Origin: Alphaproteobacteria bacterium
GTDB lineage: Bacteria; Pseudomonadota; Alphaproteobacteria; CAAHEQ01; UBA3637
DNA length: 64,000 nucleotides
Direction of reading: 5' to 3'
NCBI GenBank assembly: GCA_045605805.1
Contig: JAZUQR010000027.1
Coordinates: 64,001 to 128,000, forward strand
In this document: piece after piece, positions 1-64,000 of the stretch
How positions within the stretch are numbered: the first letter of the stretch is position 1
Layout: the number at the start of each line of letters is the position of its first letter
The notes under the pieces: generated by a model
Seen by the model: only the letters and a program-made list of their open reading frames with translations
Told to the model about the DNA's origin: nothing
Databases searched by the model: none
Translations under genes and position numbers: made by a program

Positions 1-178
1 AGCTTAAAAAAAGGTAAAACCCAAAGCTCCATTCACCAAATGGCCGCCAAAATCAAACACAGTCCCACCTGTAATGGATGGACATTTTGGCATATAAAAA
101 AACAACAAAAACTGATACCTATTGACATCTTACGCAAATATGATAAACTAACGAAACAAAAAACAAAGGAGAAATAAA

Positions 179-817
179 ATGAAAAAAATAATTTTAACAA
201 CCGCATTGGCCACTTTTCTGTGTGCCTGTACAACCAATCCATACACAGGCGAATCACAAACAGCAAAAACTGTGTGGACAACCGGCATCGGTACCGCAGT
301 CGGAGCCGGCGCAGGGGCTTTAATCGGTGGGAAAAAGGGTGCTTTAATTGGGGCTGGCGCAGGGGCTGTTGTCGGCGCTGGTACGGGGGCATATATGGAT
401 ATCCAAGCCTCAAAATTGCGTCAGGAATTATTATCCACAGGTGTTCAAGTACAACAAGTGGATAATAAAATTATCTTGATTATGCCTGGGCATGTCACCT
501 TCGGCACAAATCAAGCCACAATTCAACCACAATTTGAACCGGTTTTGTCCTCTGTTGCAAAAGTCATCAAAGAATATGACAAAACAAAAGTACAAATCAT
601 CGGCTATACCGATAGCACAGGCACAGTGGCAACAAATAACACACTGTCTTTGCGCCGTGCCAACTCTGTATCCAATTTCCTGCGCCTAAACGGTGTGGAT
701 ATCAATCGGATTATTGTGGACGGTTTAGGCCCACAAAACCCAATTGCCACAAACGCAACCGCAGAAGGCCGCAAAAAAAATCGCCGTGTTGAAATTACTT
801 TAATCAATATGCAATAG
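179..817 (+). CDS. OmpA-family lipoprotein (YiaD-like; glycine zipper plus peptidoglycan-binding OmpA C-terminal domain)
   Basis: Lipobox LCAC, TNPYTGE, Gly-zipper GAGAGALIG, OmpA motifs GYTDSTG, NNTLSLRRA, NRRVEI. Confidence 0.92.
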   Translation: MKKIILTTALATFLCACTTNPYTGESQTAKTVWTTGIGTAVGAGAGALIGGKKGALIGAGAGAVVGAGTGAYMDIQASKLRQELLSTGVQVQQVDNKIILIMPGHVTFGTNQATIQPQFEPVLSSVAKVIKEYDKTKVQIIGYTDSTGTVATNNTLSLRRANSVSNFLRLNGVDINRIIVDGLGPQNPIATNATAEGRKKNRRVEITLINMQ

Positions 818-829
818 GCAACAAAATTC

Positions 830-862
830 AAAAAACTCCTCATAAAATGGGGAGTTTTTTTT
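830..862 (+). terminator. Rho-independent terminator after the OmpA-family gene
   Basis: AAAAAACTCCTCAT-AAA-ATGGGGAGTTTTTTTT hairpin plus T-tract. Confidence 0.75.
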
Positions 863-868
863 CAAACT

Positions 869-897
869 TTGACAATTAAACAATTTTCGGCTATAAT
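869..897 (+). promoter_or_regulatory. Consensus sigma70 promoter for rlmE; probably a leaderless transcript
   Basis: TTGACA(869-874)-N17-TATAAT(892-897), ATG 7 nt downstream at 905, no SD. Confidence 0.75.
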
Positions 898-904
898 AAT
901 CTCC

Positions 905-1591
905 ATGAACTTTGAAAACAGACCCTTAAAAAATAAACTACATAAAAACAAAAGGCGTTCCGAATCCAGCACAAGATGGTTGCAACGCCAATTAAATGAT
1001 CCCTATGTAGCCGAAGCTCATCGCATGGGATTCCGAGGGCGTGCCGCCTTCAAAATACAACAGTTAAACGATAAGTTTCACTTTTTCAAAGCGGGCAAAC
1101 GGGTGGTAGATTTAGGATGTGCCCCTGGTGGATGGACACAGGTGGCCGTAAAAGCCGTACATTCAACCGAACAAAACCCACTGGTTGTTGGAATGGATTT
1201 ATTACCCACAGCCCCTATTGTGGGGGCCAAAATGGTACAAATGGATTTTACAAGCGAACAAGCCCCTGCTGTTTTACAAGAACTTTTAAGCGGCCACAAA
1301 GCCGATATTGTGATGAGTGATATGGCCGCCAATACCACAGGTAATCACGCCACAGACCACCTGCGTATTATGAATCTGTTAAAAATGGCCTATGACTTTG
1401 CCACCAAAGTTCTCAACCCCAACGGAGTCTTTATCGCCAAGATTTTCCAAGGAGGTACAGAAAACACTTTTTTGGCCCAAATGAAACGAGAGTTCAAAAC
1501 CGTCAAACATGTCAAACCGGATGCAAGCCGCAAAGATTCCTCCGAGTTTTATGTTGTCGCAATGGGCTTTAAGGGGACACATGAAGATTGA
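905..1591 (+). CDS. rlmE: 23S rRNA Um2552 2'-O-methyltransferase RlmE/FtsJ
   Basis: SSTRWLQRQLNDPYV, RAAFKI, VDLGCAPGGW, SDMA, KPDASRKDSSE; start placed at ATG 905 because the ORF-track TTG is the -35 box. Confidence 0.95.
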   Translation: MNFENRPLKNKLHKNKRRSESSTRWLQRQLNDPYVAEAHRMGFRGRAAFKIQQLNDKFHFFKAGKRVVDLGCAPGGWTQVAVKAVHSTEQNPLVVGMDLLPTAPIVGAKMVQMDFTSEQAPAVLQELLSGHKADIVMSDMAANTTGNHATDHLRIMNLLKMAYDFATKVLNPNGVFIAKIFQGGTENTFLAQMKREFKTVKHVKPDASRKDSSEFYVVAMGFKGTHED

Positions 1592-2543
1592 GCAAATCCA
1601 AAAAGCAATTCAAGAATTATTACAACAAATTGATGCGACAACAAAGCCGGCAAACGAGGTTATCAATGCCTATACCCGCTCCAGAAGGTATATCGGCTCA
1701 AAAGACAGAAAAACCATCACACAAAGCGTTTGGAATACATTAAAACAACGCCCCACACCCGATTGGATAAAAAAACTTATCCCCCAAAAAGAACTGGACG
1801 CCATGCAAAGCGAAGCACAAACAATTTTACGAACCAACGGTAATCGGGAAGACATTCAACAAAAACTTAAAACAGAAGGCCTGAACACAACACCAACCCC
1901 ACTATCACCCATCGGATTGATTTTAGAAAAACGCACCAACCTTCAAACAAATCCCTCTTATCAAACAGGATTGATTGAAGTGCAAGATGAAGGCTCACAA
2001 TTGATTGCTTTGGCAACGAAGATTCAGCCCAACGACAGTGTGTTGGATTATTGTGCAGGGGCAGGTGGTAAATCCTTATGCTTTGCCCAAATGATGAACA
2101 ATCAAGGCAAAATAGTGGCACACGATATTTCAAAAATAAGCCTGAACGAACTTCACAAACGGGCCAAACGAGCAAACGCAACACTGATAACAACTACCTT
2201 AAAACCATCAGGATTATTTGACCATGTGGTGGTGGATGCCCCCTGTTCCGGCTCTGGCACATGGCGCAGAAATCCGGACGGTCGCTTAAAATTGACACAA
2301 GAACAATTGAAAAAGATCATTAAAACCCAACAAATGATTTTGGAACAAGCCTGTCAATTGGTGAAAATAGGCGGAAAATTGCATTATATGACTTGCTCGG
2401 TGATAGAACAAGAAAACCAAAAACAAGCCCAATGGTTTGTGAAAAAATATCCAACCTTTCAATTAAAACATCACCAACAATGGACACCGGCCACAACAAA
2501 CACCGATGGGTTCTTTTTGGCCACCTTTGAAAAAATAAAATAA
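1581..2543 (+). CDS. RsmB/NOP family RNA m5C methyltransferase
   Basis: VQDEGSQL, DYCAGAGGK, VDAPCSGSGTWRRNPD, YMTCS, TDGFF; ATG 1581 overlaps the end of rlmE. Confidence 0.9.
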   Translation: MKIEQIQKAIQELLQQIDATTKPANEVINAYTRSRRYIGSKDRKTITQSVWNTLKQRPTPDWIKKLIPQKELDAMQSEAQTILRTNGNREDIQQKLKTEGLNTTPTPLSPIGLILEKRTNLQTNPSYQTGLIEVQDEGSQLIALATKIQPNDSVLDYCAGAGGKSLCFAQMMNNQGKIVAHDISKISLNELHKRAKRANATLITTTLKPSGLFDHVVVDAPCSGSGTWRRNPDGRLKLTQEQLKKIIKTQQMILEQACQLVKIGGKLHYMTCSVIEQENQKQAQWFVKKYPTFQLKHHQQWTPATTNTDGFFLATFEKIK

Positions 2544-2566
2544 GCCGCCTTGATTAAGACGACTTA
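2541..2566 (-). terminator. Terminator between convergent genes (reads best on the - strand)
   Basis: On - strand: TAAGTCGTCTT-AATC-AAGGCGGCTTA hairpin with G-U pairs, followed by a T-rich tract. Confidence 0.55.
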
Positions 2567-2589
2567 TTTATAAGGTTTAGCTTAAATCG

Positions 2590-3597
2590 TTAAAACACAG
2601 CCTTCACAACCGCAGATGCCCCATACATGTGCATTGGTTCACTAAACGGTTTGCGTGCATTCAATTGAAGCCCAAGCACAAGGTTTTTGTACGGATAAAC
2701 ATCCAACCCCACATTCCATTGAGCATTAGACCCTTCAGATTTTTGGACGTTAAAGTCAATAGCATACCACTTGCTTGGTTGGATATACAGCCCTGGATTG
2801 TAATAATAACCATGCTCATCCACCCAATCTTTTTCTGTATGACTTGGATCAATAAAGGTTTTGGTATGATCATAAGTGTATGAAGCCGTTAAATAACCCG
2901 TGAACCACCCCCAAGTAGACCCAATAGTAGCCGTTGGTGCCCACGACCAACCAGTCACCCGTTCCACTCGTGAGCCATGTTTGGTTTTTTCACGATGCCA
3001 TGTTCCATCCACCCCAACAAACAAATCAAAATGGCAATAATCCGCCAAATGATAGTTAGTACTGACAGTCACATCATACCCGCTTAAATGCGGCACAGGG
3101 CGTCCCTCTGCAGCCACATATTGATCTGTCTTTGGTGTTGTATATTTCTTACCGCCAAAGGCCTGAATTGTCCAACGATCGGTAATACCATAGGCCATAC
3201 GCATATAGGCCTGCCAACCACGATATTCACCTATATCAATTGGGCCGATTGCATCTTGCCCGATCTTGCGTTTAGGTTCCTTAAACACCCCAGCCACTTC
3301 TTGTGCCGAAATCTGACCTTTTTTCAACACAAACAAGGGGTTGCGAATCCCCAATTCATGATTGCTTTTGCACGAACTTTTTGCCTCTTTCTTCACAGGA
3401 GCCACAGTCTGAGCGCACGCCTCACACAAAGGTTTTGGTTCTGGAACAGTTGTACTTGTATATGAAGTTGTCCGACAACTTGTACAAGCCGGCACTTGAT
3501 ATTGAACCGTTGTGGTTTTAACAGTACCAACTTCCTGAGCCTGTGCCATCACAGAAACACCCATCAAAGCCGAAGTAAATAAGAACATTGTTTTCAT
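2590..3597 (-). CDS. Putative outer-membrane beta-barrel protein with Cys-rich N-terminal region
   Basis: Signal peptide (MKTMFLF...AQA), CTSC/CEAC motifs, alternating aromatic beta-strands, C-terminal Phe (VVKAVF); start could be 3633. Confidence 0.6.
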   Translation of the reverse strand: MKTMFLFTSALMGVSVMAQAQEVGTVKTTTVQYQVPACTSCRTTSYTSTTVPEPKPLCEACAQTVAPVKKEAKSSCKSNHELGIRNPLFVLKKGQISAQEVAGVFKEPKRKIGQDAIGPIDIGEYRGWQAYMRMAYGITDRWTIQAFGGKKYTTPKTDQYVAAEGRPVPHLSGYDVTVSTNYHLADYCHFDLFVGVDGTWHREKTKHGSRVERVTGWSWAPTATIGSTWGWFTGYLTASYTYDHTKTFIDPSHTEKDWVDEHGYYYNPGLYIQPSKWYAIDFNVQKSEGSNAQWNVGLDVYPYKNLVLGLQLNARKPFSEPMHMYGASAVVKAVF

Positions 3598-3668
3598 AAA
3601 AAATCCTTTCCCCAAATTAAACATTATCTTCATTGTACACTTTTTTGAAAAATAGGCAAGCCCTTATA

Positions 3669-5435
3669 TCACTTTTTTTTATTTTTTTTGAACGAAGCAA
3701 ATAAAGTCTTTTTTTTAACGCCTGCCGGATCCACATCTACACCAACACCCGTCACAATACCATCTGTAATTTCATGAACAACCAATTGCACAGAATCCAA
3801 AGTCAAACGGTCACCTACATCCACATCATCAAACTCTTGTTCAAACAATTCAGCCACCGAATAATCACGAATCCCTTTATCCACAGTCAGCCCATACATC
3901 CATTCCAATTCGGAAAAAGTTGTTGTGGGAGCAATGGGAAAATCACCCAACGGTTTGTTTTGTCCAATACTTCCGCCACCAAAGAAATGGTCCAACAACG
4001 GCCGTTGCAATTCTGAAGAAACAAAAATATAAACTTTATCTCCCTTTTTGAATTGGCGCAAGCGAGCACCTGAGGGATAAGAAATCCCATTACGCACCAC
4101 CAATGTGGGTTTTGCCCATTTGGGCAAGCGTTCGCCACAAACCACAGGCGTTGTGTCTGTCAATTCATACAACACCAAAGAACTGTCTGTTAAATCCGGC
4201 AAATCAATTTCTGTTTTCACAGGGTCCTTTTCCAATTGAGGCAAGGTGACACCACACCAAGCCCCCACCATCGGCAAAGCAAACCCTTGCACAGCCAAAC
4301 TGATTAAAACCATCACAAAGATAATGTTAAAAATCTCATCGGCATAGGGCAAACCAAACACCATCGGAATCAAGGCCAACAAAATGCTTGTTGCCCCCCG
4401 CAACCCAACAAAAGCAATAAAAACCTTTTCTCCAAAACGATAGGCCTTAAATGGATATAACAAAATAAACACCATCAACGGCCGAGCTAAAAACATCAAA
4501 AAAACCGAAATAGCAAAAGCAGGTGCCCACACCTCAACCAATGCAGAAAAACTGACAAACAACCCTAAAATCACAAACATACTGATTTGGCTAAGCCATG
4601 TAAAAGTTTGTTGAAACTTGGAAATCTGGGCATAGGCTTGAATCCGACTGTTGCCCACCAACAAACCAGCAATGTATAAGGTTAAAAACCCACTGCCGCC
4701 CATCAAGTTGGAAACACCAAATCCAACCAAAGCCAATCCCAACACAAAAATCGGATACAAGGCTGCTTCCAAACGAAACCGATTGACCAAAAAATGAATC
4801 ACAGAACTCAATAAAAATCCAACGCCAGCCCCCACCAAAGCCTGAGTTGCAAACGAAGAAAAAATCATAGCCAACGAAACAGCCCCACCTTTCAAACTGT
4901 GTTGAAACAAAAGGGCAAAAGTCAAAGTCATAAAAATGGCCATAGGGTCATTTGTTCCTGATTCAATTTCCAAAGTAGATTTAACTCTGTCTTTCAAAGA
5001 AAGCCCTTTGGAACGCAATAAAAAGAACACAGCGGCGGAATCGGTTGAACTGATGATAGAGACAAGCAACAGAGCACTCAACCAAGAATAATCCATAAGC
5101 CAGATAACTAACGGCGCCAAAAACAAAGCAGTCAAGGCCACTCCAACAGTAGATAAAACAATAGACGGCCCCGCATCTTCCCGATAGTTTTTCATGGGAG
5201 TATGAAAACCACTGTCAAATAAAATCATCGCCAAAGCCACCGACCCAATAAAAAAGATAATTTTTGGATGTTGTAAAGATTGCAACACCTCAAAATTGCC
5301 TGCACCCACGCTTAAACCAATACACAAAAACAACAAAATCAATGGCACACCCATACGGGAAGACAATAAACTTGTTAAAATGCTTATTGTCAACAAAAGG
5401 CCCGCCAATAAAATCGGAAGATTTATAAAATCCAT
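3669..5435 (-). CDS. cvrA: K+/H+ antiporter NhaP2/CvrA (CPA1) with C-terminal RCK-C and CorC-like domains
   Basis: SSTDSAAVF, LEIESGTNDPMA, GGSGFL, GLRGA, many TM helices. Confidence 0.9.
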   Translation of the reverse strand: MDFINLPILLAGLLLTISILTSLLSSRMGVPLILLFLCIGLSVGAGNFEVLQSLQHPKIIFFIGSVALAMILFDSGFHTPMKNYREDAGPSIVLSTVGVALTALFLAPLVIWLMDYSWLSALLLVSIISSTDSAAVFFLLRSKGLSLKDRVKSTLEIESGTNDPMAIFMTLTFALLFQHSLKGGAVSLAMIFSSFATQALVGAGVGFLLSSVIHFLVNRFRLEAALYPIFVLGLALVGFGVSNLMGGSGFLTLYIAGLLVGNSRIQAYAQISKFQQTFTWLSQISMFVILGLFVSFSALVEVWAPAFAISVFLMFLARPLMVFILLYPFKAYRFGEKVFIAFVGLRGATSILLALIPMVFGLPYADEIFNIIFVMVLISLAVQGFALPMVGAWCGVTLPQLEKDPVKTEIDLPDLTDSSLVLYELTDTTPVVCGERLPKWAKPTLVVRNGISYPSGARLRQFKKGDKVYIFVSSELQRPLLDHFFGGGSIGQNKPLGDFPIAPTTTFSELEWMYGLTVDKGIRDYSVAELFEQEFDDVDVGDRLTLDSVQLVVHEITDGIVTGVGVDVDPAGVKKKTLFASFKKNKKK

Positions 5436-5440
5436 AAAAC

Positions 5441-6460
5441 CTATTTCCTTGTCTGTTTCATCCGAGCTTTCAGTTGTTCAAGTTTATGGCTTGCCAGTGC
5501 AGTATCACGGCTGGTTGTTGATAAACGGTCATACATCCGTTGGATTTCCTTGTTCAAATAAGCCGTTTCAATTTTCTGGGTCAAGGTGCGTTTTGCAACC
5601 ACATCTCTTCCCTTAAAAATACGATCTTTTTTGGCCAAAATAGCCCGCACAGTTTCAGACGCATGAGTCCGTCTTTGTTCAATCACATAAGGTAAATCAT
5701 GCACAATGCGTCCCACAACTTCTGCCGCATGTTTTTTGTCCCGAATACGATTACGATAAGCCGAAATCATCCCAAAAGCCACTTCCATTTCAAAGACATC
5801 ATCCACAACAATAAAGGGCATCTGGTCCGCAAAGCCTTTAATGTTGATATCCTTCAAGTATTCCAACAAGTGATGGAAAAAACCGCCCACATTAAACAAA
5901 ATAAACGGTTTTGGTTCCAACAACCCATCTTGCATGGCAATACAATCATAAACAAGTTCATCCAAAGTTCCCAACCCCCCTGGGGCAAACACAACAAAAT
6001 CCGCCCCCAAAAGATGTTGTTTTCTTTCTTCCAAAGTATGGGAAACAATCACATCTGTCAATTCGTTCAAAACAGAATCATCATCGGGATAAAGGCGCTG
6101 ATAATGTTCTGTTGTAATGCCTTGAATCGGTTTAGCAATTTTTTTGTCTTTTTTGTGCCACACTTCCAAAACGCCTTGGGCCACAGCCCCCATAATCCCT
6201 CGGGAAGACAAACCAAAAGTCAATTGGTAATTTCGCCGACCAATAGCCTTACCAAGTAAAAACGCCTGTTCCACATACTCAGGATTATTACCGGAACGGG
6301 AACCACCCGCCACAAAAACCCGAATGGTTGTTTCATTTTTATCCAACTTAAAGTTTTCCGAATATTCAACAACCAAGGCCTTTTTTTGAGGCTTAAAATG
6401 TTGTGCTTTTCTGTCATGTTTGCCACTTTTGGAAAGGGCGGACTTATAATGTTTTGTCAT
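5441..6460 (-). CDS. LOG/SLOG-family nucleotide phosphoribohydrolase with C-terminal helical extension
   Basis: GIMGAVAQG, EERK, PGGLGTLDE (PGGxGTxxE), KPFILFNVGGFF. Confidence 0.8.
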   Translation of the reverse strand: MTKHYKSALSKSGKHDRKAQHFKPQKKALVVEYSENFKLDKNETTIRVFVAGGSRSGNNPEYVEQAFLLGKAIGRRNYQLTFGLSSRGIMGAVAQGVLEVWHKKDKKIAKPIQGITTEHYQRLYPDDDSVLNELTDVIVSHTLEERKQHLLGADFVVFAPGGLGTLDELVYDCIAMQDGLLEPKPFILFNVGGFFHHLLEYLKDINIKGFADQMPFIVVDDVFEMEVAFGMISAYRNRIRDKKHAAEVVGRIVHDLPYVIEQRRTHASETVRAILAKKDRIFKGRDVVAKRTLTQKIETAYLNKEIQRMYDRLSTTSRDTALASHKLEQLKARMKQTRK

Positions 6461-6740
6461 AGCGTCTCCTTTTGTCTTAAAAAGAGCATACTACATCTAA
6501 AACAAGATAGCAACGACTTTTTATAAAAAAGCAGTGGATAATTTTATTCTATCAAACCATAAATCGCACAAGGCTTACCTGAATAAGCGGCCCATATACG
6601 GTCACCATAACAAGGCTGATACGAAAACTTGTCAAGTTGCTAATAAGTTTTTTCTTGCAGAAAAAGTGCTTGACTTTATCATTGTTTTATGTTCAACTGA
6701 AATTACCATAAACAGTTTAACAAAATAAAAGGATAGAAAG

Positions 6741-7955
6741 ATGGCTTTATTTTTTAATCGAACATCAAAAGAACCCAAAGTAATTCCATTAGGAAAAAGT
6801 AACAGTAAGTTAGTATCTTCTGGTACATCGGATGAATCTGCCCAAAAAATGTTTGATGCGTTGTTGGAAAAGGAGGATAAGGACTTTGAAAAGAATAGTC
6901 ATCCTTATTCCTATATTCAAGACCTTGAACAAACCCCTATCAGAGAGGTTAAATTGGATGGTCAAATGTATTACGTGTGTGCACGTTCCACAAATGCACA
7001 TATTGAGGCGGGGGATCCCAGAAATTCCCATGAAGTCAGCAATGACAAGAAATTGAGTTTATATGTAATGACACCTAATGGATCTATCATCAGATATGAT
7101 GAGAAGACAATAGATCCTGTTGATATCCACGATCATTCTGTATTAGATATCAACGAAATTAGAAAAAAGACAACTAATCAAGATTTAGCAGACGTTATAG
7201 ATAAATTCTTTTTGGTTACCCCAGAAGAACGCCAAGCATTTAACGCTGGTGAAAAACATCCCGATATGTATAGAAAAATTAACCCCAAAGATTTCGCCGA
7301 AGAAGTCAAGGGGTTTGCAGCATACCCTTATGATACACATTATACGCCACAATATTATGCAAAAAGCGCTCGAATTTCGGCACGTCCTGGTAAAGTGGGT
7401 GAAAAAATTACAACTGTGATGAAGGATGGACATAAGGAAACAACAAATACTGTTAAAAACGAAGGGGATATGGTGGCAACCAATCCAAATGGGGAACAAT
7501 ATATTATTGATGCCAAAACTTTTGCAAAGAAATATGAAATTGATCCCAAAAATCCCGACAAATATCGTCCAACGGGTGGGGCTCAAGAGTTTATGACCTT
7601 AGGGGAAAATGTCATGTTTAAAGCTCCTTGGGGTGAACAAATGATGATTAAAAAGGGTGGTGTTTTGAATGTTACCAACATGGATGACATTTATGGTATT
7701 CAACAAGCAGAATTCCAAGAAACATATGCTCCTTGCGACAAGGATGGAAATTTTTCACGTCAAAGTTTGCGTAAATTGCTTCGGGAAGCATATACTGCTG
7801 GTGAACGCAAGCATCTTGCTACTCAATTAAATCAAGGTGATGAAAAAAGAAATGCACGTGCAGAAGAGCTACACAAAATGCGTAAGACACGTGATGAATA
7901 TAATGTTGCCAAAGCAGCGCTAGCAGCTAGACGCGCTAAAACAGGCGGTGAATAA
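6741..7955 (+). CDS. Hypothetical cytoplasmic protein with a PGDYG-like domain
   Basis: 404-aa ORF with SD; EGDMVATNPNGEQYIIDAKTFAKKYE and FKAPWGEQM...YGIQQAEFQETY resemble PGDYG-family segments; basic C-terminus. Confidence 0.55.
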   Translation: MALFFNRTSKEPKVIPLGKSNSKLVSSGTSDESAQKMFDALLEKEDKDFEKNSHPYSYIQDLEQTPIREVKLDGQMYYVCARSTNAHIEAGDPRNSHEVSNDKKLSLYVMTPNGSIIRYDEKTIDPVDIHDHSVLDINEIRKKTTNQDLADVIDKFFLVTPEERQAFNAGEKHPDMYRKINPKDFAEEVKGFAAYPYDTHYTPQYYAKSARISARPGKVGEKITTVMKDGHKETTNTVKNEGDMVATNPNGEQYIIDAKTFAKKYEIDPKNPDKYRPTGGAQEFMTLGENVMFKAPWGEQMMIKKGGVLNVTNMDDIYGIQQAEFQETYAPCDKDGNFSRQSLRKLLREAYTAGERKHLATQLNQGDEKRNARAEELHKMRKTRDEYNVAKAALAARRAKTGGE

Positions 7956-7967
7956 TACAAGTGTTTC

Positions 7968-8001
7968 AAAAATAACCCCACTTTCGGCTGGGGTTATTTT
8001 T
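7968..8001. terminator. Bidirectional Rho-independent terminator
   Basis: AAAAATAACCCCA-CTTTCGGC-TGGGGTTATTTTT. Confidence 0.75.
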
Positions 8002-8029
8002 ATAAGGGGAGGCATGCAAAAGTTCGATA
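8001..8029. repeat. 29-bp direct repeat, copy 1 (copy 2 at 9512-9540)
   Basis: TATAAGGGGAGGCATGCAAAAGTTCGATA vs TATAAGGGGAGGTATGCGAAAGTTCGATA (27/29). Confidence 0.85.
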
Positions 8030-8074
8030 CTGCGAAAGCAAAAATAATCCAGTGAATTATTTTTGTGCGCGAAG

Positions 8075-8186
8075 CAATGAAACACAATGAATTTAAGCGG
8101 TAGCGCAAAATGAATTGATGTCATCATTGCAAAGGCCAACGGGTAAACATAAAAAAAACCCCGAACAAATCGGGGTGTTATGGTGG
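8075..8186. repeat. 112-bp tRNA-3'-associated repeat, copy 1 (copy 2 at 9707-9818)
   Basis: Ungapped manual alignment, 97/112 identical; contains the terminator hairpin CCCCGA..TCGGGG and ends in TGGTGG (reverse complement of a tRNA CCACCA end). Confidence 0.85.
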
Positions 8187-8294
8187 AGGGCAATGAACGA
8201 ATATCGAGCAACCCATTCGGTTGATTTAAAAGAATTGGCCTTCAAAATTCAAAACCTGTTTTAAGTTTATCACCCAGGGGAAAAAACTCTTCGA

Positions 8295-9209
8295 TTATCT
8301 CTGTAAAAAGTTCATTCCTTTTTGGATACACAACTCAGGTGTATTACTTTTTGCAGATAATTCTATTGTAATGGATGGAATATGTTGTTTTTCAAAATAA
8401 TCTCTTGCAGTTTGTCCCGATGGTATCAGGATTTTCTTTTGTCGTATCAAAGCTTTCAAGAATTTTTTAAGTGTTGATTGCTTTTTCAAAAGTAAAAATC
8501 CTTGTTTTTCACAACATTTAGAAAGCGGTGTATTTTTAAAATATCTGTTATAAATGACATAATCTTTTTGCGAAACTTCATCACCATGGATATCTATAAT
8601 TGCACAAATATTTGTGAACTGTGAGATTTGTTTTTTGATAGAAGTTAAAAGAGAGTTGTTTTGATTTGCCCAATCTCTATTTAAATCCACCCCACCTGGT
8701 GTTAATCTGTGATTTCTTTTTTGAATCCCCTCCTTATTCACATAGGGAAAAACAAGAAAAGAAAAATTATTTAAAAAAGTACTATCTGATGAGAGTGTTC
8801 TTAAAATACCTTCTAAAAAATAAAGCCCCATTGTTTCTGCTGGATGTTGTCCTGCCATCAACACAATAGTAGGTTTTTCTTCATTTCCTAAAAAGAAAGT
8901 ATTATTTCCTATTTTTTGAAACAAAGAACAAAACTTTTCCATTTTCGCTATATCATAGTTTGGAAACCAACATGCATACTTTGCGTTTTCAGATACAGAA
9001 AATAAAAATGACTTCCCATCATAATGTCCTGGTTGTAATCTTTTCCAAGTTTTTCCATCCATACTTTCAAAAGGTGCATAATCTATCCATCCCTTTTTAT
9101 AAGGAGAATCAGCAGCATTTATAATCTCTACTTTTTTTGTTCCTTCTTCTAATTTACAAAAAAAACTATGTTTTGTTGTTTTTTGTTCTTTTTCCAATAC
9201 AATTTTCAT
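8295..9209 (-). CDS. M14-family zinc carboxypeptidase (cytosolic type)
   Basis: AGQHPAE (HxxE), NKEG...NHR...GVDLNRDW, IDIHGDE, ITIEL; visibly more AT-rich than host genes. Confidence 0.85.
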   Translation of the reverse strand: MKIVLEKEQKTTKHSFFCKLEEGTKKVEIINAADSPYKKGWIDYAPFESMDGKTWKRLQPGHYDGKSFLFSVSENAKYACWFPNYDIAKMEKFCSLFQKIGNNTFFLGNEEKPTIVLMAGQHPAETMGLYFLEGILRTLSSDSTFLNNFSFLVFPYVNKEGIQKRNHRLTPGGVDLNRDWANQNNSLLTSIKKQISQFTNICAIIDIHGDEVSQKDYVIYNRYFKNTPLSKCCEKQGFLLLKKQSTLKKFLKALIRQKKILIPSGQTARDYFEKQHIPSITIELSAKSNTPELCIQKGMNFLQR

Positions 9210-9394
9210 TTATCTTCCTTTTGATATCGAGTCCAAAAAATGCTTTGCAATTTCTAAATCTTCTTTTCTTTCTCTTTTATGAAAGAAAAATCCTGGATTA
9301 CACATTTCAAATTCTAAAACAGAAGGATGTCCAAATTTTCCTAAATATTCCAAATGTTTTTTATTGTTTCTTCATTTTTCATTAGAAAAATCAT
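9210..9394 (-). pseudogene. Small ORF (~61 aa) interrupted by a frameshift in an A6 run, directly upstream of the M14 gene
   Basis: Strong SD AAGGAGG then ATG at 9394; frame stops after 17 codons, but one extra A in the run at 9357-9362 gives a 61-aa ORF whose TAA abuts the M14 ATG. Confidence 0.5.
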
Positions 9395-9511
9395 AATAAC
9401 CTCCTTTTAATATAATTTACTTCTAATTATTATGATAGCATGAAGCCTTTTTTTATGCAAGAAAAAATCTCAGAACTCACAGTGGACTTGAATTCGTGTA
9501 AGTGCTTGTTT

Positions 9512-9540
9512 TATAAGGGGAGGTATGCGAAAGTTCGATA
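9512..9540. repeat. 29-bp direct repeat, copy 2
   Basis: Matches 8001-8029 at 27/29; overlaps one arm of an 11-bp inverted repeat (9529-9539 / 9576-9586). Confidence 0.85.
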
Positions 9541-9608
9541 GTTCACGGATTTTGACGTTTTTTCGCCCCTCAACAATCGAACTTTCCACAATGCTTTCAA
9601 ACAAAAGA

Positions 9609-9636
9609 AAAAGCCACCGTTTGCACGATGGCTTTT
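9609..9636 (-). terminator. Terminator-like hairpin downstream of the duplicated tRNA 3' end
   Basis: AAAAGCCATCGT-GCAA-ACGGTGGCTTTT on the - strand, followed by a T-rich tract. Confidence 0.6.
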
Positions 9637-9641
9637 AATCT

Positions 9642-9656
9642 TGGTGGGCCCGGTAG
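9642..9656 (-). repeat. Exact 15-bp duplicate of the tRNA-Ile2 3' end (att-like)
   Basis: TGGTGGGCCCGGTAG identical to 9813-9827. Confidence 0.85.
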
Positions 9657-9706
9657 AGCAAGCGTCAGCAAAACATCCATTGAGTTTGGATGTTTTGTAG
9701 CGTAGC

Positions 9707-9818
9707 CAATGAGACACAATAAGTTCAAGTGGTAACGCTGAACGAATTGATGTCGTAATTGCAAAGGCCAACGGGCGGACATAAAAAAAACCCCGAGCAA
9801 ATCGGGGTGTTATGGTGG
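9707..9818. repeat. 112-bp tRNA-3'-associated repeat, copy 2; includes the tRNA terminator (9783-9811)
   Basis: 97/112 identical to 8075-8186. Confidence 0.85.
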
Positions 9819-9889
9819 GCCCGGTAGGACTTGAACCCACGACCTATCCGTTATGAGCGGACAGCTCTAACCAACTGAGCTACAGGCCC
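9813..9889 (-). tRNA. tRNA with CAT anticodon, most likely tRNA-Ile2 (lysidine-modified)
   Basis: GGGCCTGTAGCTCAGTTGGTTAGAGC...CTCATAA...GTTCAAGTCC...GGCCCACCA; 77 nt; G1-C72 paired and no 3 G-C anticodon stem, so not the initiator. Confidence 0.93.
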
Positions 9890-9903
9890 ACATACAACAT
9901 GGT

Positions 9904-9932
9904 ATTATAGCAAAATAAAAAACAAAAAGCAA
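9904..9932 (-). promoter_or_regulatory. sigma70 promoter of the tRNA
   Basis: TTGCTT-N17-TATAAT on the - strand. Confidence 0.65.
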
Positions 9933-10047
9933 GCCTTTTCTGTTCATAAAAAAATCTTTTTGTTTTGTGTCATTTTTTACTGGTTTTTCCCCAAAAAAAA
10001 TGCTATACTATAACTGTTGAGGGAAAACAGAAAGAAACGGAGAAAAA

Positions 10048-10557
10048 ATGTCAAAAGACTATACATTCAACCCCGGTGATTTTGTTGTTTATCCTGCGCA
10101 TGGTGTGGGCCAAGTGACAGAACGTCAAACAACCACGGTTGCCGGACAAAATCTAGATTTAATTGCCGTGCATTTTACAAAAGATAAAATGACCATGAAG
10201 ATTCCATCAACCCAAGCCTTGGAAAAAGGTTTAAGGCAAATCGCAACCCCTGTGATGATGGAAAGCGTGGAAAAAGTTTTAAGTAAAAAGACAAAAGCAA
10301 AACGTGTTCAATGGAGCAAACGATCGGCCGAATATATCACAAAAATCGGCACAGGCGATCCAATTGCTTTGGCCGAAGTGATTCGGGATTTATATAAAGA
10401 CCCTGCTGTGGCCTCCCAAACATACAGCGAACGGCAACTTTACGAAAAGGCCATGAATCGTTTGGCACCCGAATATGCCGTTATTCTTGGCATTGCAGAA
10501 ACAGAAGCACAAGCCAAAATTGAAAGCTGTCTGCGTGGATCTGATTCGGCGGAATAA
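10048..10557 (+). CDS. carD: CarD/CdnL family RNA polymerase-binding regulator
   Basis: FNPGDFVVYPAHGVG, WSKR, KIGTGDP, EVIRDLY, YSERQLYE. Confidence 0.92.
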   Translation: MSKDYTFNPGDFVVYPAHGVGQVTERQTTTVAGQNLDLIAVHFTKDKMTMKIPSTQALEKGLRQIATPVMMESVEKVLSKKTKAKRVQWSKRSAEYITKIGTGDPIALAEVIRDLYKDPAVASQTYSERQLYEKAMNRLAPEYAVILGIAETEAQAKIESCLRGSDSAE

Positions 10558-10603
10558 ATAATAAACAAGATAAAAAAACAAAAATGGGGAATATGATTGG
10601 AAA

Positions 10604-11080
10604 CTATTCAATCACTTCCCCATCATATAATCCCCACATAAAACGACGAGGAAACCATCCTTCTAATTGTTCGTTTTCATAATTAAACTGCAACAAGCAA
10701 TAATCTCCCGCCGGGCAAGAATGAACTTTTGCCACTACACCTGGCTGAACATAAGCAATCACACGAGAAGAAACAGACGGCCCTGCCAAAAGTTTATCTT
10801 CGGATTGAATCACCACATAGCGCACCTCTTGCAACGCCCGTTGATGCATCCAACCAATGGTTCCATCAGCCTCACGCACTTGAAGCCAATGTTCAAAGCT
10901 GTCAATCACCTCAAAGGGATAATATCTTTCTTGATACACCCATTTAATGGGAAAGCGTTCAGCTGGCCCCGCCCGTAAATTGACTTTGTCATACCGCAAA
11001 GAACGAAAGCCTTGCTCTTGAGCATAAGCACACACCACAAAAAACATCATCAATAAACACAAAAACCTAAAAATCTTCAT
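10604..11080 (-). CDS. Secreted tandem bacterial SH3 (SH3_4-type) domain protein
   Basis: Signal peptide; FRSLRYDKVNLRAGP..FPIKWVY, W..VREADGTIGWMH; second SH3 ending EGWFPRRFMWG. Confidence 0.8.
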   Translation of the reverse strand: MKIFRFLCLLMMFFVVCAYAQEQGFRSLRYDKVNLRAGPAERFPIKWVYQERYYPFEVIDSFEHWLQVREADGTIGWMHQRALQEVRYVVIQSEDKLLAGPSVSSRVIAYVQPGVVAKVHSCPAGDYCLLQFNYENEQLEGWFPRRFMWGLYDGEVIE

Positions 11081-11636
11081 GTTTTATTTCCCCTGAGAAA
11101 CGGTGGCGAATGCTTTTTTGCGGGCGTCGGAACGAAAACATTTTATCTTGGCTTTCTTCCTGTATTTTTTCATGCAAACCCGCATTTTCCAAAATCACTT
11201 TTTGCTCATCCGTCACAGCCCCACGCTCCTGTCCATCCGAAAAGTCTTTCCAAGCCACCTGAACAGCAGGCATGACCACCAATTGAGCAATTCTATCCCC
11301 CCGATGTAATACAACCAAATGAGAAGAAGTATTTTGCACCAATACCGCCAATGGCCCTCTATCAGCCGGATGAACAAGCTGAGGCGCATCCAAAACAACC
11401 AGTCCTTCTTTTTGAGCCATATCAAAAGTACTGACCACAAAACCGCAATAACCTTCCGGCACACCAACAGCAAAACCAACCGGCACCAACGCCCGATCCC
11501 CTGGTTCCAAACGCAAAGCCGAAGGAATAGCAGCTTGAAGATTCAATCCCATATGATAAGGCGAATGATAACTGGGCAACGGCAAATCGTTTCCATCGGC
11601 AGTACGCATAATAGATAAACTTAAAACCTTGGTCAT
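11067..11636 (-). CDS. dUTPase-like protein with degenerate catalytic motifs
   Basis: LPLPSY, LEPGDRALVPVG and GDRIAQL retained; motifs 1, 2, 3 and 5 altered (GLNL, STFDMA, PQLVHPADRG, no GFGSTG). Confidence 0.75.
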   Translation of the reverse strand: MTKVLSLSIMRTADGNDLPLPSYHSPYHMGLNLQAAIPSALRLEPGDRALVPVGFAVGVPEGYCGFVVSTFDMAQKEGLVVLDAPQLVHPADRGPLAVLVQNTSSHLVVLHRGDRIAQLVVMPAVQVAWKDFSDGQERGAVTDEQKVILENAGLHEKIQEESQDKMFSFRRPQKSIRHRFSGEIKHEDF

Positions 11637-11644
11637 ACCTCTCC

Positions 11645-12628
11645 CTATGTAATTGCTGTAATTGCCCGAATATTGCCATCCCGATTGATTTGCACCACAC
11701 GCAGTTTTTCTTTCATTTCTTTATGAGTCTTTTCCTGATCCAAAGCCGGATTGGAATGCATAATCCGAGAAATAAAAGCCTGATAAGCAGCCTCAGGATT
11801 TTCGGCGTGAATCGTGGCAAAACAATTTTCATGCCCCGAGTTCATCAACTCCCAAATAGCCCCGGCATTTGTGGTAGAAATCTCTCCTCCAATAATGGCA
11901 TCAGGCGTAAAACGCACAACCAAATCCACCACTTGTTTATAATCAAACTTGTTGTTTGCTTCTGTACGAGCCAACACCAAATGCACTCGGTTGGGTTGAT
12001 GCACAATCAATTCACGGGTATCCTCAATCGTAATAATACGCTTATGTTCATCCAAAATCTTAAGCATATTATTCAAAAAAGTCGTTTTACCGGTAGCCGT
12101 TCCCCCACTGATAAGAATATGATCCCCCCGTTTAATAGAAAGCAGTAAACGGTCATAAGGATCATCCGGATCTTCCACATTTTTTAACCGATTTACTTGA
12201 CGCAACCGCCCGCCTTGAACAAGGCCAAATTGATCCAATTTAATATCCACATCCGGTTTATAAACACGAATATCCAAGGCAACGCCACCTTCCAAATCAT
12301 CATCATCATATTTCACATTCTGGCCAATAATGCCTGCAAAACGATGGCCCCCTGGAAGTTCAGTATAAACAGCCGGCACGCCCACTTCTTCTCCAAAGGG
12401 TTTGTCTTGACTGTTGGAAATGATATACATCAAATTACGCAAATACTCCCGTGTCAATTTTGGGTCTTCGTAATAATGCCACGGATGAGCATGTCTGCCC
12501 CGTAAACGCAACCAAATCCCCCCTGGGTTATTCACAGCAACATCTTCCACATTATCCTGTGAATACCAATAAGCCAAAGGTTTCAATACCATTTCTAAAA
12601 TGCGTTGCGATTCCGGCCGTTTTCCCAT
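11645..12628 (-). CDS. virB11: Type IV secretion ATPase VirB11
   Basis: DVAVNNPG, Walker A GGTATGKTT, ITIEDTREL, RFTPDAIIGGEI, SGH..CFATIHA; follows virB10. Confidence 0.9.
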   Translation of the reverse strand: MGKRPESQRILEMVLKPLAYWYSQDNVEDVAVNNPGGIWLRLRGRHAHPWHYYEDPKLTREYLRNLMYIISNSQDKPFGEEVGVPAVYTELPGGHRFAGIIGQNVKYDDDDLEGGVALDIRVYKPDVDIKLDQFGLVQGGRLRQVNRLKNVEDPDDPYDRLLLSIKRGDHILISGGTATGKTTFLNNMLKILDEHKRIITIEDTRELIVHQPNRVHLVLARTEANNKFDYKQVVDLVVRFTPDAIIGGEISTTNAGAIWELMNSGHENCFATIHAENPEAAYQAFISRIMHSNPALDQEKTHKEMKEKLRVVQINRDGNIRAITAIT

Positions 12629-12638
12629 AATTTACTCC

Positions 12639-15600
12639 TTAAAAATAACGATCATCGTCTTGATAAATAGGAGGAGAAACAGGATCAACCTTTCTGTCTT
12701 CTGTATCCTCTGGTACATAGATTTTGTCTGATTCCTCTTGCTCTTCCTCTTGTTCCTCCGTTTCTTCTTCATCAGATTTTGTTCTTTTTTCCACCCAAGA
12801 ATCATTCACAGAAGGCAATTGCGCAGCACTTGGATCACCAAGTCCTTGATCTTCCAAATCTTCCACATCATCATCCACCGAACGCAACCATAAATCCGTA
12901 TTGGAAAAAGCGGTTAAACGAGTTCCTGATGGCACATACAAAATGTTTGGAACTTCACCAGACATTTCCATAAGTTGGCCCCAAATATCCTTAAAATTAT
13001 CAATAAACATTTTGCGTATTTGAGACCCAGGAGTTTCAGATGTCGTTGTGCCATTACTAGCCGTTGAAGAAGAAGCAATCACAGATTTTTCGTTCAGTTC
13101 AGTCAATTTCAAAACAATAGCTTCACCAATACTGCTGCCCACAGGCAACAAAAACTTCCGCATCAACTGCATATCCAAATAAGCGGCCACACCCCCTCGT
13201 CCTTGTGCATCGCCCGAAACGGCTTCAAACTTAAAGGCAGCCCCATCAGGACGAATCAACCGATTCCAAGAAATATCAATTTTGGCGGCTTGATCTGTGC
13301 CAAACTCCATGGCTGAACCAGACAATGAACCAATCAACCGACTGCCGGCAGGAATCAAAATATTGCGTCCTTCTTCGGCATAAATATGTCTTTCCACAAT
13401 GGCCGTCACAGGGGCAGTTGGATATCGGGTATCAATAGAACGCACTAATACCGCCGGAATAGCCTTATCAGCCAACAACACTCTGGACATATCCACAGAC
13501 CATGTAGAAACATTTTTATCCACATCCACACTTGACCAATCCTTGTCTTTTTTGCCTTTGGCTTTGGCTTGAATGGCTTTGCCAGGAAGAATCGTTGGAA
13601 CAGACCCCATTTTTTCCTTCATTTTAAGGCGTCTCTTTTTTTGTAAATCCAAAAATTGCTCTTTAACTTCATCCGGAATCACTATTTCTTTTGGGGGTGG
13701 TGGCGGCTCTCGGTATTCAGGACTTGTTTTATCAGTCTCCCAAATATACGGACGCAGAGTAGAAGGATCCCACGCCCCAACAACCTTACCCTCACCATTC
13801 ACAAGCATTCCTGTGTCTGGATCAATTTCATATGTCTTGCCCCCCCAAGTGATTTTGCGACCACCCGCTCTTTCACCAATAGACGCCAGCCCACAACGTC
13901 TTAAATCCATGCCAAGCCCCCGGAACCATCCATAATCCGTTCCATCCGGATTATAAACCTTTCCATCTGTTGTGGAAGTTAAAATAATATCACCGGCCTC
14001 ATCACGGATATTTCCGTTGGCTTCCAAAAGCCCCATCTTTTCTTCGCCTGGAATCTTAAACAATTCACAATTAAATAATCTGGCCACCGGCTTGTTGGTT
14101 AAATCATATAGCAACACATAGTCATTCTCATCTCCAAACCCTGGCAATGTGTTTCCATACTTATCAGTCATTGTGCCTGTTGTTTGGTTATAGTATCCCA
14201 TAGAAGTACCGTCTCCAGTTTTAACCTCACCGTCTATGGATATTGTATAATCTAAAGTACCACCCGGATTAAAAATCAATCTATCTTCGTTGGAAGCCAT
14301 CCAACCAATTTTGTTACCGTTAAAATCATAGGCGTCATCATTATCCAAACCACCAATCGTTCCTTGAGGTTTACCATCTGTCCCCACAACACGGCCCATA
14401 GCGTCCACACGCCCAAACATCACTTTGTCGTTGTTAAACACAGGACCACGAGCTCTTAACCGCCCAATTGGTTCACCATTGGCATCACGCAACAATTTAT
14501 CACGTCCCACACAACCAACCACAACGCCATCCGGATTCACCACAGTTGAATCGGGTAAAGTGCGCCCCAAATATACCCCTTTTTCGGAAGTAATCGGCCC
14601 ATAACGCACAATAAAGCCCAACTCTTTACCCATAGGATCGGTAGCCACACCTTTTGGCTGCATCCGGCCAATCACATTGCCTTGACCATCCACAACCGTT
14701 CCATCATAGGCAGTTTGTCCAATAACCTTGCAAGAATTATCCACAACCAAAGTTTCTGGAAGAACACCACCCACTTCTTGCAACTTATCTTTCAAAGTTT
14801 GTGCCTCTTCAAAAGTCAAAGGAAGAGCCGCACCATTGCTGGCAAGTGCAGCAACTTCTTCGCCCGCTTCATTCACAACTTTTCCCAAACCATTCACAAA
14901 TCCCAACACAGAATTAGACAAACTCAACACAGGCAAAAACGGAACAATCTGCCCTTCCAACGGCCGTTCCTTGCCCAAAATAGTGGCATCATCCAAAATC
15001 TGATATTTCACAGAACCAGAAGCATCAATCAAATGACCATCCACGGTTGTGCGCCCTAAAACAGAAGGATTATATCCAACCGGCACCCCTTGAACAACCA
15101 AATGCCCCACATAAGGCATGGTATTATAAACAGCCGGCTCCGACACACCCGCCACACTGCCATCCGGCAACACACGCCCTTTGAAGTTCTTATCAAACAT
15201 CACCGAACCATCAGCCGTCACAACCCCAACTTTTTGGGCATAGTCATCCACAACAAACCCTGTTTTCAAAGGTCCGCCTGCCCAAATTGTTTCAGGTGTT
15301 AAAACCGAAGAAAACGCCATACGAGAACCGATTTTCTGACCATTCACACCCCACACCTGCGCACCAAAACCGGATTCTCCAATTTTTTTGCCAGCTTTGT
15401 CAATAATCGTTTCAGCATTAAAAATACCACCAATCAAAGAGCCACCTTGTTCAACAAACCCATTACCAAAAGAAGTACCAATAACTTTGCCCCCCAACCA
15501 AACAGCACCTGTCCAATCCTCCATACCAAGACTCTTTAAGTTATGTGAATTGGCAAATCCAATCTGAGCCGAAGTCCCAACAACCATTTTATCAGAATCC

Positions 15601-18600
15601 ACAATAAAATCGTTCATCATCAATTCCCCCACGGAACGATTTGTTTGTGGTTTATAAACCAGACTGTCCCGACCAACAACACCCATCAAAGAGGAAGAAG
15701 TTAAACCTCTGGCAAATGGGTTTGTACTATGAATACGCCCCACAACAGACCCTTTGTTCATCACATAATCTGGGGCTGCCACAGTGCCGATTTGACTGCC
15801 GGAAGCCGACACAACAGAACCGGTTTCTGTCATAATACCACACATTTTTTCATCTTCATTCAAAGAATATGCTCCAAACGGCACATAGCCGCCCAAAATT
15901 GTGCCTGCAATGTCATTCACACGATTGTTAAAGGCAACCCGCCCAACAACAGCGTTCATATTCATAACAGAGCCATTAAAGCCGGTCCATCCCATAACTT
16001 CCCCGGTGGCATTCAGGGCCAAACCATTCAAAAGAGGCCGCCCAATTAAAGAAGAATCCGCATTGGTTAAATAAGGCATCTGATTGTATGTCATACCCAT
16101 AAAACCGTTTCCATTATAAATCCCGCCATCAGGGGCCACACGGCCAATAAATAAACCATTTTTATCAACAACCGTTGCATTTTTCACCACAGTACCAACA
16201 ATTTTACCGGCAGCATCAAACACAAAACCATCCACACCCAATTGCCCAACAGTTTTGCCTTCACCATTTTCAACATCACCGTTAAAGCGTACAAATCCCA
16301 TAAAATGGCCATCCAAATCAACAACCATACCCAAAGGAAGAGCCGTACCAACCAAGCGACCATCTACACCCAAAACAGTGCCAAAACCAGACACAGCCCC
16401 AACATATGAAGCATTTTTGTCAAATACAGAAGCCTGATATTGCATACTGTTTTCTGTGGAAGCATCCGGCACAACAAAACCAATCACACCGGCCGAAGAA
16501 ACAACCACAGAGGTTTTATTCCACAAGGCGCCAACCACACGATTATCCGGAGTCACCGCAATTTCATTCGGTAACAAAGAGGCCACCTTAGTCCCATCCA
16601 TCATCACATCCCCTTTGATGGAAACCATACCAACATAATCACCAGAAGAAGATAACACAACCCCTTCACCCAAAACACCACCCATCAATTCATTATTGGA
16701 ATTATACACAGCACCATCTGCCAACACTTTTCCAATCACTTGACCAGAAGCATTGACAACCTGCCCTCGGGCATCAAACCGTCCCAACACAGCTCCTTTG
16801 AAATCCGCAAAATAAGAATCCTTTGGAAAAGCTCGTCCCACAATGCGTGTGGCTGTCATATCTAACACAGTACCATCCGGCATTAAACGCCCCAAGGGTT
16901 TGTTATCCACAGAAAGAGCTTGCCCCATAAAGGCATTATAAGTTCCAATAAGCCGACCATTCATATCAAAAATAAAACTATCCGGATGAACCAAACCAAC
17001 AATTTGGCGGGCCTTATTCAATACCCAACCATTCAAGGTTTGAGTTCCAACTTCGTTCTGTTGCGTATCCATACATTTGGAAGCCTTACAAGTCCAACCG
17101 GTGAATAGACCAACATCATTCAACACAGCCCCATTATAAGTACGAGTATCACCTTGCGAACTTGTGCCGTTTGAATTGACACAACCAATAACCTTGCCAT
17201 TCTTATCAATAATCTGGCCATCATAGCGCACCCGACCGGAAAAATCACCTTTTGGTGAAAACAGCGCCCCTGTTGGTGTTAAAACCCCCAAAGATTGTCC
17301 ATTTGCAGCCAGCGGTTCTTTTTCAAGATTGATACAGCCAATGACATTTCCTTTTTGATCAATCACCTGCCCCGACAAAGACAAAAGCCCCATCAAACGA
17401 CATCCTTCTGCCAAAACCGTCCCACGGGGAACAACAACACCCATCACCACAGAAGAGTCATTTAGTGTATATCCGTCCGAACGCACCTTTCCAATGGGTT
17501 GCAACGCAATTGTCACAACCGAACCATCTGGATAAACACTGCCCAAAACATTACAAGAATTACCCACCACACGACCTTTTTGTAAAACACCACCCAACAC
17601 TTGTTTGTCTGTATAAACACTGCCATCTGGTGCAACATTCCCCATAAGACTTCCCTTGCCATCCACAGCTTTCCCTTCGGAATTGACAAAGCCCAACACA
17701 TTTCCATCCATATCCACAACCAAGCTGTTGCCAATGACAGCCCCAATTGTGTTCATATTCGCATCTACCACATCACCATTGGGCATCACACGCCCCACAA
17801 CTTGACCATAAACATCTTTAACCGATCCATTCAAAGAAACTTCACCAAACGAACGACCGCCCAAACCAACAGCGATACCTTGCTTAACCACAGAACCAAC
17901 CAAAACGCCATTAGTATTCACAATAAAACCATTTTGTTGCAAAAAACCTTGAACCTTTTGTTCCGAATCAATCACAGCACCGGTTGGTAAAACAATACCC
18001 AAAACATTGCCTGACAAATCCATGGCCATTCCCCAAGAACGCAACACCCCAATTTGAATGCCAGCATCATCAAAAACAGTTTGATCCACCCGAGGCGTAC
18101 CAATTTTTTTGCCGGCCCCATCCACAACTTTCAATTCATTAGTCGCCTTATCAACCGTCAACTTACCCACAACAGCCCCTTTTGAATTGATAACCGAAAC
18201 CAAAGGAATGGCCGCCCCAAGCACATTAAAATCCGAATCCACAACGGTATTATCCAATAATAAACGCCCTACAAGCTTACCCTCTTTGTCTTCCACCGTC
18301 CTTGAATCGGTCACAAAACCCAAAAACTCATTTTTCAAATTTAACGCCACAAGTCTTGGTTCTGTCACACCCAGAACTTCCCCCTCGGGATTTTTAACAA
18401 TCCCTTCCTCAGGCGGTTCAGCCCCCTCTGGCAACTCTACTTCTGTACCATCAGGCAACACATAAATCGGTCTTGGCTTTTTTTCGGGTTTATTTTCAAC
18501 ACCACAATTTTCACAACAAACACATTCTTTGGAATCAATAGCTGTTCCCTTTAAGGTAATCTGACTCCGTTCATCCTTCAAAACACGGGAATTGTCTTCA

Positions 18601-19100
18601 TGCCACACAATCGTCAAAGTATTTTGAATACTTTGCACTTTAACAGGTGTCCAAGAAACTTTCAATACACATTCTTCATCCACATCCAATTCGGTACGCT
18701 CCATACAATCGCCCGATAAAACAAAGCCATGTTCAGAAATATCCGCCAAATAGCTTTCCACAAAAACCAACGGGCCGTTTTCTGCCCTTAAAAGAACCGT
18801 AGCTTCAGCCGTAGCCCCCAACACAACATCATCAAATGCAACTTCCTGAGGAGAAACAACCAGCTGCGTTCCATCCACAGAAAAATCGGGCAATTTATCA
18901 TCATCAGAAACATCATCCCCGAAGGTATTTATCACATTAGCAGAAACAGGCTCAGTTTGAATCAAATCAACAGGTTGTTCTTTCGGAGCGGAACACAGTA
19001 CCACAAAAAACAAAATCACAACCAACAGTCCAAACAAAGATAAAATCCATGTGGTTCTGCGTTTTGATTGTGCGGATAAACTTTCGTGACTTGTTGCCAT
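12639..19100 (-). CDS. virB10: Giant VirB10/TrbI protein (2153 aa): TM anchor, Ig-like domain, ~1500 aa of Gly/Val beta-hairpin repeats, VirB10 domain, acidic tail
   Basis: C-terminal IPAVLVRSIDT...LIPAGSRLIG...WNRLIRPDG...DAQGRGG...PNILYVPSGT; single N-terminal TM; lies between virB9 and virB11. Confidence 0.88.
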   Translation of the reverse strand: MATSHESLSAQSKRRTTWILSLFGLLVVILFFVVLCSAPKEQPVDLIQTEPVSANVINTFGDDVSDDDKLPDFSVDGTQLVVSPQEVAFDDVVLGATAEATVLLRAENGPLVFVESYLADISEHGFVLSGDCMERTELDVDEECVLKVSWTPVKVQSIQNTLTIVWHEDNSRVLKDERSQITLKGTAIDSKECVCCENCGVENKPEKKPRPIYVLPDGTEVELPEGAEPPEEGIVKNPEGEVLGVTEPRLVALNLKNEFLGFVTDSRTVEDKEGKLVGRLLLDNTVVDSDFNVLGAAIPLVSVINSKGAVVGKLTVDKATNELKVVDGAGKKIGTPRVDQTVFDDAGIQIGVLRSWGMAMDLSGNVLGIVLPTGAVIDSEQKVQGFLQQNGFIVNTNGVLVGSVVKQGIAVGLGGRSFGEVSLNGSVKDVYGQVVGRVMPNGDVVDANMNTIGAVIGNSLVVDMDGNVLGFVNSEGKAVDGKGSLMGNVAPDGSVYTDKQVLGGVLQKGRVVGNSCNVLGSVYPDGSVVTIALQPIGKVRSDGYTLNDSSVVMGVVVPRGTVLAEGCRLMGLLSLSGQVIDQKGNVIGCINLEKEPLAANGQSLGVLTPTGALFSPKGDFSGRVRYDGQIIDKNGKVIGCVNSNGTSSQGDTRTYNGAVLNDVGLFTGWTCKASKCMDTQQNEVGTQTLNGWVLNKARQIVGLVHPDSFIFDMNGRLIGTYNAFMGQALSVDNKPLGRLMPDGTVLDMTATRIVGRAFPKDSYFADFKGAVLGRFDARGQVVNASGQVIGKVLADGAVYNSNNELMGGVLGEGVVLSSSGDYVGMVSIKGDVMMDGTKVASLLPNEIAVTPDNRVVGALWNKTSVVVSSAGVIGFVVPDASTENSMQYQASVFDKNASYVGAVSGFGTVLGVDGRLVGTALPLGMVVDLDGHFMGFVRFNGDVENGEGKTVGQLGVDGFVFDAAGKIVGTVVKNATVVDKNGLFIGRVAPDGGIYNGNGFMGMTYNQMPYLTNADSSLIGRPLLNGLALNATGEVMGWTGFNGSVMNMNAVVGRVAFNNRVNDIAGTILGGYVPFGAYSLNEDEKMCGIMTETGSVVSASGSQIGTVAAPDYVMNKGSVVGRIHSTNPFARGLTSSSLMGVVGRDSLVYKPQTNRSVGELMMNDFIVDSDKMVVGTSAQIGFANSHNLKSLGMEDWTGAVWLGGKVIGTSFGNGFVEQGGSLIGGIFNAETIIDKAGKKIGESGFGAQVWGVNGQKIGSRMAFSSVLTPETIWAGGPLKTGFVVDDYAQKVGVVTADGSVMFDKNFKGRVLPDGSVAGVSEPAVYNTMPYVGHLVVQGVPVGYNPSVLGRTTVDGHLIDASGSVKYQILDDATILGKERPLEGQIVPFLPVLSLSNSVLGFVNGLGKVVNEAGEEVAALASNGAALPLTFEEAQTLKDKLQEVGGVLPETLVVDNSCKVIGQTAYDGTVVDGQGNVIGRMQPKGVATDPMGKELGFIVRYGPITSEKGVYLGRTLPDSTVVNPDGVVVGCVGRDKLLRDANGEPIGRLRARGPVFNNDKVMFGRVDAMGRVVGTDGKPQGTIGGLDNDDAYDFNGNKIGWMASNEDRLIFNPGGTLDYTISIDGEVKTGDGTSMGYYNQTTGTMTDKYGNTLPGFGDENDYVLLYDLTNKPVARLFNCELFKIPGEEKMGLLEANGNIRDEAGDIILTSTTDGKVYNPDGTDYGWFRGLGMDLRRCGLASIGERAGGRKITWGGKTYEIDPDTGMLVNGEGKVVGAWDPSTLRPYIWETDKTSPEYREPPPPPKEIVIPDEVKEQFLDLQKKRRLKMKEKMGSVPTILPGKAIQAKAKGKKDKDWSSVDVDKNVSTWSVDMSRVLLADKAIPAVLVRSIDTRYPTAPVTAIVERHIYAEEGRNILIPAGSRLIGSLSGSAMEFGTDQAAKIDISWNRLIRPDGAAFKFEAVSGDAQGRGGVAAYLDMQLMRKFLLPVGSSIGEAIVLKLTELNEKSVIASSSTASNGTTTSETPGSQIRKMFIDNFKDIWGQLMEMSGEVPNILYVPSGTRLTAFSNTDLWLRSVDDDVEDLEDQGLGDPSAAQLPSVNDSWVEKRTKSDEEETEEQEEEQEESDKIYVPEDTEDRKVDPVSPPIYQDDDRYF

Positions 19101-19110
19101 TGATAAATCC

Positions 19111-20769
19111 TTATTTCACCCTAATCACCGAACAAGAATAACCTCTTTTTCCTAATTTACGACACAGAGCATCGGCCATTTCTGCATTATCCAACGAACC
19201 AACACGCAACCGGAAAGTATCGGCCACGCCACCATTTGCCGCTGTATCCACAGAATAATATGGAACATATCCGCCAAGCAAATCAGCATTACTGGCATAA
19301 ATTTGTTCCCATAATTTTTCCAATTCACTAATTTCCGGTGAAGTTCCAAACTCAACCGAAATGGTTTCCTCCGGCACCACAGACAAATCAGAAACATCAT
19401 ATCCCACAGCAGGCACAGAAACAGGCGCACTGCCCCCAAAAACAGGCTCAGTGTTCACCACACCACAAGCTGTCGTTGAACCATTACAATAAGGATTGAT
19501 AGCACCTGCATAAGGATTCAATCCCCCTGTTTCGGTGGCATATCCTAAAGTCATCGCACCCGCATTCTGAGCCGGCACATAAGGATTTTGACCATGCAAT
19601 ACCGAACCACCCTTCACCGTCACTTCTGAATTCGGTACATCAGATGCCTGTACAGGCAATTGATTATGATACGCATAAGGCTGTTCGGCATAACCCGAAT
19701 AGTCGGTATATTCCAAACCGGCAGCCGGATCTCGTCTTAATTTAATACAAATCACCTTTTGTCCATTGCGCAATACCAAATCACCAATAGCTTCCACAAC
19801 AATCAATCGGCTGTTTGCGCCCCGAGTTCTAAACCCAACAGGAACTTCTGTTCCTTGAACAAGCAGGCTGACCACAGGCCGTTGTGTCATAGTTAAAGCC
19901 TTTGGCCCCAAATCAATATAAGTAAAGATATTATCCCGCCACACATTGTCCGGAGCAATATCCACATCATCCGGATTCGGCAAGAACATATCCAAATCAA
20001 ACTTTAATTGTTCAGGATCCATCGGAACCGTATTCCCCCATTCGCTTGCCTTATTTTGCGCAACCGAGTTGGCCTTTGTACTGACCGCAGTAGCCACACC
20101 AGAATGATTGATAGGCATAGAAGCCATTGTGGAAACCAACGATTCATTTTGCAACTGCCCCCCATTTGCAACGGGCGTCCATCTTGATCCCACTAACACA
20201 TCCACAACCGTTTGTGTAATTTTATCCGTATTAAAAGTTTCACTTCTTAAATAAAAAGCATAGCGATTACCGGAATGCCCAAACACAATCATATTACCAT
20301 CCACACCCAAAGAAGAAGGATCGGCATAAATCATCACAGAATTGGCCGACACAACCTCTCCATTAAAAGCATCAGGTGAACCAATATGCACTTTTTCAAT
20401 CAATTCCCACGAAGGCAAATTGATTAAAGTCATCATACCCTCCCGCACACGAATCGGCAAAACCGTATCTGGCGTCCAATTATACTTTGAATACCCTGGT
20501 TTAGATTGACCTGCCCCCATATGTGCCAAAGGATTATTCCACGCCTTTTGTTGCATCCCCAAAGCATGAATATAATCCAAATTCACATCATTATATTCAC
20601 CACTGGAAGCAGCAATAGCATCAGCAATTTGTTCTGATTGAGTATCTGTCGGCAAATGTACCTCAGCTTTAACAGAATTTGAAATCAGGCCCAAAATCCC
20701 TGTCAAAACTGGCAAAACTCCCCTAAAAAATACATTTTTATTCACCGGTTCCTCCTTATATCTAGACAT
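19111..20769 (-). CDS. virB9: VirB9/TrbG outer-membrane core protein fused to a C-terminal SPOR domain
   Basis: Signal peptide; IRVREGMMTLINLP, GNMIVF..GNRYAFYLRS, APDNVWRDNIFTYID, LVLRNGQKVICI; C-terminal FRLRVGSL..A.ALCRKL..RGYSC. Confidence 0.85.
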   Translation of the reverse strand: MSRYKEEPVNKNVFFRGVLPVLTGILGLISNSVKAEVHLPTDTQSEQIADAIAASSGEYNDVNLDYIHALGMQQKAWNNPLAHMGAGQSKPGYSKYNWTPDTVLPIRVREGMMTLINLPSWELIEKVHIGSPDAFNGEVVSANSVMIYADPSSLGVDGNMIVFGHSGNRYAFYLRSETFNTDKITQTVVDVLVGSRWTPVANGGQLQNESLVSTMASMPINHSGVATAVSTKANSVAQNKASEWGNTVPMDPEQLKFDLDMFLPNPDDVDIAPDNVWRDNIFTYIDLGPKALTMTQRPVVSLLVQGTEVPVGFRTRGANSRLIVVEAIGDLVLRNGQKVICIKLRRDPAAGLEYTDYSGYAEQPYAYHNQLPVQASDVPNSEVTVKGGSVLHGQNPYVPAQNAGAMTLGYATETGGLNPYAGAINPYCNGSTTACGVVNTEPVFGGSAPVSVPAVGYDVSDLSVVPEETISVEFGTSPEISELEKLWEQIYASNADLLGGYVPYYSVDTAANGGVADTFRLRVGSLDNAEMADALCRKLGKRGYSCSVIRVK

Positions 20770-20821
20770 GCCTTTTTTTCAGCTTATCTAAAAATGAAAT
20801 GAAAGTCCAGCAAAAAAACAA

Positions 20822-21526
20822 TTATTTATCTTTTTTTTCCAGAGAAAATCTATCCACTACAAAACCAAGCGGATTTTTTAAGCGATCAGCCCATGTCAAA
20901 TTTTTACGAGTTGGACGAAAAGAAGTTTCCAAGGTAGCAACCACTTCAAGCTCTTTGGGTTCAGCAGATGTCCGATCTGTATCAGTGAACTTTAATACAG
21001 CCGTCCATCGATCCGAACCATTTCTTCCCCCAGTGTGGGTTCTGCCCAAACTTGAAATCCGAACATTTCGGATAAAGTTGTCTTCAAAGGCCAAAGTCTG
21101 CCCCGGTTTAGATTCCTTTTCCACAAAATCATCATATACAGATTGAGAACTCATCCAAAAAACAACACCGGTAGACCCCCACCGTTCCTCCAACTCTTTC
21201 AAATCAGAACCAATACCGTAACGAGCCAACAGATATTGCCGCACCAACGATTCACTCAAATCCTTGGAATCCAATGTTTCTGCATCAGGGCGTTTAATGG
21301 CAATAATTTGCTGATCTTTATTCTGAACTTCCAAATAAAAAGGTTGCACACGCAACACAGGCGTCACATTAGCCAAAGCAATCAACAGAATAAGGTCACA
21401 CACAAGGGCCAAAACCATCATCACAACAAACGCCCGAGCCATCCACAAATAACGTTCTTCCTGCAACATGGCATGTGGTTCACGAACAGCTCTTTCTTCT
21501 GATTGAATAGGTGTATTTTCGGACAT
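20822..21526 (-). CDS. virB8: VirB8-family protein (second copy, B8b-like)
   Basis: Single N-terminal TM, VQPFYL, LVRQYLLARY, C-terminal KNPLGFVV. Confidence 0.85.
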   Translation of the reverse strand: MSENTPIQSEERAVREPHAMLQEERYLWMARAFVVMMVLALVCDLILLIALANVTPVLRVQPFYLEVQNKDQQIIAIKRPDAETLDSKDLSESLVRQYLLARYGIGSDLKELEERWGSTGVVFWMSSQSVYDDFVEKESKPGQTLAFEDNFIRNVRISSLGRTHTGGRNGSDRWTAVLKFTDTDRTSAEPKELEVVATLETSFRPTRKNLTWADRLKNPLGFVVDRFSLEKKDK

Positions 21527-21540
21527 AAAAACCCCTTATT

Positions 21541-21717
21541 TTACGAAAAATATCCCACTCCTTCAGGGGCTTTTTTCAATTCCAAACAAGCACAAGGTGA
21601 TTTTTTCAATTCAGAATACTCCATTCCAATGCCCACAGGGGCCTTTTCATAAACCGAACCACAAGCAGCCAAAACAACACCCACCAAGGCAATAACCACA
21701 TAAAAAATCTTACTCAT
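21541..21717 (-). CDS. virB7: VirB7-like small lipoprotein (58 aa)
   Basis: SD AGGAGG, lipobox LAAC, KKSPCAC motif, located between two virB8 genes. Confidence 0.7.
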   Translation of the reverse strand: MSKIFYVVIALVGVVLAACGSVYEKAPVGIGMEYSELKKSPCACLELKKAPEGVGYFS

Positions 21718-21784
21718 AAAACTTCCTCCTTTTGCCAAACATATAACTAATTTAACACAAACAAAAAAAATATCAACAAAAAAA

Positions 21785-22402
21785 TCACTTGCGTTCAGAT
21801 TCATCTACCCGAATAACCACAAAACCGTTTGGATTTGCAAAACGCTTTGCCAGCACAGCCCGAGACGGCCAATAATTAAACTCAACAACAAGTCGTTTTT
21901 GTTTTTTTTGCCACTGTAAAAAATTATCAAAGGTATATAAATCATAATCAACAGAATAATATCCAGATTCTCTTGTAACCGATAAAATATCTATGGTTTG
22001 GGGCGGCATATTGGCTATTTTTTCAAAAGAAGGATATTCTTTCAAAAAGGCCTGATAGCTGGCAGGCGAAGAAAGATAAGATAAAAGTCCATAAGCCCCC
22101 CACCTTCGTTCCATTTCTGCCACATCTGGGATACGAGTATAACGCAAGTCTAAATAATAACGCAATAACATTTCATCCGTTTGTGTGCGATTCACACCTT
22201 CCAGCGGATATATTTGCGCTAAATCCTCGTTAAAAACATTAAAAACACGATCCTTATCTTGAAAGACCTGCGCCACAACCTGTATTTGCAAAACGGCCTG
22301 AAAAACGGTCACAGTAAGGAAAAAAGTAAAAATCCACAAAACCCAACATACAAGCATAAACAAACGAGTTCTGTACCACGGACTTTGTTCCTTAAAGGAC
22401 AT
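21785..22402 (-). CDS. virB8: VirB8-family protein (first copy, B8a-like, more divergent)
   Basis: N-terminal TM, LLRYYLDLRY, ERRWG shared with the other copy, C-terminal ANPNGFVV. Confidence 0.75.
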   Translation of the reverse strand: MSFKEQSPWYRTRLFMLVCWVLWIFTFFLTVTVFQAVLQIQVVAQVFQDKDRVFNVFNEDLAQIYPLEGVNRTQTDEMLLRYYLDLRYTRIPDVAEMERRWGAYGLLSYLSSPASYQAFLKEYPSFEKIANMPPQTIDILSVTRESGYYSVDYDLYTFDNFLQWQKKQKRLVVEFNYWPSRAVLAKRFANPNGFVVIRVDESERK

Positions 22403-22413
22403 AGCAATTCTCC

Positions 22414-23580
22414 CTACAAAGGCTTGCAAAAATCAAAATTACCTTGAAGGCTTTGTGCCTGTTGTACACTTTGATTGACCATTTTTTCCGACTCTGTTTG
22501 CAGGGCAGAAATCATCTTGCGATGCGAAGTATTTTCAGCCATTTTCTGTTCTACCTCAAAAGCATTGGTTTCGGTCAAGAAAACAATACCGTTTTCATCT
22601 TTTTCCATCGCATCAATCAACACTTGTTGTCGTGCCTGTGGCGAATACTGGTCAAAACGCTGCATTTCGGCAAAAGCCTCAGGGAATTGAGATTCAACTG
22701 CTGACAACACCTGTTGTTTGGTTTTGGAACGGGTATTGCGACGAGCCGCAGCCTTTGGATACTTTTGATCTTGCAAATTTAATTTTTCAACATACGCCTT
22801 TGCCTCTTCCAAATAGACAGATTTTAGGCTCTGTAAAGATTTGCGCACTTGACGCACCTCTGACACCTTTTTGGGATCAAACGCAGGCATCTGAATACCC
22901 ACCTTGGATAATTTAGCCACAAAATCAGAAATCATTTTTTTATAAGTTTTTTCAAAATCTGATTGCGCTATCCCCATATTGTGTTTTGAATCATCTGCCA
23001 GAACAAGTTCTTCCAAACCAAAACCAACGAGATTTTCTTTAAGATCTTCCGGTACCTTCCGCTTTTTCTTATCAACAGGTTCCGCCCCCCATTTTTTGTT
23101 ATTTTCAAGGGTGTCTGTAATCAAAGCAACCTCAATATTCTTTTTGCGTTCCAACAAAGATTGGCGATCCAATGCAGAAGCGGGAAAAATGCTGTCAGGC
23201 GCATAAACCCTGTTGGATTGCATATTTTTGGTCTGTTCTTTATAAGCCGCACTAACCTTTTTCAAAACCTCTGATGCATTCTTAAACCGACCAAAGCGTT
23301 TTTCATTACATTCAAAAATCTCATCAAAATAGCTTTGAGCCTCTTTAACATTTTTCAACAGCTGATCATGTTGTTCGGCAAGCGTTTGCAAATCCGGCAA
23401 TTGAGTCATCAAATTATGCACATCCAAAGCCTTGTATAACGAGTCATTATGCTCAGGCAGAACCTTGGTTAAAGTCCGTGTTTCAATTTTAATCACAGGA
23501 GGAGCCCCAAAGCGAAGTGCCTCAGCACTGGTGCTAATCAAAACAAAAGAACAAACACAAATCAATAAAGTCTTTTTCAT
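22414..23580 (-). CDS. Secreted/periplasmic coiled-coil hypothetical protein in the T4SS cluster
   Basis: Signal peptide (SAEA), K/E/Q-rich helical sequence, tight spacing to neighbours. Confidence 0.7.
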   Translation of the reverse strand: MKKTLLICVCSFVLISTSAEALRFGAPPVIKIETRTLTKVLPEHNDSLYKALDVHNLMTQLPDLQTLAEQHDQLLKNVKEAQSYFDEIFECNEKRFGRFKNASEVLKKVSAAYKEQTKNMQSNRVYAPDSIFPASALDRQSLLERKKNIEVALITDTLENNKKWGAEPVDKKKRKVPEDLKENLVGFGLEELVLADDSKHNMGIAQSDFEKTYKKMISDFVAKLSKVGIQMPAFDPKKVSEVRQVRKSLQSLKSVYLEEAKAYVEKLNLQDQKYPKAAARRNTRSKTKQQVLSAVESQFPEAFAEMQRFDQYSPQARQQVLIDAMEKDENGIVFLTETNAFEVEQKMAENTSHRKMISALQTESEKMVNQSVQQAQSLQGNFDFCKPL

Positions 23581-23583
23581 TTT

Positions 23584-24642
23584 TTATTGCCCTCCTCCTG
23601 CAGAAAATTCAGGTCTGTTATCATTTCCAACAATTTCAAGTTCTTTTTTCAATGGCTTGAAATCAAGTTCCAAAGTTTCGGCCCGCACTTTTGTTCTGAC
23701 GGCTAAAACATTCATTTTCAAAAGCATTAAAGAATCATATAAAGCCCGTCTGGTTGCCAAAGTGTTCAACGCTTGGTTTTTGGAATTATATTGTGCCTGT
23801 ATCTTGGCATCCATCTCTGCCAAAGAAGATAACTGACGTTTCAATTCCATTGCCGAAGCCATAGCCTTAATACTGCGCTGTTGCGCCCGATAACGAATTG
23901 CCCGTTGTTCTTTGGCCACATTTTGTAAAGAACGTTGATCTTCCAAAAGTTCATTTCTGCGATATTCCATCAATTCACGAGGCGAAGCAGACGAAGCATC
24001 CTGCAAGTTTTGATACATATCTTTATCAAAAGACACTGCCTGCAAACGAGTTGGATCAATACCCAATTTATCCATAATCGCCACAATCAAATTTCTATCA
24101 GCCGGCCCAATCCATTTATCAGTCACATGGCCTTGAACCCCCGCAAAATCGGCCGTGATTTTGGTTGAATCACGCATAAACTGGTTCACCGCCGCATGTC
24201 CCAATTGAGAAACGCCAGATAACCCATCCAAAGTAATGCCCAACCCAACCCACGCAGATTCAGCATGAATAGGTGCTTGCGCTGTAGTTGTAAGGGTCTG
24301 ACTCATTTTCCAAGAAGGAAGATACTGTTTCAGCTGTTGAATCGGCCAGCCCACTGCCATACCAGTTAATGGTGTAGACAGTGCCATATCCACCATAGCC
24401 GCTGAATCACCAGCATCGCTAGAATAATCTGCACCACCAGCCGTATGTTCCACTGGAGTGGCTTCAGGATTTGATTCAGGTAAATCCTTTGAAGTATCAA
24501 AGGCCTGCGCTCGTGAAGTATCCGCTAGTGATTCTCTAGTTTCTCTACCCACTAGGAATTCTGTAATTCCAGCAGTCACCGGCATCACCAAAACACCGTT
24601 TAGCAAAGAAATCGCACAAACACCTAATAATAATTTTTTCAT
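23584..24642 (-). CDS. Secreted hypothetical protein, T4SS-associated paralog array member 5
   Basis: Signal peptide MKKLLLGVC..VTA; helical C-terminus; 4-nt overlap with the upstream gene. Confidence 0.7.
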   Translation of the reverse strand: MKKLLLGVCAISLLNGVLVMPVTAGITEFLVGRETRESLADTSRAQAFDTSKDLPESNPEATPVEHTAGGADYSSDAGDSAAMVDMALSTPLTGMAVGWPIQQLKQYLPSWKMSQTLTTTAQAPIHAESAWVGLGITLDGLSGVSQLGHAAVNQFMRDSTKITADFAGVQGHVTDKWIGPADRNLIVAIMDKLGIDPTRLQAVSFDKDMYQNLQDASSASPRELMEYRRNELLEDQRSLQNVAKEQRAIRYRAQQRSIKAMASAMELKRQLSSLAEMDAKIQAQYNSKNQALNTLATRRALYDSLMLLKMNVLAVRTKVRAETLELDFKPLKKELEIVGNDNRPEFSAGGGQ

Positions 24643-25487
24643 GCACCTTCTCCTTCTTCATCATCGGCCACATCACCTGCACCTGCCTCACCTGCACCGG
24701 CATTATCGGCCTCATCTGTTGCCGCCACATCTTCTTCTGTCATCAACAAAATGGGTTGAACACTTAAAAACTTGGCCGCATCCAGTTCCATCAATTGTAT
24801 CTGCATCACAATATCCGCCATCAAGGCCCGATTGATTGCCTTCCATGTCTGGTCCGTTCCGGAAGTCGCCCCAATAGAGCCATCCCCGTTGATATCAGAA
24901 GAAACCACATTCATATCCTCAATCAACTTTTCTTGAACGGTATAAGCCGTTTTAACATATTCCTTGGCAATTTTGGTTAAATATTTTTCTCGTTCTTTAC
25001 GAATAGCCTCCTGTTTTTCTTCTGTGGCATCGGCATTATTTTCCAAAAAGAACATCTCCTTCACAACTTGCTCCATATCGGCCGAATCAGTCAGTTTTTT
25101 ATTCAAAGGCGAATAAGGCGTTTTAATTTTATCGGTTAAATAGGTATTATGTAAATAGGTATAAGTATCCAAGGGCATAGTGCCGGAATCTGGTTTGCCT
25201 GTCCCTGGTTCAGACACATACGAAGTGGTACCATCCACCAAAGCCCCAACATCGGCCTGTGTCACATTTAACCTCGCCCCCATTTCGGGCTCTTCCCCCA
25301 AGGCCAGCAAATTTAGAAGAGCCGATCCCGTGTTACGCACAGAGTCAGTAATTGATACAGGATCTGATACTTTGTCAGGCACCACCTTCATCGTCTTAGG
25401 AGGAAGGTCCGCCCCCCACACATCCGAAACATATACGGAAGATAAACATCCCAAAGCAATCAAAAAACGAAACATAAAACTTTTCAT
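24639..25487 (-). CDS. Secreted hypothetical protein, array member 4, with acidic tail
   Basis: Signal peptide; ATEEKQEAIRKEREKYL...MELDAAKFL; 4-nt overlaps at both ends. Confidence 0.7.
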   Translation of the reverse strand: MKSFMFRFLIALGCLSSVYVSDVWGADLPPKTMKVVPDKVSDPVSITDSVRNTGSALLNLLALGEEPEMGARLNVTQADVGALVDGTTSYVSEPGTGKPDSGTMPLDTYTYLHNTYLTDKIKTPYSPLNKKLTDSADMEQVVKEMFFLENNADATEEKQEAIRKEREKYLTKIAKEYVKTAYTVQEKLIEDMNVVSSDINGDGSIGATSGTDQTWKAINRALMADIVMQIQLMELDAAKFLSVQPILLMTEEDVAATDEADNAGAGEAGAGDVADDEEGEGA

Positions 25488-26344
25488 TCTGTATCCTCCT
25501 TCAATTCAGAAACATCCACACGATCAATACCGCTGAAAATGATATTTCGATACGATTGCGCCCGTAAATCATCGGCATATAAAAATAACATATCCACCGC
25601 AGCCGAAGAAGCATAAACCGATAAATCGCCCAAACCGGCTCCAACGAATTCCGCCAAAGTCTCTTTGGCAGCCACACTGTTCACCAATTTTTCCAAATTA
25701 TCATAATTGGCATCCACATCCTGTAAATAAGAATCCGCCATACTGGATGCGGCCGTGGATGAAGCCACCAAAACCTCGTTTTGCCGTGCCTGAGCACATT
25801 CAGAAGGTTCACACTCTTCACCGGTTCCCACCGAACAGACGCAATCTTGGTTCACAGCCAAATCATCCGATACAAACATATACGAAGCCACATTCTCACG
25901 CACCCGATCAAAAGTATCGCCTTTTTTACCCATTTTATCCTTGGCATCTTCCCCCAAAACCAAAGTACCATCTTCTTCACTTTGTGTAATAATGGCAATT
26001 GTGCTGTCTGGGATAGACATAGCCAATTCTTCTGCCTTCATAATTTCTTCTTGTGCAGATTCGGGCGTTTTGGTATCACATCCTGAATTGCCGGTTGCCG
26101 ACACGCCACAATGGCCTTGCTCACGATACATCCCAATGTTTGTTTGCAACTTTTCTAACCCATTTGTCACATCATAATGAATTGTTTCCTGCTTACGATT
26201 CCATTCCCGTGCCATATAACCAAACGTCGTTTCCATAGCAGTCTGATAAAGACAACCAATAGATGGACACCAACTGGCTGCATAACAAGGGGCAGCACCA
26301 AGCAACCCTATACATCCCACCGAAACAAATAAAAGTTTTCTCAT
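25484..26344 (-). CDS. Secreted Cys-containing hypothetical protein, array member 3
   Basis: SD plus ATG 26344, signal peptide ending CYA, several Cys pairs, helical C-terminus. Confidence 0.7.
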   Translation of the reverse strand: MRKLLFVSVGCIGLLGAAPCYAASWCPSIGCLYQTAMETTFGYMAREWNRKQETIHYDVTNGLEKLQTNIGMYREQGHCGVSATGNSGCDTKTPESAQEEIMKAEELAMSIPDSTIAIITQSEEDGTLVLGEDAKDKMGKKGDTFDRVRENVASYMFVSDDLAVNQDCVCSVGTGEECEPSECAQARQNEVLVASSTAASSMADSYLQDVDANYDNLEKLVNSVAAKETLAEFVGAGLGDLSVYASSAAVDMLFLYADDLRAQSYRNIIFSGIDRVDVSELKEDTE

Positions 26345-26360
26345 AATCGTTCCCCCTTTG

Positions 26361-27467
26361 TTATTCAACCATCTGCAACGCACTGGCCGCTTCATTGGCC
26401 ACCTGTTGACCTTGCACCATATTCAACAAGTTCAATCGTTGAGCCAAAGTTAAATCCAAGCTCACCAAAACTTTTGTGTTGGCCACAACACTGCCCCCGC
26501 CCGATCCGATATAAGTAGAAAGGCGGTCAAATTGTGCTTTTTCCGAAGCCGCAAGACTGGAAGCCAAATCAGCCCGAGCCACACCAGCCGTCCCCACCAT
26601 TTGAATGTGTGCTTTTCGTCTGAAATCAGCCTTGCGCTTTTCCTCCTCAGTCATTTGATCAGAAGGGTCACTGCTGTTGAAGGAACCACCAAAAACCGAG
26701 TAATCTGAAAAAGCGGATTGCATAGAAGACCCAAAGTCTGTGATATAACCACTCCAAACAACAGAAGAATTAGATGTTTTATTGGTATCCGTGGTTATCT
26801 CTTGTAATTCGGCAGTTTTTGTGCCAAAACCCGCCTGAATCACCGGATTAGCCCCAATCAACTCTTCGGCTTGTGTTAAAGGGCTTTCGGCCACATCTTC
26901 CAAAGCCTCTAAGCCCACATTTTTCAAAGTGGAAACATGCACTTCGGTTTCATCCAAAGTTGCACTGACCATATTACAGAAAAAACCGCCTGTACCACCC
27001 GATTCTTTAATTTTTTCACATTCGGATTCAATACTGCCCAAACTACCAATATGACGAATCTGAGACTGTAATTCCGGAATATCTTTACTCCATTGGGCCT
27101 CTTTCGTGCGGGCATCATTTAATTGCACAATATCCAAAGATGCCCCCGCCACATCCCAATTCAATCCAAAAGTATCTGAACCAGTAAATACATAAGGAGT
27201 AGGCTCTCCTTCAGGAGTCACAACAACTCCAGGCTTCGATATAGAAAAGTGTGCCTGCACGAAAGAAGTCACACCAGTAATGAAACCCCAGGCCGCCAAT
27301 CCTTGACTTAATGCCTTTTGTGCTTTGGCCGTACCAGAAGAAACTTGGTTGGTTGCCAAACCACCTTGTTGCCACACCTCACCTTCTTCGGCCACGGCCA
27401 CCATCACACCGCCCGACACGCCACACAACAGCAATGCTGACATCAAAAGTTTTTTACTGAATTTCAT
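26361..27467 (-). CDS. Secreted hypothetical protein, array member 2
   Basis: SD GGAGG plus ATG 27467, signal peptide ending AVA; MTEEEKRKADFRRKAHI...ANEAASAL. Confidence 0.7.
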   Translation of the reverse strand: MKFSKKLLMSALLLCGVSGGVMVAVAEEGEVWQQGGLATNQVSSGTAKAQKALSQGLAAWGFITGVTSFVQAHFSISKPGVVVTPEGEPTPYVFTGSDTFGLNWDVAGASLDIVQLNDARTKEAQWSKDIPELQSQIRHIGSLGSIESECEKIKESGGTGGFFCNMVSATLDETEVHVSTLKNVGLEALEDVAESPLTQAEELIGANPVIQAGFGTKTAELQEITTDTNKTSNSSVVWSGYITDFGSSMQSAFSDYSVFGGSFNSSDPSDQMTEEEKRKADFRRKAHIQMVGTAGVARADLASSLAASEKAQFDRLSTYIGSGGGSVVANTKVLVSLDLTLAQRLNLLNMVQGQQVANEAASALQMVE

Positions 27468-30400
27468 TATCAACCTCCCGTTCATTCAACAACCGAGCCG
27501 CTTGCACACCCATTTGGGCCGAAGACAAAGCCACAGCACGCAAACTTTCAAGCAAGACATAGCGCCCCACATCCTGAGTCAAGCCAAACGCCCCCGCTTC
27601 ATTTTGCACACCTTCCGAGAAAGAAATCAACACATTGGCCCGATCAGCAAACTTGTTGGACACAGCGTTCATTCCTTCGGAAATCTGCACCGCCGCATTT
27701 ACATATTGTTTCAAAAGCATTTGGCGTTTTGCCTGAATCAAAGCCACCTGTTCATCGGTCAGATATTTCTTTTCATCCTCTGGTTTTTCCTCTTTTTCTT
27801 CTTCTGGCACTTCCAAAGAGGCAGAAGTCCCCGCTTGTGAGCCAGCACCAGCCAGTGTACCGGTTTGAACCACCGTTTTTGCTTCTTCTTCTTCAAAAGT
27901 TTCATCCAAAAGTTTCAAATCCACATTGGCGTTCTTTAACAATTCGGCCACAACCATTGCCGACCCCGACACAGTGCTGGGCATAGAAGCATCCACATCC
28001 ACATCCGACAAAGCCGTGTCATCCACAGTCCCCACAGCGGCACCAATCTCACCGGCCAAAACGTTCACATCCTTCCGCAAAGCAAGCTCTGTTTCCGTCA
28101 CGAACGGTGTCATAGCCACCGTACCAATCCGCACCAGATCCTGTAAATCAACCTCCCGTGGGGTTTCTGCGCCTTGTTGAACTTGATTCACCTCTGCCTC
28201 TTTGGCATCAGCTTCCGCTTTCGTCCCCTCAACAGTGGCAATTTTGTTATTAAGTTCCTCGAACTCATCGGAAGAAATCGTTTTATTATTCAAAGCATCA
28301 TACGCCAACGATCTGGCAGTCTCAAAGTCACTGCTGTTTATCGCATCAGCAAACTGATTGCTCCGAACTGTGTCATTCCTAAAGAAGTTTTCAGCAGTCG
28401 ATAAAGCAGCGCTCTTTGCTATTGTATAGTTCTTCTTCGCAGCAGTCACTATGGAATCCAGTTCAGTTATAGTAGCATTATACTTATCTATATCACCCTT
28501 TCCATCTTCTTTGGCTTTTCCTAACGCTTTCTGCGCTTCACCAAGTTCCTCTCGCGCTTTTTGAATTTCTTTCTGTGTTCCTTTCGTCACAATTAGTTTT
28601 TTCACCTTAGCCTGCGCCTCATCCACTTTTACCTGTGCCGCATCAATAGCATATTGTCTATACCTATACTGATTCGTATTTTGCGCATGGTCTTGCAACA
28701 AGCTTTGATAGCCTTTTCCGCCATTAACACTAGATAGCTGATTTATATAGTTCATAATATCAGCCCCAAAATCGTCTTCTTTTCCAGAAAAACGAATTTG
28801 CTGATTCGCTGAATCAAAAGTAATGCCATACAGATTCTTCAATGTTGCTGCTTGTTCACTTGTCATGGTATAACCATTATCCGACCAACCAAGATCCTCC
28901 CCACCCAATAAATTGCCTATCGCACTTGCGTTGTCGTGGTTCAAATCGGAATACAAAACCGCATCACCGGCCCCCATATCTGCTGCGTCCGTCAATATTT
29001 GGTTGGAGCGATTCACAATAGCATCAGAGTTTTTCTTAACTTCCTCATATGATATTTCTTCAACATTACCTTCGGCGTCAAGTTTTACGCCAGAGTCATT
29101 TTTCTCGTCGCCATCTTGGGCTTCTGCCCCTGCCTTTGCGCCACCTTCTTTGTCTTGATTTATGCTAGCCGTTACCTTTTTTTCCTCCTTTGGGTCCTCC
29201 GCTTTGGCTATATTTTTAGTTTTGGTCCCGGCCGAATCTGCATTAGCAAATTGTGTTGCTTCGGCCTTTTTGTCCGTCGTCTCATCAATCACTTCCCCTT
29301 CAGATTGAGCCGTCACTGCCTCTGGTGTGGCAACCGCGTTAATTTTTAAGCTTGATGAATCCCCGTCTTTAGTAGGGGGGACACCGCCTTGTTGAGCAGG
29401 GGGCTCATCCCCTTTCCCATCCACCTTTAGCGTTGCTACACCATTTTTGGCTTCTACTTTTGCGTTAACTCCTACAGAGCCATCCTCAGACGTTGTCTTA
29501 GCCTTCACCTGATTCTCGTTCAGCGAAGCACCAGTCCCTGTTTCAGTCCTCTTGGCTCCCACACGACTTTCTCCTGTTTCGTACCGACCAGTAGTTTGTC
29601 CATCCTTAGTCTGGGCCACATAACTACCATTGGTAAATTCTACAACAGACGAACCATCGGAAAAAACACTAACGCTTTTAACATCGTTCAAATGACTTCC
29701 ATCACCCATGATTGCCGACACGTCTGCCTGTTGTACCAAATCTTTATGCCAGAAACTTCCCGAATCCCATTTGTTCTTGCTCTCATCCCAGGTGTATGAA
29801 CGCCCATCAACGGTGATAGTCTTACTGTCGCCAGCCGTAAAGACCTCATAAACACCCCCATTTACCACAACATACTTACCCTTTGGTACTGGAGGAAGGG
29901 TTGCTGCAGATGTTTGCGAGGATGAAATAGTTGGTATTGTTCCGTCTTGTATAATCGTCTCATTCCGGGCATTGGTTTCCAACGTCACGGTCTTGTTTTG
30001 ATTGCTCAGACCTTGCTTAGCACCATCAGCAGTCACTGTCTGCCCTGTTTTAGATGTCTTTCCATTATTCGTATTGGTAGAAGTCTGTGTAACCTCATTA
30101 GCAGTAATATCCTGATTCTGTTCGCTGGAACTACCATTGCGATTATTCAGGTTCTGACTAGTCTTCACATTGTCCAGTGTCTGATTAAAAGAGCCACCTC
30201 CCTTTCCTGCTGCTGATTCCACCCTCCACGTACCTGACACTTCTTTCTCCCCTGGCCTCAAGGTCACAGAAGCATTCGCCTTCCCATCATTGGCCTTTGC
30301 AGTCAGACTATTGTCTCCCATATAGGCCGAAGCCGTTGCATTAGAATCAGCACTTATACGATTCTCCATACCAACTTTTATTTCATTTCCGCTTTTATCC

Positions 30401-31065
30401 GTATAAGATCGGGCTACAACAGTCCCTTTACCAGTGTCACCCACTGCAACCTGCGAAGGGGGAACATAATTATTTTTCCCCTCTGTTCCTTGCGCAGGAT
30501 AATATATCTTTGCCGCACCATTTACTGACTCCACATAGACATAACCAGATTGATTCTTCTTAGTGGGATCAGTTGTGACAGTCCAAGAACGGCCAAGAAC
30601 ACCACCAGCCTCCGTCACATTCACAGCGTTTGTAATATTTTGTCTGCCAGCTTCATATTGAGTCCCTTGATAGTTTATATACCGAGCTTGAGAAATCCCA
30701 CCAGAAGCGTCCCTATGATAAGTGTTGCCATTCACTGTTGTAGATGTTTCATCGTCATAAAAATTCACAACAGTCATATTACCCTTACCATTGTTCGGAT
30801 TCACCACATATGTTTGTAGTTTCACCGGACCACTGGATGAAACACGCCCATATCGTCTAGCTGTTTCATTGGCAGTATAATAACTGCCCTGTTTTAATTC
30901 TGCCGCCTTATGTGTGCTATAATAATGACCATTGGCACCTTTATACAATGTTTTACCGTTTGCAAATTGCACTTTTTCAACCTTTGCCCACACATCATTC
31001 GGCAACAACACACAGGCACTGGCCAAAACCGTGCCAACAAGCAAGACTTTAACGAAATTTCGCAT
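27454..31065 (-). CDS. Large secreted adhesin-like protein (1203 aa), array member 1
   Basis: SD GGGGAGG, signal peptide ending VWA, T/S/N/G-rich low-complexity body, coiled coil, C-terminal LTDEQVALIQAKRQMLL...VQAARLL. Confidence 0.75.
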   Translation of the reverse strand: MRNFVKVLLVGTVLASACVLLPNDVWAKVEKVQFANGKTLYKGANGHYYSTHKAAELKQGSYYTANETARRYGRVSSSGPVKLQTYVVNPNNGKGNMTVVNFYDDETSTTVNGNTYHRDASGGISQARYINYQGTQYEAGRQNITNAVNVTEAGGVLGRSWTVTTDPTKKNQSGYVYVESVNGAAKIYYPAQGTEGKNNYVPPSQVAVGDTGKGTVVARSYTDKSGNEIKVGMENRISADSNATASAYMGDNSLTAKANDGKANASVTLRPGEKEVSGTWRVESAAGKGGGSFNQTLDNVKTSQNLNNRNGSSSEQNQDITANEVTQTSTNTNNGKTSKTGQTVTADGAKQGLSNQNKTVTLETNARNETIIQDGTIPTISSSQTSAATLPPVPKGKYVVVNGGVYEVFTAGDSKTITVDGRSYTWDESKNKWDSGSFWHKDLVQQADVSAIMGDGSHLNDVKSVSVFSDGSSVVEFTNGSYVAQTKDGQTTGRYETGESRVGAKRTETGTGASLNENQVKAKTTSEDGSVGVNAKVEAKNGVATLKVDGKGDEPPAQQGGVPPTKDGDSSSLKINAVATPEAVTAQSEGEVIDETTDKKAEATQFANADSAGTKTKNIAKAEDPKEEKKVTASINQDKEGGAKAGAEAQDGDEKNDSGVKLDAEGNVEEISYEEVKKNSDAIVNRSNQILTDAADMGAGDAVLYSDLNHDNASAIGNLLGGEDLGWSDNGYTMTSEQAATLKNLYGITFDSANQQIRFSGKEDDFGADIMNYINQLSSVNGGKGYQSLLQDHAQNTNQYRYRQYAIDAAQVKVDEAQAKVKKLIVTKGTQKEIQKAREELGEAQKALGKAKEDGKGDIDKYNATITELDSIVTAAKKNYTIAKSAALSTAENFFRNDTVRSNQFADAINSSDFETARSLAYDALNNKTISSDEFEELNNKIATVEGTKAEADAKEAEVNQVQQGAETPREVDLQDLVRIGTVAMTPFVTETELALRKDVNVLAGEIGAAVGTVDDTALSDVDVDASMPSTVSGSAMVVAELLKNANVDLKLLDETFEEEEAKTVVQTGTLAGAGSQAGTSASLEVPEEEKEEKPEDEKKYLTDEQVALIQAKRQMLLKQYVNAAVQISEGMNAVSNKFADRANVLISFSEGVQNEAGAFGLTQDVGRYVLLESLRAVALSSAQMGVQAARLLNEREVDNEIQ

Positions 31066-31099
31066 AAAAACCTCCCCTTAAAAAAAGTACTTTTAATTC

Positions 31100-31128
31100 A
31101 CTGTACATACTTTTTTGATGCATTGCAA
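31100..31128 (-). promoter_or_regulatory. sigma70-type promoter heading the T4SS cluster
   Basis: TTGCAA-N17-TACAGT on the - strand, ~35 nt upstream of the ATG. Confidence 0.55.
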
Positions 31129-31147
31129 CACTTTTTTTCAAAAAAAC

Positions 31148-31180
31148 AAAAAAAAACGCCCGCAAAGTGACGTTTTTTTC
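31148..31180 (-). terminator. Probable infC terminator separating it from the T4SS cluster
   Basis: On - strand: AAAAAAACGTCACTTTGCGGGCGTTTTTTTTT imperfect hairpin plus T-tract. Confidence 0.5.
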
Positions 31181-31200
31181 TTTCCCCCTTCCATAAAGGC

Positions 31201-31752
31201 TTATTTGGGCGATACCAACATCCCCATATTGCGCCCTTCCAACTTAGGCGCTTGTTCAATTTTCGCCACTTCGGCCACATCTTCGGCCACCCGCTTCAAA
31301 ACAGCCTCGCCCAAATCTTGATAGGACAATTCACGCCCACGAAACCGCAAAGTGAACTTCACCTTGTTGCCTTCGGCCAAAAACTTTTTCGCATTGCGCA
31401 TTTTCACCAAATAATCATTGTCCCCAATGTTGGGGGTGAACTTGATTTCTTTGGTTTCCTGTGTTTTTTGCTTTTTCTTGGCTTCGTTTTTGCGTTTTTG
31501 CAATTCATATTTATATTTGCCGGCATCCATAATTTTACACACAGACCCACTTGGGTTGGCCGATATTTCCACCAAATCCAAACCGGCCTCATCCGCCCGC
31601 CGCAACGCCTCACGCAAGGACACAAGCCCCACATTGATGCCGTTTTCGTCAATCAACCGAATTTGTAATGCATTGATTTTGCCATTGATGCGTGGTTCAT
31701 CTTTATTTGTGTTAGGCGCACGCATATCGCCTCTGTCAAAGTTTTGAATAAT
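31201..31752 (-). CDS. infC: Translation initiation factor IF-3 (ATT start)
   Basis: INGKI, GLDLVEIS, GKYKYE, KEIKF, RFRGRE; GGAGG followed 8 nt later by ATT at 31752. Confidence 0.95.
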   Translation of the reverse strand: MIQNFDRGDMRAPNTNKDEPRINGKINALQIRLIDENGINVGLVSLREALRRADEAGLDLVEISANPSGSVCKIMDAGKYKYELQKRKNEAKKKQKTQETKEIKFTPNIGDNDYLVKMRNAKKFLAEGNKVKFTLRFRGRELSYQDLGEAVLKRVAEDVAEVAKIEQAPKLEGRNMGMLVSPK

Positions 31753-31841
31753 GGTATAATCCTCCAAAAAAGTTTATAAACAAACTCATTATATTCATTT
31801 TTTTCAAGACATTCAAGTTTTTTTTTGCTATCCTCTTTATT

Positions 31842-33104
31842 ATGAAAAGTTTTTTATGTTTTTTGGCCTTGGTCTTTTTGAGCCTCAACTCAGTCTGGGC
31901 AAAACAACCCGATAAAGTGTTGCCCATGCCGTTTCAAGAACTGCACCTTTTGTCTTGCACCACAACTTTGCGCCAATCAGACCCGCTGTATTTGGGCGTG
32001 ACGGCTGTGCCCAGAAAGGGGTGGACTTTGGGCAAAGCCACTTTAACCGCCACCAACTCGGCCAACATCCCCATTCAAGTGCTTTCCCCCTTTCAACAGC
32101 CCTATACCACCCAAACAACCTTGCCAATAAGCCCTTTTTTAGCCGGCAAGTCTGTATCAAGCCTAACCGTTTTTATCACAGGACAATGGAATGCCTGTTC
32201 CGATTCGGGCTGTATCAATGTGCCAATCAACCTTCAAAAAACGCTGGAAAAAGGCATGGATTTCATCACGCCCCAATGCAACAATATCACTGTGGCCTTG
32301 GGCCTTACCCCCATCCCGATGCATGCCACGAAAATCAAAGGATGGGCCATACAACAAGGCGATTCGGCTCTTATTACTTTGGATTTAGAAAAAACACCCA
32401 AATCCGCCCTGATTTATGACCAAAATAAACAGCCCCTTTCTGTGGACATCTCACTCAACAAAAAACGCCTTCAATTTCAACTGCCCGCAACAAATAAGGT
32501 GCAATTCTATCTTCAAACCTATCATCATATCTATGAAATAGACCTGCCCCTGTTGCCAGCCGGCACATCTGTGCCACCTGCCCCCCTTTCGTGGTGGGAC
32601 TATCTGAACGCTCTGGTCGGCCTGTGTATTTTATCTGCCTGCCCCATCTTTTGGGCCAGAAGCAAAGAACAAACCCAAAAACAATTTCAAAAAGAAGCCC
32701 TGAAAACAGCCGTTTTAACGCTGGGGATGGGAGTGATAACAATATGCGGGCTGTGGCTGATACCACATCTGAATATCTGTCAAATACCATTTTCAAAAAA
32801 CATCACCCTGATTTTAATGGCACTGGGTCTTTTAATCATTCCGGCACACCCTGTGTTGGTCATCTTTTTCTCGCTGATAGCCCCAAAGCCTTATCTCAGT
32901 TTTCTCAGCACAGAACATCTGTTGAGCACATCCCTTTTGATTTTGATGGCCACGGTTATCACAGCCGGCACATTCTTGGTACAATACCGCTATGCCAAAC
33001 CGATTTATAAGACACTGCATCATAAAAAAACAGAAAGCACAATTTGGTGGTGCGCAAGAATCCCGTGGATACTCTTGATGCTCTATCTTGCCGTTTATTT
33101 ATAA
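31842..33104 (+). CDS. Membrane protein resembling a truncated DsbD (periplasmic alpha-like domain plus TM domain, no thioredoxin domain)
   Basis: Signal peptide, GW..., WNACSDSGC, then several TMs with LSACP; no CxxC thioredoxin tail. Confidence 0.5.
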
Positions 33105-33532
33105 GCATCCCGCTGGGCAACTGCCAAAGCATCCACCCGTTCATTATACACATTACCCGCATGGCCCTTTACCCAATGCCATGTAATTTCGTGGGCATCC
33201 AACAAATCGGCCAAAATCTGCCATAAATCCACATTCAAAACGGGCTTTTTATCGGCCTTTCGCCACCCTTTTTCCTGCCATCCGGCAAGCCACTTGGTTG
33301 CCCCTTCCAACACATATTTGCTGTCTGTATATAAGTGAACAACACATTTTTGCTTCAAGGCTTTAAGGCCTTCAATCACGGCCGTCAGCTCCATGCGATT
33401 ATTGGTTGTCACAGCCTCACCACCGGATAATTCTTTTTCTTTATCTCCATAAACCAAAACGCATGCCCATCCCCCAGCCCCTGGGTTTCCGGAACATGCG
33501 CCATCGGTATATAAAGTCACTTCCTTAATCAT
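33095..33532 (-). CDS. rnhA: Ribonuclease HI
   Basis: [36 protein letters not shown]. Confidence 0.97.
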
Positions 33533-33980
33533 CTAAATCGTATTGAATGATTAAATCATAAAGTTCTTTTTCATCGGAAGCCTTACGCAAAGCCGACACA
33601 GCCTCCTCGTTTCGTAAAAGTCGGGATAATCTGGCCAAAGCCTTTAAGTGATCAGCACCAGCTTCTTCTGGCACAAGCAACACAAAAGCCAAATCAACAG
33701 GTTTATTATCCACCGAATCAAATTCAACCGGTTCAGTTGTTGCAAACCCGCAAAAGATTTTTTTCAGCTTTGGCAAGCGAGTATGGGGCAAAGCCACCCC
33801 AAACCCAATGCCGGTTGTCCCCAAACGTTCCCGTTCAATCAAAGCATCCAAAACAACTGTTTCATCCAAACCAACCTTTTCACAAGCCAACGCAGCCAAT
33901 TGTGTCAACAACTGTTTTTTTGTCTTGGCCTTCAAATGAAACAACACGGATTCAGGTGCCAAAATATCAGAGATTTTCAT
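33525..33980 (-). CDS. ptsN: PTS EIIA-Ntr
   Basis: [34 protein letters not shown]. Confidence 0.93.
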
Positions 33981-33989
33981 AAAAACTCC

Positions 33990-34538
33990 TTATTTATTTT
34001 TTGGATCAACCCAACCAATGTTTCCATCGGCACGGCGGTAAATCATATTCAAGCCACCATGAGCTGTATTACGGAACAACAAAGCGTTTTGGCCAGATAA
34101 ATCCATACGCATCACAGCGGTTGCCACAGTACATAAAGGCAATTCTGTTTGCATTTCGGCAACAATCACCGGAGCATCGGCCACTTCTTCTTTGTCTTCT
34201 TCGGAATCAATCACAGACATATCCACCATTTCAACAGTGCTGTATTTATGATTGACAAGTTTGTTTTTATACTTATTCAATTGACGATGCATCTTACCCA
34301 ATGCTTGATCAATACAAGCATAAGCATCACCGGCTTCACCTTCTGCAAAAATCATAGCCCCACGCACAGGATGTACCACAACTTCGGCTTTTAACATATC
34401 ACCAGAACGAGACACTTTCACCGTTGCATCCAAAGCATTTGGAAAATACTTTTGAGCAATATCTGTCAATTTTTCTGTTGTATAAGTTGTCCAGCTTTCG
34501 CCCAAATCAATTTGATGTCCACTTATATTTACTTGCAT
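33990..34538 (-). CDS. hpf: Ribosome hibernation promoting factor (long HPF)
   Basis: MQVNISGHQIDLG, RQLNKYK, C-terminal AVMRMDL...FRN...NMIYRRADGNIGW. Confidence 0.92.
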   Translation of the reverse strand: MQVNISGHQIDLGESWTTYTTEKLTDIAQKYFPNALDATVKVSRSGDMLKAEVVVHPVRGAMIFAEGEAGDAYACIDQALGKMHRQLNKYKNKLVNHKYSTVEMVDMSVIDSEEDKEEVADAPVIVAEMQTELPLCTVATAVMRMDLSGQNALLFRNTAHGGLNMIYRRADGNIGWVDPKNK

Positions 34539-34590
34539 TTTATTCCCTTTCAGTTAAAATATCTATCTATACGAATACCATACTGATTTT

Positions 34591-35691
34591 TTGAAGGATT
34601 GTCAAGTGGTCACAAAAAAAACAACACAAAATATCCAAACAGGGCTGTATATACATTGGCCATATTGTATCAACAAATGTCCCTACTGTGATTTTGCCAG
34701 CACGGTGTGTTGCCATCCCAACGAAGAAATGCTTTGGAAGGGGTACGAAAAAGATATTGATTTTTTCAAAACAACGGCAACAATCACAAGTCTTTTTTTT
34801 GGGGGCGGCACCCCCAGTTTAATGAGCCCGCAATTTTTGGAAAAGTTGTTGAACAAACTGATTCAAACTTATTCTTTGGCCAAAGAGGCGGAAATCTCTA
34901 TGGAGGTCAATCCAGACACTGTGGATAAAAATAAATTACAAGCTTTCAAATCATTGGGGATAAATCGCCTGTCAATCGGGGTACAATCCTTAAACGAGAC
35001 AGCCTTAAAAATGTTAGGCCGAACGCACAGCGTTCAAACCGCTTTGAATTGCATCCAAACCGCCCAAACATTGTTTGATAATATCAACATTGATTTAATC
35101 TATGCTCGCCCCCATCAATCATTAAAAAGTTGGGAAAAAGAATTAAAGTCTGCCCTTGCCTTAAACTTACCCCATTATTCGCTGTATCAATTGACCATAG
35201 AAGAAAAAACAATCTTTGAAAAAAAAGGCATCAAAGCGGCCTCACAATTACAAGCCCGCAAACTGTACCAATTGACCGACAACCTGATGAGCGAAGCCCA
35301 AAAACCAGCGTATGAAGTCTCAAACTATGCCAAAAAAGGATTTGAATGTCGCCATAATCTAACCTATTGGCTGGGCAAAGATTACATTGGTATCGGTCCG
35401 GCCGCCCATGGACGATTGGGTTTAACAGCCACAAGCAATCCTCGCTCTGTTTCCTTGTGGATAAAAGAAAATCCGCAAACAGAAACCCTAACACAACAAG
35501 AACGAGATTTAGAAAAACTCTTGATGGGGCTCAGATTAAGAACAATCCCATATCCGACTCAAAACCTGAATGAAACACAAATCAAAAAAGCCCTTCAAAA
35601 AAATTGGATTAAAATAACCGATAAAGGCATCTTACCCACCCAAGAAGGCACTTTAATGTTAAACAGCCTTATTCTGTTATTGGCTGAATAA
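34591..35691 (+). CDS. hemW: Radical SAM heme chaperone HemW
   Basis: YIHWPYCINKCPYCDF, FGGGTPS, RLSIGVQS, YEVSNYA, HNLTYW; exact start uncertain (GTG 34606 possible). Confidence 0.92.
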   Translation: MKDCQVVTKKTTQNIQTGLYIHWPYCINKCPYCDFASTVCCHPNEEMLWKGYEKDIDFFKTTATITSLFFGGGTPSLMSPQFLEKLLNKLIQTYSLAKEAEISMEVNPDTVDKNKLQAFKSLGINRLSIGVQSLNETALKMLGRTHSVQTALNCIQTAQTLFDNINIDLIYARPHQSLKSWEKELKSALALNLPHYSLYQLTIEEKTIFEKKGIKAASQLQARKLYQLTDNLMSEAQKPAYEVSNYAKKGFECRHNLTYWLGKDYIGIGPAAHGRLGLTATSNPRSVSLWIKENPQTETLTQQERDLEKLLMGLRLRTIPYPTQNLNETQIKKALQKNWIKITDKGILPTQEGTLMLNSLILLLAE

Positions 35692-36898
35692 AATCACCCC
35701 ACGGATTATGGGCTTCTGATAAAGGCATAAACTCGGGCATAACAACAGGCGTTGCCCCCCGCATTTTTTTCTGCATCAATTGCAACGGGCGTTGATTGGT
35801 TCCGTCTGGATTCAAACGCACCTCACCATCCACACCATCAAAAGCACCAACCAAACGCAAATTATCCAACGATACCGGCACACCTTGCTCGGCCACATCA
35901 AACACAAGCCCCATCGCATCATACATTTGCGAAGCAATCCGTATGGGTTGTTCCCCAAAAGCAGACTTATAATTTTGAGCAAAAGAATTAAAACCACTGG
36001 CATCCAAATCGGCAAAATAAACCCCATTAGCATTGGCATCATTGATAGATTTGACCACCGTCAAAGCATATAAAGGAATATCTTTTGGACCGGCATCATA
36101 AAAGGGCATCAAACTTAAAATCTGACGCAGTTTAACCCCTTCTTCAAAAATAAAAATAGCATCCAATCCAGCCCTCTCTGTCATTGGTTTGGCCAATTCC
36201 AACTGTTCTTCTTCGGTTAAATCGGGCTTATCGGCATCAATTTCCTCAGGCAACAAGCGTTTCACAGCATTGGTAAAATTCATTGTTTCAGCATCATATA
36301 AAGAAACCTTTTCAGGGCGCATAGCCGGACAATCTGCCAAAGCGTCATTCAAAGCCTCTTTGGCAATCGCCCCAATCCGACTGTCCGAAGCCAATACCCC
36401 CAGTCTAAATTGCCCAACAGCACAGGCATAGCGCACCATCTGACGCACCTGATCAGCCACTGTCACCGCCATTGTGCCCACCTTATCATTCACTAATTGT
36501 GTATCCGAAGTAAAGGTCAACAACGGCACCGAAACACCACCGTCTTGAATAGCCGCCACTTCTTGTGAAAAAATAGGCCCTAAAACAACATCCGGTTTTT
36601 GGGCCACCGCCCAATCATAGGCCTGTTCCGCCCCTTTTTGTGTACTCATTGTATCAAAAAACAAAGTTTTCATTTTAACATCTTTATGGTCAAAAACGGC
36701 CTGTAAAGCAGCATTTTGTAAATGCTTGCCCGCTTCGGCATATTCACCGGTCAACGGCAACACAATGGCCACAGTTGGCACAACCTGCTGTGACACAGAA
36801 TCAGAAAAAACACTTTCTTGCCAAAAAATGGGCTGACGCTGAACAGAACACGCCCCAAAAGCCACAAAACTTGTCAATAATAAAACTTTTTTTAACAT
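35669..36898 (-). CDS. LpoA/LppC-like penicillin-binding-protein activator lipoprotein
   Basis: Lipobox FGAC, VAIVLPLTG, VLGP, YDA, FDGVDG...DGTNQR; divergent from rsmI as usual. Confidence 0.8.
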   Translation of the reverse strand: MLKKVLLLTSFVAFGACSVQRQPIFWQESVFSDSVSQQVVPTVAIVLPLTGEYAEAGKHLQNAALQAVFDHKDVKMKTLFFDTMSTQKGAEQAYDWAVAQKPDVVLGPIFSQEVAAIQDGGVSVPLLTFTSDTQLVNDKVGTMAVTVADQVRQMVRYACAVGQFRLGVLASDSRIGAIAKEALNDALADCPAMRPEKVSLYDAETMNFTNAVKRLLPEEIDADKPDLTEEEQLELAKPMTERAGLDAIFIFEEGVKLRQILSLMPFYDAGPKDIPLYALTVVKSINDANANGVYFADLDASGFNSFAQNYKSAFGEQPIRIASQMYDAMGLVFDVAEQGVPVSLDNLRLVGAFDGVDGEVRLNPDGTNQRPLQLMQKKMRGATPVVMPEFMPLSEAHNPWGDFIQPITE

Positions 36899-36963
36899 AA
36901 GATTTCCTTTTCTATGACTTTTATGATATACTGAAATAAAGATTATTTCAAGGAGATTTTTTT

Positions 36964-37797
36964 ATGCTTTATCTTGTTTCCACCCCCATCGGCAACCTAG
37001 GTGATATAAGCCCCCGAGCCAAAGAAGTTTTACAACAGGCCGACTTGGTTGCCTGTGAAGATACACGCACAAGCCGACAATTGTTCAATCTGCTTGGTAT
37101 AAAAGTCAAAGCAACAACAGCCTATCATGACCACAACGCAGACGAAGCACGCCCCAAACTGATTGAAAAAATGAAAAAAGGGGCATGTGTTGCCTTGGTC
37201 TCTGATGCCGGCACCCCTTTGGTTTCCGACCCCGGCTATAAATTGGTCCGAGACTGTCACAAAGAACATATCAAAGTGTCAACAGTACCAGGGGCAAATG
37301 CTGTGTTATCGGCTTTACAGCTGTCTGGGCTATCCTCTGCCTCCTTTTATTTTGGTGGCTTTCTACCCACAAAATCTGGTGCCAGAAAAGAACATTTGGC
37401 ACAAGTAAAAGACTTAAAAAGCACCTTGATTTTTTATGAATCCCCCAACCGACTTCTGAAAGCGTTGTCCGACATTTTAACAATCTATGGCAATCGGGAA
37501 ATGGCGGTAGTTCGGGAAATTACCAAAAAGTTTGAAGAAACAAAAAAAGAAACGGTGGAACATTTAATCGCTGAGTACACCATAAACGGCACCCCAAAAG
37601 GAGAGCTTGTTTTGGTGATTGAAGGAGCCACACAAGAACAAACCCACCCCGTTCACAATTGGGAAAAATTGATTCAAAGTGTTCGGCCAACCTACCCTGT
37701 AAAACAGGCCGCCCAAATCTTGTCCGAACAAACCGGACATAACAAAAAAGAAATCTATCAAATGATAGTCGCCTATGAAAAAGAAAACAAACTATAA
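36964..37797 (+). CDS. rsmI: 16S rRNA C1402 2'-O-methyltransferase
   Basis: LYLVSTPIGNLGDIS, ACEDTR, LVSDAGTP..SDPG, FYESP, REITKKFE. Confidence 0.96.
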   Translation: MLYLVSTPIGNLGDISPRAKEVLQQADLVACEDTRTSRQLFNLLGIKVKATTAYHDHNADEARPKLIEKMKKGACVALVSDAGTPLVSDPGYKLVRDCHKEHIKVSTVPGANAVLSALQLSGLSSASFYFGGFLPTKSGARKEHLAQVKDLKSTLIFYESPNRLLKALSDILTIYGNREMAVVREITKKFEETKKETVEHLIAEYTINGTPKGELVLVIEGATQEQTHPVHNWEKLIQSVRPTYPVKQAAQILSEQTGHNKKEIYQMIVAYEKENKL

Positions 37798-38140
37798 AAC
37801 CGGCCATTTTGCCGAAAAAGTTGCCTTAGTGTATCTGATGGTCAAAGGATATAAACATATTGCCCATAACCATATCACAGGCAAAGGCACAGGGGCAGGT
37901 GAAATTGATTTAATCATGTATAAGAAAAAAACCTTAGTTTTTGTGGAAGTAAAAAAACGCAAGAACAAATATGTGGCAGGCGAAGCGGTCACCCTTAAAA
38001 ATCAACAACGCACCAGCAAAGCAGCCGACGTCTTTTTGAAAAACCATCCCGCTTATCAAAACGCAGCCATACGATTTGATGTTATCCTGTTTGGCAAAAG
38101 TTTATGGCCACATCACATCAAACAAGCGTGGTATTTATAA
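37775..38140 (+). CDS. yraN: YraN family putative endonuclease
   Basis: GEIDLI, LVFVEVK, RFDVI; downstream of rsmI. Confidence 0.9.
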   Translation: MKKKTNYKTGHFAEKVALVYLMVKGYKHIAHNHITGKGTGAGEIDLIMYKKKTLVFVEVKKRKNKYVAGEAVTLKNQQRTSKAADVFLKNHPAYQNAAIRFDVILFGKSLWPHHIKQAWYL

Positions 38141-39391
38141 GGGCGGCGGAATCACTTCAATTTTGGCTAACTGGTTGTGGATTTTTTCATGAATCACAAA
38201 AGTCCATCCGTTCACCACAAAAGTTTGCCCTTTGTTGGGAATGCGTTCTAAATAATACATCACATACCCTGCCAAAGTGGCCGCATGTTCATCAGAAAGA
38301 TCCCAACCAAAGTGACGATTGATATCCCGAATCGTGGTTGTTCCATCCAATAAATACCCTGCCGAAGCAGTTCTTTCATAATGGAAAGTAGAGTCGGCCA
38401 CATTGTCAGTCTCATCCGAAATATCACCCACAATTTCTTCCAAAAGGTCTTCCAAAGTCAAAATACCTTGCCAACCACCATATTCATCAACAATCACAGC
38501 AAAATGTTCACGGCGTTTTTTGAAGGCAATCAATTGATCTAACAACGAAGTGGTGTTCAAAACAAACCACGGTTTAGAACAAAAGTCCATCAACTTTAAT
38601 GGATGAGTTTTGCCATAAAAAAGAGGCATCATCCGCATCACAGATTTTGTATGTATCACACCAACGATATTATCCCGCCGACCTTGATACACAGGAATAC
38701 GGCTGTAAGGTGTTTTTGTCACAAATTGAATCACATCTGCAATAGGGGTGTTTGAATTCAAAGAAACAACCTTGGATCTGTGCATCATAATATCACTGAC
38801 CGTCACTTCATCCAAATCAAGCACACTGTTGAGCATCCCTTTTTCCTGAGGCAAAACATCTTCCTCTTGCATAGCCAAAGTTCCCCGAATTTCGGCTTTC
38901 AGCTGTTCGTCTGGCGTATGGTTCAAATCACTTTTTGGCAATAACCTCATCGCACAATGAGTCAGCCAATTCAGAGCATACACAACAGGTTTGAACAACC
39001 AAACAATTCCCATTAAAATAGGCGAAACATGCAAAGCCATAGACAAAGCATTAGAGATCGCATAAGTTTTAGGCAAAATCTCACCAAAAATCAACACCAA
39101 AACGCTCACAACAAAAGTGGAAATTAAAACACCATAATGTGGCCCAAACACTTCCACCATCAAACCGGTAGAAATAGCCGTAAAAGCAATGTTGACAATG
39201 TTATTCCCAAACAAAATCGTTCCCAAAAAAGTGCCGGAATCTTTTTTAAGTTCTAATAATTTATCGGCCCATTTATTGCCCCGCTTGGCCTGTTCATGCA
39301 ACAAAGATTTTGAAACAGCCGTCACAGCCGTTTCCGTTCCCGAAAAGAAAAACGAACAACATAACAAAAAAAACAAAACAACCCAAGACAT
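38135..39391 (-). CDS. CNNM/HlyC/CorC family Mg/Co transporter (DUF21-CBS-CorC)
   Basis: FFSGTETA, GNNIVNI, FGEILPK, YSRIPVY, VDEYG, LEDLLEEIVGDISDE. Confidence 0.92.
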   Translation of the reverse strand: MSWVVLFFLLCCSFFFSGTETAVTAVSKSLLHEQAKRGNKWADKLLELKKDSGTFLGTILFGNNIVNIAFTAISTGLMVEVFGPHYGVLISTFVVSVLVLIFGEILPKTYAISNALSMALHVSPILMGIVWLFKPVVYALNWLTHCAMRLLPKSDLNHTPDEQLKAEIRGTLAMQEEDVLPQEKGMLNSVLDLDEVTVSDIMMHRSKVVSLNSNTPIADVIQFVTKTPYSRIPVYQGRRDNIVGVIHTKSVMRMMPLFYGKTHPLKLMDFCSKPWFVLNTTSLLDQLIAFKKRREHFAVIVDEYGGWQGILTLEDLLEEIVGDISDETDNVADSTFHYERTASAGYLLDGTTTIRDINRHFGWDLSDEHAATLAGYVMYYLERIPNKGQTFVVNGWTFVIHEKIHNQLAKIEVIPPPL

Positions 39392-39392
39392 T

Positions 39393-39962
39393 TTACTTCT
39401 TCCTTTCATAACAAGACTTGTATGGTGAAATCACCTGTGATTCTTCCAATTTTTTCAAAAGTCTAACCACCGTTTTAGAAGGATGCTCATCAAATGAGTC
39501 AATGGTTAAATCGGCTTGGGCATACAACGGATAACATTCCGTCACCAAGCGTTCAATCACTTTTTGATTATCCATAGAAGGCACCAAAGGACGATGTTTT
39601 CTGCCCTCTGTGCGACCGGAAATCACATCCGCACCGGCTTTAATCCATATAGAAACACTTTTGTCTTTTGCCAATTCACGAGTCTTGGCCGACAAAAAAG
39701 CCCCTCCACCGGAAGATAAAACACAAGGCGGCCCATTCAACAGGCGTTCCATCACTTTTTCTTCACCTAAGCGAAACTCAGTTTCCCCATATCGGGCAAA
39801 TAAATCAGAAATAGAAAAACCCGTCATCCGTTCAATTTCTTTATCAGAATCCACAAAAGGCAACTGCAACCTGCGGGCCAATAAACGCCCCAAACTGGTC
39901 TTCCCAACACCCATCATCCCTACCAGCAACAAGATTTTGGGTTGTAATAATTTTTGACTCAT
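39393..39962 (-). CDS. aroK: Shikimate kinase
   Basis: GMMGVGKT, DSDKEIE, GETEFR, SGGG, RPL. Confidence 0.92.
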   Translation of the reverse strand: MSQKLLQPKILLLVGMMGVGKTSLGRLLARRLQLPFVDSDKEIERMTGFSISDLFARYGETEFRLGEEKVMERLLNGPPCVLSSGGGAFLSAKTRELAKDKSVSIWIKAGADVISGRTEGRKHRPLVPSMDNQKVIERLVTECYPLYAQADLTIDSFDEHPSKTVVRLLKKLEESQVISPYKSCYERKK

Positions 39963-40016
39963 GCTACATTATATATCATATTTTTTACAATTTGTCCACA
40001 AATAAAGGAGAAAAAC

Positions 40017-40166
40017 ATGAAATACTATCAAAAAAGACGCCACCTTATCAGCAAAATGATTGCGGGAATCATCCTATTCTTCATCCTCTTTTTTGCCTTG
40101 TGTGATTGTACCCCGAAAGCAACCACGACACAAACCACCATCACCTTTGAAAGAAATGGGTCATGA
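40017..40166 (+). CDS. Small single-TM protein upstream of xerD
   Basis: SD AAGGAG, ATG 40017, one hydrophobic helix, ATGA overlap with xerD. Confidence 0.6.
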   Translation: MKYYQKRRHLISKMIAGIILFFILFFALCDCTPKATTTQTTITFERNGS

Positions 40167-41068
40167 TACCCAAAGAAATTGATGTTTTTTTACAAATGCA
40201 AACAGCCGAATGTGGGGCATCACCCAACACAATTTCAGCATACAAACATGATTTGGAATCGCTTCATGCATTTTTACAAACACACCATAATTCCTTAACA
40301 AGCGCCACAAGTCAAGATCTTAAAGAATATATTGATGATTTAAGTCAACACCACTATTCGCCCAAAACACAAGCCCGTCGCCTGTCCAGTATGCGAGAGT
40401 TTTATAAGTTTCTGTTTTCCGAAAAAACCATCAAATCCAATCCCACCGACTATCTGCACAGCCCCAAAACACAAAAACCATTACCCAAATACCTCAGCGA
40501 AGAAGATATTTTTACACTAATTGCCAATGGGGATAAAATCAACCACCGTCTGTCCACATTATTGGAAGTTTTATACGCATCCGGTATGCGAGTCAGTGAA
40601 TTGGTCGGTCTGCCCATGTCGGCCGTTTCACAAGAAAATAAGCGTCTGTATATTACGGGGAAAGGACAAAAAGAACGCATTGTTCCCTTAAACGAAAAAG
40701 CCTGTGAAGCATTGGAAAAATGGATCTTAAAACGAGAACTTCTGTTTCCCCGAGCACAAAAAAATAAATGGCTGTTTCCAGCGGCATCAAAATCGGGCCA
40801 TTTAACACGAGGTGTTTTCTTCAAAGAATTAAAAAAATTGGCTGTATTGTGTGATATTGATCCAACAAAAGTATCACCCCATGTATTTCGTCACTCATTT
40901 GCCTCCCATTTAATTGCCCATGATGCCGATTTAAGGTCTGTGCAAAAACTTTTGGGCCACGCTGACATCGCCACCACAGAAATTTATACGCATATTTTAC
41001 CAAATAGATTAAAAAAGGTCATTGAAAAATCTCATCCTTTGTCGTATAATAACCAAAAGGATGAATAA
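40163..41068 (+). CDS. xerD: Tyrosine recombinase XerD
   Basis: LYASGMRVSEL, GKGQKERIVP, SPHVFRHSFASH, DLRSVQKLLGHADIATTEIYTH; divergent from aroK. Confidence 0.92.
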   Translation: MIPKEIDVFLQMQTAECGASPNTISAYKHDLESLHAFLQTHHNSLTSATSQDLKEYIDDLSQHHYSPKTQARRLSSMREFYKFLFSEKTIKSNPTDYLHSPKTQKPLPKYLSEEDIFTLIANGDKINHRLSTLLEVLYASGMRVSELVGLPMSAVSQENKRLYITGKGQKERIVPLNEKACEALEKWILKRELLFPRAQKNKWLFPAASKSGHLTRGVFFKELKKLAVLCDIDPTKVSPHVFRHSFASHLIAHDADLRSVQKLLGHADIATTEIYTHILPNRLKKVIEKSHPLSYNNQKDE

Positions 41069-44000
41069 ATGAAGATTATAGACAAATACATTTTTCGGCA
41101 AACATTGGTTGGCTATCTGACAATTTTAATCAGTTTAACCGTCTTGATATGGTTGACACAATCCCTGCGCATGGTGGATATGATTGTCACCAAAGGGGTT
41201 TCTGTGGGTATTTTTTTGGAAATGACCCTTTTGGTGCTGCCAAACTTTTTACAAATTTTATCCCCCTTAGCCTTGTTTGGGGTAGCCTTGTTTGTGTTTA
41301 TCCGCATGCAATCGGACAAAGAACTGATTGTCTTAAAGGCTGTTGGCATGAACGCCAAACAATTGATAAAACCCTTGTTTATGTTAGGTGGTTTTTTGGT
41401 TTTCTTTGGCTATTTGCTCACCTTATGGGTGATTCCCGCCTCATATGCCCAACTGCGCCAAATGAAATGGAAAATACAAAACAATCTGTCTCACCTTTTG
41501 TTGCAAGAAGGGCAATTCAGCTCGTTCAAAAACGGCATGACATTATACATTCGGGAGCGAGAAGATGCCGGCAAAGTCAAAGGCATTCTGGCACATGAAA
41601 TCAAAAAAGATAAAAAGTCTGTGCTTATTGCCGAAGAAGGCTCAATGATTCAAACCCCCGAAGGTATCAGTTTAACATTCAATAACGGCACCCGCCAAGA
41701 GTTTAATACAAAAACGAAAGAGTTTTCTATCTTAAAATTTGATAAGCATACCATGCTGTTTGAACATTCGGCAAACAAATCCAGCCGAAAAATAGACCCC
41801 CGTGAAATGCCCTTAAAACAACTTATCCAAGCCCAACCAAATCAAGTAAAAGATGGCCCAACCTATCGCAAATATAAGGTAGAAGCCTTCAAACGCCTAA
41901 CACAACCGCTGTACAATTTATTGTTTTTATGGTTGGCTGCCTTTGGTGTTTTAAGTGGTCATTATAACAGACGGGGTCAATCCCGCCAAATCAATGCTGT
42001 TGTCATTGCAGCTGTTTTAATTCAATCTTTATCATTGGCCTTTGAAAACATTGCCACACGCAACCTGTGGGGCATAAGTTTAATGGGATTCAACTTACTT
42101 ATGCCATTGGTAATTTTGTATTTTGTCTTATTCAAAGAACGCAAAATCGGTTGGATACATTTAATGTTGCTGCTCTCTTTAACAGGAATTGGGACAAACG
42201 CCTATGCCGGTCCGAAATTGGACTTACAAAATCATGATGCCAAGGCCCCTATTGATTTTGAAGCAGACAATATGGACTACAACATCAAAACAAACATTTT
42301 AACCGCATCAGGGAATGTGGTTTTAACACAAAATCAAATGAATGTGCAAACACCAAAAATTATATACAACCAAGATACAGACGAGGTAAAAATCCCGCAA
42401 AAAACAAAAATTACCTTGCCAGACGGCACAAAATCAACCGTTCAAAATATGATGCTATACCCCAAAAAATCGGAAGCAACAGCCAACACCATCACCAGCA
42501 TTTTAACAGACGATTCCCGCATCACAGCCGAACAAATGATAAGCACCCAGAAGGGCGATATTATTTTGTTGAAAAACGCCACATACACGCCTTGCGATAC
42601 ATGTGAAGCCAAAGCCCCCCTGTGGCAAATTGAAGCCAAAGAAGTGAAACAAGATTTCACAGACCATACCCTATCTTATAAACATATGTTTTTGGATATA
42701 AAAGATATCCCTGTGTTATACTTTCCTTACTTTCAAATGCCGGATGCAACCATCAAACGCAAATCAGGTTTTTTGAACCCCAGTATCCGCCATACAAGCG
42801 AAATGGGCCTGTCATTAGAAACACCTTTATTTGTGGATATAGCCGAAAATCAAAATCTGCTCATCACACCGGTGATTTCTGCCAAACACTTACCATTGGG
42901 GATTGTAAATTATAACGGCTTATTCACCAAAGGTATTCTGAATGTACAATTCAGCGGCACGCAAGATAAAGATAACGAAAACGAAGGTCACCTGAAAGCC
43001 AACTTTGAATATGATATGACACAAAACCTCCGTTTAACAGGGCAATACTTCCGCACGCTCAGCGACACCTATTTCCGCCGATATGATATTGAAGGCATCA
43101 ATGATTCAGATTCTTTTTTGCGTTCTTATTTAACCGCTGAATACTTTGGCACGAGATTTTATACAAAAGCAAAAACATGGCATTTTCAAAGTCTGTTAAA
43201 TGAAGTGAACAGCCGTTCGTTGCCTGTCATCATTCCAACTGTGGATATGCAGTACCACACCAAACCACTGTTTAATACCAATCTGTATGCCTTTACCAAC
43301 ATCAATACCGCCTTATATAACACCCGCAACCATTTCAAATCTAACCGTCTGTCTTTAACGCAAGGATTTACCCTTCCCTATACCACTTCGTTTGGGTTGG
43401 TCACCGAAACAAAAGCAAGCCTGCGTTTTGATGGCTATGTGATAGACAGTGGCAAAGACAATCTGGTTTCCAAACATCCGGAAGACACCTATAACAAAGG
43501 ACGCTTTACCCCTATATTCAGCACAAAAATCAGTTATCCCTTGTTCACTACAACAAAGCAAACAACTCAAGTTTTGGAACCCATTATTATGATGGTGATG
43601 TCCCCCAATACAAAGAACAGCCAAAACATTCCTAATTTAGACAGTACCGTCTTTAACTTTGACGATACCAACCTGTTTTCCGAAAACCGTTTTGCCGGCT
43701 ATGACCGCATAGAAACAGGCACACGCATCAACTATGGTTTGCAATGGACAGCCTATCAAAATGATGCCAAAGACAGATCTTTATCCATCTTATTTGGCCA
43801 ATCCTATCGCTTGAACGAATCGGAAGAATTAAAAGATGTGATGGGATACAGCCACCACCTGTCCGACTATGTGGGAAACATTCAATTAAACTATCAACAC
43901 CTGAATCTATACTATCGTTTCCGCTTAAATCGTGAAAACCTGTCCAAACGCAAAAATGACATTGGTTTTTCTGTGGGTGGCAACCCCTTGCGAGTTGGAC

Positions 44001-44302
44001 TAAATTATCTGTATCAAGGGGCATATACATTAGACAACAAACACTATGACGAAGAAAATGAAATTCGTTTTTGGGCGCAATCACAATTTCATAAAAACTG
44101 GCAAACAAGCGGTTATTACAGATACAACTTAAAAAAAGACGGAGGCCCTATTGAATATGGTGTTCAAATACGCTATGATAATGAATGTAGTGCCATCATA
44201 TTTAATTTGGAAAAATCCTATACCAAAGACAGAAACTATAAAGGAAGCACCTCGTTTATGATAAAAGTACTTTTGAAAACCTTAGGAGGAATCGGTCAGT
44301 GA
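41069..44302 (+). CDS. Fused LptF(/G) permease - LptD LPS-assembly protein (1077 aa)
   Basis: N-terminal ~355 aa: KYIFRQ, WLTQSLR, SDKELIVLKAVG, NGTRQ (LptF); C-terminal ~700 aa: FEAD, ASGNV, YTPCDTC..PLWQI, RKSGFL, NLFSENRFAGYDRIE, YDNEC, LKTLG (LptD); no stop between them. Confidence 0.9.
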   Translation: MKIIDKYIFRQTLVGYLTILISLTVLIWLTQSLRMVDMIVTKGVSVGIFLEMTLLVLPNFLQILSPLALFGVALFVFIRMQSDKELIVLKAVGMNAKQLIKPLFMLGGFLVFFGYLLTLWVIPASYAQLRQMKWKIQNNLSHLLLQEGQFSSFKNGMTLYIREREDAGKVKGILAHEIKKDKKSVLIAEEGSMIQTPEGISLTFNNGTRQEFNTKTKEFSILKFDKHTMLFEHSANKSSRKIDPREMPLKQLIQAQPNQVKDGPTYRKYKVEAFKRLTQPLYNLLFLWLAAFGVLSGHYNRRGQSRQINAVVIAAVLIQSLSLAFENIATRNLWGISLMGFNLLMPLVILYFVLFKERKIGWIHLMLLLSLTGIGTNAYAGPKLDLQNHDAKAPIDFEADNMDYNIKTNILTASGNVVLTQNQMNVQTPKIIYNQDTDEVKIPQKTKITLPDGTKSTVQNMMLYPKKSEATANTITSILTDDSRITAEQMISTQKGDIILLKNATYTPCDTCEAKAPLWQIEAKEVKQDFTDHTLSYKHMFLDIKDIPVLYFPYFQMPDATIKRKSGFLNPSIRHTSEMGLSLETPLFVDIAENQNLLITPVISAKHLPLGIVNYNGLFTKGILNVQFSGTQDKDNENEGHLKANFEYDMTQNLRLTGQYFRTLSDTYFRRYDIEGINDSDSFLRSYLTAEYFGTRFYTKAKTWHFQSLLNEVNSRSLPVIIPTVDMQYHTKPLFNTNLYAFTNINTALYNTRNHFKSNRLSLTQGFTLPYTTSFGLVTETKASLRFDGYVIDSGKDNLVSKHPEDTYNKGRFTPIFSTKISYPLFTTTKQTTQVLEPIIMMVMSPNTKNSQNIPNLDSTVFNFDDTNLFSENRFAGYDRIETGTRINYGLQWTAYQNDAKDRSLSILFGQSYRLNESEELKDVMGYSHHLSDYVGNIQLNYQHLNLYYRFRLNRENLSKRKNDIGFSVGGNPLRVGLNYLYQGAYTLDNKHYDEENEIRFWAQSQFHKNWQTSGYYRYNLKKDGGPIEYGVQIRYDNECSAIIFNLEKSYTKDRNYKGSTSFMIKVLLKTLGGIGQ

Positions 44303-45189
44303 AATACCTGCTTTTAATTTTAACCTTATTATGTACCTATACCACCCAAGCGATGGAGCTGAAAGCCACCGTCAACGATGAACCGATTTCTGATTTAGAC
44401 ATCACAGAATGGGCAAACCTGTTAAAGTTCCAACAACCACAAAAATATGAATCCTACACCAACGAAGACCTTCAAACAGAAGCCCTCAACAATCTGATAG
44501 AAACAATTGTCAAAAAGCAAACGGCCCAAAATGAAGGGATAAAAGTAAGCAATAAAGAAATTCAAAATGCCAAAAATCATTTGGAACAACAAAATGGCCT
44601 GCCAATCGGAGAATTGAATAATTTATTACAAACCCAAGGCATCAATGCCGCCACACTTCAAAAGCAAATAGAAGCCGATTTATTGTGGTTGCAATACCTG
44701 CGTCATAAAACCGATGATTTATCCATTTCTGATTTGGCAGTGGATAAACGCTATCAAGCCATGAAGCAGGATTTGCAAGACCAAGGCATAACCGGCAACA
44801 GCATTACACTGTGGGAAATTGCCCAAGGAATGTTTGATGAAAATGTGGATGTCACAACAACTTTGGAATCAAAAGATTGTGAAGCCTTTTTGGAACATAT
44901 TAAAATTGGCACACATCCAGAATCTGCCCAATCCGGTTGGACAGACCCAAATCAAATTGCACCAGAACTATACAACCTGTTAAAAGATGTGGCCGTAGGC
45001 GAAACAATCGGCCCGTTGCGGGCTCCAAATGGCGTGTTGGTTTTAATGAAATGCAATGTACAAAACCAAAAAATTATGCCGGAAAAAGAACAATTAAAAA
45101 TGCAAATGGAAATGGAACAAATGGATGTGGTTTCTCGCCGTTTAATGGCCGAAGCTGTACGCCGTTCTGTCATAGAAAAAAAGGACTAA
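44299..45189 (+). CDS. surA: SurA-like periplasmic chaperone
   Basis: Signal peptide, ATVNDEPIS..D, LIETIVK, IEADLLW, degenerate PPIase; follows lptD. Confidence 0.75.
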   Translation: MKYLLLILTLLCTYTTQAMELKATVNDEPISDLDITEWANLLKFQQPQKYESYTNEDLQTEALNNLIETIVKKQTAQNEGIKVSNKEIQNAKNHLEQQNGLPIGELNNLLQTQGINAATLQKQIEADLLWLQYLRHKTDDLSISDLAVDKRYQAMKQDLQDQGITGNSITLWEIAQGMFDENVDVTTTLESKDCEAFLEHIKIGTHPESAQSGWTDPNQIAPELYNLLKDVAVGETIGPLRAPNGVLVLMKCNVQNQKIMPEKEQLKMQMEMEQMDVVSRRLMAEAVRRSVIEKKD

Positions 45190-45190
45190 C

Positions 45191-46030
45191 ATGGAAACAA
45201 AAATACTCAATGGTCGCATTTTGGCCGACCAAATTCAATTATCCTTAAAAAACGAAATCACCACCTTATCCCATATTCCTCACTTAGCAGTTGTGTTTGT
45301 GGGCAATAATCCAGCCAGCAGCGTCTATGTCAATATGAAAACAAAGGTAGCCGAAAAAGTGGGGATAAAAAGCACCATTCATCATCTGGATGAAAACATA
45401 TCAACAAAAGAGTTGCAAGACAAAATCCACCAACTCAACAACGATAAAGATGTGGATGGGATTTTGGTACAATTGCCCTTGCCGCCCCACATTGACACCA
45501 ACACCATCATAGAAACCATCTCTCCCCAAAAAGATGCCGATGGATTGACAAGTAAAAATCAAGGCGGCCTGATGACAGGCTATCCAACCTTACTCCCTTG
45601 TACACCCTTGGGATGTCTGCATCTGATAAAACAAGTACAGCCGAATCTGACAGGCCTGAATGCGGTTGTTGTGGGGCGTTCCCGCTTGGTCGGCCGCCCA
45701 ATGGCACAACTTCTGTTAAATGAAAACTGTTCGGTCACCCAAGTGCATACCTACACACAAAATCTGGCCGATATCTGTGCCACAGCCGATATTTTGGTTT
45801 CCGCCACAGGCGTTCAAGGGCTGATTAAAAGTAATTTTGTCAAAGCCGGCGCAATCGTTATTGATGTGGGCATCTCTAAAACAAAAGAGGGGCTGATTGC
45901 CGGTGATATAGACAGCCAAAACGTGATGGGCAAGGCCGGTTGGCTGACCCCTGTCCCTGGGGGAGTTGGCCCCATGACTGTGGCCATGCTGATGTCAAAT
46001 ATGGTCACCATTGTCAAAAACCAATCATAA
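45191..46030 (+). CDS. folD: Methylenetetrahydrofolate dehydrogenase/cyclohydrolase
   Basis: ASSVYV..K, GILVQLPLP, KDADG, PCTPLG, GRSRLVGRP, PVPGGVGPMT. Confidence 0.96.
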   Translation: METKILNGRILADQIQLSLKNEITTLSHIPHLAVVFVGNNPASSVYVNMKTKVAEKVGIKSTIHHLDENISTKELQDKIHQLNNDKDVDGILVQLPLPPHIDTNTIIETISPQKDADGLTSKNQGGLMTGYPTLLPCTPLGCLHLIKQVQPNLTGLNAVVVGRSRLVGRPMAQLLLNENCSVTQVHTYTQNLADICATADILVSATGVQGLIKSNFVKAGAIVIDVGISKTKEGLIAGDIDSQNVMGKAGWLTPVPGGVGPMTVAMLMSNMVTIVKNQS

Positions 46031-46042
46031 AGGGCCAAGGCC

Positions 46043-47161
46043 ATGCTGAATCACCTGTTTCAAACACCTTTTCAAAAAATAATTTTAAGCAATAAAAAAA
46101 ATAAATCGTACGCTTATAACAAAGGGGTGATTAAACCGATTCGCCTTAAAAACAAACAAGCGTGGCAACTGACTTTATATACAGACAAACAAGCCTTTCA
46201 AGAAAACTTTTTGGAATTAGAACAAGTCATTTGTAAAACCCATGAACTGTTTCAAAATGATTACAAACAACTCAACTTTTTCGGTGAACACGAAGATATT
46301 GAATTAAAGCAATCCAAAAAAGGCAAACTCCTTCAAAGCATTCATAAACATCCCTCAAAATGCATCACACAAAGCCCCCACAATAAAGAAAAAAACTATC
46401 TTTTGAATCCCGAACAAAAAATACCGGCATTGGAAGATATGGGCGTTGTGGATAAAAATGGACAACTCCGCCCAAGTCAAATGGATAAGTTTCGGCAAAT
46501 CAATCAATTCTTAAAAATCATTGACGATACATTAAAAAATTGGGACAAAAAAGAAATCACGGTTTTGGATTTTGGATGTGGCAAATCATATTTAACCTTT
46601 TTAACCTATTATTACCTGACAGAAATCAAAGGATTAAAAGCTCATGTCATTGGCCTTGACTTAAAAGAAGAAGTCATTGAAAAATGCAATATCGTGGCCG
46701 AAAAATATGGCTATAAAAACCTGCACTTTGAAATTGGCAATATCGCAGGATACAGCCCAAAAAAAGCTGTGGATATGGTTATCTCACTGCACGCTTGCGA
46801 TACAGCCACAGATTATGCTTTATATAATGCAGTCCAATGGAATGTACCGATTATTTTGTCTGTTCCTTGTTGCCAACATGAAATCAATTCACAAATGAAA
46901 AATGCGTGGCCACTCATCACAAAATATGGGTTATTAAAAGAACGCTTCTGCGCCCTTCTGACCGATGCCATTCGGGCCGATTTATTACAGGCACAAGGCT
47001 ATTCGGTTCAGATTTTGGAATTTATTGATTTTTCGCATACTCCTAAAAATCTTCTGATTCGTGCGATTAAGACGGGGAAAATGACATCAGACGAACAAAC
47101 CCAAAAGGCTTGCGCTCAATTCAAAATTGAACCAACATTGAAAAAATTGTTAAAGAAATAA
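46043..47161 (+). CDS. SAM-dependent methyltransferase (Methyltransf_32-like)
   Basis: DKFRQINQF, LDFGCGKSYLTF, SLHACDTATD, VPCCQHE, HTPKN. Confidence 0.85.
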   Translation: MLNHLFQTPFQKIILSNKKNKSYAYNKGVIKPIRLKNKQAWQLTLYTDKQAFQENFLELEQVICKTHELFQNDYKQLNFFGEHEDIELKQSKKGKLLQSIHKHPSKCITQSPHNKEKNYLLNPEQKIPALEDMGVVDKNGQLRPSQMDKFRQINQFLKIIDDTLKNWDKKEITVLDFGCGKSYLTFLTYYYLTEIKGLKAHVIGLDLKEEVIEKCNIVAEKYGYKNLHFEIGNIAGYSPKKAVDMVISLHACDTATDYALYNAVQWNVPIILSVPCCQHEINSQMKNAWPLITKYGLLKERFCALLTDAIRADLLQAQGYSVQILEFIDFSHTPKNLLIRAIKTGKMTSDEQTQKACAQFKIEPTLKKLLKK

Positions 47162-47638
47162 TTATTCTTTGGTAATAAATTCAGGTGGCACAATACCATC
47201 TTTCAGCACAATCATATAATGTGGAATTTTGGTAAAAAAATAACCATTTCCAACTTTTTCCCATGGCAACCTTTCGTCCCACAAAATTTGTTGAGGGGTG
47301 ATTTTTTCTAACTTTTTTCGCCCTGCACAACGGTAAATAGCCTTCACTAAACCCGCTTTTTGCAACGCTTCAAAATCAACGCTATACAAGCACCGATCTT
47401 TTTTAAAATCGCCATAAAAACAACACGCTTTTGTCATTGGACTTGTCAGAACAGAAATGGCCCGACTGCGTCCAGGAAATCTCGTTTCTAAATATGCCAA
47501 CACACCCTTTTTCGTTTTACTTTTTGCCCGACCAAAATAATGTGCCAGAGCTTCTCTAGGCGCCTTAATTGGTGCCCAAAGGCCCGTATTTAAAACATCT
47601 GCTTCCTTTGGCGCATAGTTATAAAGTTTACCCATCAC
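47162..47638 (-). CDS. Hypothetical protein
   Basis: 158-aa basic ORF overlapping the lepA stop; no recognisable motif. Confidence 0.6.
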
Positions 47639-49422
47639 TCTTCCCCGATTTTTAGGGCTTCAATAAAGGCATTTTGAGGGATTTCCACTTCACCGAATTG
47701 GCGCATACGCTTTTTACCCTCTTTTTGTTTTTCAAGCAGTTTGCGCTTACGAGTAATATCGCCACCATAACATTTGGCTGTCACATCTTTGCGATAGGCC
47801 GAAATATCCTCACGAGCAATAATCTTTCCGCCAATACTGGCCTGAATCGGAATCTTAAATTGATGGCGAGGAATCAAATCTTTCAATCTGGCACAAATTT
47901 GGCGTCCCCGTCTTTCGGCCTGCGAACGATGCACAAGGAAAGCCAAGGCATCTACTTGTTCTCCATGAACAAGGATATTCACCCGCACCAAATCACTGGC
48001 ATGATATTCATCAATATCATAATCAAAGCTGGCATACCCACGAGAGATAGATTTTAAGCGATCATAAAAATCAAAAACAATTTCATTCAAAGGCAAACGA
48101 TAAACCGCCATTGCCCGATTCCCTACATAGGTTAAATCTAACTGTTCCCCTCGTCTTTCCGTACACAATTGCAAAATACTGCCCAAATACTCATCGGGGG
48201 TTAAAATAGTGGCTTTCACCCAAGGCTCTTCAATTTTACGAATCGTTGTCACATCGGGCATATCAGCAGGATTGTGCATCACAAGCTCATCCCCATTTGT
48301 TTTATACACCTTATAGGCCACAGACGGAGCCGTTGTAATCAGATTCAAATCAAACTCACGGAATAAACGCTCTTGAATAATTTCCATATGCAAAAGCCCT
48401 AAAAAGCCACAACGAAATCCTTGTCCCAAAGCCATAGACTTATCCGGAGTAAATTGGAAACTGGCATCATTCAACTGTAATTTTTCAATAGCTTCTTTCA
48501 AAGCCTCATAATCACTCATATCCACAGGAAACAACGAACAAAACACAACACTTTGGCTGGGCTTAAAGCCAGGCAAAACCTCGGCACAAGGTTTTTTCTC
48601 ATGCGTAATGGTATCCCCCACTTTTGTTTCACCAATAGACTTGATACCACAAATCACAAACCCAAGTTCCCCCGCAGATAAAGAATCACTATCTTGCATT
48701 TTTGGGGTAAAATAACCCAATCGTTCCACTGTGTAATTGGCCCCCGTGGACATAAATTGAATCATCTCATTTTTCTTCAAAACACCGTCCACAATACGCA
48801 CCATCACAACAATACCCAAATAAGGATCATACCAAGAATCCACTAACATGGCTTTCAAAGGATGATTGATATCCCCTTGCGGGGCCGGCAAGCGATTGAC
48901 AATCACATCCAAAACATCTTCAATGCCAATACCAGTTTTGGCCGAAATAAGCGGTGCATCGTGTGTATCCAAGCCAATCACATCTTCAATTTGCTGTTTC
49001 ACCCGATCCGCATCAGCCGCAGGCAAATCAATTTTGTTGATAACAGGCACAATTTCATGATTCGCATCCAAGGCTTTATACACATTGGCCAAGGTTTGGG
49101 CTTCCACCCCTTGGGTAGCATCCACCACAAGCAACGACCCTTCACAAGCACTTAAACTTCGGCTGACTTCATAACCAAAGTCCACATGCCCTGGGGTATC
49201 AATCAAGTTCAAAATGTAATCCCCATACTTTAAACGAACCGTTTGGGCTTTAATGGTAATGCCCCTCTCTCGTTCAATATCCATATTGTCCAAAATCTGT
49301 GCCTTCATTTCACGATCAGACACAGCCCCACATTTTTGAATCAACCTGTCCGCCAAAGTTGATTTACCATGATCAATGTGAGCCACAATAGAAAAATTAC
49401 GAATATGAGATAAATCAGTCAT
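47635..49422 (-). CDS. lepA: Elongation factor 4 (LepA)
   Basis: [56 protein letters not shown]; start at ATG 49422, 7 nt after a TTGATT-N17-TATAAT promoter. Confidence 0.97.
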
Positions 49423-49470
49423 AGGACAAATTATACATAATTTTTGAAAAAAAATCAAGCACTCAAAGAG

Positions 49471-50064
49471 CTAAACATCCCGTCTGGACTTAAAAGCCAT
49501 CTGAATAGTCCCATCATCAAGATAATCCAACTCACCGCCCAAAGGCACACCACGGGACAAAGTGGTCATTTTCACAGGATAGTTGGCCATTCTATCCACC
49601 AAATAATGCACGGTTGTCTGTCCATCCACAGTGGCTGGCAAAGCCAAAATCACTTCATTCACACAACCAGATTGAATCCGTGCCATCAAACTGTCAATCT
49701 TCAATTCATCTGGTCCTACACCATCCAAAGCCGACAACACGCCCCCTAATACATGGTAATGACCTTTGAACAGGCCAACCCGTTCAATGGCCCATAAATC
49801 GGCCACATCTTCAACAACACAAATCTGGGAAGCATCTCGCTTAGCATCGGAACAAATACCACACGGCACTTGCGTATCCATATTGCCACACACAGGACAA
49901 ACACGCACTTTATCGGCCACTTCTTGCATCGCCTGAATCAAAGGCAAAAGCTGGCCTTCACGCTTGTTGAGTAAAGATAAAACCCCCCTTCTCGCCGACC
50001 GAGGCCCCAGCCCAGGCAAGCGAGAAAACAATTGAATAAGATGTTCAATTTCGGGGGCAGACAT
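49471..50064 (-). CDS. recR: Recombination mediator RecR
   Basis: LPGLGPRSARR, C4 zinc finger, YHVLGG, GGELDYLDDGT. Confidence 0.96.
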   Translation of the reverse strand: MSAPEIEHLIQLFSRLPGLGPRSARRGVLSLLNKREGQLLPLIQAMQEVADKVRVCPVCGNMDTQVPCGICSDAKRDASQICVVEDVADLWAIERVGLFKGHYHVLGGVLSALDGVGPDELKIDSLMARIQSGCVNEVILALPATVDGQTTVHYLVDRMANYPVKMTTLSRGVPLGGELDYLDDGTIQMAFKSRRDV

Positions 50065-50066
50065 AA

Positions 50067-50396
50067 TTAAAACGGCAACTTAAATCCGGGTGGCAATCCC
50101 AAAGAGGCTTGCATTTTTTCCATTTCTTCGGCCATATAGGCATCAATGTTGTCATGGGCATTTCCCAAGGCCACAACCAACAAATCTTCCAATGTTTCCA
50201 CATCAGCAGGATCCACAACAGCCTTGTCTAACTTCACAGACACAGGACGTCCTTTGCCAGTCATCACCACAGTCACAGCACCATTTCCGGCTTCACCTGT
50301 GAATTCTTGTTGTTCCATTTTGGATTGTAAGATGGTCATTTGAGATTGCACTTTTTGTGCTTTTGCCATCAATTCACCGATATTTTTCATAAGCAT
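50067..50396 (-). CDS. ybaB: YbaB/EbfC nucleoid-associated protein
   Basis: AGNGAVTV, LEDLLVVA, LPPGFKLPF; upstream of recR. Confidence 0.93.
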   Translation of the reverse strand: MLMKNIGELMAKAQKVQSQMTILQSKMEQQEFTGEAGNGAVTVVMTGKGRPVSVKLDKAVVDPADVETLEDLLVVALGNAHDNIDAYMAEEMEKMQASLGLPPGFKLPF

Positions 50397-50526
50397 ATCC
50401 TTTCATTTACAGCTTTATTGTAAGGATTTTTCAAAAATAGGCAAGAAAATTGTTAAAAAAAAGTTTTTCACTAGACGAACCAAATAAAATCTGTTATGAT
50501 TATCAATAAATAAAGGAGAATTGTTT

Positions 50527-50718
50527 ATGGAACAAATTAAACAAGCCATTAAAAATCTGGAACAATCTGTTTTGCGCTTAGAAACAGCGATTCATACGGC
50601 CAAAAAAAACAATACCCGCACAACAGAAGAAATCACAACATTAAAAAAAGTCATTCGCCAAACACACGACCGAATCGATAAGGCGATAAACCGTTTTCAA
50701 GCAAATAAGGAGGAATAA
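50527..50718 (+). CDS. Small coiled-coil protein upstream of zapA (ZauP/ZapB-like)
   Basis: Heptad-rich 63-aa ORF with SD AAGGAG, directly before zapA. Confidence 0.65.
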   Translation: MEQIKQAIKNLEQSVLRLETAIHTAKKNNTRTTEEITTLKKVIRQTHDRIDKAINRFQANKEE

Positions 50719-50721
50719 CAA

Positions 50722-51030
50722 ATGCCAGTTGTCTCATTAAAAATCGGCGGTCGCTTTTATAAGTTTTCCTGCAATGACGGACAAGATGGTCATATGCGTG
50801 AATTGGCCGAACAACTAGATAAGCGGGCCGAATCTTTAACAAAATCCATCGGCTTTATGCCCGAAGGGCAACTATTGGCCATGATTTGTCTGTTGCTTGC
50901 CGAAGAAAAACATCATCTGGAACGCACCACCAACGCACAGGTTTTGGAACAAACAACCGATCAAATTGCCCAAAGCATACAAAATCTGGCCTTAAAAGTT
51001 GGTGTCTTGGCTGAAAGTTTGGAACAATGA
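50722..51030 (+). CDS. zapA: Cell division protein ZapA
   Basis: VSLKIGGRFYKFSC.DGQ, LLAMICLLLAEE, coiled-coil tail. Confidence 0.88.
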   Translation: MPVVSLKIGGRFYKFSCNDGQDGHMRELAEQLDKRAESLTKSIGFMPEGQLLAMICLLLAEEKHHLERTTNAQVLEQTTDQIAQSIQNLALKVGVLAESLEQ

Positions 51031-51839
51031 AGATTCTGTTTTGCGGAGATGTTGCTGGCGAAGCAGGACGCAAAGCCATTAAAACCTACATTCCGAAATT
51101 AAAAAAAGAATGGGACATAGATGGCATTATCATCAATGCCGAAAATGCCGCCCATGGCTTGGGTCTCACCCCAAAAACTTATGCAGAACTCAAACGAGCT
51201 GGGGCCGATGTGATGACCATGGGCAATCATACTTTTGATAAGTTAGATATCACCAAAATCTGGCAAGAAGAAAATAGGCTTATCCGCCCGCTGAACTATC
51301 CAAACGATACAGCTGGCAAGGGGTATCATGTCATTCAAATCAATGGCAAACGCTTGTGCGTCACCCAATTATTGGGCCGAGCTTTTATGAACAGCAAACT
51401 GGAAATTGCCGATCCCTTCAAAACGATTCAAACCTTTATAACTGAACACCAAGCCGAATATGACTTTTTGGTCGTGGATTACCATGCTGAAACAACCGCA
51501 GAAAAAGTGGCAATGGGCTATTTTTTGGATGGCAAAGCTGTTTTGGTTGTTGGCACACATACACATATCCCAACGGCAGATGCGCACATTTTAGCCAACG
51601 GAACCGCCTACATCACCGATGTCGGTATGTGTGGCGATTATACATCGGTTTTAGGCATGACAAAAGAAACAGCCTTTTCGCATTTTGGGCTTGGCACCGA
51701 ACGCATGCGCTTTGAACCGGCCGCCAACGCTGTCACATTATCGGCTGTCTTGGTTGAAATTGACGATAAAACCTTAAAAGCCACAGCCATTCGCCAAATA
51801 ATTTTGGGCGATACCCTTGAAAATATATCAAGAATATGA
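51027..51839 (+). CDS. ymdB: YmdB/TIGR00282 metallophosphoesterase
   Basis: ILFCGDVAG, NAEN, MGNH, DYHAETTAEK, GTHTH, TDVGMCG. Confidence 0.93.
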   Translation: MKILFCGDVAGEAGRKAIKTYIPKLKKEWDIDGIIINAENAAHGLGLTPKTYAELKRAGADVMTMGNHTFDKLDITKIWQEENRLIRPLNYPNDTAGKGYHVIQINGKRLCVTQLLGRAFMNSKLEIADPFKTIQTFITEHQAEYDFLVVDYHAETTAEKVAMGYFLDGKAVLVVGTHTHIPTADAHILANGTAYITDVGMCGDYTSVLGMTKETAFSHFGLGTERMRFEPAANAVTLSAVLVEIDDKTLKATAIRQIILGDTLENISRI

Positions 51840-51874
51840 TAAACTAAATCCCATAAAAAAACGAAAGGAAACTT

Positions 51875-52615
51875 ATGTCAGGACATTCACAATTCAAAAA
51901 CATTATGAACCGCAAGGGTGCGCAAGATAAAGCGCGTGCCCGTATTTTTTCAAAATTGGCTCGTGAAATTACGGTGGCCGTTAAAACAGGCGGGGCCGAT
52001 CCAAACGGCAACCCACGCTTGCGCTTGGCCATTCAAAATGCCCGCAGCGAAAATATGCCCAAGGATAACATTGAACGGGCCATCGCAAAAGGAAGCCAAT
52101 CGGCCGATACAAGCAACTATGAAGAAGTCCGCTATGAAGGCTACGGCCCTGGTCATGTGGCTGTAATTGTGGAAGCCCTCACAGATAATCGTGCCAGAAC
52201 AGCCCCCAATTTGCGTTCTCTTTTTACTAAAAGGGGTGGCTCATTCGGGGATAGTGTTTTGTTTAACTTTGAAAAAATCGGCTATCTTGAATTTTCGTTG
52301 GATGTGGCCACACCGGATGCCATGTTTGAAGAAGCCTTAAACGCAGGCGCAGACGATGTTCAAACCACAGAAACAGCCCACGAAATTATCTGTAAGCCGG
52401 AAGATTTGGGTGCTGTTCGGGAGGCATTGGAACAAAAACTGGGTACACCAAATGTGGCCCGAATTGATTGGAAACCAACCGTTGAAACCCCCATCGCTGA
52501 TTTAGAAACCGCACAAAAATTGATGAACTTCATTGAAGATTTGAACGAAGACGATGATGTGCAACGGGTGATTACGAATGCCGATATCGCCGAGGATATT
52601 TTGGCTCAGTTGTAA
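51875..52615 (+). CDS. yebC: YebC/PmpR family protein
   Basis: MSGHSQFKNI, NPRLR, YEGYGP, TDN..RT, DDDVQ. Confidence 0.95.
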   Translation: MSGHSQFKNIMNRKGAQDKARARIFSKLAREITVAVKTGGADPNGNPRLRLAIQNARSENMPKDNIERAIAKGSQSADTSNYEEVRYEGYGPGHVAVIVEALTDNRARTAPNLRSLFTKRGGSFGDSVLFNFEKIGYLEFSLDVATPDAMFEEALNAGADDVQTTETAHEIICKPEDLGAVREALEQKLGTPNVARIDWKPTVETPIADLETAQKLMNFIEDLNEDDDVQRVITNADIAEDILAQL

Positions 52616-52627
52616 AGGATAAACGCT

Positions 52628-53122
52628 ATGCGTATTTTGGGTCTGGATCCGGGATTACGACACACAGGCTGGGGTCTTGTTGAAAAACAAGGCTCCCGTT
52701 TTATTTTTATCGCTGCCGGCGTCATCAATCCCAGCGATAAATTAGCCTTATCCAAACGACTCGGGATTTTACACGATTCGCTGAAACAAATTATAGAAGA
52801 ATACACCCCCGATACAGCAGCCGTAGAAGAAACATTCGTCAATAAAAACCCCTCTTCCACCTTAAAATTAGGGCAAGCCCGAGGCGTTGTCTTGATGACA
52901 CCCGCCCTTTATAACATAGAAGTGGGCGAATATACCCCCAATCAAATCAAAAAAACAATCACAGGGGTAGGCCATGCCGAAAAGAATCAGGTGGATATGA
53001 TGGTTCGCACACTGTTAAAGACCGTTCCGCAAGGGATTCCCCCCGATGCATCGGATGCTTTGGCCATAGCCTTAACACACGGATTTTTGTACACAACAAA
53101 CCACAATATGTTGAATCGGTAA
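52628..53122 (+). CDS. ruvC: Holliday junction resolvase RuvC
   Basis: ILGLDPG..TGWG, EETFVNKN, KLGQARG, DASDALAIA. Confidence 0.96.
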   Translation: MRILGLDPGLRHTGWGLVEKQGSRFIFIAAGVINPSDKLALSKRLGILHDSLKQIIEEYTPDTAAVEETFVNKNPSSTLKLGQARGVVLMTPALYNIEVGEYTPNQIKKTITGVGHAEKNQVDMMVRTLLKTVPQGIPPDASDALAIALTHGFLYTTNHNMLNR

Positions 53123-53240
53123 AAACAACATCTAGTGTCAAGGAAAATATTTAACAAATTATTAAATTTTCTTGTTGTTTTTTTTTCAAATAACCGTATG
53201 CTGAACTTAGGAAAATCACCATTTAATAAGAGGGCAAAAA

Positions 53241-54686
53241 ATGGAAAACATCAATACAATTCAGGTTCAATGGGCCGAAATATGCGCACAATTGTCCCAA
53301 ACGCTCAGCGACCGATTCGTGATGCGTTGGCTCAGCAAGGTTGTACCGGATAAAATTGAAAACAATCAGGTACACCTCATGGTATCCAGCCCCTGCATTC
53401 GTGAATTAATTGAACAAAACTATCTGTCCCATATTGCCTCGTTATGGAAAACAAAAAATACAAATATCCACACGGTCAGCCTGAAATTGAATCCAGACTT
53501 AAAGGAAAAAGCCCAAATGTCTGTTCAAATCAAAAAAGAAACACCGCAAACCGTGTCCCCCATTCAACAACCAACCGAATCAATAGCGGTTATCAAACCT
53601 CAAAATTTCACACCTAGCTATACGGCCATAACCCCCTCAGCTGTGACAGAGGAGATTCCTTGTTATTTGGATAAATCACACACCTTTGGAAACTTTGTTG
53701 TCGGCAAATCAAACCAATTTGCCTATGCAGCCGCCAAAAAGATTGCCGAAGAAGACCATCCGGCCTTTAATCCGCTGTACTTCCACGCAGGTGTTGGCTT
53801 GGGTAAAACCCACTTATTGCACGCCATTGCTTGGCGCATTAAAGAACGTCATCCGCAAAAGAGTGTATTATATTTATCATCTGAACAATTCTTTCAACGT
53901 TTTTTGCACGATTTGAACACGAAAAATATGGATGGCTTTCGGGCGTTGGTTCGGTCCGTAGATGTTTTACTGATTGACGATATCCAATTTATTTTGGGCA
54001 AACAACGCACACAAGAAGAGTTTTTTCACACATTCAATGCTTTAATTGCTGAACAAAAAACAATCATTTTGTCGGCCGACTCTATGCCCAGTGCCTTACA
54101 AGGGATTGATGAAAAATTACGCACGCGTATTTCACAAGGATTGGTGGTGGATATTGCCCCGGCAGATGAAAACCTGCGACTCGGCATTTTGCAAGGCAAA
54201 AGCAAAGAAATGGGATCGGATATTCCGGATGATGTACTGGCATTTTTGGCCAAAAGCATCACCACAAATGTTCGTGAATTGGAGGGGGCATTAAAACGAG
54301 TCATTGCCCATGCCGAATTGATTGGCAACCCCATCAACATGGATACAACTCAAGAAGTGTTAAAAGATATCTTACACACCTATGAACGGCCGGTCAAAGC
54401 CCCCGAAATTCAAAACTTTGTGGCACAATACTATCAAATCTCACTGGAAGATTTACAATCCACAAGAAGGGACCGTTCTTTTGCCCGTCCACGCCAAATT
54501 GCGATGTACCTGACAAAAGTTTTAACGCCCCTATCTTTACCGGATATTGCCTTGTGTTTCAAACGAGATCATACCACAATTATCCATGCCGTTCGCACCA
54601 TTGAAGGATTGATTCAACAAGACAAGAAGTTGGCCCAACAAGTCAATGAAATCACCACAAAACTGAAAGCGGGAACAAATGTCTAA
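53241..54686 (+). CDS. dnaA: Chromosomal replication initiator DnaA
   Basis: FVVGKSN, NPLY, GVGLGKTHL, LLIDDIQF, QEEFFHTFN, NVRELEGAL, RQIAMYL, RDHTT. Confidence 0.95.
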   Translation: MENINTIQVQWAEICAQLSQTLSDRFVMRWLSKVVPDKIENNQVHLMVSSPCIRELIEQNYLSHIASLWKTKNTNIHTVSLKLNPDLKEKAQMSVQIKKETPQTVSPIQQPTESIAVIKPQNFTPSYTAITPSAVTEEIPCYLDKSHTFGNFVVGKSNQFAYAAAKKIAEEDHPAFNPLYFHAGVGLGKTHLLHAIAWRIKERHPQKSVLYLSSEQFFQRFLHDLNTKNMDGFRALVRSVDVLLIDDIQFILGKQRTQEEFFHTFNALIAEQKTIILSADSMPSALQGIDEKLRTRISQGLVVDIAPADENLRLGILQGKSKEMGSDIPDDVLAFLAKSITTNVRELEGALKRVIAHAELIGNPINMDTTQEVLKDILHTYERPVKAPEIQNFVAQYYQISLEDLQSTRRDRSFARPRQIAMYLTKVLTPLSLPDIALCFKRDHTTIIHAVRTIEGLIQQDKKLAQQVNEITTKLKAGTNV

Positions 54687-55128
54687 TCTAACACCATTTA
54701 GCAATCCGTTTTTGGTTGGCTTTAACGAATTGGAACAAATGTTGCTCCGAGTCGCCAAAGGGGCCGATTCGTTTCCGCCGTATAATGTGGAACAAATCAA
54801 CAACACCACATTTGAAATTACAATGGCCGTGGCAGGTTATTCTGAATCAGATTTAGAATTGGTTCAAGAAGAGAACCAATTGATTATTCGGGGTCATCAA
54901 GAACACAACCCGAATCGGCACTATTTACATCAAGGCATTGCTGCGCGCAGCTTTATAAAATCTTTTGTGCTGGCTGATGGAATGACCATTCAAGGGGCAG
55001 TACTAGAAAACGGACTGTTGATGATAACCTTGCAAAAACCGCAAAAAACACCTAATATAAAGAAAATAGAAATTAAAAAAACATCAAAAACTGTTCAACT
55101 GAATAAGAAAGGAGAAGCCGATGAATGA
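54679..55128 (+). CDS. Small heat-shock protein (Hsp20/IbpA family)
   Basis: FPPYNVE, AVAGY, YLHQGIAARSF, LENGLL. Confidence 0.92.
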   Translation: MSNLTPFSNPFLVGFNELEQMLLRVAKGADSFPPYNVEQINNTTFEITMAVAGYSESDLELVQEENQLIIRGHQEHNPNRHYLHQGIAARSFIKSFVLADGMTIQGAVLENGLLMITLQKPQKTPNIKKIEIKKTSKTVQLNKKGEADE

Positions 55129-55336
55129 AAAAATCACCATTACATTAGACAACTCCTTCTGTACCGAACAAGTCGGCCTAGATGAACAAGTATATATCAA
55201 AAAAGAAAAACAAAATAACGAATTGGTATGGGCAATATACAGCCCGGAAGGCGAAAGAATGGCTCAAACATTTTCAAAAGAAATGGCTTTGGCTATCGTC
55301 CGCCAAAACGATTTAACAGCTTCTTATGTTCATTAA
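55121..55336 (+). CDS. DUF1150-like small protein
   Basis: VYIK, WAIYSPEGERMA, C-terminal YVH; usual partner downstream of alphaproteobacterial hsp20. Confidence 0.75.
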   Translation: MNEKITITLDNSFCTEQVGLDEQVYIKKEKQNNELVWAIYSPEGERMAQTFSKEMALAIVRQNDLTASYVH

Positions 55337-55458
55337 AAGAGCCCTATTCATCAATATATAATTTCAACAGTCACTTTAAGCAGAGGATGCCAAAAATCCG
55401 ATAAGGCAAAGAAAATACCTTGCTTCACACACAAAAAAAAATCAGAAAAAAGCCAAAA

Positions 55459-55549
55459 TGGCGGATGGGAGAGGATTCGAACCTCCGTTAGGCTTTAGAC
55501 CTAAACGCACTTTCCAGGCGCGCGCCTTCAACCACTCGGCCACCCATCC
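55459..55549 (-). tRNA. tRNA-Ser(GGA)
   Basis: GGATGGGTGGCCGAGTGGTTGAAGGC...CTGGAAA...long variable arm...GTTCGAATCC...CCGCCA. Confidence 0.95.
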
Positions 55550-55636
55550 ACTTCAATGGAAAGTAAAGCAATTTTACCAAAAACAAAACAAAATGTCAAG
55601 AAAATATATCAATTCTCATTAAAACTTATTTGCTTA

Positions 55637-56980
55637 TCATACTTTTCTTGCCAAGAAATACCTATCTGTATCGGTGTTTTTAATATCTCGCCCACAATAC
55701 CGTGCGCCTTCTTGGCATTTGCCACAAATAAAACAAGGAGGAGCCAACACCTTTAACAAAGTATCTGATTTTGGCAAACAGGCTAATACCTCTCTTAAAG
55801 CCACCGCCACATGATAGATTTCTTCTTGGGCACACCAACAAGAACGCTTGCCTTGCTCATGAATCAAAGCATTCAAATCAGCCATTTTTTGATAGCGCAC
55901 CATCCCCCCATAAGGCGCAACAGCCTGAATCAAACCGGCCGGCACTTGGCCTTGAAAATCCAACCATTCCTGCATATACGCAAGCGCAATATCCGCCATA
56001 CCGGCCTCTTGCAATAAAGGCGGCAAATAAAATGAATTGACAAACCAAGGGGTTGACCGTTTCACCGAACGATGCCGTTGATCTTGCCCATAGGTGGCAC
56101 AAGAAACTTGAACCTCTGTTTTGACAAAATGAACCGAGTTATTCATTGCCTGAGGATTAAAATACAAAGTATCCACACTGTCTTTACCGGCATCAGGATA
56201 AACTGATTCATCCAAATCGGCCTCTAACAAATACACATCCGGCTTCTCCTCCACAACAGCCGTTCCTTCTTTAATCGGCAAATACCAATTTTGTTCCTGA
56301 CGCATCAAAGGATTAAAAAAATCGGCCAATTCGGGATATTCTGCCACAACAGCATCCCGCATCATATCCACAATCAAGCGCATTTCACTGGTCCATGCGC
56401 TGCGCCACAAAGCCGTTAAAGCCGACAAATTCAAGGTCATATCCAATGCCGTTGGCACAAGTTGAGAAATAAACATCCGTAGTTGTTCTTGAGCCAACTT
56501 GGGGGCATTTATTTCTATATATTTATCATTCGCAAAAGGCCGTTCTGTCCGAATAGCCTTTTCGGCAAGCGGTATAATTTTTGGCAACCAGTCTTGATAA
56601 ATCTGAAAACCTTTTTGAATCCAAGGCATTACCTTGTCAATATCCTCGTCACTGTAAAAAGGGGTTAAAAAGGAAGTCATTTTTTCAAAATCAGGTTCTT
56701 CATACATTTTTGAAAAACGGCCCGACCGTTGATCAGAATTATAATAAGGGGCAGTCAAATGAAGCCCAAAGACCACGGCCGACACAGGAATGTCTTTCAA
56801 AGAAAAAGTAAAATGCGTATGTTGTAAAGTGGTATGATGGCCCGAATCAAACAAACGCCCCTTCACATCAATCGGCTTGTCAATCAAAACTGGGTCCAAA
56901 GTATAACACACCCGTGCAGCATGAGACGCCAAATCCAATGGTTTTTTGTCGGACTTTGCCAAAAGTTTAATCTGCATCAT
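55637..56980 (-). CDS. thyX: Flavin-dependent thymidylate synthase ThyX-like, two-domain form
   Basis: AARVCY, GHHTTLQH, QRSGR in the N-half; QDQRHRS and AQEEI in the C-half; 447 aa. Confidence 0.75.
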   Translation of the reverse strand: MMQIKLLAKSDKKPLDLASHAARVCYTLDPVLIDKPIDVKGRLFDSGHHTTLQHTHFTFSLKDIPVSAVVFGLHLTAPYYNSDQRSGRFSKMYEEPDFEKMTSFLTPFYSDEDIDKVMPWIQKGFQIYQDWLPKIIPLAEKAIRTERPFANDKYIEINAPKLAQEQLRMFISQLVPTALDMTLNLSALTALWRSAWTSEMRLIVDMMRDAVVAEYPELADFFNPLMRQEQNWYLPIKEGTAVVEEKPDVYLLEADLDESVYPDAGKDSVDTLYFNPQAMNNSVHFVKTEVQVSCATYGQDQRHRSVKRSTPWFVNSFYLPPLLQEAGMADIALAYMQEWLDFQGQVPAGLIQAVAPYGGMVRYQKMADLNALIHEQGKRSCWCAQEEIYHVAVALREVLACLPKSDTLLKVLAPPCFICGKCQEGARYCGRDIKNTDTDRYFLARKV

Positions 56981-57033
56981 TTTCTCCTTTTGTTTTCTTT
57001 AAGCATACAAAAACACAAAGAAGATAGCAACAC

Positions 57034-58857
57034 TTATTTTAACAAAAGGGCCATCAATTTTTCCGTCCACAAAGCCGGATCTTTAATCGGTTCCCCCTCA
57101 ATCACAAGGGTTTGATTAAACAACACAAGGATATAATCTGTTGGATCCTCCATCTGGGCCATCTTGGCAATCACAGGATGATGTGGATTCAATTGTAAAA
57201 TCCGATCCGAAGCAAACACAGTCTGTTGGCCATGCGCCCGCATCAAGCGTTCCATATTCAAAGTCATCTGTCCCGCCCCCGTCACCAAAGCCATCGGGCT
57301 TTTTGTTAAGCGGTCGGTCACTTGAATATCCTTCACTTGATCCCCTAAAACAGCCTTCATTTTTTCAATTAAAGCATCCATCTGGGGTTGTGGCACAGCC
57401 TCTGTGGATAAATCCACCTTTTGAATCTTGTCCAATTCATCCCCTGCCTGTTGAACCGACACAAACTTCTTTCCCTGATACTCAGGATAGGTATTTGTCC
57501 AAAACTCGTCAATCGGATCTGTCAATAATAACACCTCAATACCCCGAGCCATAAAGCCTTCTAATTGAGGATTTTGACGCAAAGTCGCCAAATCAGAACC
57601 AGTTAAATAATAAATAGAGTCTTGTCCGTTTTTCATCCGACCCACATAATCGGCAAGCGAAACAACCCCCTCTCCTTGGGTGGAATAAAACCGACACAGT
57701 TCGGCCACTTCATCTCGTTGAGCAGAAGGTTCATATAACCCCTCTTTCAACACAATACCAAAAGCATCCCAAAACACTTGATATTCTTGTGGATTTTCTG
57801 CCCGTTTTTTCAAAGCATTCAAAATCTTTGTAGAAAGGCCTTGCTTGATTTTGGCCATCACAGGGGTTTGTTGCAACATCTCCCGACTAACATTCAAGGG
57901 CAAATCTTTGGTATCAATCACCCCCGTCACAAAGCGCAACCAATAGGGCAACAATTCCGGCACATCTGATGAAATAAACACTTTATTCACATACAAACTT
58001 AAACCCGATGGCCGATCTGGTTGAAACAAATTGACCGGAGGTTTTGTCGGTACAAAAACCAAAGCGGTATAATCAATCACACCCTCGGCATGGAAATGAA
58101 GCGTTTCCCAAGGCGTATCCAGCGCATGAGCCACGGTCTGATAAAAATCCTTATACTGCGTTTCTGTAATTTCAGATTTAGAACGCATCCACAAAGCCGA
58201 ACCGGCATTCACCACATCTTCTTTGCCTTCGTTGCACAACGCAATGGGTACATTCACAAAATCGCTGTATTGTTTAATCAATTGACGCACCCGAAATGGG
58301 TCAAGGTATTCTTCTGCATCTTCCCTTAAAAATAAAGTCACTCGTGTGCCTTGGGATACATCCGCTGCCTCACTTACCTCAAACGAACCGGCCCCATCAC
58401 TTTCCCAAAGCCATCCTTGCGTTTCACCGGCTTTTCTGGAATAAACCTGAACCTTACTGGCCACCATAAAGCTGGCATAAAAGCCAACACCAAATTGGCC
58501 AATCAAAGCCATATCTTTTTGTTTATCCCCCGAAAGAGCTTGAACAAACTCGCTGGAACCGGAACGGGCAATTGTTCCCAGATGATTGATTAAATCTTCC
58601 CGATTCATCCCAATGCCATTATCTGCCACTGTCAAAGTTTTCAATGTTTTGTTCAACTCCACCCGAATCTTAAACGGTTCAGGCTTTGCCAAGTCTGGAT
58701 GCAACATCTGCTCATAGCGCAACTTGTCACACGCATCAGAGGCGTTGGAAATCAATTCCCGCAAAAAAATCTCTTTGTTGGAATATAGACTGTGAATAAC
58801 AATATCCAACACCTTTGCCACTTCGGCCTTAAATTCAATTTTCTGTGTATCTGTCAT
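57034..58857 (-). CDS. htpG: Chaperone HtpG (Hsp90)
   Basis: HSLYSNKEIFLRELISNASDA, DNGIGM, IGQFGVGFY, LPLNVSRE; SD AAGGAG before ATG 58857. Confidence 0.97.
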   Translation of the reverse strand: MTDTQKIEFKAEVAKVLDIVIHSLYSNKEIFLRELISNASDACDKLRYEQMLHPDLAKPEPFKIRVELNKTLKTLTVADNGIGMNREDLINHLGTIARSGSSEFVQALSGDKQKDMALIGQFGVGFYASFMVASKVQVYSRKAGETQGWLWESDGAGSFEVSEAADVSQGTRVTLFLREDAEEYLDPFRVRQLIKQYSDFVNVPIALCNEGKEDVVNAGSALWMRSKSEITETQYKDFYQTVAHALDTPWETLHFHAEGVIDYTALVFVPTKPPVNLFQPDRPSGLSLYVNKVFISSDVPELLPYWLRFVTGVIDTKDLPLNVSREMLQQTPVMAKIKQGLSTKILNALKKRAENPQEYQVFWDAFGIVLKEGLYEPSAQRDEVAELCRFYSTQGEGVVSLADYVGRMKNGQDSIYYLTGSDLATLRQNPQLEGFMARGIEVLLLTDPIDEFWTNTYPEYQGKKFVSVQQAGDELDKIQKVDLSTEAVPQPQMDALIEKMKAVLGDQVKDIQVTDRLTKSPMALVTGAGQMTLNMERLMRAHGQQTVFASDRILQLNPHHPVIAKMAQMEDPTDYILVLFNQTLVIEGEPIKDPALWTEKLMALLLK

Positions 58858-59023
58858 GTTGTTCTCCTTCTTTTGCATAAGAATATAGTCACTCTTTTGA
58901 TAAAACGCAAGACACCCCCATTTTTTTAAGGACTCCTCTCTTGTAATTATTTGACAAAACAGCCATGCGCACAATTTGCGAATAATAAAAAGCCAAAAAC
59001 ATTTTGAAAAAACAACTTTTTCC

Positions 59024-59052
59024 TTGCAAAAAACACAAAAAAAAGCTATAAT
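59024..59052 (+). promoter_or_regulatory. sigma70 promoter for the orphan-mipZ-pgm transcript
   Basis: TTGCAA-N17-TATAAT. Confidence 0.6.
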
Positions 59053-59082
59053 ATATCCCACTGTTTTGCGAAAGGAATTAAA

Positions 59083-59595
59083 ATGGCTCAAAATTCAACA
59101 AAAACATCCGATAAAATATTACAAGAAATTTTTCAACCTGCCTCTTATGTCAATGGTTGTTTTGTACAACAACCTGCTTTTGAAAAAGCAACACAAACAC
59201 CTGATTCAACCATTAATACAATCAAATTTATGAAACAACACATTTCGGGCAAAGAGTTTGAAATTCACCGCAACAACTATCTTCGTGGTTCTTTATACGC
59301 AATTCAAAAACATCAATTTGATGCAAAACACACTGATTTTTTGGCTGACACAGTAAATTGGTTTATCCAAAAAAAACCAAGTCCTCACTCACAAACATAC
59401 CATACATTGTTAAAACTTTTAATAGAACAAATCAACCAAAAAGTTAAGATACCCCAAGAAAAACAACAACAATGGACAAACGCTTTAACACGCAAATCCC
59501 CGATTTGCATTCCAAATGATATTGGTTTAATTCCCGAAAATGCCGTTGAACCATCATTTACATTTGTAAAACATTTTTCAAAAAGATCAAGATAA
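59083..59595 (+). CDS. Hypothetical protein
   Basis: 170-aa ORF with SD AAGGA; no recognisable motif; basic C-terminus. Confidence 0.6.
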   Translation: MAQNSTKTSDKILQEIFQPASYVNGCFVQQPAFEKATQTPDSTINTIKFMKQHISGKEFEIHRNNYLRGSLYAIQKHQFDAKHTDFLADTVNWFIQKKPSPHSQTYHTLLKLLIEQINQKVKIPQEKQQQWTNALTRKSPICIPNDIGLIPENAVEPSFTFVKHFSKRSR

Positions 59596-59605
59596 AGGAT
59601 ATCCT

Positions 59606-60409
59606 ATGACAGCAAAAATCATCGTTTTTGCCAACGAAAAAGGCGGAACAGGAAAATCTACTCTGGCCATGCACACCATTGTGGCGTTGTTGCGTGCCGG
59701 TAAAAAAGTGGCTTCTTTTGATTTAGACCCAAACCAACAAAGTTTAACCAGATACATTGAAAACCGAAAAACTTTTGTTATGGAAAAAGGTGTCTCATTG
59801 GCCTTACCGGAACACATTTGTTGGACACCGGATGTGGCCCAGATTTACACATTAAGAAGCAAATTGGATAAGTTATCCAATGAAGTGGATGCCATAGTCA
59901 TTGACACCCCAGGGGCACACACAGAACTTGGCACACAAGCCATGGCTTTGGCAGATGTTTTAATCACCCCCATGAACGACAGTTTGGTTGATTTAGATAT
60001 TTTGGCGTTGGTAGATGGAGAAACATTAAAAATCACCGGCCCAAGCCATTTTGCCCAAACAGTATGGGAAACACGTCAACAACGCATGTTGGAACATAAA
60101 CCATCCCTAAAATGGTTGGTTGTACGCAACCGAATGTTGTTTAACAAATCCAAAAACTCACAAACCATGTCCATTTTGTTAAATGCTTTGGCAAGACGCA
60201 TCCATTTTGAATTGGTGGGGGTTATTTCGGAACGGGTTGTCTTTCGTGAATTATTCCTAAAAGGGCTAACCATGTTGGACTTTAAGGAAAACAACATTCG
60301 CATACCAACAACCGTTTCTTCAAAATCGGCCCGTCAAGAACTTTGCACACTTGTGGATAAAATTTGGGGTGACCCCTTGTTTTGTGACTCTGTTTCTGCT
60401 ATAGAATAA
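59606..60409 (+). CDS. mipZ: Division plane positioning ATPase MipZ
   Basis: NEKGGTGKST, DLDPNQQSLTRYIENR, IDTPG, TPMNDS.VD, WLVVRNR, ERVVFRELFLKGLT. Confidence 0.9.
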   Translation: MTAKIIVFANEKGGTGKSTLAMHTIVALLRAGKKVASFDLDPNQQSLTRYIENRKTFVMEKGVSLALPEHICWTPDVAQIYTLRSKLDKLSNEVDAIVIDTPGAHTELGTQAMALADVLITPMNDSLVDLDILALVDGETLKITGPSHFAQTVWETRQQRMLEHKPSLKWLVVRNRMLFNKSKNSQTMSILLNALARRIHFELVGVISERVVFRELFLKGLTMLDFKENNIRIPTTVSSKSARQELCTLVDKIWGDPLFCDSVSAIE

Positions 60410-60437
60410 GGAGTGAAACACAAACAAAAGGAACCAC

Positions 60438-62060
60438 ATGGATATTACTGCCGTCAAAACACAAGCCTATCAAGATCAAACTTTTGGCACTGCTGGACTC
60501 AGACGACGGGTAAGTGTTTTTATGCAAAAAAACTATATTCACAATGTGGTTCAATCCATTTTTGACAGTTTAGAAGGTTTTGAAGGCAAAACCCTTGTTT
60601 TGGGTGGGGATGGTAGATATTTCAATGACAAAGCCATCCAAATTGTTATAAAAATCGCCACAGCAAACGGCTTTGGTCGCATTCTTGTTGGCAAGAACGG
60701 ATGGTTTTCCACACCGGCTCTGTCTCATTTAATTACACTTAAAGAAGCCTTTATGGGCATCATTTTAACCGCCAGTCATAACCCAGGGGGAAAAGAGGGT
60801 GACTTTGGCATCAAGTTTAATTTGAAAAATGGCGCACCAGCCCCCATTCACATCACAAAAAAAGTGACAGAACGAACCAAAACAATCAACCGCTATTGGT
60901 GGATAAACACACCGGATATTGAATTAAATAACACCGGCACACATCAAATCGGCAACACAGTAGTTGAAGTGATTGACCCCCTTGAAGATTACACAAACTA
61001 TATGAAAACCATTTTTGACTTTCAGGCAATCCGTCATCTGTTCAAAAGCGGTTTTTCGTTTGAATTTAACGCCATGAACGGCATCACAGGGCCATATGCA
61101 AAACACATTTTTGAAACAGAATTAGGGGCAAAAGAAGGAACTGTTGTAAATGGGACACCTTTGCCCGATTTTGGGGGATTACATCCCGAACCGAATCTGA
61201 CTCACGCAAAAGAATTGGTAAATAAAATGAACCAAGACGATGCTCCCGATTTTGGGGCAGCCTCTGATGGGGACGGTGACCGCAATATGATATTCGGTAA
61301 AAAGTTTTTTGTGGATCCGGCCGACAGCTTAGCCTTTTTGGCCGAACATTTGAATAAAATACCTTTTTATCAAAACAACTTTTATGGTGTGGCCCGTTCT
61401 GCCCCCACCTCCAAAGCAGTGGACTTGGTCGCAAAACGCAAAAACCTGCCCCTATATATCACACCAACCGGATGGAAGTTTTTTGCCAACTTGCTGGAAA
61501 ACAAACGCATCAGCCTGTGTGGCGAAGAAAGTTTTGGTACCGGTTCATCTCATGTGATGGAAAAAGATGGCTTGTGGGCCATTTTGGCATGGCTAAACAT
61601 TATGGCAATCACAAAAAAAAGCCCCGAACAACTGATGACCGAGTTATGGCAAAAAGATGGACGTGTCTATTGTATGCGACACAGCTATGAAAACATCAAC
61701 AAAGAAGAGGCAGTCCATCTGATGGATTCATTGGCTGCCCGCATTCCTGTTTTGAAAGGACAAACTTTTGGTTGCTTTACCATAGAATCAGCCCAAATTT
61801 TTAACTATACCGACCCTGTCACCCAAGAACGAGAAAGCAATCAAGGCATCATCATCCACCTGTCACAACAGGCCTCTATCATGGTGCGTTTATCTGGCAC
61901 AGGAACAGTGGGGGCAACGCTTCGGATTTATTTTGAACGGCACGAAACAAAAATAACAGAAAAACCCGAAGAAGTTTTGGCACCTGTTATTTTAGCTGCC
62001 ACAACTATTTTACAGATTCAAAAATATATCAAAATGGATACCCCTACAACCATTACATAA
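60438..62060 (+). CDS. pgm: Phosphoglucomutase
   Basis: GTAGLR, TASHNPGG, DGDGDRN, CGEESFG, EKDGLWA, RLSGTG. Confidence 0.95.
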   Translation: MDITAVKTQAYQDQTFGTAGLRRRVSVFMQKNYIHNVVQSIFDSLEGFEGKTLVLGGDGRYFNDKAIQIVIKIATANGFGRILVGKNGWFSTPALSHLITLKEAFMGIILTASHNPGGKEGDFGIKFNLKNGAPAPIHITKKVTERTKTINRYWWINTPDIELNNTGTHQIGNTVVEVIDPLEDYTNYMKTIFDFQAIRHLFKSGFSFEFNAMNGITGPYAKHIFETELGAKEGTVVNGTPLPDFGGLHPEPNLTHAKELVNKMNQDDAPDFGAASDGDGDRNMIFGKKFFVDPADSLAFLAEHLNKIPFYQNNFYGVARSAPTSKAVDLVAKRKNLPLYITPTGWKFFANLLENKRISLCGEESFGTGSSHVMEKDGLWAILAWLNIMAITKKSPEQLMTELWQKDGRVYCMRHSYENINKEEAVHLMDSLAARIPVLKGQTFGCFTIESAQIFNYTDPVTQERESNQGIIIHLSQQASIMVRLSGTGTVGATLRIYFERHETKITEKPEEVLAPVILAATTILQIQKYIKMDTPTTIT

Positions 62061-62124
62061 AAGTTTTGTTTGCAATTTACAATTTTTATCGTTAAAATAA
62101 CTCTATCATAAGGAGTGATAAAAA

Positions 62125-62913
62125 GTGACCGAAAAATTTTTGTCTTTTATCAATGCATTGGGCCGCATGGTAATCCATTTTTTCAAAGCCAGTGGTGATT
62201 TAGTTTTGTTCACAACAAACATCGTTCTGAACACATTCAAACAACCGTTTTACCTTTCCGAAACAATCCGAATGTGCCGTGAAATTGGATTTTATTCTTT
62301 GCCCGTTGTGGCTTTGACAACAATTTTTTCAGGCATGGTCATTGCCATCCAAACCTATGAGGCTGTGTCAAAGTTTTCGGCCGAAGGGGCGGTATCTATG
62401 GTTGTTTTGGTGGCCGTGACACGAGAATTAGCACCGGTTTTGGCTGCCTTAATGGTTGCCGGCCGTATTGGAGCCGCCATTGCTGCCGAAATTGGCACCA
62501 TGCGTGTCACAGAACAAATAGATGCTCTTTCCACTTTACGCACAAATCCAGTTCAATATTTGATTGTCCCACGGGTTGTAGCGGCCACATTGATGATGCC
62601 TTTGTTGGTTTTAATCGGGGATATTATCGGGGTGTGTGGTGGCTATCTGGTTGGGGTATCCAAAATGGGCTTTAACGCCACCACTTATTTGGTGAACACA
62701 TGGAACACCCTTCAAGCAATGGACATCATTTCCGGCATGACGAAAGCCGCTGTATTTGGCTTTATCATAAGTATTTTAGGCTGTTATCACGGTTTCAAAT
62801 CACAAGGGGGCGCACAAGGCGTTGGACAAGCCACCACAAATGCCGTTGTCTCATCCAGCATTTTAATTTTAATTTTCAACTATCTTTTAACCGAGCTGTT
62901 TTTCAAACTGTAA
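62125..62913 (+). CDS. mlaE: MlaE lipid ABC transporter permease
   Basis: RELAPVL, AGRIG, AEIGTMRVTEQIDAL, GAQGVG.ATT.AVV. Confidence 0.93.
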   Translation: MTEKFLSFINALGRMVIHFFKASGDLVLFTTNIVLNTFKQPFYLSETIRMCREIGFYSLPVVALTTIFSGMVIAIQTYEAVSKFSAEGAVSMVVLVAVTRELAPVLAALMVAGRIGAAIAAEIGTMRVTEQIDALSTLRTNPVQYLIVPRVVAATLMMPLLVLIGDIIGVCGGYLVGVSKMGFNATTYLVNTWNTLQAMDIISGMTKAAVFGFIISILGCYHGFKSQGGAQGVGQATTNAVVSSSILILIFNYLLTELFFKL

Positions 62914-62922
62914 GGGGGAGTA

Positions 62923-63660
62923 ATGAAAAATAAAAAAGTACAAATCAGCTTATCCCATGTTGCCAAAAGTTTTGGCAAAAAACAGGTTTTGAAAAATGTC
63001 ACTTTGGATATTTATGAAGGCGAATCCGTTGTCATTATTGGTGGCTCTGGCACAGGCAAATCCGTCACCTTAAAATGTTTATTGGGTCTGATAACACCCG
63101 ACAAAGGCAAATGCAAAATGGCCTCACAAAAGGTGGGTATGCTGTTTCAAGGGGCCGCTTTATTTGACAGTTTAAGCGTTTGGGAAAATGTTGCATTCGT
63201 TATGTTGCAACAAAAAAATGCTGATAAAAAAGCCGCCAAAAAATTGGCCATCCAAAAGCTGGCACAGGTTGGGCTTACCCCCGAAGTGGCCGACTTTTAT
63301 CCCGCCGACGTGTCTGGTGGTATGAAAAAACGAGTGGGCTTAGCCCGAGCCATCGCAACAAATCCCGATATTATTTTCTTTGACGAACCCACCACAGGGC
63401 TGGATCCGATTATGTCCGATGTTATCAACGATTTAATTGTGGATTGCGTTAAAAAATTAGGGGCAACAGCCCTAACCATCACACACGATATGAACTCTGC
63501 CCGCAAAATTGCCGACAGAATCGCCATGCTTTATAACGGAAAAATTATTTGGGTTGGCACCGTTCAAGAGCTGGACAAAACAACCAATCCGTATGTGCGT
63601 CAATTTGTGGCCGGCTCGGCCAAAGGGCCCATTAAAATGGAAATTAAAGAGGGCTTATAA
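62923..63660 (+). CDS. mlaF: MlaF ABC transporter ATPase
   Basis: GGSGTGKS, LFQGAALFDS, SGGMKKRV, DEPTTGLDP, ITHD. Confidence 0.93.
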   Translation: MKNKKVQISLSHVAKSFGKKQVLKNVTLDIYEGESVVIIGGSGTGKSVTLKCLLGLITPDKGKCKMASQKVGMLFQGAALFDSLSVWENVAFVMLQQKNADKKAAKKLAIQKLAQVGLTPEVADFYPADVSGGMKKRVGLARAIATNPDIIFFDEPTTGLDPIMSDVINDLIVDCVKKLGATALTITHDMNSARKIADRIAMLYNGKIIWVGTVQELDKTTNPYVRQFVAGSAKGPIKMEIKEGL

Positions 63661-64000
63661 TGGCAAAAAAAACATCCCGTTTTGTCTGTCAAAATTGTGG
63701 CACAATCCACACCCGTTGGGCGGGAAAATGTGATGCATGCGGCGAATGGAATACCATTCAGGAAGAAGCCCTTCCCCAATCCGACAGCCCAACCGCCACA
63801 GGCGGACAAAATGGCCGACAAATTCAGTTTTCTGATTTACGAGGTGCCCCCGAAATTGTATTCAGATTAAAAACAGGCATTGCCGAGTTGGATCGTGTCT
63901 GTGGAGGCGGCCTTGTCCCCGGCTCGGTGATTCTTGTGGGCGGTGACCCCGGCATCGGTAAATCCACCCTATTATTACAAGCAGTGGCCTCTCTTACAAA
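63660..64000 (+). CDS. radA: DNA repair protein RadA/Sms (5' part; runs off the window)
   Basis: ATG at 63660: MAKKTSRFVCQNCG...WAGKCDACGEWNT...ELDRVCGGG..GGDPGIGKSTLLLQ; absent from the ORF track because it is incomplete. Confidence 0.93.
   Translation, partial: MAKKTSRFVCQNCGTIHTRWAGKCDACGEWNTIQEEALPQSDSPTATGGQNGRQIQFSDLRGAPEIVFRLKTGIAELDRVCGGGLVPGSVILVGGDPGIGKSTLLLQAVASLT

Follow-up and report, generated by a model that had tools for sequence, protein, structure and literature searches.

Repeat-enlarged VirB10 proteins are found in the Helicobacter Cag (CagY) and Legionella Dot/Icm (DotG) type IV secretion systems (T4SSs), two host-interaction systems in which the VirB10 homologue carries long internal repeats and extra system-specific secreted parts are present. 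The rvh T4SS of Rickettsiales is chromosomal, has no relaxase, is split into several loci of reduced genomes, and contains a VirB8 pair around a KKSP-Cys VirB7 together with several large VirB6 paralogues. Its hallmarks are the duplication of VirB8, VirB4 and VirB9, a multicopy VirB6 and the lack of a VirB5 analogue (PMC11077975). According to PMC2653234, the two virB8 of Rickettsia are on opposite strands, with mirrored virB9, and a [KI]KSP motif beside the second Cys is found in Rickettsia VirB7 and in ComB7. Plasmids Microvirga pMVF16-3 and Sphingosinicella p1 carry contiguous T4SSs with an adjoining MobA/MobL relaxase, VirD4 behind VirB11, only one VirB8 and a VirB10 of ~550-590 aa.

The T4SS cluster reported here was found in a 64,000-nt stretch (the window) of a gut-dwelling Alphaproteobacteria bacterium (GCA_045605805.1, JAZUQR010000027.1:64001-128000), whose genome of 1.21 Mb is 98.85% complete by marker genes. 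We suggest that it is probably part of a vertically inherited chromosomal P-type T4SS of a small-genome clade, serving protein delivery or cell contact rather than DNA conjugation. The system is best read as domesticated, with an architecture so far undescribed and common to many uncultured relatives from animal guts.

Organization of the cluster

ORF calls and Pfam searches delimit 14 minus-strand ORFs between positions 10604 and 31065 of the window (Table 1), with neighbors overlapping by up to 35 nt or standing at most 67 nt apart. They encode six proteins with Sec signals, VirB8a, VirB7, VirB8b, a VirB9 with SPOR, VirB10, VirB11, a degenerate dUTPase paralogue and an SH3 protein. The original prediction had described fourteen packed genes in a chromosomal setting between the core genes carD and infC, with a terminator separating them from infC, and all of these elements were recovered. 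The promoter that it proposed (TTGCAA-17-TACAGT) agrees at no more than 8 of the 12 positions, and the promoter scan made no call there. GC content is 0.40-0.46 in the cluster and 0.34-0.45 across contigs. Weak evidence of expression comes from a single metatranscriptome run, whose short contigs cover VirB10, VirB9 and g05 in part, with DNA carry-over being possible.

Table 1. Features of the T4SS cluster and its flanks, in window coordinates.
Feature	Position	Strand	Basis or remark
CarD (flank)	10048-10557
Secreted SH3_4 protein	10604-11080	-	14-nt overlap with dUTPase-like gene
dUTPase-fold paralogue without catalytic motifs	11067-11636	-	starts 8 nt after VirB11 end
VirB11 ATPase	11645-12628	-	T2SSE E 7.7e-22; NCBIfam VirB11 E 4.6e-44, below curated cut-off
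VirB10, 2153 aa	12639-19100	-	ASH, seven Bflower_2 stretches (E 1.9e-64), TrbI (E 2.9e-24)
VirB9 with C-terminal SPOR-like (peptidoglycan-binding) domain	19111-20769	-	CagX E 1.2e-16, SPOR E 5e-4
VirB8b, canonical VirB8	20822-21526	-	Pfam E 1.6e-16
VirB7 lipoprotein, 58 aa from internal Met	21541-21717	-	lipobox LAAC, then SELKKSPCAC
VirB8a, divergent VirB8 paralogue	21785-22429	-	Pfam VirB8 E 2e-3 (weak)
g06, 388-aa secreted protein, family B	22414-23580	-	directly upstream of VirB8a
g05, 352-aa secreted protein, distant family-A paralogue	23584-24642	-	hhalign
g04, 282-aa secreted protein, family A	24639-25487	-	BLAST cluster
g03, 303-aa Cys-rich secreted protein, detected only within genus	25484-26395	-	ORF/translation
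g02, 374-aa secreted protein, detected only within genus	26361-27485	-	ORF/translation
g01, 1203-aa secreted protein, first cluster gene	27454-31065	-	ORF/translation
Terminator-like hairpin and T-run	31148-31181	-	after infC, upstream of cluster
IF-3 (infC, flank)	31201-31767		read from sequence

The divergent VirB8a aligns with the VirB8b family in hhalign (probability 100, E 3e-40), which confirms that it is a VirB8 paralogue, and it keeps the NPxG motif, with N199, P200 and G202 invariant in 24 sequences. The VirB8b family profile matches the Bartonella VirB8 chains 4MEI, 4KZ1 and 4LSO (E 6e-12 to 4e-11), and a third, solitary VirB8-like ORF lies elsewhere in the genome (contig C24:8796-9614). 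The VirB7 ORF spans 21541-21804, its true start probably being at 21717, and the lipobox and SELK[KRLVQ]SPCAC are present in all 24 orthologues examined. CagX was detected in 24 of 24 VirB9 orthologues and SPOR in 20 (best E 2.6e-6); in the present protein the SPOR match is weak, with 20.7 bits against a cut-off of 21. No second VirB9 was found in the genome by tblastn, and 76 of the order's 80 genomes, including this one, each have exactly one PF03524 match.

VirB10 has four times the usual size. A transmembrane helix (residues ~18-36) and an ASH/Ig-like domain (80-165) are followed by ~1550 aa of 17-residue beta-hairpins (beta-flower, 231-1780), a Pro/Lys linker, the TrbI barrel (1875-2072) and an acidic tail, and the C-terminus scores about equally with the ComB10 (1.8e-21) and VirB10 (4.4e-22) models. 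The beta-flower fold, of the Tubby clan, was recently described (PMC10584680). VirB10 homologues form at least 300 clusters. Among the 120 listed, all but two (1235 and 1431 aa) have 2063-2609 aa, and Bflower and TrbI are carried; the length of the full-length ones is steady even though the repeats diverge. The hairpins are not known to be related to the repeats of CagY or DotG and, in contrast to Cag and Dot/Icm, the remaining components form a plain VirB set. With its beta-flower fold, this protein offers in our view a third and independent example of an oversized VirB10, after CagY and DotG.

The Walker A motif of VirB11 is intact (GGTATGKTT). The gene that follows had been called a pseudo-dUTPase, and rightly so, as motifs 1, 2, 3 and 5, in what we take to be their definitions, are degenerate and a separate canonical dut with all motifs is present (contig C21:32514-32969). 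Both this gene and the SH3_4 gene are found behind VirB11 in the same 6 of 27 related loci.

Upstream of VirB8a, all six predicted secreted proteins have Sec-type N-termini (K/R-hydrophobic-AxA, read by eye). The N-terminal half of g01 is rich in Ser/Thr/Asn/Gly and its C-terminal part is helical; the protein has no Pfam or NCBIfam match, and its conservation is limited to the C-terminal ~230 aa in the same genus, at 33-38% identity. Orthologues of g02 were found in 4 of 4 same-genus loci examined. Family A, represented by g04, is a BLAST cluster of 35 proteins with 1-3 copies per examined locus, and 208 representatives were found in 1.84 billion proteins (E<=1e-3). It occupies the VirB5 slot and is weakly similar to the Sphingosinicella protein following VirB4 (blastp 4e-4, hhalign 68.7%), which in turn has a weak, sub-threshold match with the VirB5 family PF07996 (E 0.016). 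PF07996 itself matched none of 32 members of family A, none of 83 wider homologues and nothing in the genome, where positive controls gave no match either. We treat g04 and family A as candidate VirB5-like proteins. The similarity of g05 to alignment A1 covers 135 residues (hhalign probability 92.5%, E 5e-7). Family B, to which g06 belongs, has 14 members in 14 loci and always adjoins VirB8a on its upstream side. Its residues C91 and C385 are invariant and most members have a C-terminal CLNGG-like motif, with no match in Pfam or among PDB sequences. Divergence is fast in the exposed parts: where identity in VirB11 is 93%, it falls to 53% in the VirB10 repeats and to 38-50% in the secreted proteins.

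Remaining T4SS genes and search for relaxases

VirB2, VirB3, VirB4, VirB6 and VirD4, which the original prediction placed outside the window, were all found elsewhere in the genome, in four loci outside the cluster comprising VirB2, VirB3-VirB4, two or three VirB6-like proteins and VirD4. VirB4 (817 aa, contig C27:222720-225173, PF03135 E 3.2e-11) is the single match in the genome. It is preceded by a VirB3-like ORF of 105 aa with no Pfam match, assigned by its position and by 36% identity with the pre-VirB4 ORF of another family. The VirB6-like proteins are encoded by three tandem ORFs (601, 447 and 788 aa), two of which match TrbL/VirB6, and relatives have up to three such matches per genome. 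VirD4 (738 aa, PF02534 E 2.4e-54) is on a separate contig from the cluster. The genome holds the complete parts list of a P-type (VirB/D4-like) T4SS, all NCBIfam scores being under the curated cut-offs. VirB4 and VirB6, whose lack would have spoken against the prediction, are both present.

No relaxase of the three families searched (PF03432, PF08751 and PF03389) was found in this genome. MobA_MobL is absent from the 80 genomes of the order, PF03432 exceeds the cut-off in one of the 80, with one further weak match, and TrwC was found in 1 of 41 genomes; these are MAGs, in which plasmids are often not binned. On the effector side, no substrate or effector was identified, ankyrin giving one match over the cut-off and four weak ones. 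The genome has no TLC transporter (ATP/ADP translocase) and thus gives no sign of life as an intracellular energy parasite.

Conservation among relatives

VirD4 was found in all 80 genomes of the order and a VirB11 match in 79. Twenty loci of the order were fetched, two of which (L046 and L052) end early; in the other 18, all reaching far enough, the order B8a-B7-B8b-B9-giant B10-B11 is conserved. The same order with the VirB8 pair is present in at least four further families (f39, f58, f108, f19, f24), and in f79 a single VirB8 was detected. At least 16 genera, whose genomes are under reduction and measure 0.7-2.0 Mb, conserve the cluster genes in intact form. Within the family, 40 of 41 genomes have one full-length VirB4, three of them also containing a short fragment-like VirB4 ORF (368-393 aa).

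The Microvirga and Sphingosinicella plasmids encode a VirB4 39% and 36% identical to the present one, respectively. They share the VirB7 motif (LKKSPCAC and LKRTPCAC), a long C-terminal VirB9 tail with a Cys pair and a secreted protein after VirB4, and the Microvirga VirB10 also has an ASH-like N-terminal domain. On the VirB4 tree, which covers the gut clade and plasmids without named Rickettsiales sequences, these plasmid systems fall outside the gut clade, whose 23 rows are on one side of a branch (SH-aLRT 100), with monophyletic families. A grouping of the two MobA plasmids with the giant-VirB10 clade was rejected (p-AU 2.5e-6). The gut clade consists of small-genome alphaproteobacteria, its named or sourced members coming from animal guts and including Candidatus Enterousia. 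The nearest named relatives are Candidatus Enterousia, Telmatospirillum, Dongiaceae, Rhodospirillaceae and the Microvirga/Sphingosinicella plasmids, none belonging to Rickettsiales.

Alternative origins and possible function

The original prediction had recognized a Rickettsiales-like gene order, a reading that is borne out in part: the VirB8 pair around a KKSPC VirB7 stands, but VirB4 and VirB9 are single, VirD4 is unlinked rather than behind VirB11, and the VirB8 genes are co-stranded. The VirB7 motif, taken then as a mark of rvh, occurs in the MobA/MobL-linked plasmid systems too, as does the VirB9 tail. A specific rvh ancestry with a similar function, i.e. effectors injected into a eukaryotic host cell, would agree with the small genome, the T4SS loci scattered as an archipelago, the several large VirB6-like ORFs, the lack of VirB5 Pfam matches (shared by the controls) and the VirB8 pair flanking a VirB7 with KKSPC (motif in PMC2653234). 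However, of the rvh hallmarks VirB8 duplication and multicopy VirB6 are seen here, and the duplications of VirB4 and VirB9 are not. Both VirB8 proteins have NPxG, whereas in Rickettsia, according to PMC2653234, the VirB8a NPxG is degenerate; Table 1 of the same source gives 481 aa for VirB10 of R. typhi, against 2153 aa here. The SPOR-bearing VirB9 and the array of secreted, possibly VirB5-like proteins also set this system apart from rvh, as does a genome without the ATP/ADP translocase; none of the 4 family genomes searched matches TLC, which among VirB4-matching families turned up only in f175. Twelve TLC-positive small genomes gave no PF03135 match with a first-look filter that is probably of limited sensitivity. 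The R. typhi RvhB8-II chain 4O3V (PMC4676284) is not among the VirB8b profile hits (E<=1), a weak point since 4O3V is a divergent paralogue. With Enterousia and Rhodospirillales-like lineages as the named neighbors, we consider membership in rvh improbable, though a deeper relationship with it may exist.

Outside the clade, the closest homologues that could be named belong to relaxase-linked plasmids, so DNA transfer is ancestral in the wider group. The clade itself does not nest within plasmid clades, a position that would have counted against the original prediction, but the wider group does hold such relaxase-linked systems, MobA/MobL-linked plasmids with VirB4 35-39% identical being among them. 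Together with the near-equal ComB10 and VirB10 scores and the VirB7 motif common to ComB7 (PMC2653234), this could speak for a system of conjugation or of ComB-like DNA uptake, whether functional or in decay. We find that very unlikely: relaxases of the families searched are missing here and almost missing across the order, and intact genes conserved in so many genera of reduced genomes argue against decay. VirD4 and VirB11 are also kept here, while Helicobacter ComB is not known to have either. The chromosomal position between core genes, the absence of relaxases of these families, the complete parts and the order-wide conservation favor a vertically inherited interaction machine over conjugation, as originally predicted. 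The gene family offers a series of plasmid-to-chromosome domestication, from contiguous with relaxase through contiguous without relaxase to split.

In such an interaction machine, the cluster would represent the outer-membrane and periplasmic core operon, plus ATPase, of a complete T4SS. VirB7, VirB9 and VirB10 would form the usual outer-membrane core, probably tethered to peptidoglycan by the SPOR tail of VirB9. Each VirB10 would add ~1550 residues of beta-hairpins between the inner-membrane anchor and the outer-membrane barrel, and these may give rise to a sizeable additional structure in the periplasm or at the surface, much as CagY and DotG do in Cag and Dot/Icm. The secreted proteins, which evolve fast and are encoded where VirB5/VirB6 once stood, may act like pilus-tip or surface adhesins setting partner specificity, and VirB4, VirB11 and VirD4 would power substrate transfer.

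The target cell could be a bacterium, a protist or an animal epithelium. A system aimed at bacteria, either killing them like the Xanthomonas X-T4SS or serving an epibiotic parasite for attachment to and feeding on gut bacteria, is possible and in our view rather unlikely. It would fit the dense habitat and small genome, the many prepilin-like genes and the type IV pilus-like ATPase and platform, as well as the missing TLC and few eukaryote-like repeat proteins. A partner-dependent lifestyle has been proposed for the related order Rs-D84 (PMC12306168), and the killing of bacteria as an ancestral role of such systems is proposed in PMC9352585.

Returning to protein delivery or cell contact by a domesticated system, we tentatively speculate that this uncultured small-genome radiation turned a plasmid-type conjugation machine into a new T4SS class. 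The ~90 beta-hairpins of each VirB10, Tubby-like and possibly lipid-binding, might form a giant extracellular or periplasm-spanning structure which, with hypervariable VirB5-like adhesins, docks on and penetrates the partner membrane, and on which an obligately epibiotic or host-attached life would chiefly depend. If an organelle binds these bacteria to a partner, the most obvious candidate is this T4SS, universally conserved and free of relaxases, with its VirB10 enlarged fourfold and its fast-evolving secreted parts; it provides a concrete handle for the partner search by imaging, pull-downs and effector prediction. Ruminant guts commonly contain alphaproteobacteria with genomes of ~1-2 Mb, none of which is known in culture; relatives are also present in human-gut metagenomes, according to contig names.

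Components of the secretion system in the genome

Between CarD and infC, 14 minus-strand ORFs are closely packed, with overlaps of up to 35 nt and gaps of up to 67 nt (Table), and ORF, Pfam, NCBIfam and hhalign results bear out the 14-gene cluster of the original prediction. The terminator proposed after infC corresponds to a terminator-like hairpin; the candidate promoter is weak and falls below the threshold of the promoter scan. VirB8a, which has a weak Pfam match, is a true VirB8 paralogue (hhalign probability 100, E 3e-40), and the small ORF separating the two VirB8 genes encodes a lipoprotein (VirB7) with lipobox LAAC and the motif SELKKSPCAC. The dUTPase-like protein lacks the catalytic motifs of dUTPases, and a canonical dut was found elsewhere in the genome. 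Together with the SH3 gene, the dUTPase-like gene is found downstream of VirB11 in 6 from 27 related loci only. The six upstream proteins (g01 to g06) have Sec-type N-termini, judged by eye, and no family in Pfam or NCBIfam. Single VirB8a, VirB8b and VirB9 queries of PDB sequences gave hits with E > 0.1 only. In the protein atlas, VirB4 fell in generic VirB4 clusters only, and g04 scored below 0.9, with no family.

[quoted passage not shown]
Feature	Position	Strand	Assignment or context
CarD	10048-10557	+	cluster flank
SH3_4 protein	10604-11080	-	Pfam/NCBIfam
dUTPase-fold protein	11067-11636	-	Pfam/NCBIfam
VirB11	11645-12628	-	Pfam/NCBIfam
VirB10 (2153 aa): ASH, seven significant Bflower_2 stretches, C-terminal TrbI/VirB10	12639-19100	-	Pfam/NCBIfam
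CagX/VirB9 with SPOR	19111-20769	-	Pfam/NCBIfam
VirB8 (VirB8b)	20822-21526	-	Pfam/NCBIfam
VirB8a	21785-22429	-	hhalign
infC	31201-31767	-	cluster flank
LptF/LptG-LptD ORF	41069-44302	+	
VirB2	C27:24324-24662		
Type IV pilus-like ATPase and platform cluster	C27:26427-33309		near VirB2
VirB3-like ORF overlapping VirB4	C27:222406-225173		adjoins gatCAB
Three tandem large ORFs	C26:13848-19356		two match TrbL/VirB6
XRE-type HTH protein	C26:19390-20433		adjoins VirB6 genes
VirD4	C4:1648-3864		beside NERD-domain membrane protein
NERD (nuclease-related) membrane protein	C4:3866-5014	-	directly upstream of VirD4
Solitary VirB8-like ORF (272 aa)	C24:8796-9614	-	among housekeeping genes
Prepilin-like ORFs	C4:151-516; C27:225174-227138; also C10, C3, C20, C24, C8, C18		

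The genome has 1,212,651 bp in 31 contigs, with a completeness score of 98.85%; the window corresponds to positions 64001-128000 of its contig C27. The VirB parts and VirD4 missing from the window were recovered outside it, with 0 matches to the three main proteobacterial relaxase families (PF03432, PF08751 and PF03389). From these genome-wide searches, the VirB/D4 parts list is complete, distributed over five loci, with no relaxase.

Other genes were observed close to these components. The NERD protein is a possible accessory part or substrate of the system, and two NERD-protein paralogues occupy the same site by VirD4 in family f19 (L091 1864-4075). An XRE HTH protein with a similar N-terminus to that beside the VirB6 genes lies about 5 kb from a solitary VirB11 in Candidatus Enterousia (L096 5516-6523), and it is possible that both are a regulator common to the two systems. 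The solitary third VirB8-like ORF has 25% identity to VirB8b over 159 aa and no Pfam match. Many ORFs of the genome, with matches on eight contigs, begin with the prepilin-like N-terminus ...GRSMVEMLGVLAIIGVL.... One of them, a 654-aa ORF directly behind VirB4, was considered as a T4SS part and rejected, since it is not conserved in other genera, where ppa is found at its position.

Conservation in the order, secreted proteins and giant VirB10

A VirB11 search of genome contigs returned 27 loci, with titles almost all of Alphaproteobacteria MAGs, several naming goat, sheep, yak, roe deer or rumen. The window's order was represented by 80 species genomes (one family, 16 genera, 0.7-2.0 Mb). VirB11 matches were found in 79 of them, exactly one VirB9 in 76 and VirD4 in all 80. 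MobA/MobL was found in 0 of the 80; a PF03432 relaxase passed the cut-off in one of the 80 genomes and TrwC was found in one of the 41 searched. Among 20 loci fetched from 14 genera, all 18 that reach far enough to judge keep the order B8a-B7-B8b-B9-giant B10-B11. Most other genera contain two VirD4-like ORFs (approximately 715-780 aa), and the window's genus contains one.

Two families of secreted proteins span the order: family A, g04-like, with 35 members and 1-3 per locus, and family B, g06-like, which is invariably encoded immediately upstream of VirB8a. Kinship between them was rejected, the families being unrelated. By BLAST, g01, g02, g03 and g05 are recognisable within the genus only, although g05 is a remote family A member. 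PDB searches with family A and family B profiles gave nothing credible. The secreted array occupies the position of VirB5 and VirB6 in contiguous relatives, and in families f19, f24, f108 and f58 secreted proteins directly follow VirB4, that of f24 matching an array protein of the window's order (E 3.5e-7). A secreted protein of Sphingosinicella links to g04 and, below threshold, to the VirB5 Pfam family, which is matched by 0 of 32 family A members and 0 of 83 wider homologues. Judged from these sequence comparisons, family A might be VirB5-like, with the chances about evenly balanced. In DNA contigs of two public gut/faeces runs, the g05 segment 23599-24042 differs at dozens of sites in approximately 450 bp, and the neighbouring genes are far less variable. 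It suggests a strain-level hypervariable part of a secreted protein.

The giant VirB10 has an N-terminal TM helix and ASH, then approximately 1550 residues of repeats that recur strictly every 17 residues; behind these come a Pro/Lys linker, the TrbI barrel and a tail of acidic character. Pfam assigns the repeats to the beta-flower fold, which belongs to the Tubby clan (PMC10584680). At least 300 homologue clusters have this architecture, and the 120 homologues listed have 2063-2609 aa, apart from two at 1235 and 1431 aa. In comparisons with four orthologues, identity is 30-53% in the repeats and 51-78% in TrbI: the sequence drifts and the length is maintained. SPOR is present on VirB9 in 20 from 24 orthologues.

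Relationship to plasmid and Rickettsiales systems

VirB4 was surveyed in 401 sampled alphaproteobacterial genomes. Members of the family share 66-67% identity with the window's VirB4. Identity is 47-63% in eleven other families, whose genomes have 0.9-2.5 Mb (f39, f24, f19, f58, f108, f160, f56, f79, f32, f3 and f207; the two matches of f3 are halves of one gene that is divided between contigs). A tier of another six families has 38-42%, and identity is at most 33% elsewhere. Giant VirB10 proteins have 2427-2446 aa in f39, 2222 and 2676 aa in f19, 1930 aa in f79 and 2831 aa in f24; they correspond to two adjacent large ORFs in each of f58 and f108 and are partial in f56 and f3. In none of these eight families is VirD4 behind VirB11. 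A normal VirB10 (505-579 aa) and VirB11 followed by VirD4 were found in f17 and in four of the six families with 38-42% identity. Within that tier, VirB4 matches of f132 are named Telmatospirillum, Dongiaceae and Rhodospirillaceae; f78 is Candidatus Enterousia (named match, 86% identity). With f78 so identified, an assignment of the window's order to Rs-D84 was rejected. In two loci (L098 and L099, of f154 and f22), the T4SS cluster contains an insertion between VirB9 and VirB11, made up of genes for a pilus-type ATPase and a platform protein and of pilin-like genes.

The best plasmid VirB4 matches are Microvirga pMVF16-3 (39%) and Sphingosinicella p1 (36%). Plasmid VirB7 (LKKSPCAC or LKRTPCAC) and VirB9, with a long tail and a Cys pair, resemble those of the window, and the Microvirga VirB10 also has an ASH-like domain. 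However, unlike the split loci of the genome under study, both plasmids have a contiguous B2-B3-B4...B7-B8-B9-B10-B11-D4 arrangement adjoining a MobA/MobL gene. In a VirB4 tree (54 rows, quick LG+G4 search, SH-aLRT support), the giant-VirB10 families form one clade (support 99), which includes f160 and f32 by VirB4 placement alone and has f207 plus Enterousia as its sister group (support 100). Beyond these, the two plasmids attach at an unresolved node, followed by a clade that unites f132 with four more families of the 38-42% tier. A tree with the plasmids constrained to the giant-VirB10 clade was rejected (p-AU 2.5e-6, for a group defined after seeing the tree).

The original prediction was framed on the Rickettsiales vir homolog (rvh) system, and part of this framing stands. 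By the hallmarks listed in PMC11077975, both systems share VirB8 duplication, multicopy VirB6, scattered loci and the VirB7 motif, but the VirB4 duplication, VirB9 duplication and VirD4 linkage of rvh were not found here, nor was the opposite-strand mirrored VirB8 pair of Rickettsia (layout from PMC2653234) in the window cluster. The VirB7 motif is not diagnostic of rvh, since relaxase-linked plasmids carry it too. On a further rvh hallmark, the lack of VirB5, the observations point both ways: family A gave no match to the VirB5 Pfam family, but it sits in the VirB5 position. Because two listed hallmarks are absent, we do not file the system as rvh, though it is rvh-like in outline. The ATP/ADP translocase TLC was not found in the genome; it is present in 50 from the 401 genomes and, among families with a VirB4 match, only in f175. 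The VirB4 Pfam model matched 0 of 12 TLC-positive genomes, which we take as a sensitivity limit rather than absence.

Proposed role, expression and a possible neighbouring fusion

We suggest as the most probable reading a P-type T4SS that has been domesticated and passed on vertically, and that delivers proteins to, or makes contact with, a partner cell. Its VirB10 is hugely extended, its exposed parts evolve fast and its core would be tethered to peptidoglycan. The absence of TLC, few ankyrin matches and many pilin-like genes slightly favour an extracellular or epibiotic way of life. Short metatranscriptome contigs on the cluster hint at its expression; the RNA run leaves parts of the cluster without cover, and the DNA runs are thin over 29209-30542. 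No description of the system was found in literature searches on T4SS in related alphaproteobacterial lineages, on DUF3659 and on Enterousia, and T4SS is absent from PMC12306168, a paper about a related order. Its interest lies in T4SS architecture and in the biology of uncultured gut alphaproteobacteria.

Elsewhere in the window, one ORF of 1077 aa encodes an LptF/LptG permease domain at residues 6-351, followed at 398-1011 by LptD_N and LptD. A union of this inner-membrane permease with the LPS translocon of the outer membrane would have an odd topology; the fusion may be genuine, or it may come from an error of assembly or reading frame.

Follow-up and report, generated by a model that had tools for sequence, protein, structure and literature searches.

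In other T4SSs, VirB10 is established to form a ring, usually of about 14 copies. Some members of this family are strongly expanded. CagY of Helicobacter pylori is a VirB10 homologue of ~1900 aa in which a large, Cys-bearing repeat region precedes the VirB10 domain; current work locates this region in the periplasm and models it as rings of a 14-mer (10.1101/2025.06.20.660796). Similarly, DotG (IcmE) of the Legionella Dot/Icm system has a variable, repeat-rich middle before its TrbI C-terminus, for which a periplasmic 'collar' has been proposed (10.1101/2023.03.22.533729; PMC6761968). The protein studied here, P0001, is encoded in a 64-kb window (the whole stretch of DNA analysed) and reaches about five times the usual VirB10 size because of ~87 beta-hairpin repeats in its periplasm-crossing part. 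We favour, with moderate confidence, the view that P0001 is the VirB10 of a T4SS and that its insert forms a hairpin solenoid, which would probably serve as a rigid collar or cage in the periplasm.

Domain architecture and operon

The gene is one long VirB10-type ORF, as the initial annotation had it, and its product comprises, from N- to C-terminus, a TM helix, an ASH/PapD-like Ig domain, a Cys cluster, ~1500 aa of repeats, a PPPPP stretch, a TrbI/VirB10 domain and an acidic tail (Table 1). The expected N-terminal TM corresponds to a hydrophobic segment at residues 14-45 and to an AF2 helix at 8-36. The linker that follows has a net charge of -8, is 9-26% identical to orthologues and falls below pLDDT 50 at residues 40-74. 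The Ig-like beta-sandwich, also anticipated, matches Pfam ASH at residues 80-165 in the whole-protein scan (E = 3.8e-6) and more clearly when residues 40-230 are scanned alone (E = 9.6e-8; 32.6 bits for a cutoff of 27). AF2 models it as eight strands (pLDDT ~93), and its Foldseek matches (6fvi, 2ys4 and 1m1s, each with probability 1.0) include the PapD-like domains of CEP192 and HYDIN (TMt 0.60-0.64); matches to tandem-ASH proteins were found and confirmed. C132 and C144 are invariant in this domain. The CVCCENC cluster noted initially spans residues 193-199, and its C193 and C196 are kept in 36/36 aligned homologues; pLDDT is below 50 at 191-203.

The C-terminal domain matches Pfam TrbI at residues 1875-2072 (86.4 bits for a cutoff of 35), which bears out the proposed VirB10 homology, while the NCBIfam VirB10 and ComB10 models match P0001 below their cutoffs. 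By sequence, its PDB relatives are 2bhv (E = 4.4e-11) and 7o3j; by structure, ComB10, Xanthomonas VirB10, TrwE, CagY and DotG are all retrieved with probability 1.0. Two long, antenna-like helices are inserted in the domain with low confidence (AF2 local 921-957 and 974-999). The poly-Pro linker and acidic tail were likewise recovered as initially described; the tail has a net charge of -23 and pLDDT below 50, and its terminal F is retained in the family consensus.

The gene lies on the chromosome in an operon of the order virB8-like/virB7-like/virB8/virB9/virB10/virB11, and gaps of 10 nt with Shine-Dalgarno-like sequences separate it from both virB9 and virB11. The small ORF has no Pfam or NCBIfam family match and is considered VirB7-like because, read from an internal Met (residue 30), it would encode a lipoprotein with the lipobox VLAAC. 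The product of the second virB8-like gene has one TM segment. An NCBIfam scan of the 64-kb window found no virB4, virD4, virB2 or virB6.

Table 1. Position of P0001, its regions and the neighbouring genes (residue numbers refer to P0001)
Feature	Position	Strand	Evidence
virB10 homologue P0001, 2153 aa	12639..19100 (stop codon included)	-	ORF list, translation
Residues 1-36, short basic cytoplasmic tail and one TM helix	18993..19100	-	hydropathy, AF2
Residues 37-78, acidic linker, low-confidence model	18867..18992	-	AF2, charge
Residues 79-188, Ig-like ASH/PapD-like beta-sandwich	18537..18866	-	Pfam ASH, AF2, Foldseek
Residues 189-238, Cys cluster, then Pro/Glu-rich lead-in to first hairpins	18387..18536	-	sequence, alignment
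Residues 239-1720, ~87 slots of 17-aa beta-hairpin units, 51-aa three-unit modules	13941..18386	-	periodicity, PSSM, Pfam, AF2
Residues 515-650, two interleaved conserved Cys pairs, 516/589 and 567/640	17151..17558	-	co-occurrence in alignment A2
Residues 1721-1790, last irregular beta elements after the array	13731..13940	-	AF2 pLDDT 48-77 (model 2 local 672-736)
Residues 1791-1860, PPPPP (1799-1803) and basic helix (~1810-1833)	13521..13730	-	sequence, charge, AF2 (local 760-783)
Residues 1861-2075, TrbI/VirB10 C-terminal domain	12876..13520	-	Pfam TrbI, PDB sequence, Foldseek
Residues 2076-2153, acidic tail ending in Phe	12642..12875	-	charge, AF2
virB11 ATPase, next gene downstream	11645..12628	-	NCBIfam VirB11 E 4.6e-44; adjoins virB10 in 79/80 loci
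virB9 homologue, 552 aa, SPOR-like C-terminus	19111..20769	-	Pfam CagX 61.6 bits; 74/80 loci
virB8 homologue	20822..21526	-	Pfam VirB8 61.2 bits; 69/80 loci
Small ORF, VirB7-like	21541..21804	-	lipobox; 67/80 loci
Second, divergent virB8-like gene	21785..22429	-	Pfam VirB8 E 0.0023, below cutoff; 63/80 loci

The repeat array and its possible folds

The 17-aa repeat and its grouping in threes, both read initially from the sequence, are recovered by several measures. BLOSUM autocorrelation over residues 231-1760, with 200 shuffles as reference, peaks at lags 17 (z = 16.9), 34 (z = 14.9) and 51 (z = 13.3). A PSSM located 69 units among the ~87 slots, with the consensus [DKN]-G-x-V-[VIL]-G-x-V-L-P-D-G-x-V-V-D-x, which is the one first noted, in another frame. 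In family unit profiles a period of three units stands out (z = 3.78, permutation p = 0.0003), periods of 2, 4, 5 and 7 units being non-significant (z = -1.5 for four and -0.5 for five); the signal is strong at residues 239-1100, weak at 1100-1440 and absent at 1440-1720. An EM phase places one unit type at 397/448/498/549/600, corresponding to the module starts noted earlier (402, 453, 503 and 554, with lengths of 51, 50 and 51 aa), and the 1482 aa of the array amount to ~29 three-hairpin modules, close to the ~30 estimated initially. The irregular elements that follow have no Pfam match.

AF2 models the array as uninterrupted hairpins with pLDDT of ~90 or more (pTM 0.77 and 0.64 for pieces of 1100 and 1103 aa): residues 211-1090 hold 96 strands and no helix of four or more residues, with block pLDDT mostly at 90-97, and a second model extends the hairpins to ~residue 1730. 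Neither model has periodic pLDDT dips along the array. DCA couplings are antiparallel both inside a unit (9-15, 6-14) and towards its successor (16-3', 13-4', 14-6', 13-7'), which fits a beta-meander. The partners of the Cys pairs 516/589 and 567/640, and of a third pair, 1457/1530, lie 73 residues apart, which is both the most frequent Cys-Cys separation among 183 homologues and the top DCA coupling (z = 19). Each of two Cys positions is confined to one unit type: position 2 carries Cys solely in type 2, and position 7 solely in type 0, four units further on. Beyond this Cys pair, in-phase DCA (Meff 333) yields no clear inter-turn contact map. The interleaving of 516/589 with 567/640 prevents each pair from closing a ring of its own, and a wide Rhs-like shell is excluded by the contact between units n and n+4. 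Foldseek's top hits for the array are themselves continuous hairpin assemblies, namely teneurin/Rhs proteins (E down to 1e-14, probability up to 0.99) and, more weakly, large clostridial toxins (TcdA, TcdB and TcsL; probability 0.13-0.38); TM-scores of 0.03-0.12 and an rmsd of ~30 A indicate that the resemblance is local. The continuous hairpins of the models and the interleaved n/n+4 Cys pairs lead us to read the array as a continuous hairpin solenoid stapled by predicted disulfides. They also argue for a rigid rather than an elastic array, at odds with the 'extendable' machine that the initial annotation envisaged.

Several other readings of the array may be considered. One, which seems unlikely, is a string of ~17 closed beta-flower barrels of 4-5 petals each, serving as a flexible or extensible inter-membrane tether. 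The comparison with DUF3659-type repeats suggested at the outset was apt, as PF12396, PF21784 and PF21785 all match the protein family, their HMMs scoring far above cutoffs. The best Pfam models for the units are indeed closed five-fold and four-fold beta-flowers (Bflower_2, 214.9 bits, E = 1.9e-64, seven stretches; Bflower, 44.8 bits, E = 1.8e-11), 140-aa pieces match along residues 255-1110 and 1440-1580, and the fold-defining [DNEQ]xxG tip motif (PMC10584680) occurs in the unit consensus. Nevertheless, these matches slide along the profile without starting at position 1, four- and five-unit periods are absent whereas the three-unit one is present, the Cys pairs interleave, pTM is high without periodic confidence dips, and the Foldseek matches listed for the array include no small closed barrel.

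Solenoids of the CROP and choline-binding types wind with three hairpins to each turn. The array could be a glycan- or peptidoglycan-binding solenoid of the cell-wall-binding/CROP-like kind, anchoring or spacing the machine in the wall. We consider this improbable too. The short repeats of CROPs form saccharide-binding beta-solenoid rods (PMC4885049), and the weak matches to the CROP-bearing toxins, together with the SPOR-like end of the adjoining VirB9, point in this direction; yet that SPOR match lies just below its cutoff (E = 5.3e-4; 20.7 bits for a cutoff of 21), no Pfam cell-wall-binding repeat matches, aromatics make up just 6.6% of the array and no binding site was found in it. Wall binding and a collar are mutually compatible.

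Conservation, ancestry and proposed role

The giant form is conserved across hundreds of uncultured Alphaproteobacteria of the gut; the family covers 321 species-level genomes, all of uncultured Alphaproteobacteria. Arrays are 36-54% identical between orthologues with few unit-sized indels, length is nearly constant and each repeat position has its orthologue in the homologues, in keeping with the old expansion first proposed. The repeat region has no DNA-level tandem repeats, and dispersed DNA matches within it are just 60-91% identical over 20-62 nt. These features make it very unlikely that the array is exposed at the surface as an adhesin or variable antigen: such display was earlier proposed for CagY and suggested for DotG (PMC6761968), but DNA repeats for recombination are missing here, the topology sets the array between an inner-membrane helix and an outer-membrane domain, and the CagY repeat region itself is now considered periplasmic (10.1101/2025.06.20.660796). 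An artefactual fusion of two genes through mis-assembly or sequencing error can be dismissed almost entirely as the source of the long ORF, since, although two adjacent genes replace it in 9/80 related loci, 67/80 independent assemblies carry one unbroken ORF of 2085-2666 aa, the homologues align colinearly from M1 through the last residue, and the split forms group as a single clade within the fused ones (SH-aLRT 95), with their own conserved ends and signal peptide. The second half of the split gene bears this signal peptide, in line with a periplasmic array.

A classical VirB10 of 579 aa, P0188, aligns to residues 3-169 (E = 5e-6), covering the N-terminal stretch and Ig domain, and to residues 1855-2073 (43% identity), with no significant alignment between residues 169 and 1855. 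In the TrbI domain, identity to the nearest plasmid-borne VirB10 is 36.9%, and all 769 matching plasmid records stay below 60%.

The hairpin solenoid and collar that we favour could have arisen as follows. The T4SS would be chromosomally encoded and vertically inherited in an uncultured gut Alphaproteobacterium. Its ancestral VirB10 may have consisted of a TM helix, an Ig-like domain, a short linker and TrbI, a form still present in the 579-aa relative. Some 1650 aa would then have entered between the Ig and TrbI domains, as 17-aa hairpins, three per 51-aa module, in ~29 modules. With the inner-membrane anchor on one side of it and the outer-membrane core domain on the other, the insert is periplasmic. 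Rather than closing into small barrels, the hairpins may wind into one tight solenoid of about three hairpins per turn, stapled in places by disulfides from unit n to n+4 and divided into segments by irregular spacers. With the usual ring, ~14 such rods would probably surround the channel with a large and rigid collar or cage in the periplasm. If so, the connection from the inner-membrane half to the outer-membrane half would be larger and stiffer, and about 14 x 160 kDa of extra protein would have to find room in the periplasm.

Comparison with known systems

In gene order alone, the operon resembles the Rickettsiales rvh T4SS, whose islet has rvhB8-II followed by rvhB7-rvhB8-I-rvhB9-II-rvhB10-rvhB11 (PMC4676284), including the duplicated virB8; in both cases the T4SS genes are chromosomal and scattered. 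Unlike in rvh, virB11 is followed here by dut, not virD4, and the islet paper, in its available text, does not describe a giant RvhB10. Long continuous beta-hairpin assemblies like the array are also seen in the Rhs/YD-repeat shells of teneurins and T6SS Rhs effectors and in the CROP rods of large clostridial toxins, and Pfam RHS_repeat matches some homologues, though not P0001. The overall shape of those assemblies differs, however, and P0001 has no Rhs plug, protease or toxin domain. Described beta-flowers are single closed barrels of ~100 aa with 4, 5 or 6 petals, which the available text of their description does not link to VirB10 (PMC10584680), whereas the ~87 units of P0001 run on with a three-unit period.

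With classical VirB10/TrbI proteins (TrwE of R388, ComB10, Xanthomonas VirB10), P0001 shares the TM helix, the Pro-rich stretch, the C-terminal TrbI barrel with inserted helices and the location between virB9 and virB11, but they measure ~400-600 aa, and P0001 has ~1650 aa inserted and an Ig-like domain after the TM helix. DotG is reported to carry repeats of a 10-aa/pentapeptide type and to range from 1000 to >1500 aa, varying in size even within species; the repeats of P0001 are of another type, three times as abundant and stable in size. The C-terminal domain of P0001 matches the CagY structures 6odi, 6x6s and 8cb2 in Foldseek. The repeat regions of the two proteins have no sequence family in common, and whereas the A/B modules of CagY recombine and differ between strains, the hairpins of P0001 keep a fixed length and orthologous positions. 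Like CagY and DotG, P0001 is an expanded VirB10.

A giant VirB10 homologue within a virB operon

The protein P0001, a VirB10 homologue of 2153 aa, is encoded by a single ORF located between virB9 and virB11 within a virB operon. A gap of 10 nt separates the P0001 gene from the stop codon of virB9 on one side and from the virB11 start on the other, and each junction has a Shine-Dalgarno-like sequence. Upstream of virB9, on the same strand, lie virB8, a small ORF of 87 codons and another gene that weakly resembles virB8. Since the 87-codon ORF encodes a lipoprotein with the lipobox VLAAC when it is read from an internal Met, it reads as a putative VirB7-like gene. An NCBIfam profile search of the 64-kb window retrieved no virB4, virD4, virB2 or virB6, and the remaining genes are of chromosomal housekeeping type (dnaA, recR, lepA, infC, dut). 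The operon is kept across the best 80 relatives (VirB11 in 79/80 loci, VirB9 in 74/80, VirB8 in 69/80, the small ORF in 67/80 and the VirB8-like gene in 63/80), the loci missing operon genes including some that are cut at contig ends.

Several neighbouring genes deserve mention. The VirB9 homologue (552 aa) is about twice the usual size; its C-terminus is SPOR-like (E = 5.3e-4, 20.7 bits, just under the cutoff of 21) and its end motif, ...GRNGVFCSVVRTQ, is kept in related loci. Upstream of the virB genes are six consecutive ORFs (388, 352, 282, 303, 374 and 1203 aa), five of which have a predicted N-terminal signal-like hydrophobic segment, with no multi-TM segments. Apart from one sub-threshold Pfam hit for the 352-aa ORF, they gave no Pfam or NCBIfam match at the cut-offs used, and they are detectable in just 6-15 of the 80 related loci; they may be fast-evolving accessory parts or substrates. 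Elsewhere in the window, a 1077-aa ORF matches both LptF (residues 3-350, above the NCBIfam cutoff) and, without a change of frame, LptD (residues 387-1057), which looks like either an inner-membrane LPS permease fused to an outer-membrane LPS insertase or a read-through or start-call artefact. The HtpG match of a 685-aa ORF starts only at residue 84, and a weak ThyX match is limited to the first 221 residues of a 447-aa ORF.

Features of P0001 and of the window
Feature	Residues of P0001	Window position (strand)	Basis
TM helix, KRR-flanked	1-36		Hydrophobic segment; AF2 helix 8-36
Acidic linker	37-78		Low-confidence model
Ig-like sandwich, eight strands	79-188		Pfam ASH, Foldseek
Cys cluster CVCCENC	193-199		
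Repeat array	239 to ~1720		
PPPPP, then basic helix	1799-1803 (PPPPP)		
TrbI/VirB10 domain	1861-2075		
Acidic tail, net charge -23, terminal Phe	2076-2153	12642-12875 (-)	
P0001 gene		12639-19100 (-)	
VirB9 homologue		19111-20769 (-)	
Small lipoprotein ORF		21541-21804 (-)	
virB8-like gene		21785-22429 (-)	
Six consecutive upstream ORFs		22414-31065 (-)	
LptF-LptD ORF		41069-44302 (+)	
ORF with ThyX match		55637-56980 (-)	
ORF with HtpG match		57034-59091 (-)	

P0001 has the bitopic topology of VirB10, with a short cytoplasmic N-terminus containing KRR followed by one TM helix. The C-terminal domain had been assigned to TrbI/VirB10 in the initial annotation, and profiles and structures agree: it matches Pfam PF03743 with 86.4 bits (cutoff 35), ComB10 in a sequence search of the PDB (E = 4.4e-11) and, with a Foldseek probability of 1.0, the structures 2bhv, 6gyb, 7o3j, 6odi and 9ngw, these matches comprising ComB10, Xanthomonas VirB10, TrwE, CagY and DotG. 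Against the NCBIfam VirB10 equivalog-domain model it scores 78.6, short of the cutoff of 220, and NCBIfam ComB10 is likewise under its curated cutoff. VirB10 barrels carry an inserted antenna of two helices; AlphaFold2 (AF2) places two long helices, a possible antenna, in the domain (residues 1971-2007 and 2024-2049), although the pLDDT of this block is just 31-67. When scanned alone, the Ig-like domain matches Pfam ASH (32.6 bits, cutoff 27), and Foldseek relates it to the PapD-like domains of CEP192 and HYDIN (probability 1.0, TMt 0.60-0.64). C193 and C196, as well as C132 and C144, are invariant in the 36 aligned homologues (36/36). The Ig-like domain is also kin to domains repeated up to 34 times in two giant tandem-ASH proteins, P0241 (4358 aa) and P0243 (2404 aa). 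The sequence of the acidic tail varies among homologues, its last residue being Phe in the family consensus; this terminal Phe presumably recalls the C-terminal signal of outer-membrane proteins.

A hairpin array with a three-unit period

The autocorrelation of residues 231-1760 (BLOSUM scores, 200 shuffles) peaks at a lag of 17 residues (z = 16.9) and decays at lags 34 (z = 14.9), 51 (z = 13.3), 68 (z = 8.5) and 85 (z = 6.3). An iterated PSSM, which replaced a 17-aa HMM that was too insensitive with hmmsearch (27 weak domains), recovered 69 units in ~87 slots, with the consensus [DKN]-G-x-V-[VIL]-G-x-V-L-P-D-G-x-V-V-D-x and irregular spacers corresponding to steps of 22-50 residues. There are no DNA-level tandem repeats in this region, just matches of 60-91% over 20-62 nt, and no other ORF of the window has more than one unit-like match.

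Beyond the 17-aa unit, a hierarchy of 51-aa modules had been proposed from the initial reading. Since the autocorrelation falls monotonically over lags 17, 34 and 51, it cannot alone show such a hierarchy, and tests on unit profiles were needed. With profiles from 36 homologues, the similarity between units at slot lags 3, 6 and 9 reaches z = 1.63, 2.86 and 3.31, and the period-3 statistic is significant (z = 3.78, permutation p = 0.0003; block-shuffle z = 4.55). Periods 2, 4, 5 and 7 are not significant in the same profiles, and period 6 (z = 2.26) is a harmonic of period 3. An EM fit of periodic unit types to 926 runs (8557 units from 183 homologues) gained 21242 bits for K=3 against ~2900 with shuffled order, gains that overstate the significance because orthologues are not independent; the gain per added profile was higher for K=3 than for K=2, 4, 5 or 6. 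The fitted phase places one unit type at residues 397, 448, 498, 549 and 600, which are exactly the module starts first read from the sequence. The 51-aa hierarchy is therefore real, though invisible in plain autocorrelation; its signal is strongest in residues 239-1100 and fades past 1100.

The units match the Pfam beta-flower families PF21784/PF21785 (Bflower_2, 5-fold: E = 1.9e-64, 214.9 bits, cutoff 38; Bflower: E = 1.8e-11, 44.8 bits, cutoff 25), and pieces of the array also match DUF3659. Beta-flowers are closed shallow barrels of ~100 aa with 4, 5 or 6 petals; the available part of their 2023 description (PMC10584680) reports closed barrels whose hairpin petals bear a [DNEQ]xxG motif at the tip, a fold for which no function was known. 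A tip of this type is present in the unit consensus, from D/N at position 16 to G at position 2 of the next unit, together with D-G at positions 11-12. One possibility is that the array is a series of separate, closed beta-flower barrels. Yet the period is 3 and not 4 or 5, and the cysteines speak against separate rings. Conserved Cys pairs are exactly 73 residues apart (516/589, 567/640, 1457/1530, and 415/488 in most homologues), a separation that is the commonest between cysteines among 183 homologues (588 times). The top coupling by far in a mean-field DCA (2089 six-unit windows, Meff 863) links position 2 of unit n to position 7 of unit n+4 (z = 19), and Cys is exclusive to unit type 2 at position 2 (20%) and to type 0 at position 7 (19.6%). 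Interleaved as they are, 516/589 and 567/640 cannot belong to two rings closed separately; what they imply would be the same relation of every unit n with unit n+4. The remaining couplings are antiparallel, within a unit and to the next one, which indicates a beta-meander; in-phase DCA (775 nine-unit windows, Meff 333) brought out no further clear contacts between turns.

The AF2 models, built from 73-row alignments, point in the same direction. Residues 1-1100 were modelled with a mean pLDDT of 88.7 and a pTM of 0.77, with 96 strands but no helix as long as 4 residues in the stretch 211-1090, and with no periodic dips in confidence; residues 1051-2153 reached a mean pLDDT of 78.0 (86-96 in the array part) and a pTM of 0.64. 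We infer that so high a pTM over 1100 residues would be unlike independent beads on a string and, together with the period and the interleaved cysteines, it argues that the array is probably not closed into beta-flower barrels. The best Foldseek matches of the array are teneurin YD shells and T6SS Rhs cores (E down to 1e-14, probability up to 0.99), followed more weakly by large clostridial toxins, which bear CROP hairpin repeats, but with TM-scores of just 0.03-0.12 and an rmsd of ~30 A only local architecture is shared with any of them. A wide Rhs-type cocoon is excluded by the n to n+4 contact, and membership of the Rhs/YD-repeat shells is rejected on these TM-scores and on the lack, up to E = 0.01, of any RHS_repeat match in P0001. 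Neither a sequence search of the PDB nor a search with the 51-aa module profile (best E = 0.026, an NHL propeller) found a solved relative of the repeats.

From the period of 3, the Cys pairs, the antiparallel couplings, the AF2 models and the Foldseek matches, we infer a narrow, continuous hairpin solenoid with approximately three hairpins per turn. Disulfides would staple this solenoid in places and the irregular spacers would break it into segments. Three hairpins per turn are also found in the CROP and choline-binding solenoids. The available part of PMC4885049 describes CROP short repeats as beta-solenoids that pack into extended rigid rods; nothing on CROP geometry was found in the available part of PMC8924006.

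Relatives, insertion and a split clade

A word-indexed search (1184-3768 aa length range) yielded 311 proteins with E ≤1e-3 among 7999 candidates scored, nearly all of 2100-2400 aa, with the same Pfam set and from Alphaproteobacteria MAGs; where a source name is given, it is TrbI/VirB10 family protein, DUF3659 domain-containing protein or hypothetical protein. With one genome per GTDB species, a relative is encoded in 321 of 369 candidate stretches. The best 80 of these 321 are all from uncultured Alphaproteobacteria, bar a few bins with other labels, and have rumen and gut sources; the GTDB order of these MAGs is, we assume, RF32. The nearest of them is just 55% identical, so the species of the window is absent from these 80.

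Comparison of ORF length among these orthologues reveals a stable size, 67 of the 80 loci having an uninterrupted ORF of 2085-2666 aa; four others are cut by contig ends, and in the remaining nine a pair of adjacent genes replaces the single one. The array is 36-54% identical to its orthologues (49-70% for TrbI) and has few unit-sized indels relative to them, which means that the repeats are orthologous position by position and that the expansion is old, as the initial annotation had surmised. The classical-size relative P0188 (579 aa) aligns to residues 3-169, covering the TM helix and the Ig domain (E = 5e-6), and to residues 1855-2073 (43% identity), with no significant alignment in between. 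In precomputed Pfam annotations, other relatives (~520-570 aa) carry TrbI along with an Ig domain of the ASH clan. The giant form is thus, judging from the alignments of P0188 at both ends, a TM-Ig-TrbI VirB10 with ~1650 aa inserted. Relatives of 560-1100 aa, apparently of intermediate size, turned out to be fragments that start mid-repeat or are without TrbI.

The nine two-gene loci (L056, L064-L066, L069, L070, L073, L075 and L078, at about 10000-19000 in each) encode the giant VirB10 in two parts. Gene A, complete in seven of these loci (1099-1574 aa), encodes TM helix, Ig domain and repeats, and its end, ...DLDKKVSGYVLQEVAKNRRN, is conserved. In gene B (1459-2366 aa), a signal peptide of its own comes first, followed by ...QEITAIDFNG..., repeats and TrbI. 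Combined they reach ~2600-3300 aa or more, longer than the fused, one-gene form. In a TrbI-domain tree rooted on classical VirB10s (90 of 92 candidate rows, two being dropped for want of a TrbI match of at least 170 aa; eight of the nine split loci included), the split forms make up one clade (SH-aLRT = 95) nested among the fused forms, so the split is derived. P0197, considered as a classical VirB10, sits beside the split clade and is probably a fragment. The split clade shows that both halves are, by prediction, exported and that a covalent link from inner to outer membrane would be dispensable there. Mapping the fission point onto the fused protein fails, as the junction pieces match many repeats. 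At its start, gene B is most similar to the fused array from ~residue 359 onwards, which makes a partial duplication seem as likely an origin of the split form as a simple fission.

Proposed role and comparison with known secretion systems

Among T4SS subunits, VirB10 alone extends from the inner membrane to the outer one. Together with VirB7 and VirB9 it builds a ring of ~14 copies that spans both membranes; in R388, pKM101 and Cag its N-terminus is in the inner membrane and its TrbI domain lines the outer-membrane core ring in ~14 copies. Since this topology places the N-terminus at the inner membrane and TrbI at the outer one, the insert would be periplasmic, and the rods formed by the array could build a rigid periplasmic collar or cage. 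This proposed collar would be analogous to that of DotG and CagY, to whose repeat regions a periplasmic "collar" is attributed in the available parts of 10.1101/2023.03.22.533729 and 10.1101/2025.06.20.660796. The near-fixed length of the array, as opposed to the recombining repeats of CagY and DotG, would fit a structural ruler better than a rheostat of antigenic or regulatory kind. A live alternative, compatible with the collar, is that the array binds glycan or peptidoglycan, as would be hinted by its likeness to CROP repeats and to those that bind the cell wall, and by the SPOR-like C-terminus of VirB9, which scores just under its cutoff. If all of this is joined, the array would be a disulfide-stapled solenoid of ~29 turns of three beta-hairpins, a new structural element of secretion systems; 14 such rods would make up a periplasm-filling cage gripping peptidoglycan, aided by the SPOR-like end of VirB9, and serve as the fixed-length ruler of an unusually large T4SS, kept since its origin by a whole order of gut Alphaproteobacteria. 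So complete a combination seems rather unlikely, but if this ruler did exist, the two-gene version would be a ruler assembled from two non-covalent halves.

The rvh T4SS of Rickettsiales features a series of virB6 paralogues and virD4 after virB11; neither virD4 nor virB6 is in the window. The available part of PMC4676284 describes for the rvh system of Rickettsia typhi the same order as in the window (virB8-like, small virB7-like lipoprotein, virB8, virB9, virB10, virB11), a likeness of gene order only. The literature that we found neither describes this alphaproteobacterial T4SS nor links beta-flower or DUF3659 repeats to VirB10. Expanded VirB10s are already known, and databases label these giant relatives generically. 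Like P0001, VirB10s of the CagY/DotG type have a large region of repeats, which separates TM helix and TrbI domain. The repeats of CagY and DotG recombine and vary, according to the available parts of 10.1101/2025.06.20.660796 and PMC6761968; the P0001 array, unlike them, has no DNA repeats, few unit-sized indels and, with one genome per species, a length confined to 2085-2666 aa in 67/80 loci. The giant VirB10 would represent a third, independent expansion with a different repeat, at a time when the use of VirB10 repeat regions by expanded systems (Cag, Dot/Icm) is still unsettled. For the beta-flower/DUF3659 repeats, named only recently, it provides a first clear cellular setting, and it draws attention to a secretion machine, conserved yet unstudied, of common uncultured gut and rumen bacteria. 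Its array, modelled with high confidence and of fixed length, should be structurally more tractable than CagY or DotG, and its natural split form separates the inner-membrane half from the outer-membrane half.

Follow-up and report, generated by a model that had tools for sequence, protein, structure and literature searches.

Among type IV secretion systems (T4SS), one of the closest described counterparts of the genes considered here is VirB5 (TraC, TrwJ; Pfam PF07996), a Sec-exported, mainly helical protein of a few hundred residues that is encoded by one gene located just upstream of virB6-virB8. In the solved R388 machine, VirB5 is present as a pentamer. In Helicobacter pylori, CagH, CagI and CagL have a hexapeptide in common at the extreme C-terminus (PMC3164655). 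The Trw system of Bartonella contains tandemly amplified copies of trwJ (virB5) and trwL (virB2), and, according to the part of the source drawn on here, these surface variants are thought to diversify target binding (PMC2610397). The rvh T4SS of Rickettsiales, in the portion of its description used here, has its genes scattered, with virB8 in duplicate and several large VirB6-like genes, and lacks a recognisable virB5 (PMC2653234).

We analysed a window of 64,000 nt, the whole stretch of DNA under study, from the genome of a gut alphaproteobacterium. It carries an array of genes, denoted A to F, directly upstream of virB8 genes. We give a probability of roughly 0.5 to the reading in which A to F are Sec-exported accessory subunits of the T4SS, with A to E each combining a diverging N-terminal part with a related C-terminal hairpin module. 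The array can be regarded, with partial support, as a variation on the theme of pilus-tip accessory proteins present as multiple paralogues.

Gene layout and export signals

The array and the T4SS genes that follow it are listed below in the order of transcription.

27454-31065, minus strand: gene A, first gene of the unit, ORF for a 1203-aa exported protein
26361-27485, minus strand: gene B, ORF for a 374-aa exported protein, without family match, phmmer cluster c3
25484-26395, minus strand: gene C, ORF for a 303-aa exported protein, Cys185 and Cys200 invariant in the orthologue alignment
24639-25487, minus strand: gene D, ORF for a 282-aa exported protein
23584-24642, minus strand: gene E, ORF for a 352-aa exported protein, joined by jackhmmer with sister-genus E-position proteins
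22414-23580, minus strand: gene F, ORF for a sixth exported protein of 388 aa, without the common module
21785-22429, minus strand: virB8-like gene, 214 aa (Pfam VirB8 E 0.0023, under the cut-off; phmmer cross-matches to VirB8 of relatives)
21541-21804, minus strand: ORF of 87 aa for a small lipoprotein where VirB7 would be expected, LAAC lipobox-like motif, assigned by position only
20822-21526, minus strand: virB8 (Pfam VirB8 E 1.6e-16)
19111-20769, minus strand: virB9 with a C-terminal SPOR-like end (Pfam CagX E 1.2e-16; SPOR 20.7 bits, cut-off 21)
12639-19100, minus strand: giant virB10, 2153 aa, with beta-flower repeats (Pfam TrbI E 2.9e-24; Bflower_2 E 1.9e-64, 7 stretches)
11645-12628, minus strand: virB11 (NCBIfam VirB11 E 4.6e-44, under the equivalog cut-off; Pfam T2SSE)

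A preliminary description of this DNA had reported five genes with signal peptides and near-abutting or overlapping starts and stops. The ORF coordinates bear out this layout, with overlaps (longest-ORF starts) of 32 nt for A/B, 35 nt for B/C, and 4 nt each for C/D and D/E. The five ORFs exist; the count, however, left out the adjoining exported protein F, which starts after a gap of 3 nt behind E and shares 16 nt with the virB8-like gene. The signal peptides also held up: the N-termini of all six proteins have a signal-peptide-like K/R n-region and hydrophobic h-region, and a crude hydropathy test on orthologues agrees (passed by 15/16 for A, 15/16 for B, 16/16 for C, 15/17 for D, 16/17 for E and 16/16 for F). 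Pfam and NCBIfam searches of A-F gave no family match, and phmmer of the array proteins against the 6,579 six-frame ORFs of their own genome returned self matches only. The sole terminator-like hairpin of note lies between infC and A (31181-31148); promoter and terminator scans gave counts not above those in shuffled sequence.

Comparison of the C-terminal modules

The conserved part of A-E is formed by the last 100-120 residues, in which we delimited the following modules.

27475-27810, minus strand: helical module at the C-terminus of A, approximately residues 1086-1197, the block conserved in this family
26364-26654, minus strand: helical module at the C-terminus of B, approximately residues 278-374, conserved block
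25526-25798, minus strand: helical module at the C-terminus of C, approximately residues 200-290, matched to D by HHalign
24753-25028, minus strand: helical hairpin module at the C-terminus of D, approximately residues 154-245, AF2 model, hub of the HHalign links
23665-23982, minus strand: helical hairpin module at the C-terminus of E, approximately residues 221-326, AF2 model, matched to family c9 by HHalign

Judging from profile comparison, at least three of the five proteins appear to have one conserved helical tail in common. HHalign was run on deep alignments of orthologous C-modules, and three of the ten pairs within the window have P<1e-3: A-D (P 1.5e-4, 90 columns), C-D (P 6.4e-4, 101 columns; reversed control 0.67) and B-C (P 8.4e-4, 75 columns; reversed control 0.013). 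A-C follows with P 0.0083 and B-D with P 0.051, while A-B, A-E, B-E, C-E and D-E gave no link (P 0.11-0.61). E is joined to the others only through c9, a family of deeper-branching relatives, which matches both E (P 4e-5, 91 columns) and D (P 1.8e-4, 111 columns). Further links were found for D-posA (P 5e-4) and posA-posB (P 3.7e-4), and a merged profile of A, C, D, c9 and posA reached B at P 0.0024 and E at P 0.05. The C-termini had earlier been aligned by eye across the array, with the third and fifth members said to fit more weakly. In profile comparison, and not otherwise, this alignment exceeds chance for the pairs A-D, B-C and C-D; E, the fifth member, is indeed weak and without direct link, but C, the third, fits better than had been said. 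The motifs used in the alignment by eye exist, but their spacing from Arg to the second motif is 73 in A, 74-80 in B and 69-72 in D, which comes close to the stated 73-78 but does not coincide with it.

Methods that work below the level of deep profiles gave little. BLASTP of all six proteins against each other found nothing significant (best E among A-E pairs 2.6), the five families stayed apart in jackhmmer (inclusion E 1e-4), cross-matches in family-profile hmmsearch of 765 local ORFs were all sub-threshold, and HHalign on shallow alignments of 16-17 sequences gave P 0.0006-0.75. A single-linkage phmmer merger of sister-genus A-, D- and E-position proteins was discarded as evidence because the links consist of Ser/Gly/Thr-rich or GSVSN-type repeats of low complexity.

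These results could also be expected if A-E were unrelated exported helical proteins that have the operon alone in common, their C-terminal likeness being due to convergence of amphipathic helix-loop-helix segments. We consider this possible but rather unlikely. It would agree with the blank pairwise and iterative searches, with HHalign probabilities of 24-51% at most among the families of the window, with E being unlinked and with fold matches to generic bundles (see below). On the other hand, the alignments are long (75-111 columns), colinear, end-to-end and, as for A-D, in the register of the alignment made by eye. Forward matches are also far above both nulls, although reversed and shuffled profiles are imperfect against convergence of long amphipathic helices: P<1e-3 was obtained in 8 of 136 forward and 0 of 136 reversed comparisons, P<0.05 in 26 and 3, respectively, and none of the 59-60 column shuffles per pair equals the observed score for A-D, C-D, B-C or E-c9. 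Finally, the C-termini of SurA and FolD and the helical C-terminus of F stay outside the network (P of at least 0.023 as negative controls; F against the A-E modules, P 0.22-0.81, no link). In the reading that we prefer, that of related modules, those of A, C and D, probably that of B and possibly that of E would derive from one ancestral module that has diverged past pairwise recognition; common descent of all five is what we infer.

Predicted structures

AF2 models were considered for D and E, and both end in one or more short helices followed by a hairpin of 37-42 plus 37-39 residues. The hairpin helices are 156-197 and 207-243 in D (10-residue-block pLDDT 59-91, loop 46) and 244-280 and 288-326 in E (block pLDDT 62-80), within models of low overall confidence (mean pLDDT 61 for D and 54 for E). 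Structural matches of the two models are generic three-helix bundles. TrwJ/VirB5 chains appear in the Foldseek list of D at ranks 1, 2 and 11 with weak E values of 0.47-2.7; the titles of these PDB entries name only the TrwJ/VirB5-TrwI/VirB6 stalk complex. CagL matches fall within the generic helical-bundle background, and none of the six family profiles found anything relevant among PDB sequences at E<=10. Complex prediction for the A, B, C and D modules with D as partner scored 0.28 (mark 0.32), a value that we did not count as evidence on binding in either direction.

The module of about 100-120 residues, built around a long hairpin of antiparallel helices, could serve to dock the protein that carries it onto the machine, at its periplasmic or its outer part. 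The docking site may be the stalk, the tip or the pilus base, as for VirB5 or CagL/CagI/CagH, and the variable N-terminal parts would then be displayed and contact the target surface. The clearest case would be A, with its strain-swapped body of 680 residues.

Variable front parts and the cassette of gene A

Among orthologues, identity to the protein of the window is 15-26% in the N-terminal parts versus 30-40% in the C-modules, which are far less gapped. The N-terminal bodies of the different array members have no pairwise similarity in BLASTP and diverge fast among orthologues, so that their earlier characterization as unrelated stands. A orthologues range from 533 to 1403 aa over 16 loci of the genus; the A sequence itself is very large and rich in N, T, S and G. 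The following part of A differs between strains.

28945-30986, minus strand: strain-variable cassette of A, about residues 28-707, replaced in a contig of run X5

Strains differ by replacement of the front two-thirds of A. In run X5, a single contig leads from 28945 to 30986 with 1194 other letters where the window has 2040, and contigs of runs X1 and X3 have loose ends at the same breakpoints. The replacement is read from the X5 bridging contig and these matching loose ends, the X1 and X3 contigs giving no cover of 29239-30926. Both orthologue conservation and the replacement of the A body support the idea, already put forward in the preliminary description, of a conserved C-terminal helical module combined with a variable N-terminal part.

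Relation to VirB5

The same description had named the array a VirB5-like family, which we could not confirm for the proteins of the window. PF07996 gave no match to A-F at E<=0.1 and none in the whole genome (98.85% complete) at E<=1; elsewhere in the phylum the model does detect VirB5, namely in 29 of 401 genomes. A low-diversity VirB5 profile did not match A-F either, and HHalign against an alignment of 27 mature VirB5 sequences gave P 0.79 for A, 0.16 for B, 0.0035 for C, 0.13 for D and 0.46 for E, with no significant match. A mature N-terminus of the type (I/V)P(V/T)x(D) follows the signal peptide in 25 of 32 fetched VirB5 ORFs; the motif is absent from A-E of the window and present in many B-position proteins of other genera. 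We regard A-E as probable accessory components at the surface or the tip of the secretion machine and not as proven copies of VirB5.

In another explanation, the B-position gene alone is the true, highly diverged VirB5, and the others are lineage-specific periplasmic or outer-membrane additions to the core complex, like CagM, Cag3 and CagT, without a tip or adhesin role. The sister-genus B-position family, c7, matches the VirB5 N-terminus in HHalign with a probability of 94% with signal peptides and 84.8% without them (P 6.5e-6, 40 columns). The compact proteins of c3, which match B in the C-module (E 5e-8), have VirB5-type mature starts (GIPVF-, VYPVLD- or IPIVS-type), and the machine is expanded elsewhere, as seen in the 2153-aa VirB10 and the SPOR-like end of VirB9. 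However, B of the window lacks the N-terminal motif and, as given above, has no significant VirB5 match, compact c3 reaches VirB5 with P 0.011 only, and B has no link to c7 (P 0.61 for the C-modules and 0.073 at full length). Replacement of the A body between strains is also more easily understood for a part exposed to selection than for a core subunit that is buried. We judge this explanation unlikely.

Neighbourhood and distribution

The array occupies the virB5-virB7 slot of canonical operons, and its Sec signals and upstream position are VirB5-like. The T4SS genes are scattered over the chromosome, virB8 is duplicated, and several large virB6-like genes are found elsewhere in the genome. 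Of the 18 loci retrieved with D as anchor, 17 have virB8 and virB9 downstream and the remaining one is cut by a contig end; the T4SS linkage proposed earlier thus holds in all 17 loci with enough sequence. Homologues unlinked to T4SS genes were not encountered in this set, and the genome itself has no extra copies. Synteny of the array extends over 16 loci of the genus, with D, E and F also in two further genera, and similar arrays lie upstream of the virB8 pair in most of 80 virB9-anchored loci. Within the family, D-type proteins were detected in 18 of the 24 other genomes searched, whereas none of 16 genomes representing other families of the class gave one. F is the most widely conserved member of the array (cluster c1, 76 proteins, 318-1926 aa).

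It is quite improbable that the products of the array are adhesins or toxin-like factors secreted through Sec that act independently of the T4SS and only share its operon: all members have Sec-type signals and not T4SS C-terminal signals, A is very large, N/T/S/G-rich and strain-variable, and no family assignment ties the array to T4SS function, but translational coupling continues directly into the virB8-like gene, linkage to virB8 and virB9 is strict across genera and deeper lineages, and no member of the array, placed as it is in the virB5-virB7 slot, occurs elsewhere in the genome.

Comparison with known systems

Although A-E resemble VirB5/TraC/TrwJ in export and gene position, they differ from it in more than the missing matches and N-terminal motif. 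Their conserved part is C-terminal, whereas the VirB5 likeness detectable in relatives is N-terminal, and the array comprises five to six families of up to 1203 aa, whereas VirB5 is one gene. Unlike CagH, CagI and CagL, the five proteins have no common terminal hexapeptide (they end, from A to E, in …EVDNEIQ, …ALQMVE, …LKEDTE, …EEGEGA and …SAGGGQ) and instead carry a helical module of some 100 residues, behind which the tails are unrelated. As in Bartonella Trw, as far as the part of that report used here goes, the array would encode together several variants of a pilus-associated surface component. The Bartonella copies are recent, recognisable duplicates of canonical VirB5, while the families of the array are linked, some of them, by profile-profile comparison only, and each of them persists across genera as a stable lineage of orthologues.

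The preliminary description had referred to Rickettsiales as lacking VirB5. The likeness to the rvh system, within the portion of its description used here, includes scattered genes, a duplicated virB8, large VirB6-like genes and no recognisable virB5, and the genome of the window is likewise without a Pfam VirB5. However, an exported array is not mentioned for rvh in that portion (PMC2653234), the VirB10 of the window is a giant one, and the organism belongs to a lineage of gut alphaproteobacterial MAGs that is not named Rickettsiales.

In its most far-reaching form, the preferred reading would make A-E five ancient VirB5-class subunits that assemble through their hairpins into a hetero-pentameric stalk or tip with gene-fixed positions, in place of the VirB5 pentamer of the R388 machine, A carrying a swappable receptor-binding cassette that sets the target cells. 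We regard this form as very doubtful.

If the preferred reading is true, widespread uncultured gut Alphaproteobacteria with small genomes use five to six lineage-specific exported subunits in place of one VirB5, and these would be ancient subfunctionalised paralogues, unlike the recent duplicates of Bartonella. It would also offer a clue to the gut attachment targets of these bacteria, because the exposed body of A is exchanged between strains, and a concrete docking-module hypothesis for T4SSs that lack VirB5. We take the host group to be the lineage labelled RF32 or CAG-239. Our literature search found no paper on the array and none on type IV secretion in RF32; the RF32/CAG-239 literature found consists of surveys.

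Several unannotated protein families are defined by this analysis. No Pfam family was above the cut-off in 24 array proteins of relatives (nearest FliD_C, 24.2 bits, cut-off 25.4), nor above the curated cut-off in 50 of the 85 representatives of the D family, and an ESM Atlas search with D led to unnamed clusters (best score 0.86). These 85, which stand for the D family alone at 50% identity, were obtained at E<=1e-3 in a search of 1.84 billion proteins; in D homologues of 390-607 aa the matched region lies at their C-terminus.

Gene array and T4SS neighbourhood

The preliminary description counted five secreted proteins (A to E), encoded by minus-strand ORFs, and we found a sixth one (F) that continues the run.

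Exported-protein ORFs of the array
27454-31065, minus strand: A, 1203 aa
26361-27485, minus strand: B, 374 aa
25484-26395, minus strand: C, 303 aa
24639-25487, minus strand: D, 282 aa
23584-24642, minus strand: E, 352 aa
22414-23580, minus strand: F, sixth ORF of the run, 388 aa

The genes are tightly coupled: with longest-ORF starts, overlaps are 32 nt (A/B), 35 nt (B/C), 4 nt (C/D) and 4 nt (D/E), the gap between E and F is 3 nt, and F overlaps the downstream gene by 16 nt. F is followed, in this order, by a virB8-like gene whose Pfam VirB8 match (E 0.0023) falls short of the cut-off, a lipoprotein of 87 aa at the place of VirB7, virB8 (Pfam VirB8 E 1.6e-16), virB9 (19111-20769, minus strand; CagX E 1.2e-16), virB10 (12639-19100, minus strand; 2153 aa, TrbI domain at residues 1875-2072) and virB11. 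Since infC and a terminator-like hairpin (31181-31148, between infC and A) lie upstream and the virB genes downstream, the array heads this part of the T4SS, from the virB8-like gene to virB11, as had been claimed. The remaining T4SS genes are scattered over the same contig (virB2, virB4), another (two VirB6-like genes) and a third (virD4).

T4SS genes far from the virB8-11 cluster
C27:24390-24662, C27:223347-223910: virB2, virB4
C26:14478-18693: two VirB6-like genes (open frames of 610 and 798 aa)
C4:1807-3390: virD4

Neither Pfam VirB5 (PF07996) nor Pfam VirB3 had a match in the genome itself (1.21 Mb, 98.85% complete). Scattered gene layout and missing virB5 are likewise features of Rickettsia rvh (PMC2653234).

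Some features of the neighbouring genes can be added. The C-terminal extension of VirB9 ends with a SPOR-like peptidoglycan-binding segment that is near-threshold (20.7 bits, cut-off 21), and its terminus ...CRKLGRRGxSCSVxRxx is conserved in every relative listed. N-terminal to TrbI, the VirB10 homologue has an ASH-like domain and matches Bflower_2 in seven stretches (E 1.9e-64); CagY is comparable to it in size. The small lipoprotein is flanked by two VirB8-type genes (20822-22429, minus strand), a pair that recurs in nearly all of 80 virB9-anchored loci.

All six proteins have export signals at the N-terminus, in which a basic n-region is followed by a hydrophobic h-region. A simple hydropathy heuristic (no trained predictor) was passed by orthologues of A (15/16), B (15/16), C (16/16), D (15/17), E (16/17) and F (16/16). 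None of A-F reached a cut-off in Pfam or NCBIfam.

Distribution and synteny

The relatives are uncultured Alphaproteobacteria MAGs, many of them sampled from animal or human gut according to sequence-record titles. Searches recovered D-type proteins from 18 of the 24 further genomes examined in this family, and from 0 of 16 genomes that represent 16 other families in the class. Linkage of the homologues to T4SS genes was borne out, as virB8/virB9 lie downstream of D in 17 of 18 D-anchored loci and the remaining locus stops at a contig edge. The order A-B-C-D-E-F is conserved in 16 genus loci. Among the 80 virB9-anchored loci, those of the same family mostly have six exported proteins in the array slot, and deeper lineages have three to six, the last being F-related (1065-1926 aa). 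Out of 1.84 billion cluster representatives, 85 belong to the D family at E<=1e-3; in members of 390-607 aa the matched region sits C-terminally, and a Pfam scan of 50 of the 85 gave none above cut-off.

F is conserved more widely than any other protein of the array (loci L094-L124 from relatives). It is 388 aa long in the window; most relatives have versions of about 510-590 aa, and those of deeper lineages measure 1065-1926 aa. Its tail is conserved and of Cys-x-Phe or FDFxxC type; no family or fold was assigned to F.

Conserved C-terminal modules

The C-terminus is the conserved part of A-E. In orthologue alignments, the last 100-120 residues are 0.30-0.40 identical to the window protein and far less gapped than the part before them, where identity is 0.15-0.26; this contrast is absent in F (0.32 vs 0.30). 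Each of the A-E family alignments shows two helices separated by a variable loop (the C-module).

Pairwise and iterative sequence searches do not relate the modules to one another. BLASTP gives no A-E pair an E below 2.6, the A-D alignment made earlier by eye is recovered at E 6.0, and in jackhmmer the families stay separate, the sole merger being E with E-position proteins of sister genera. In sister genera, proteins at the A, D and E positions fell into one single-linkage cluster, which was discarded, its links being Ser/Gly/Thr-rich and GSVSN-type repeats. Profile-profile comparison of shallow alignments gave P 0.0009-0.03 for A-B, A-C and A-D. We then compared by HHalign deeper C-module alignments built from all loci and database matches (15 to 136 non-redundant sequences each).

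HHalign comparison of C-modules
A-D: P 1.5e-4, probability 51%, 90 columns
C-D: P 6.4e-4, probability 28%, 101 columns
B-C: P 8.4e-4, probability 24%, 75 columns
A-C: P 0.0083
B-D: P 0.051
Other five window pairs: P 0.11-0.61

The A-D pairing is identical to the register proposed by eye, with LTDEQVALIQAKRQMLL opposite ATEEKQEAIRKEREKYL and VQAARLL opposite LDAAKFL. The claim that all five C-termini are alike is supported at the profile level for A-D, C-D and B-C (P<1e-3), but E has no direct link and is reached only via c9, an array-protein family of relatives (E-c9, P 4e-5, 70%, 91 columns; D-c9, P 1.8e-4, 111 columns). Other families of relatives gave D-posA P 5e-4, posA-posB 3.7e-4 (A- and B-position families) and A-c18 0.0012. 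When D, A, C, c9 and posA were merged into one profile, it matched B with P 0.0024 and E with P 0.05; the reversed controls were >0.2.

Reversing one profile of each pair gave P<1e-3 in 0/136 pairs vs 8/136 forward, and P<0.05 in 3/136 vs 26/136. In 59-60 column shuffles per pair the observed scores of A-D, C-D, B-C and E-c9 (24-35) were never reached (shuffle maxima 12-17), and no C-terminus of SurA, FolD or F had a P below 0.023 against any module. The reversed or shuffled nulls do not fully exclude convergence of amphipathic hairpins. The statistical strength of the links is moderate; profile similarity is established for three to four families. With fair confidence, A, C and D have the module in common, B probably carries it too, and E possibly does, via c9.

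The C-family profile also matches several B proteins over their first ~140 residues, signal peptide included (best E 9.1e-5, 765-ORF database), and B and C may be alike in part of their front halves.

Relation to VirB5 and other systems

The proteins had been regarded as VirB5-like. Judged by sequence, the window's proteins differ from VirB5 in the features tested: there is no PF07996 match, no significant profile match to VirB5 alignments and no (I/V)P(V/T)xD-type mature N-terminus, which is present in 25/32 VirB5 ORFs fetched. The idea is still open because of two findings in relatives. Family c7, the B-position protein of sister genera (n=16), matches VirB5 with signal peptides included (94% probability, P 1.3e-7, 117 columns) and removed (84.8%, P 6.5e-6, 40 columns). 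In the cluster to which the window's B belongs, compact members have mature chains that begin with GIPVF-, VYPVLD- or IPIVS-type motifs; these members are tied to genus B proteins via the C-module (E 5e-8) and match the VirB5 profile at P only 0.011. Profile comparison gave no link between B and c7.

For D, the AF2 model was built on a 17-row alignment and has a mean pLDDT of 61, with low confidence at residues 19-102. Over residues 101-250, pLDDT of 10-residue blocks is mostly 78-91, with 59 and 46 near the hairpin loop (191-210), and three short helices are followed by helices 156-197 and 207-243. The E model (mean pLDDT 54) has terminal helices 221-237, 244-280 and 288-326 (pLDDT 62-80), so that a long terminal hairpin is predicted in both. 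Fold searches with the two models gave no match at E<=0.001. R388 stalk TrwJ/VirB5 chains (ranks 1, 2 and 11, E 0.47-2.7) and CagL (rank 10) do appear in the D list, but within the helical-bundle background, and generic hairpins make up the E list, where CagL takes ranks 17, 28 and 44. The predicted fold, of three-helix-bundle or hairpin type, therefore fits VirB5 or CagL and is diagnostic of neither.

The closest functional analogues are VirB5, the CagH/CagI/CagL subassembly and the Bartonella Trw system. CagH/CagI/CagL are encoded by adjacent genes, have a common C-terminal hexapeptide and are required for pili (PMC3164655), CagI-C resembles CagL (PMC10194873), and variant trwJ copies are amplified in Bartonella (PMC2610397). 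Here, the common feature is a ~100-residue module rather than a terminal hexapeptide, and unlike the trwJ copies the array families are ancient and each orthologous across genera rather than recent duplicates.

Strain variation and possible role

We compared contigs from four public sequencing runs over 19111-31767. In one contig of run X5, 28305-28945 and 30986-31102 are linked by 1194 letters that differ from the 2040 of the window at this place, and loose ends in runs X1 and X3 coincide with the ends of this replacement. The replaced stretch is about residues 28-707 of A; between strains the body is exchanged as a cassette, with retention of signal peptide and C-terminal third. Orthologues of A within the genus range from 533 to 1403 aa.

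The preliminary description, confirmed in part as an observation, had proposed an assembly domain with variable receptor-binding cargo, and this interpretation is supported in part. The hairpin module would be the common constrained part of A-E and most plausibly docks each protein on the T4SS, at its periplasmic or outer part, or the proteins on one another. The N-terminal parts evolve freely and, in A, are swapped between strains. N-terminal divergence and exchange of the A body are the pattern expected for exposed, target-contacting surfaces, and we infer docking, such exposure and target binding, as well as a common origin of all five modules.

Two further observations concern A and D. An A-position protein of a sister genus (L079:2515-3288, plus strand) has a near-threshold match to the C-terminus of the flagellar cap FliD (E 2.7e-5, 24.2 bits vs cut-off 25.4). 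The acidic Gly/Ala/Asp/Glu C-terminal tail of D (24639-24710, minus strand) varies in length between strains, with 105 letters in place of 42 in one contig and a GCATC-type short repeat at loose ends.
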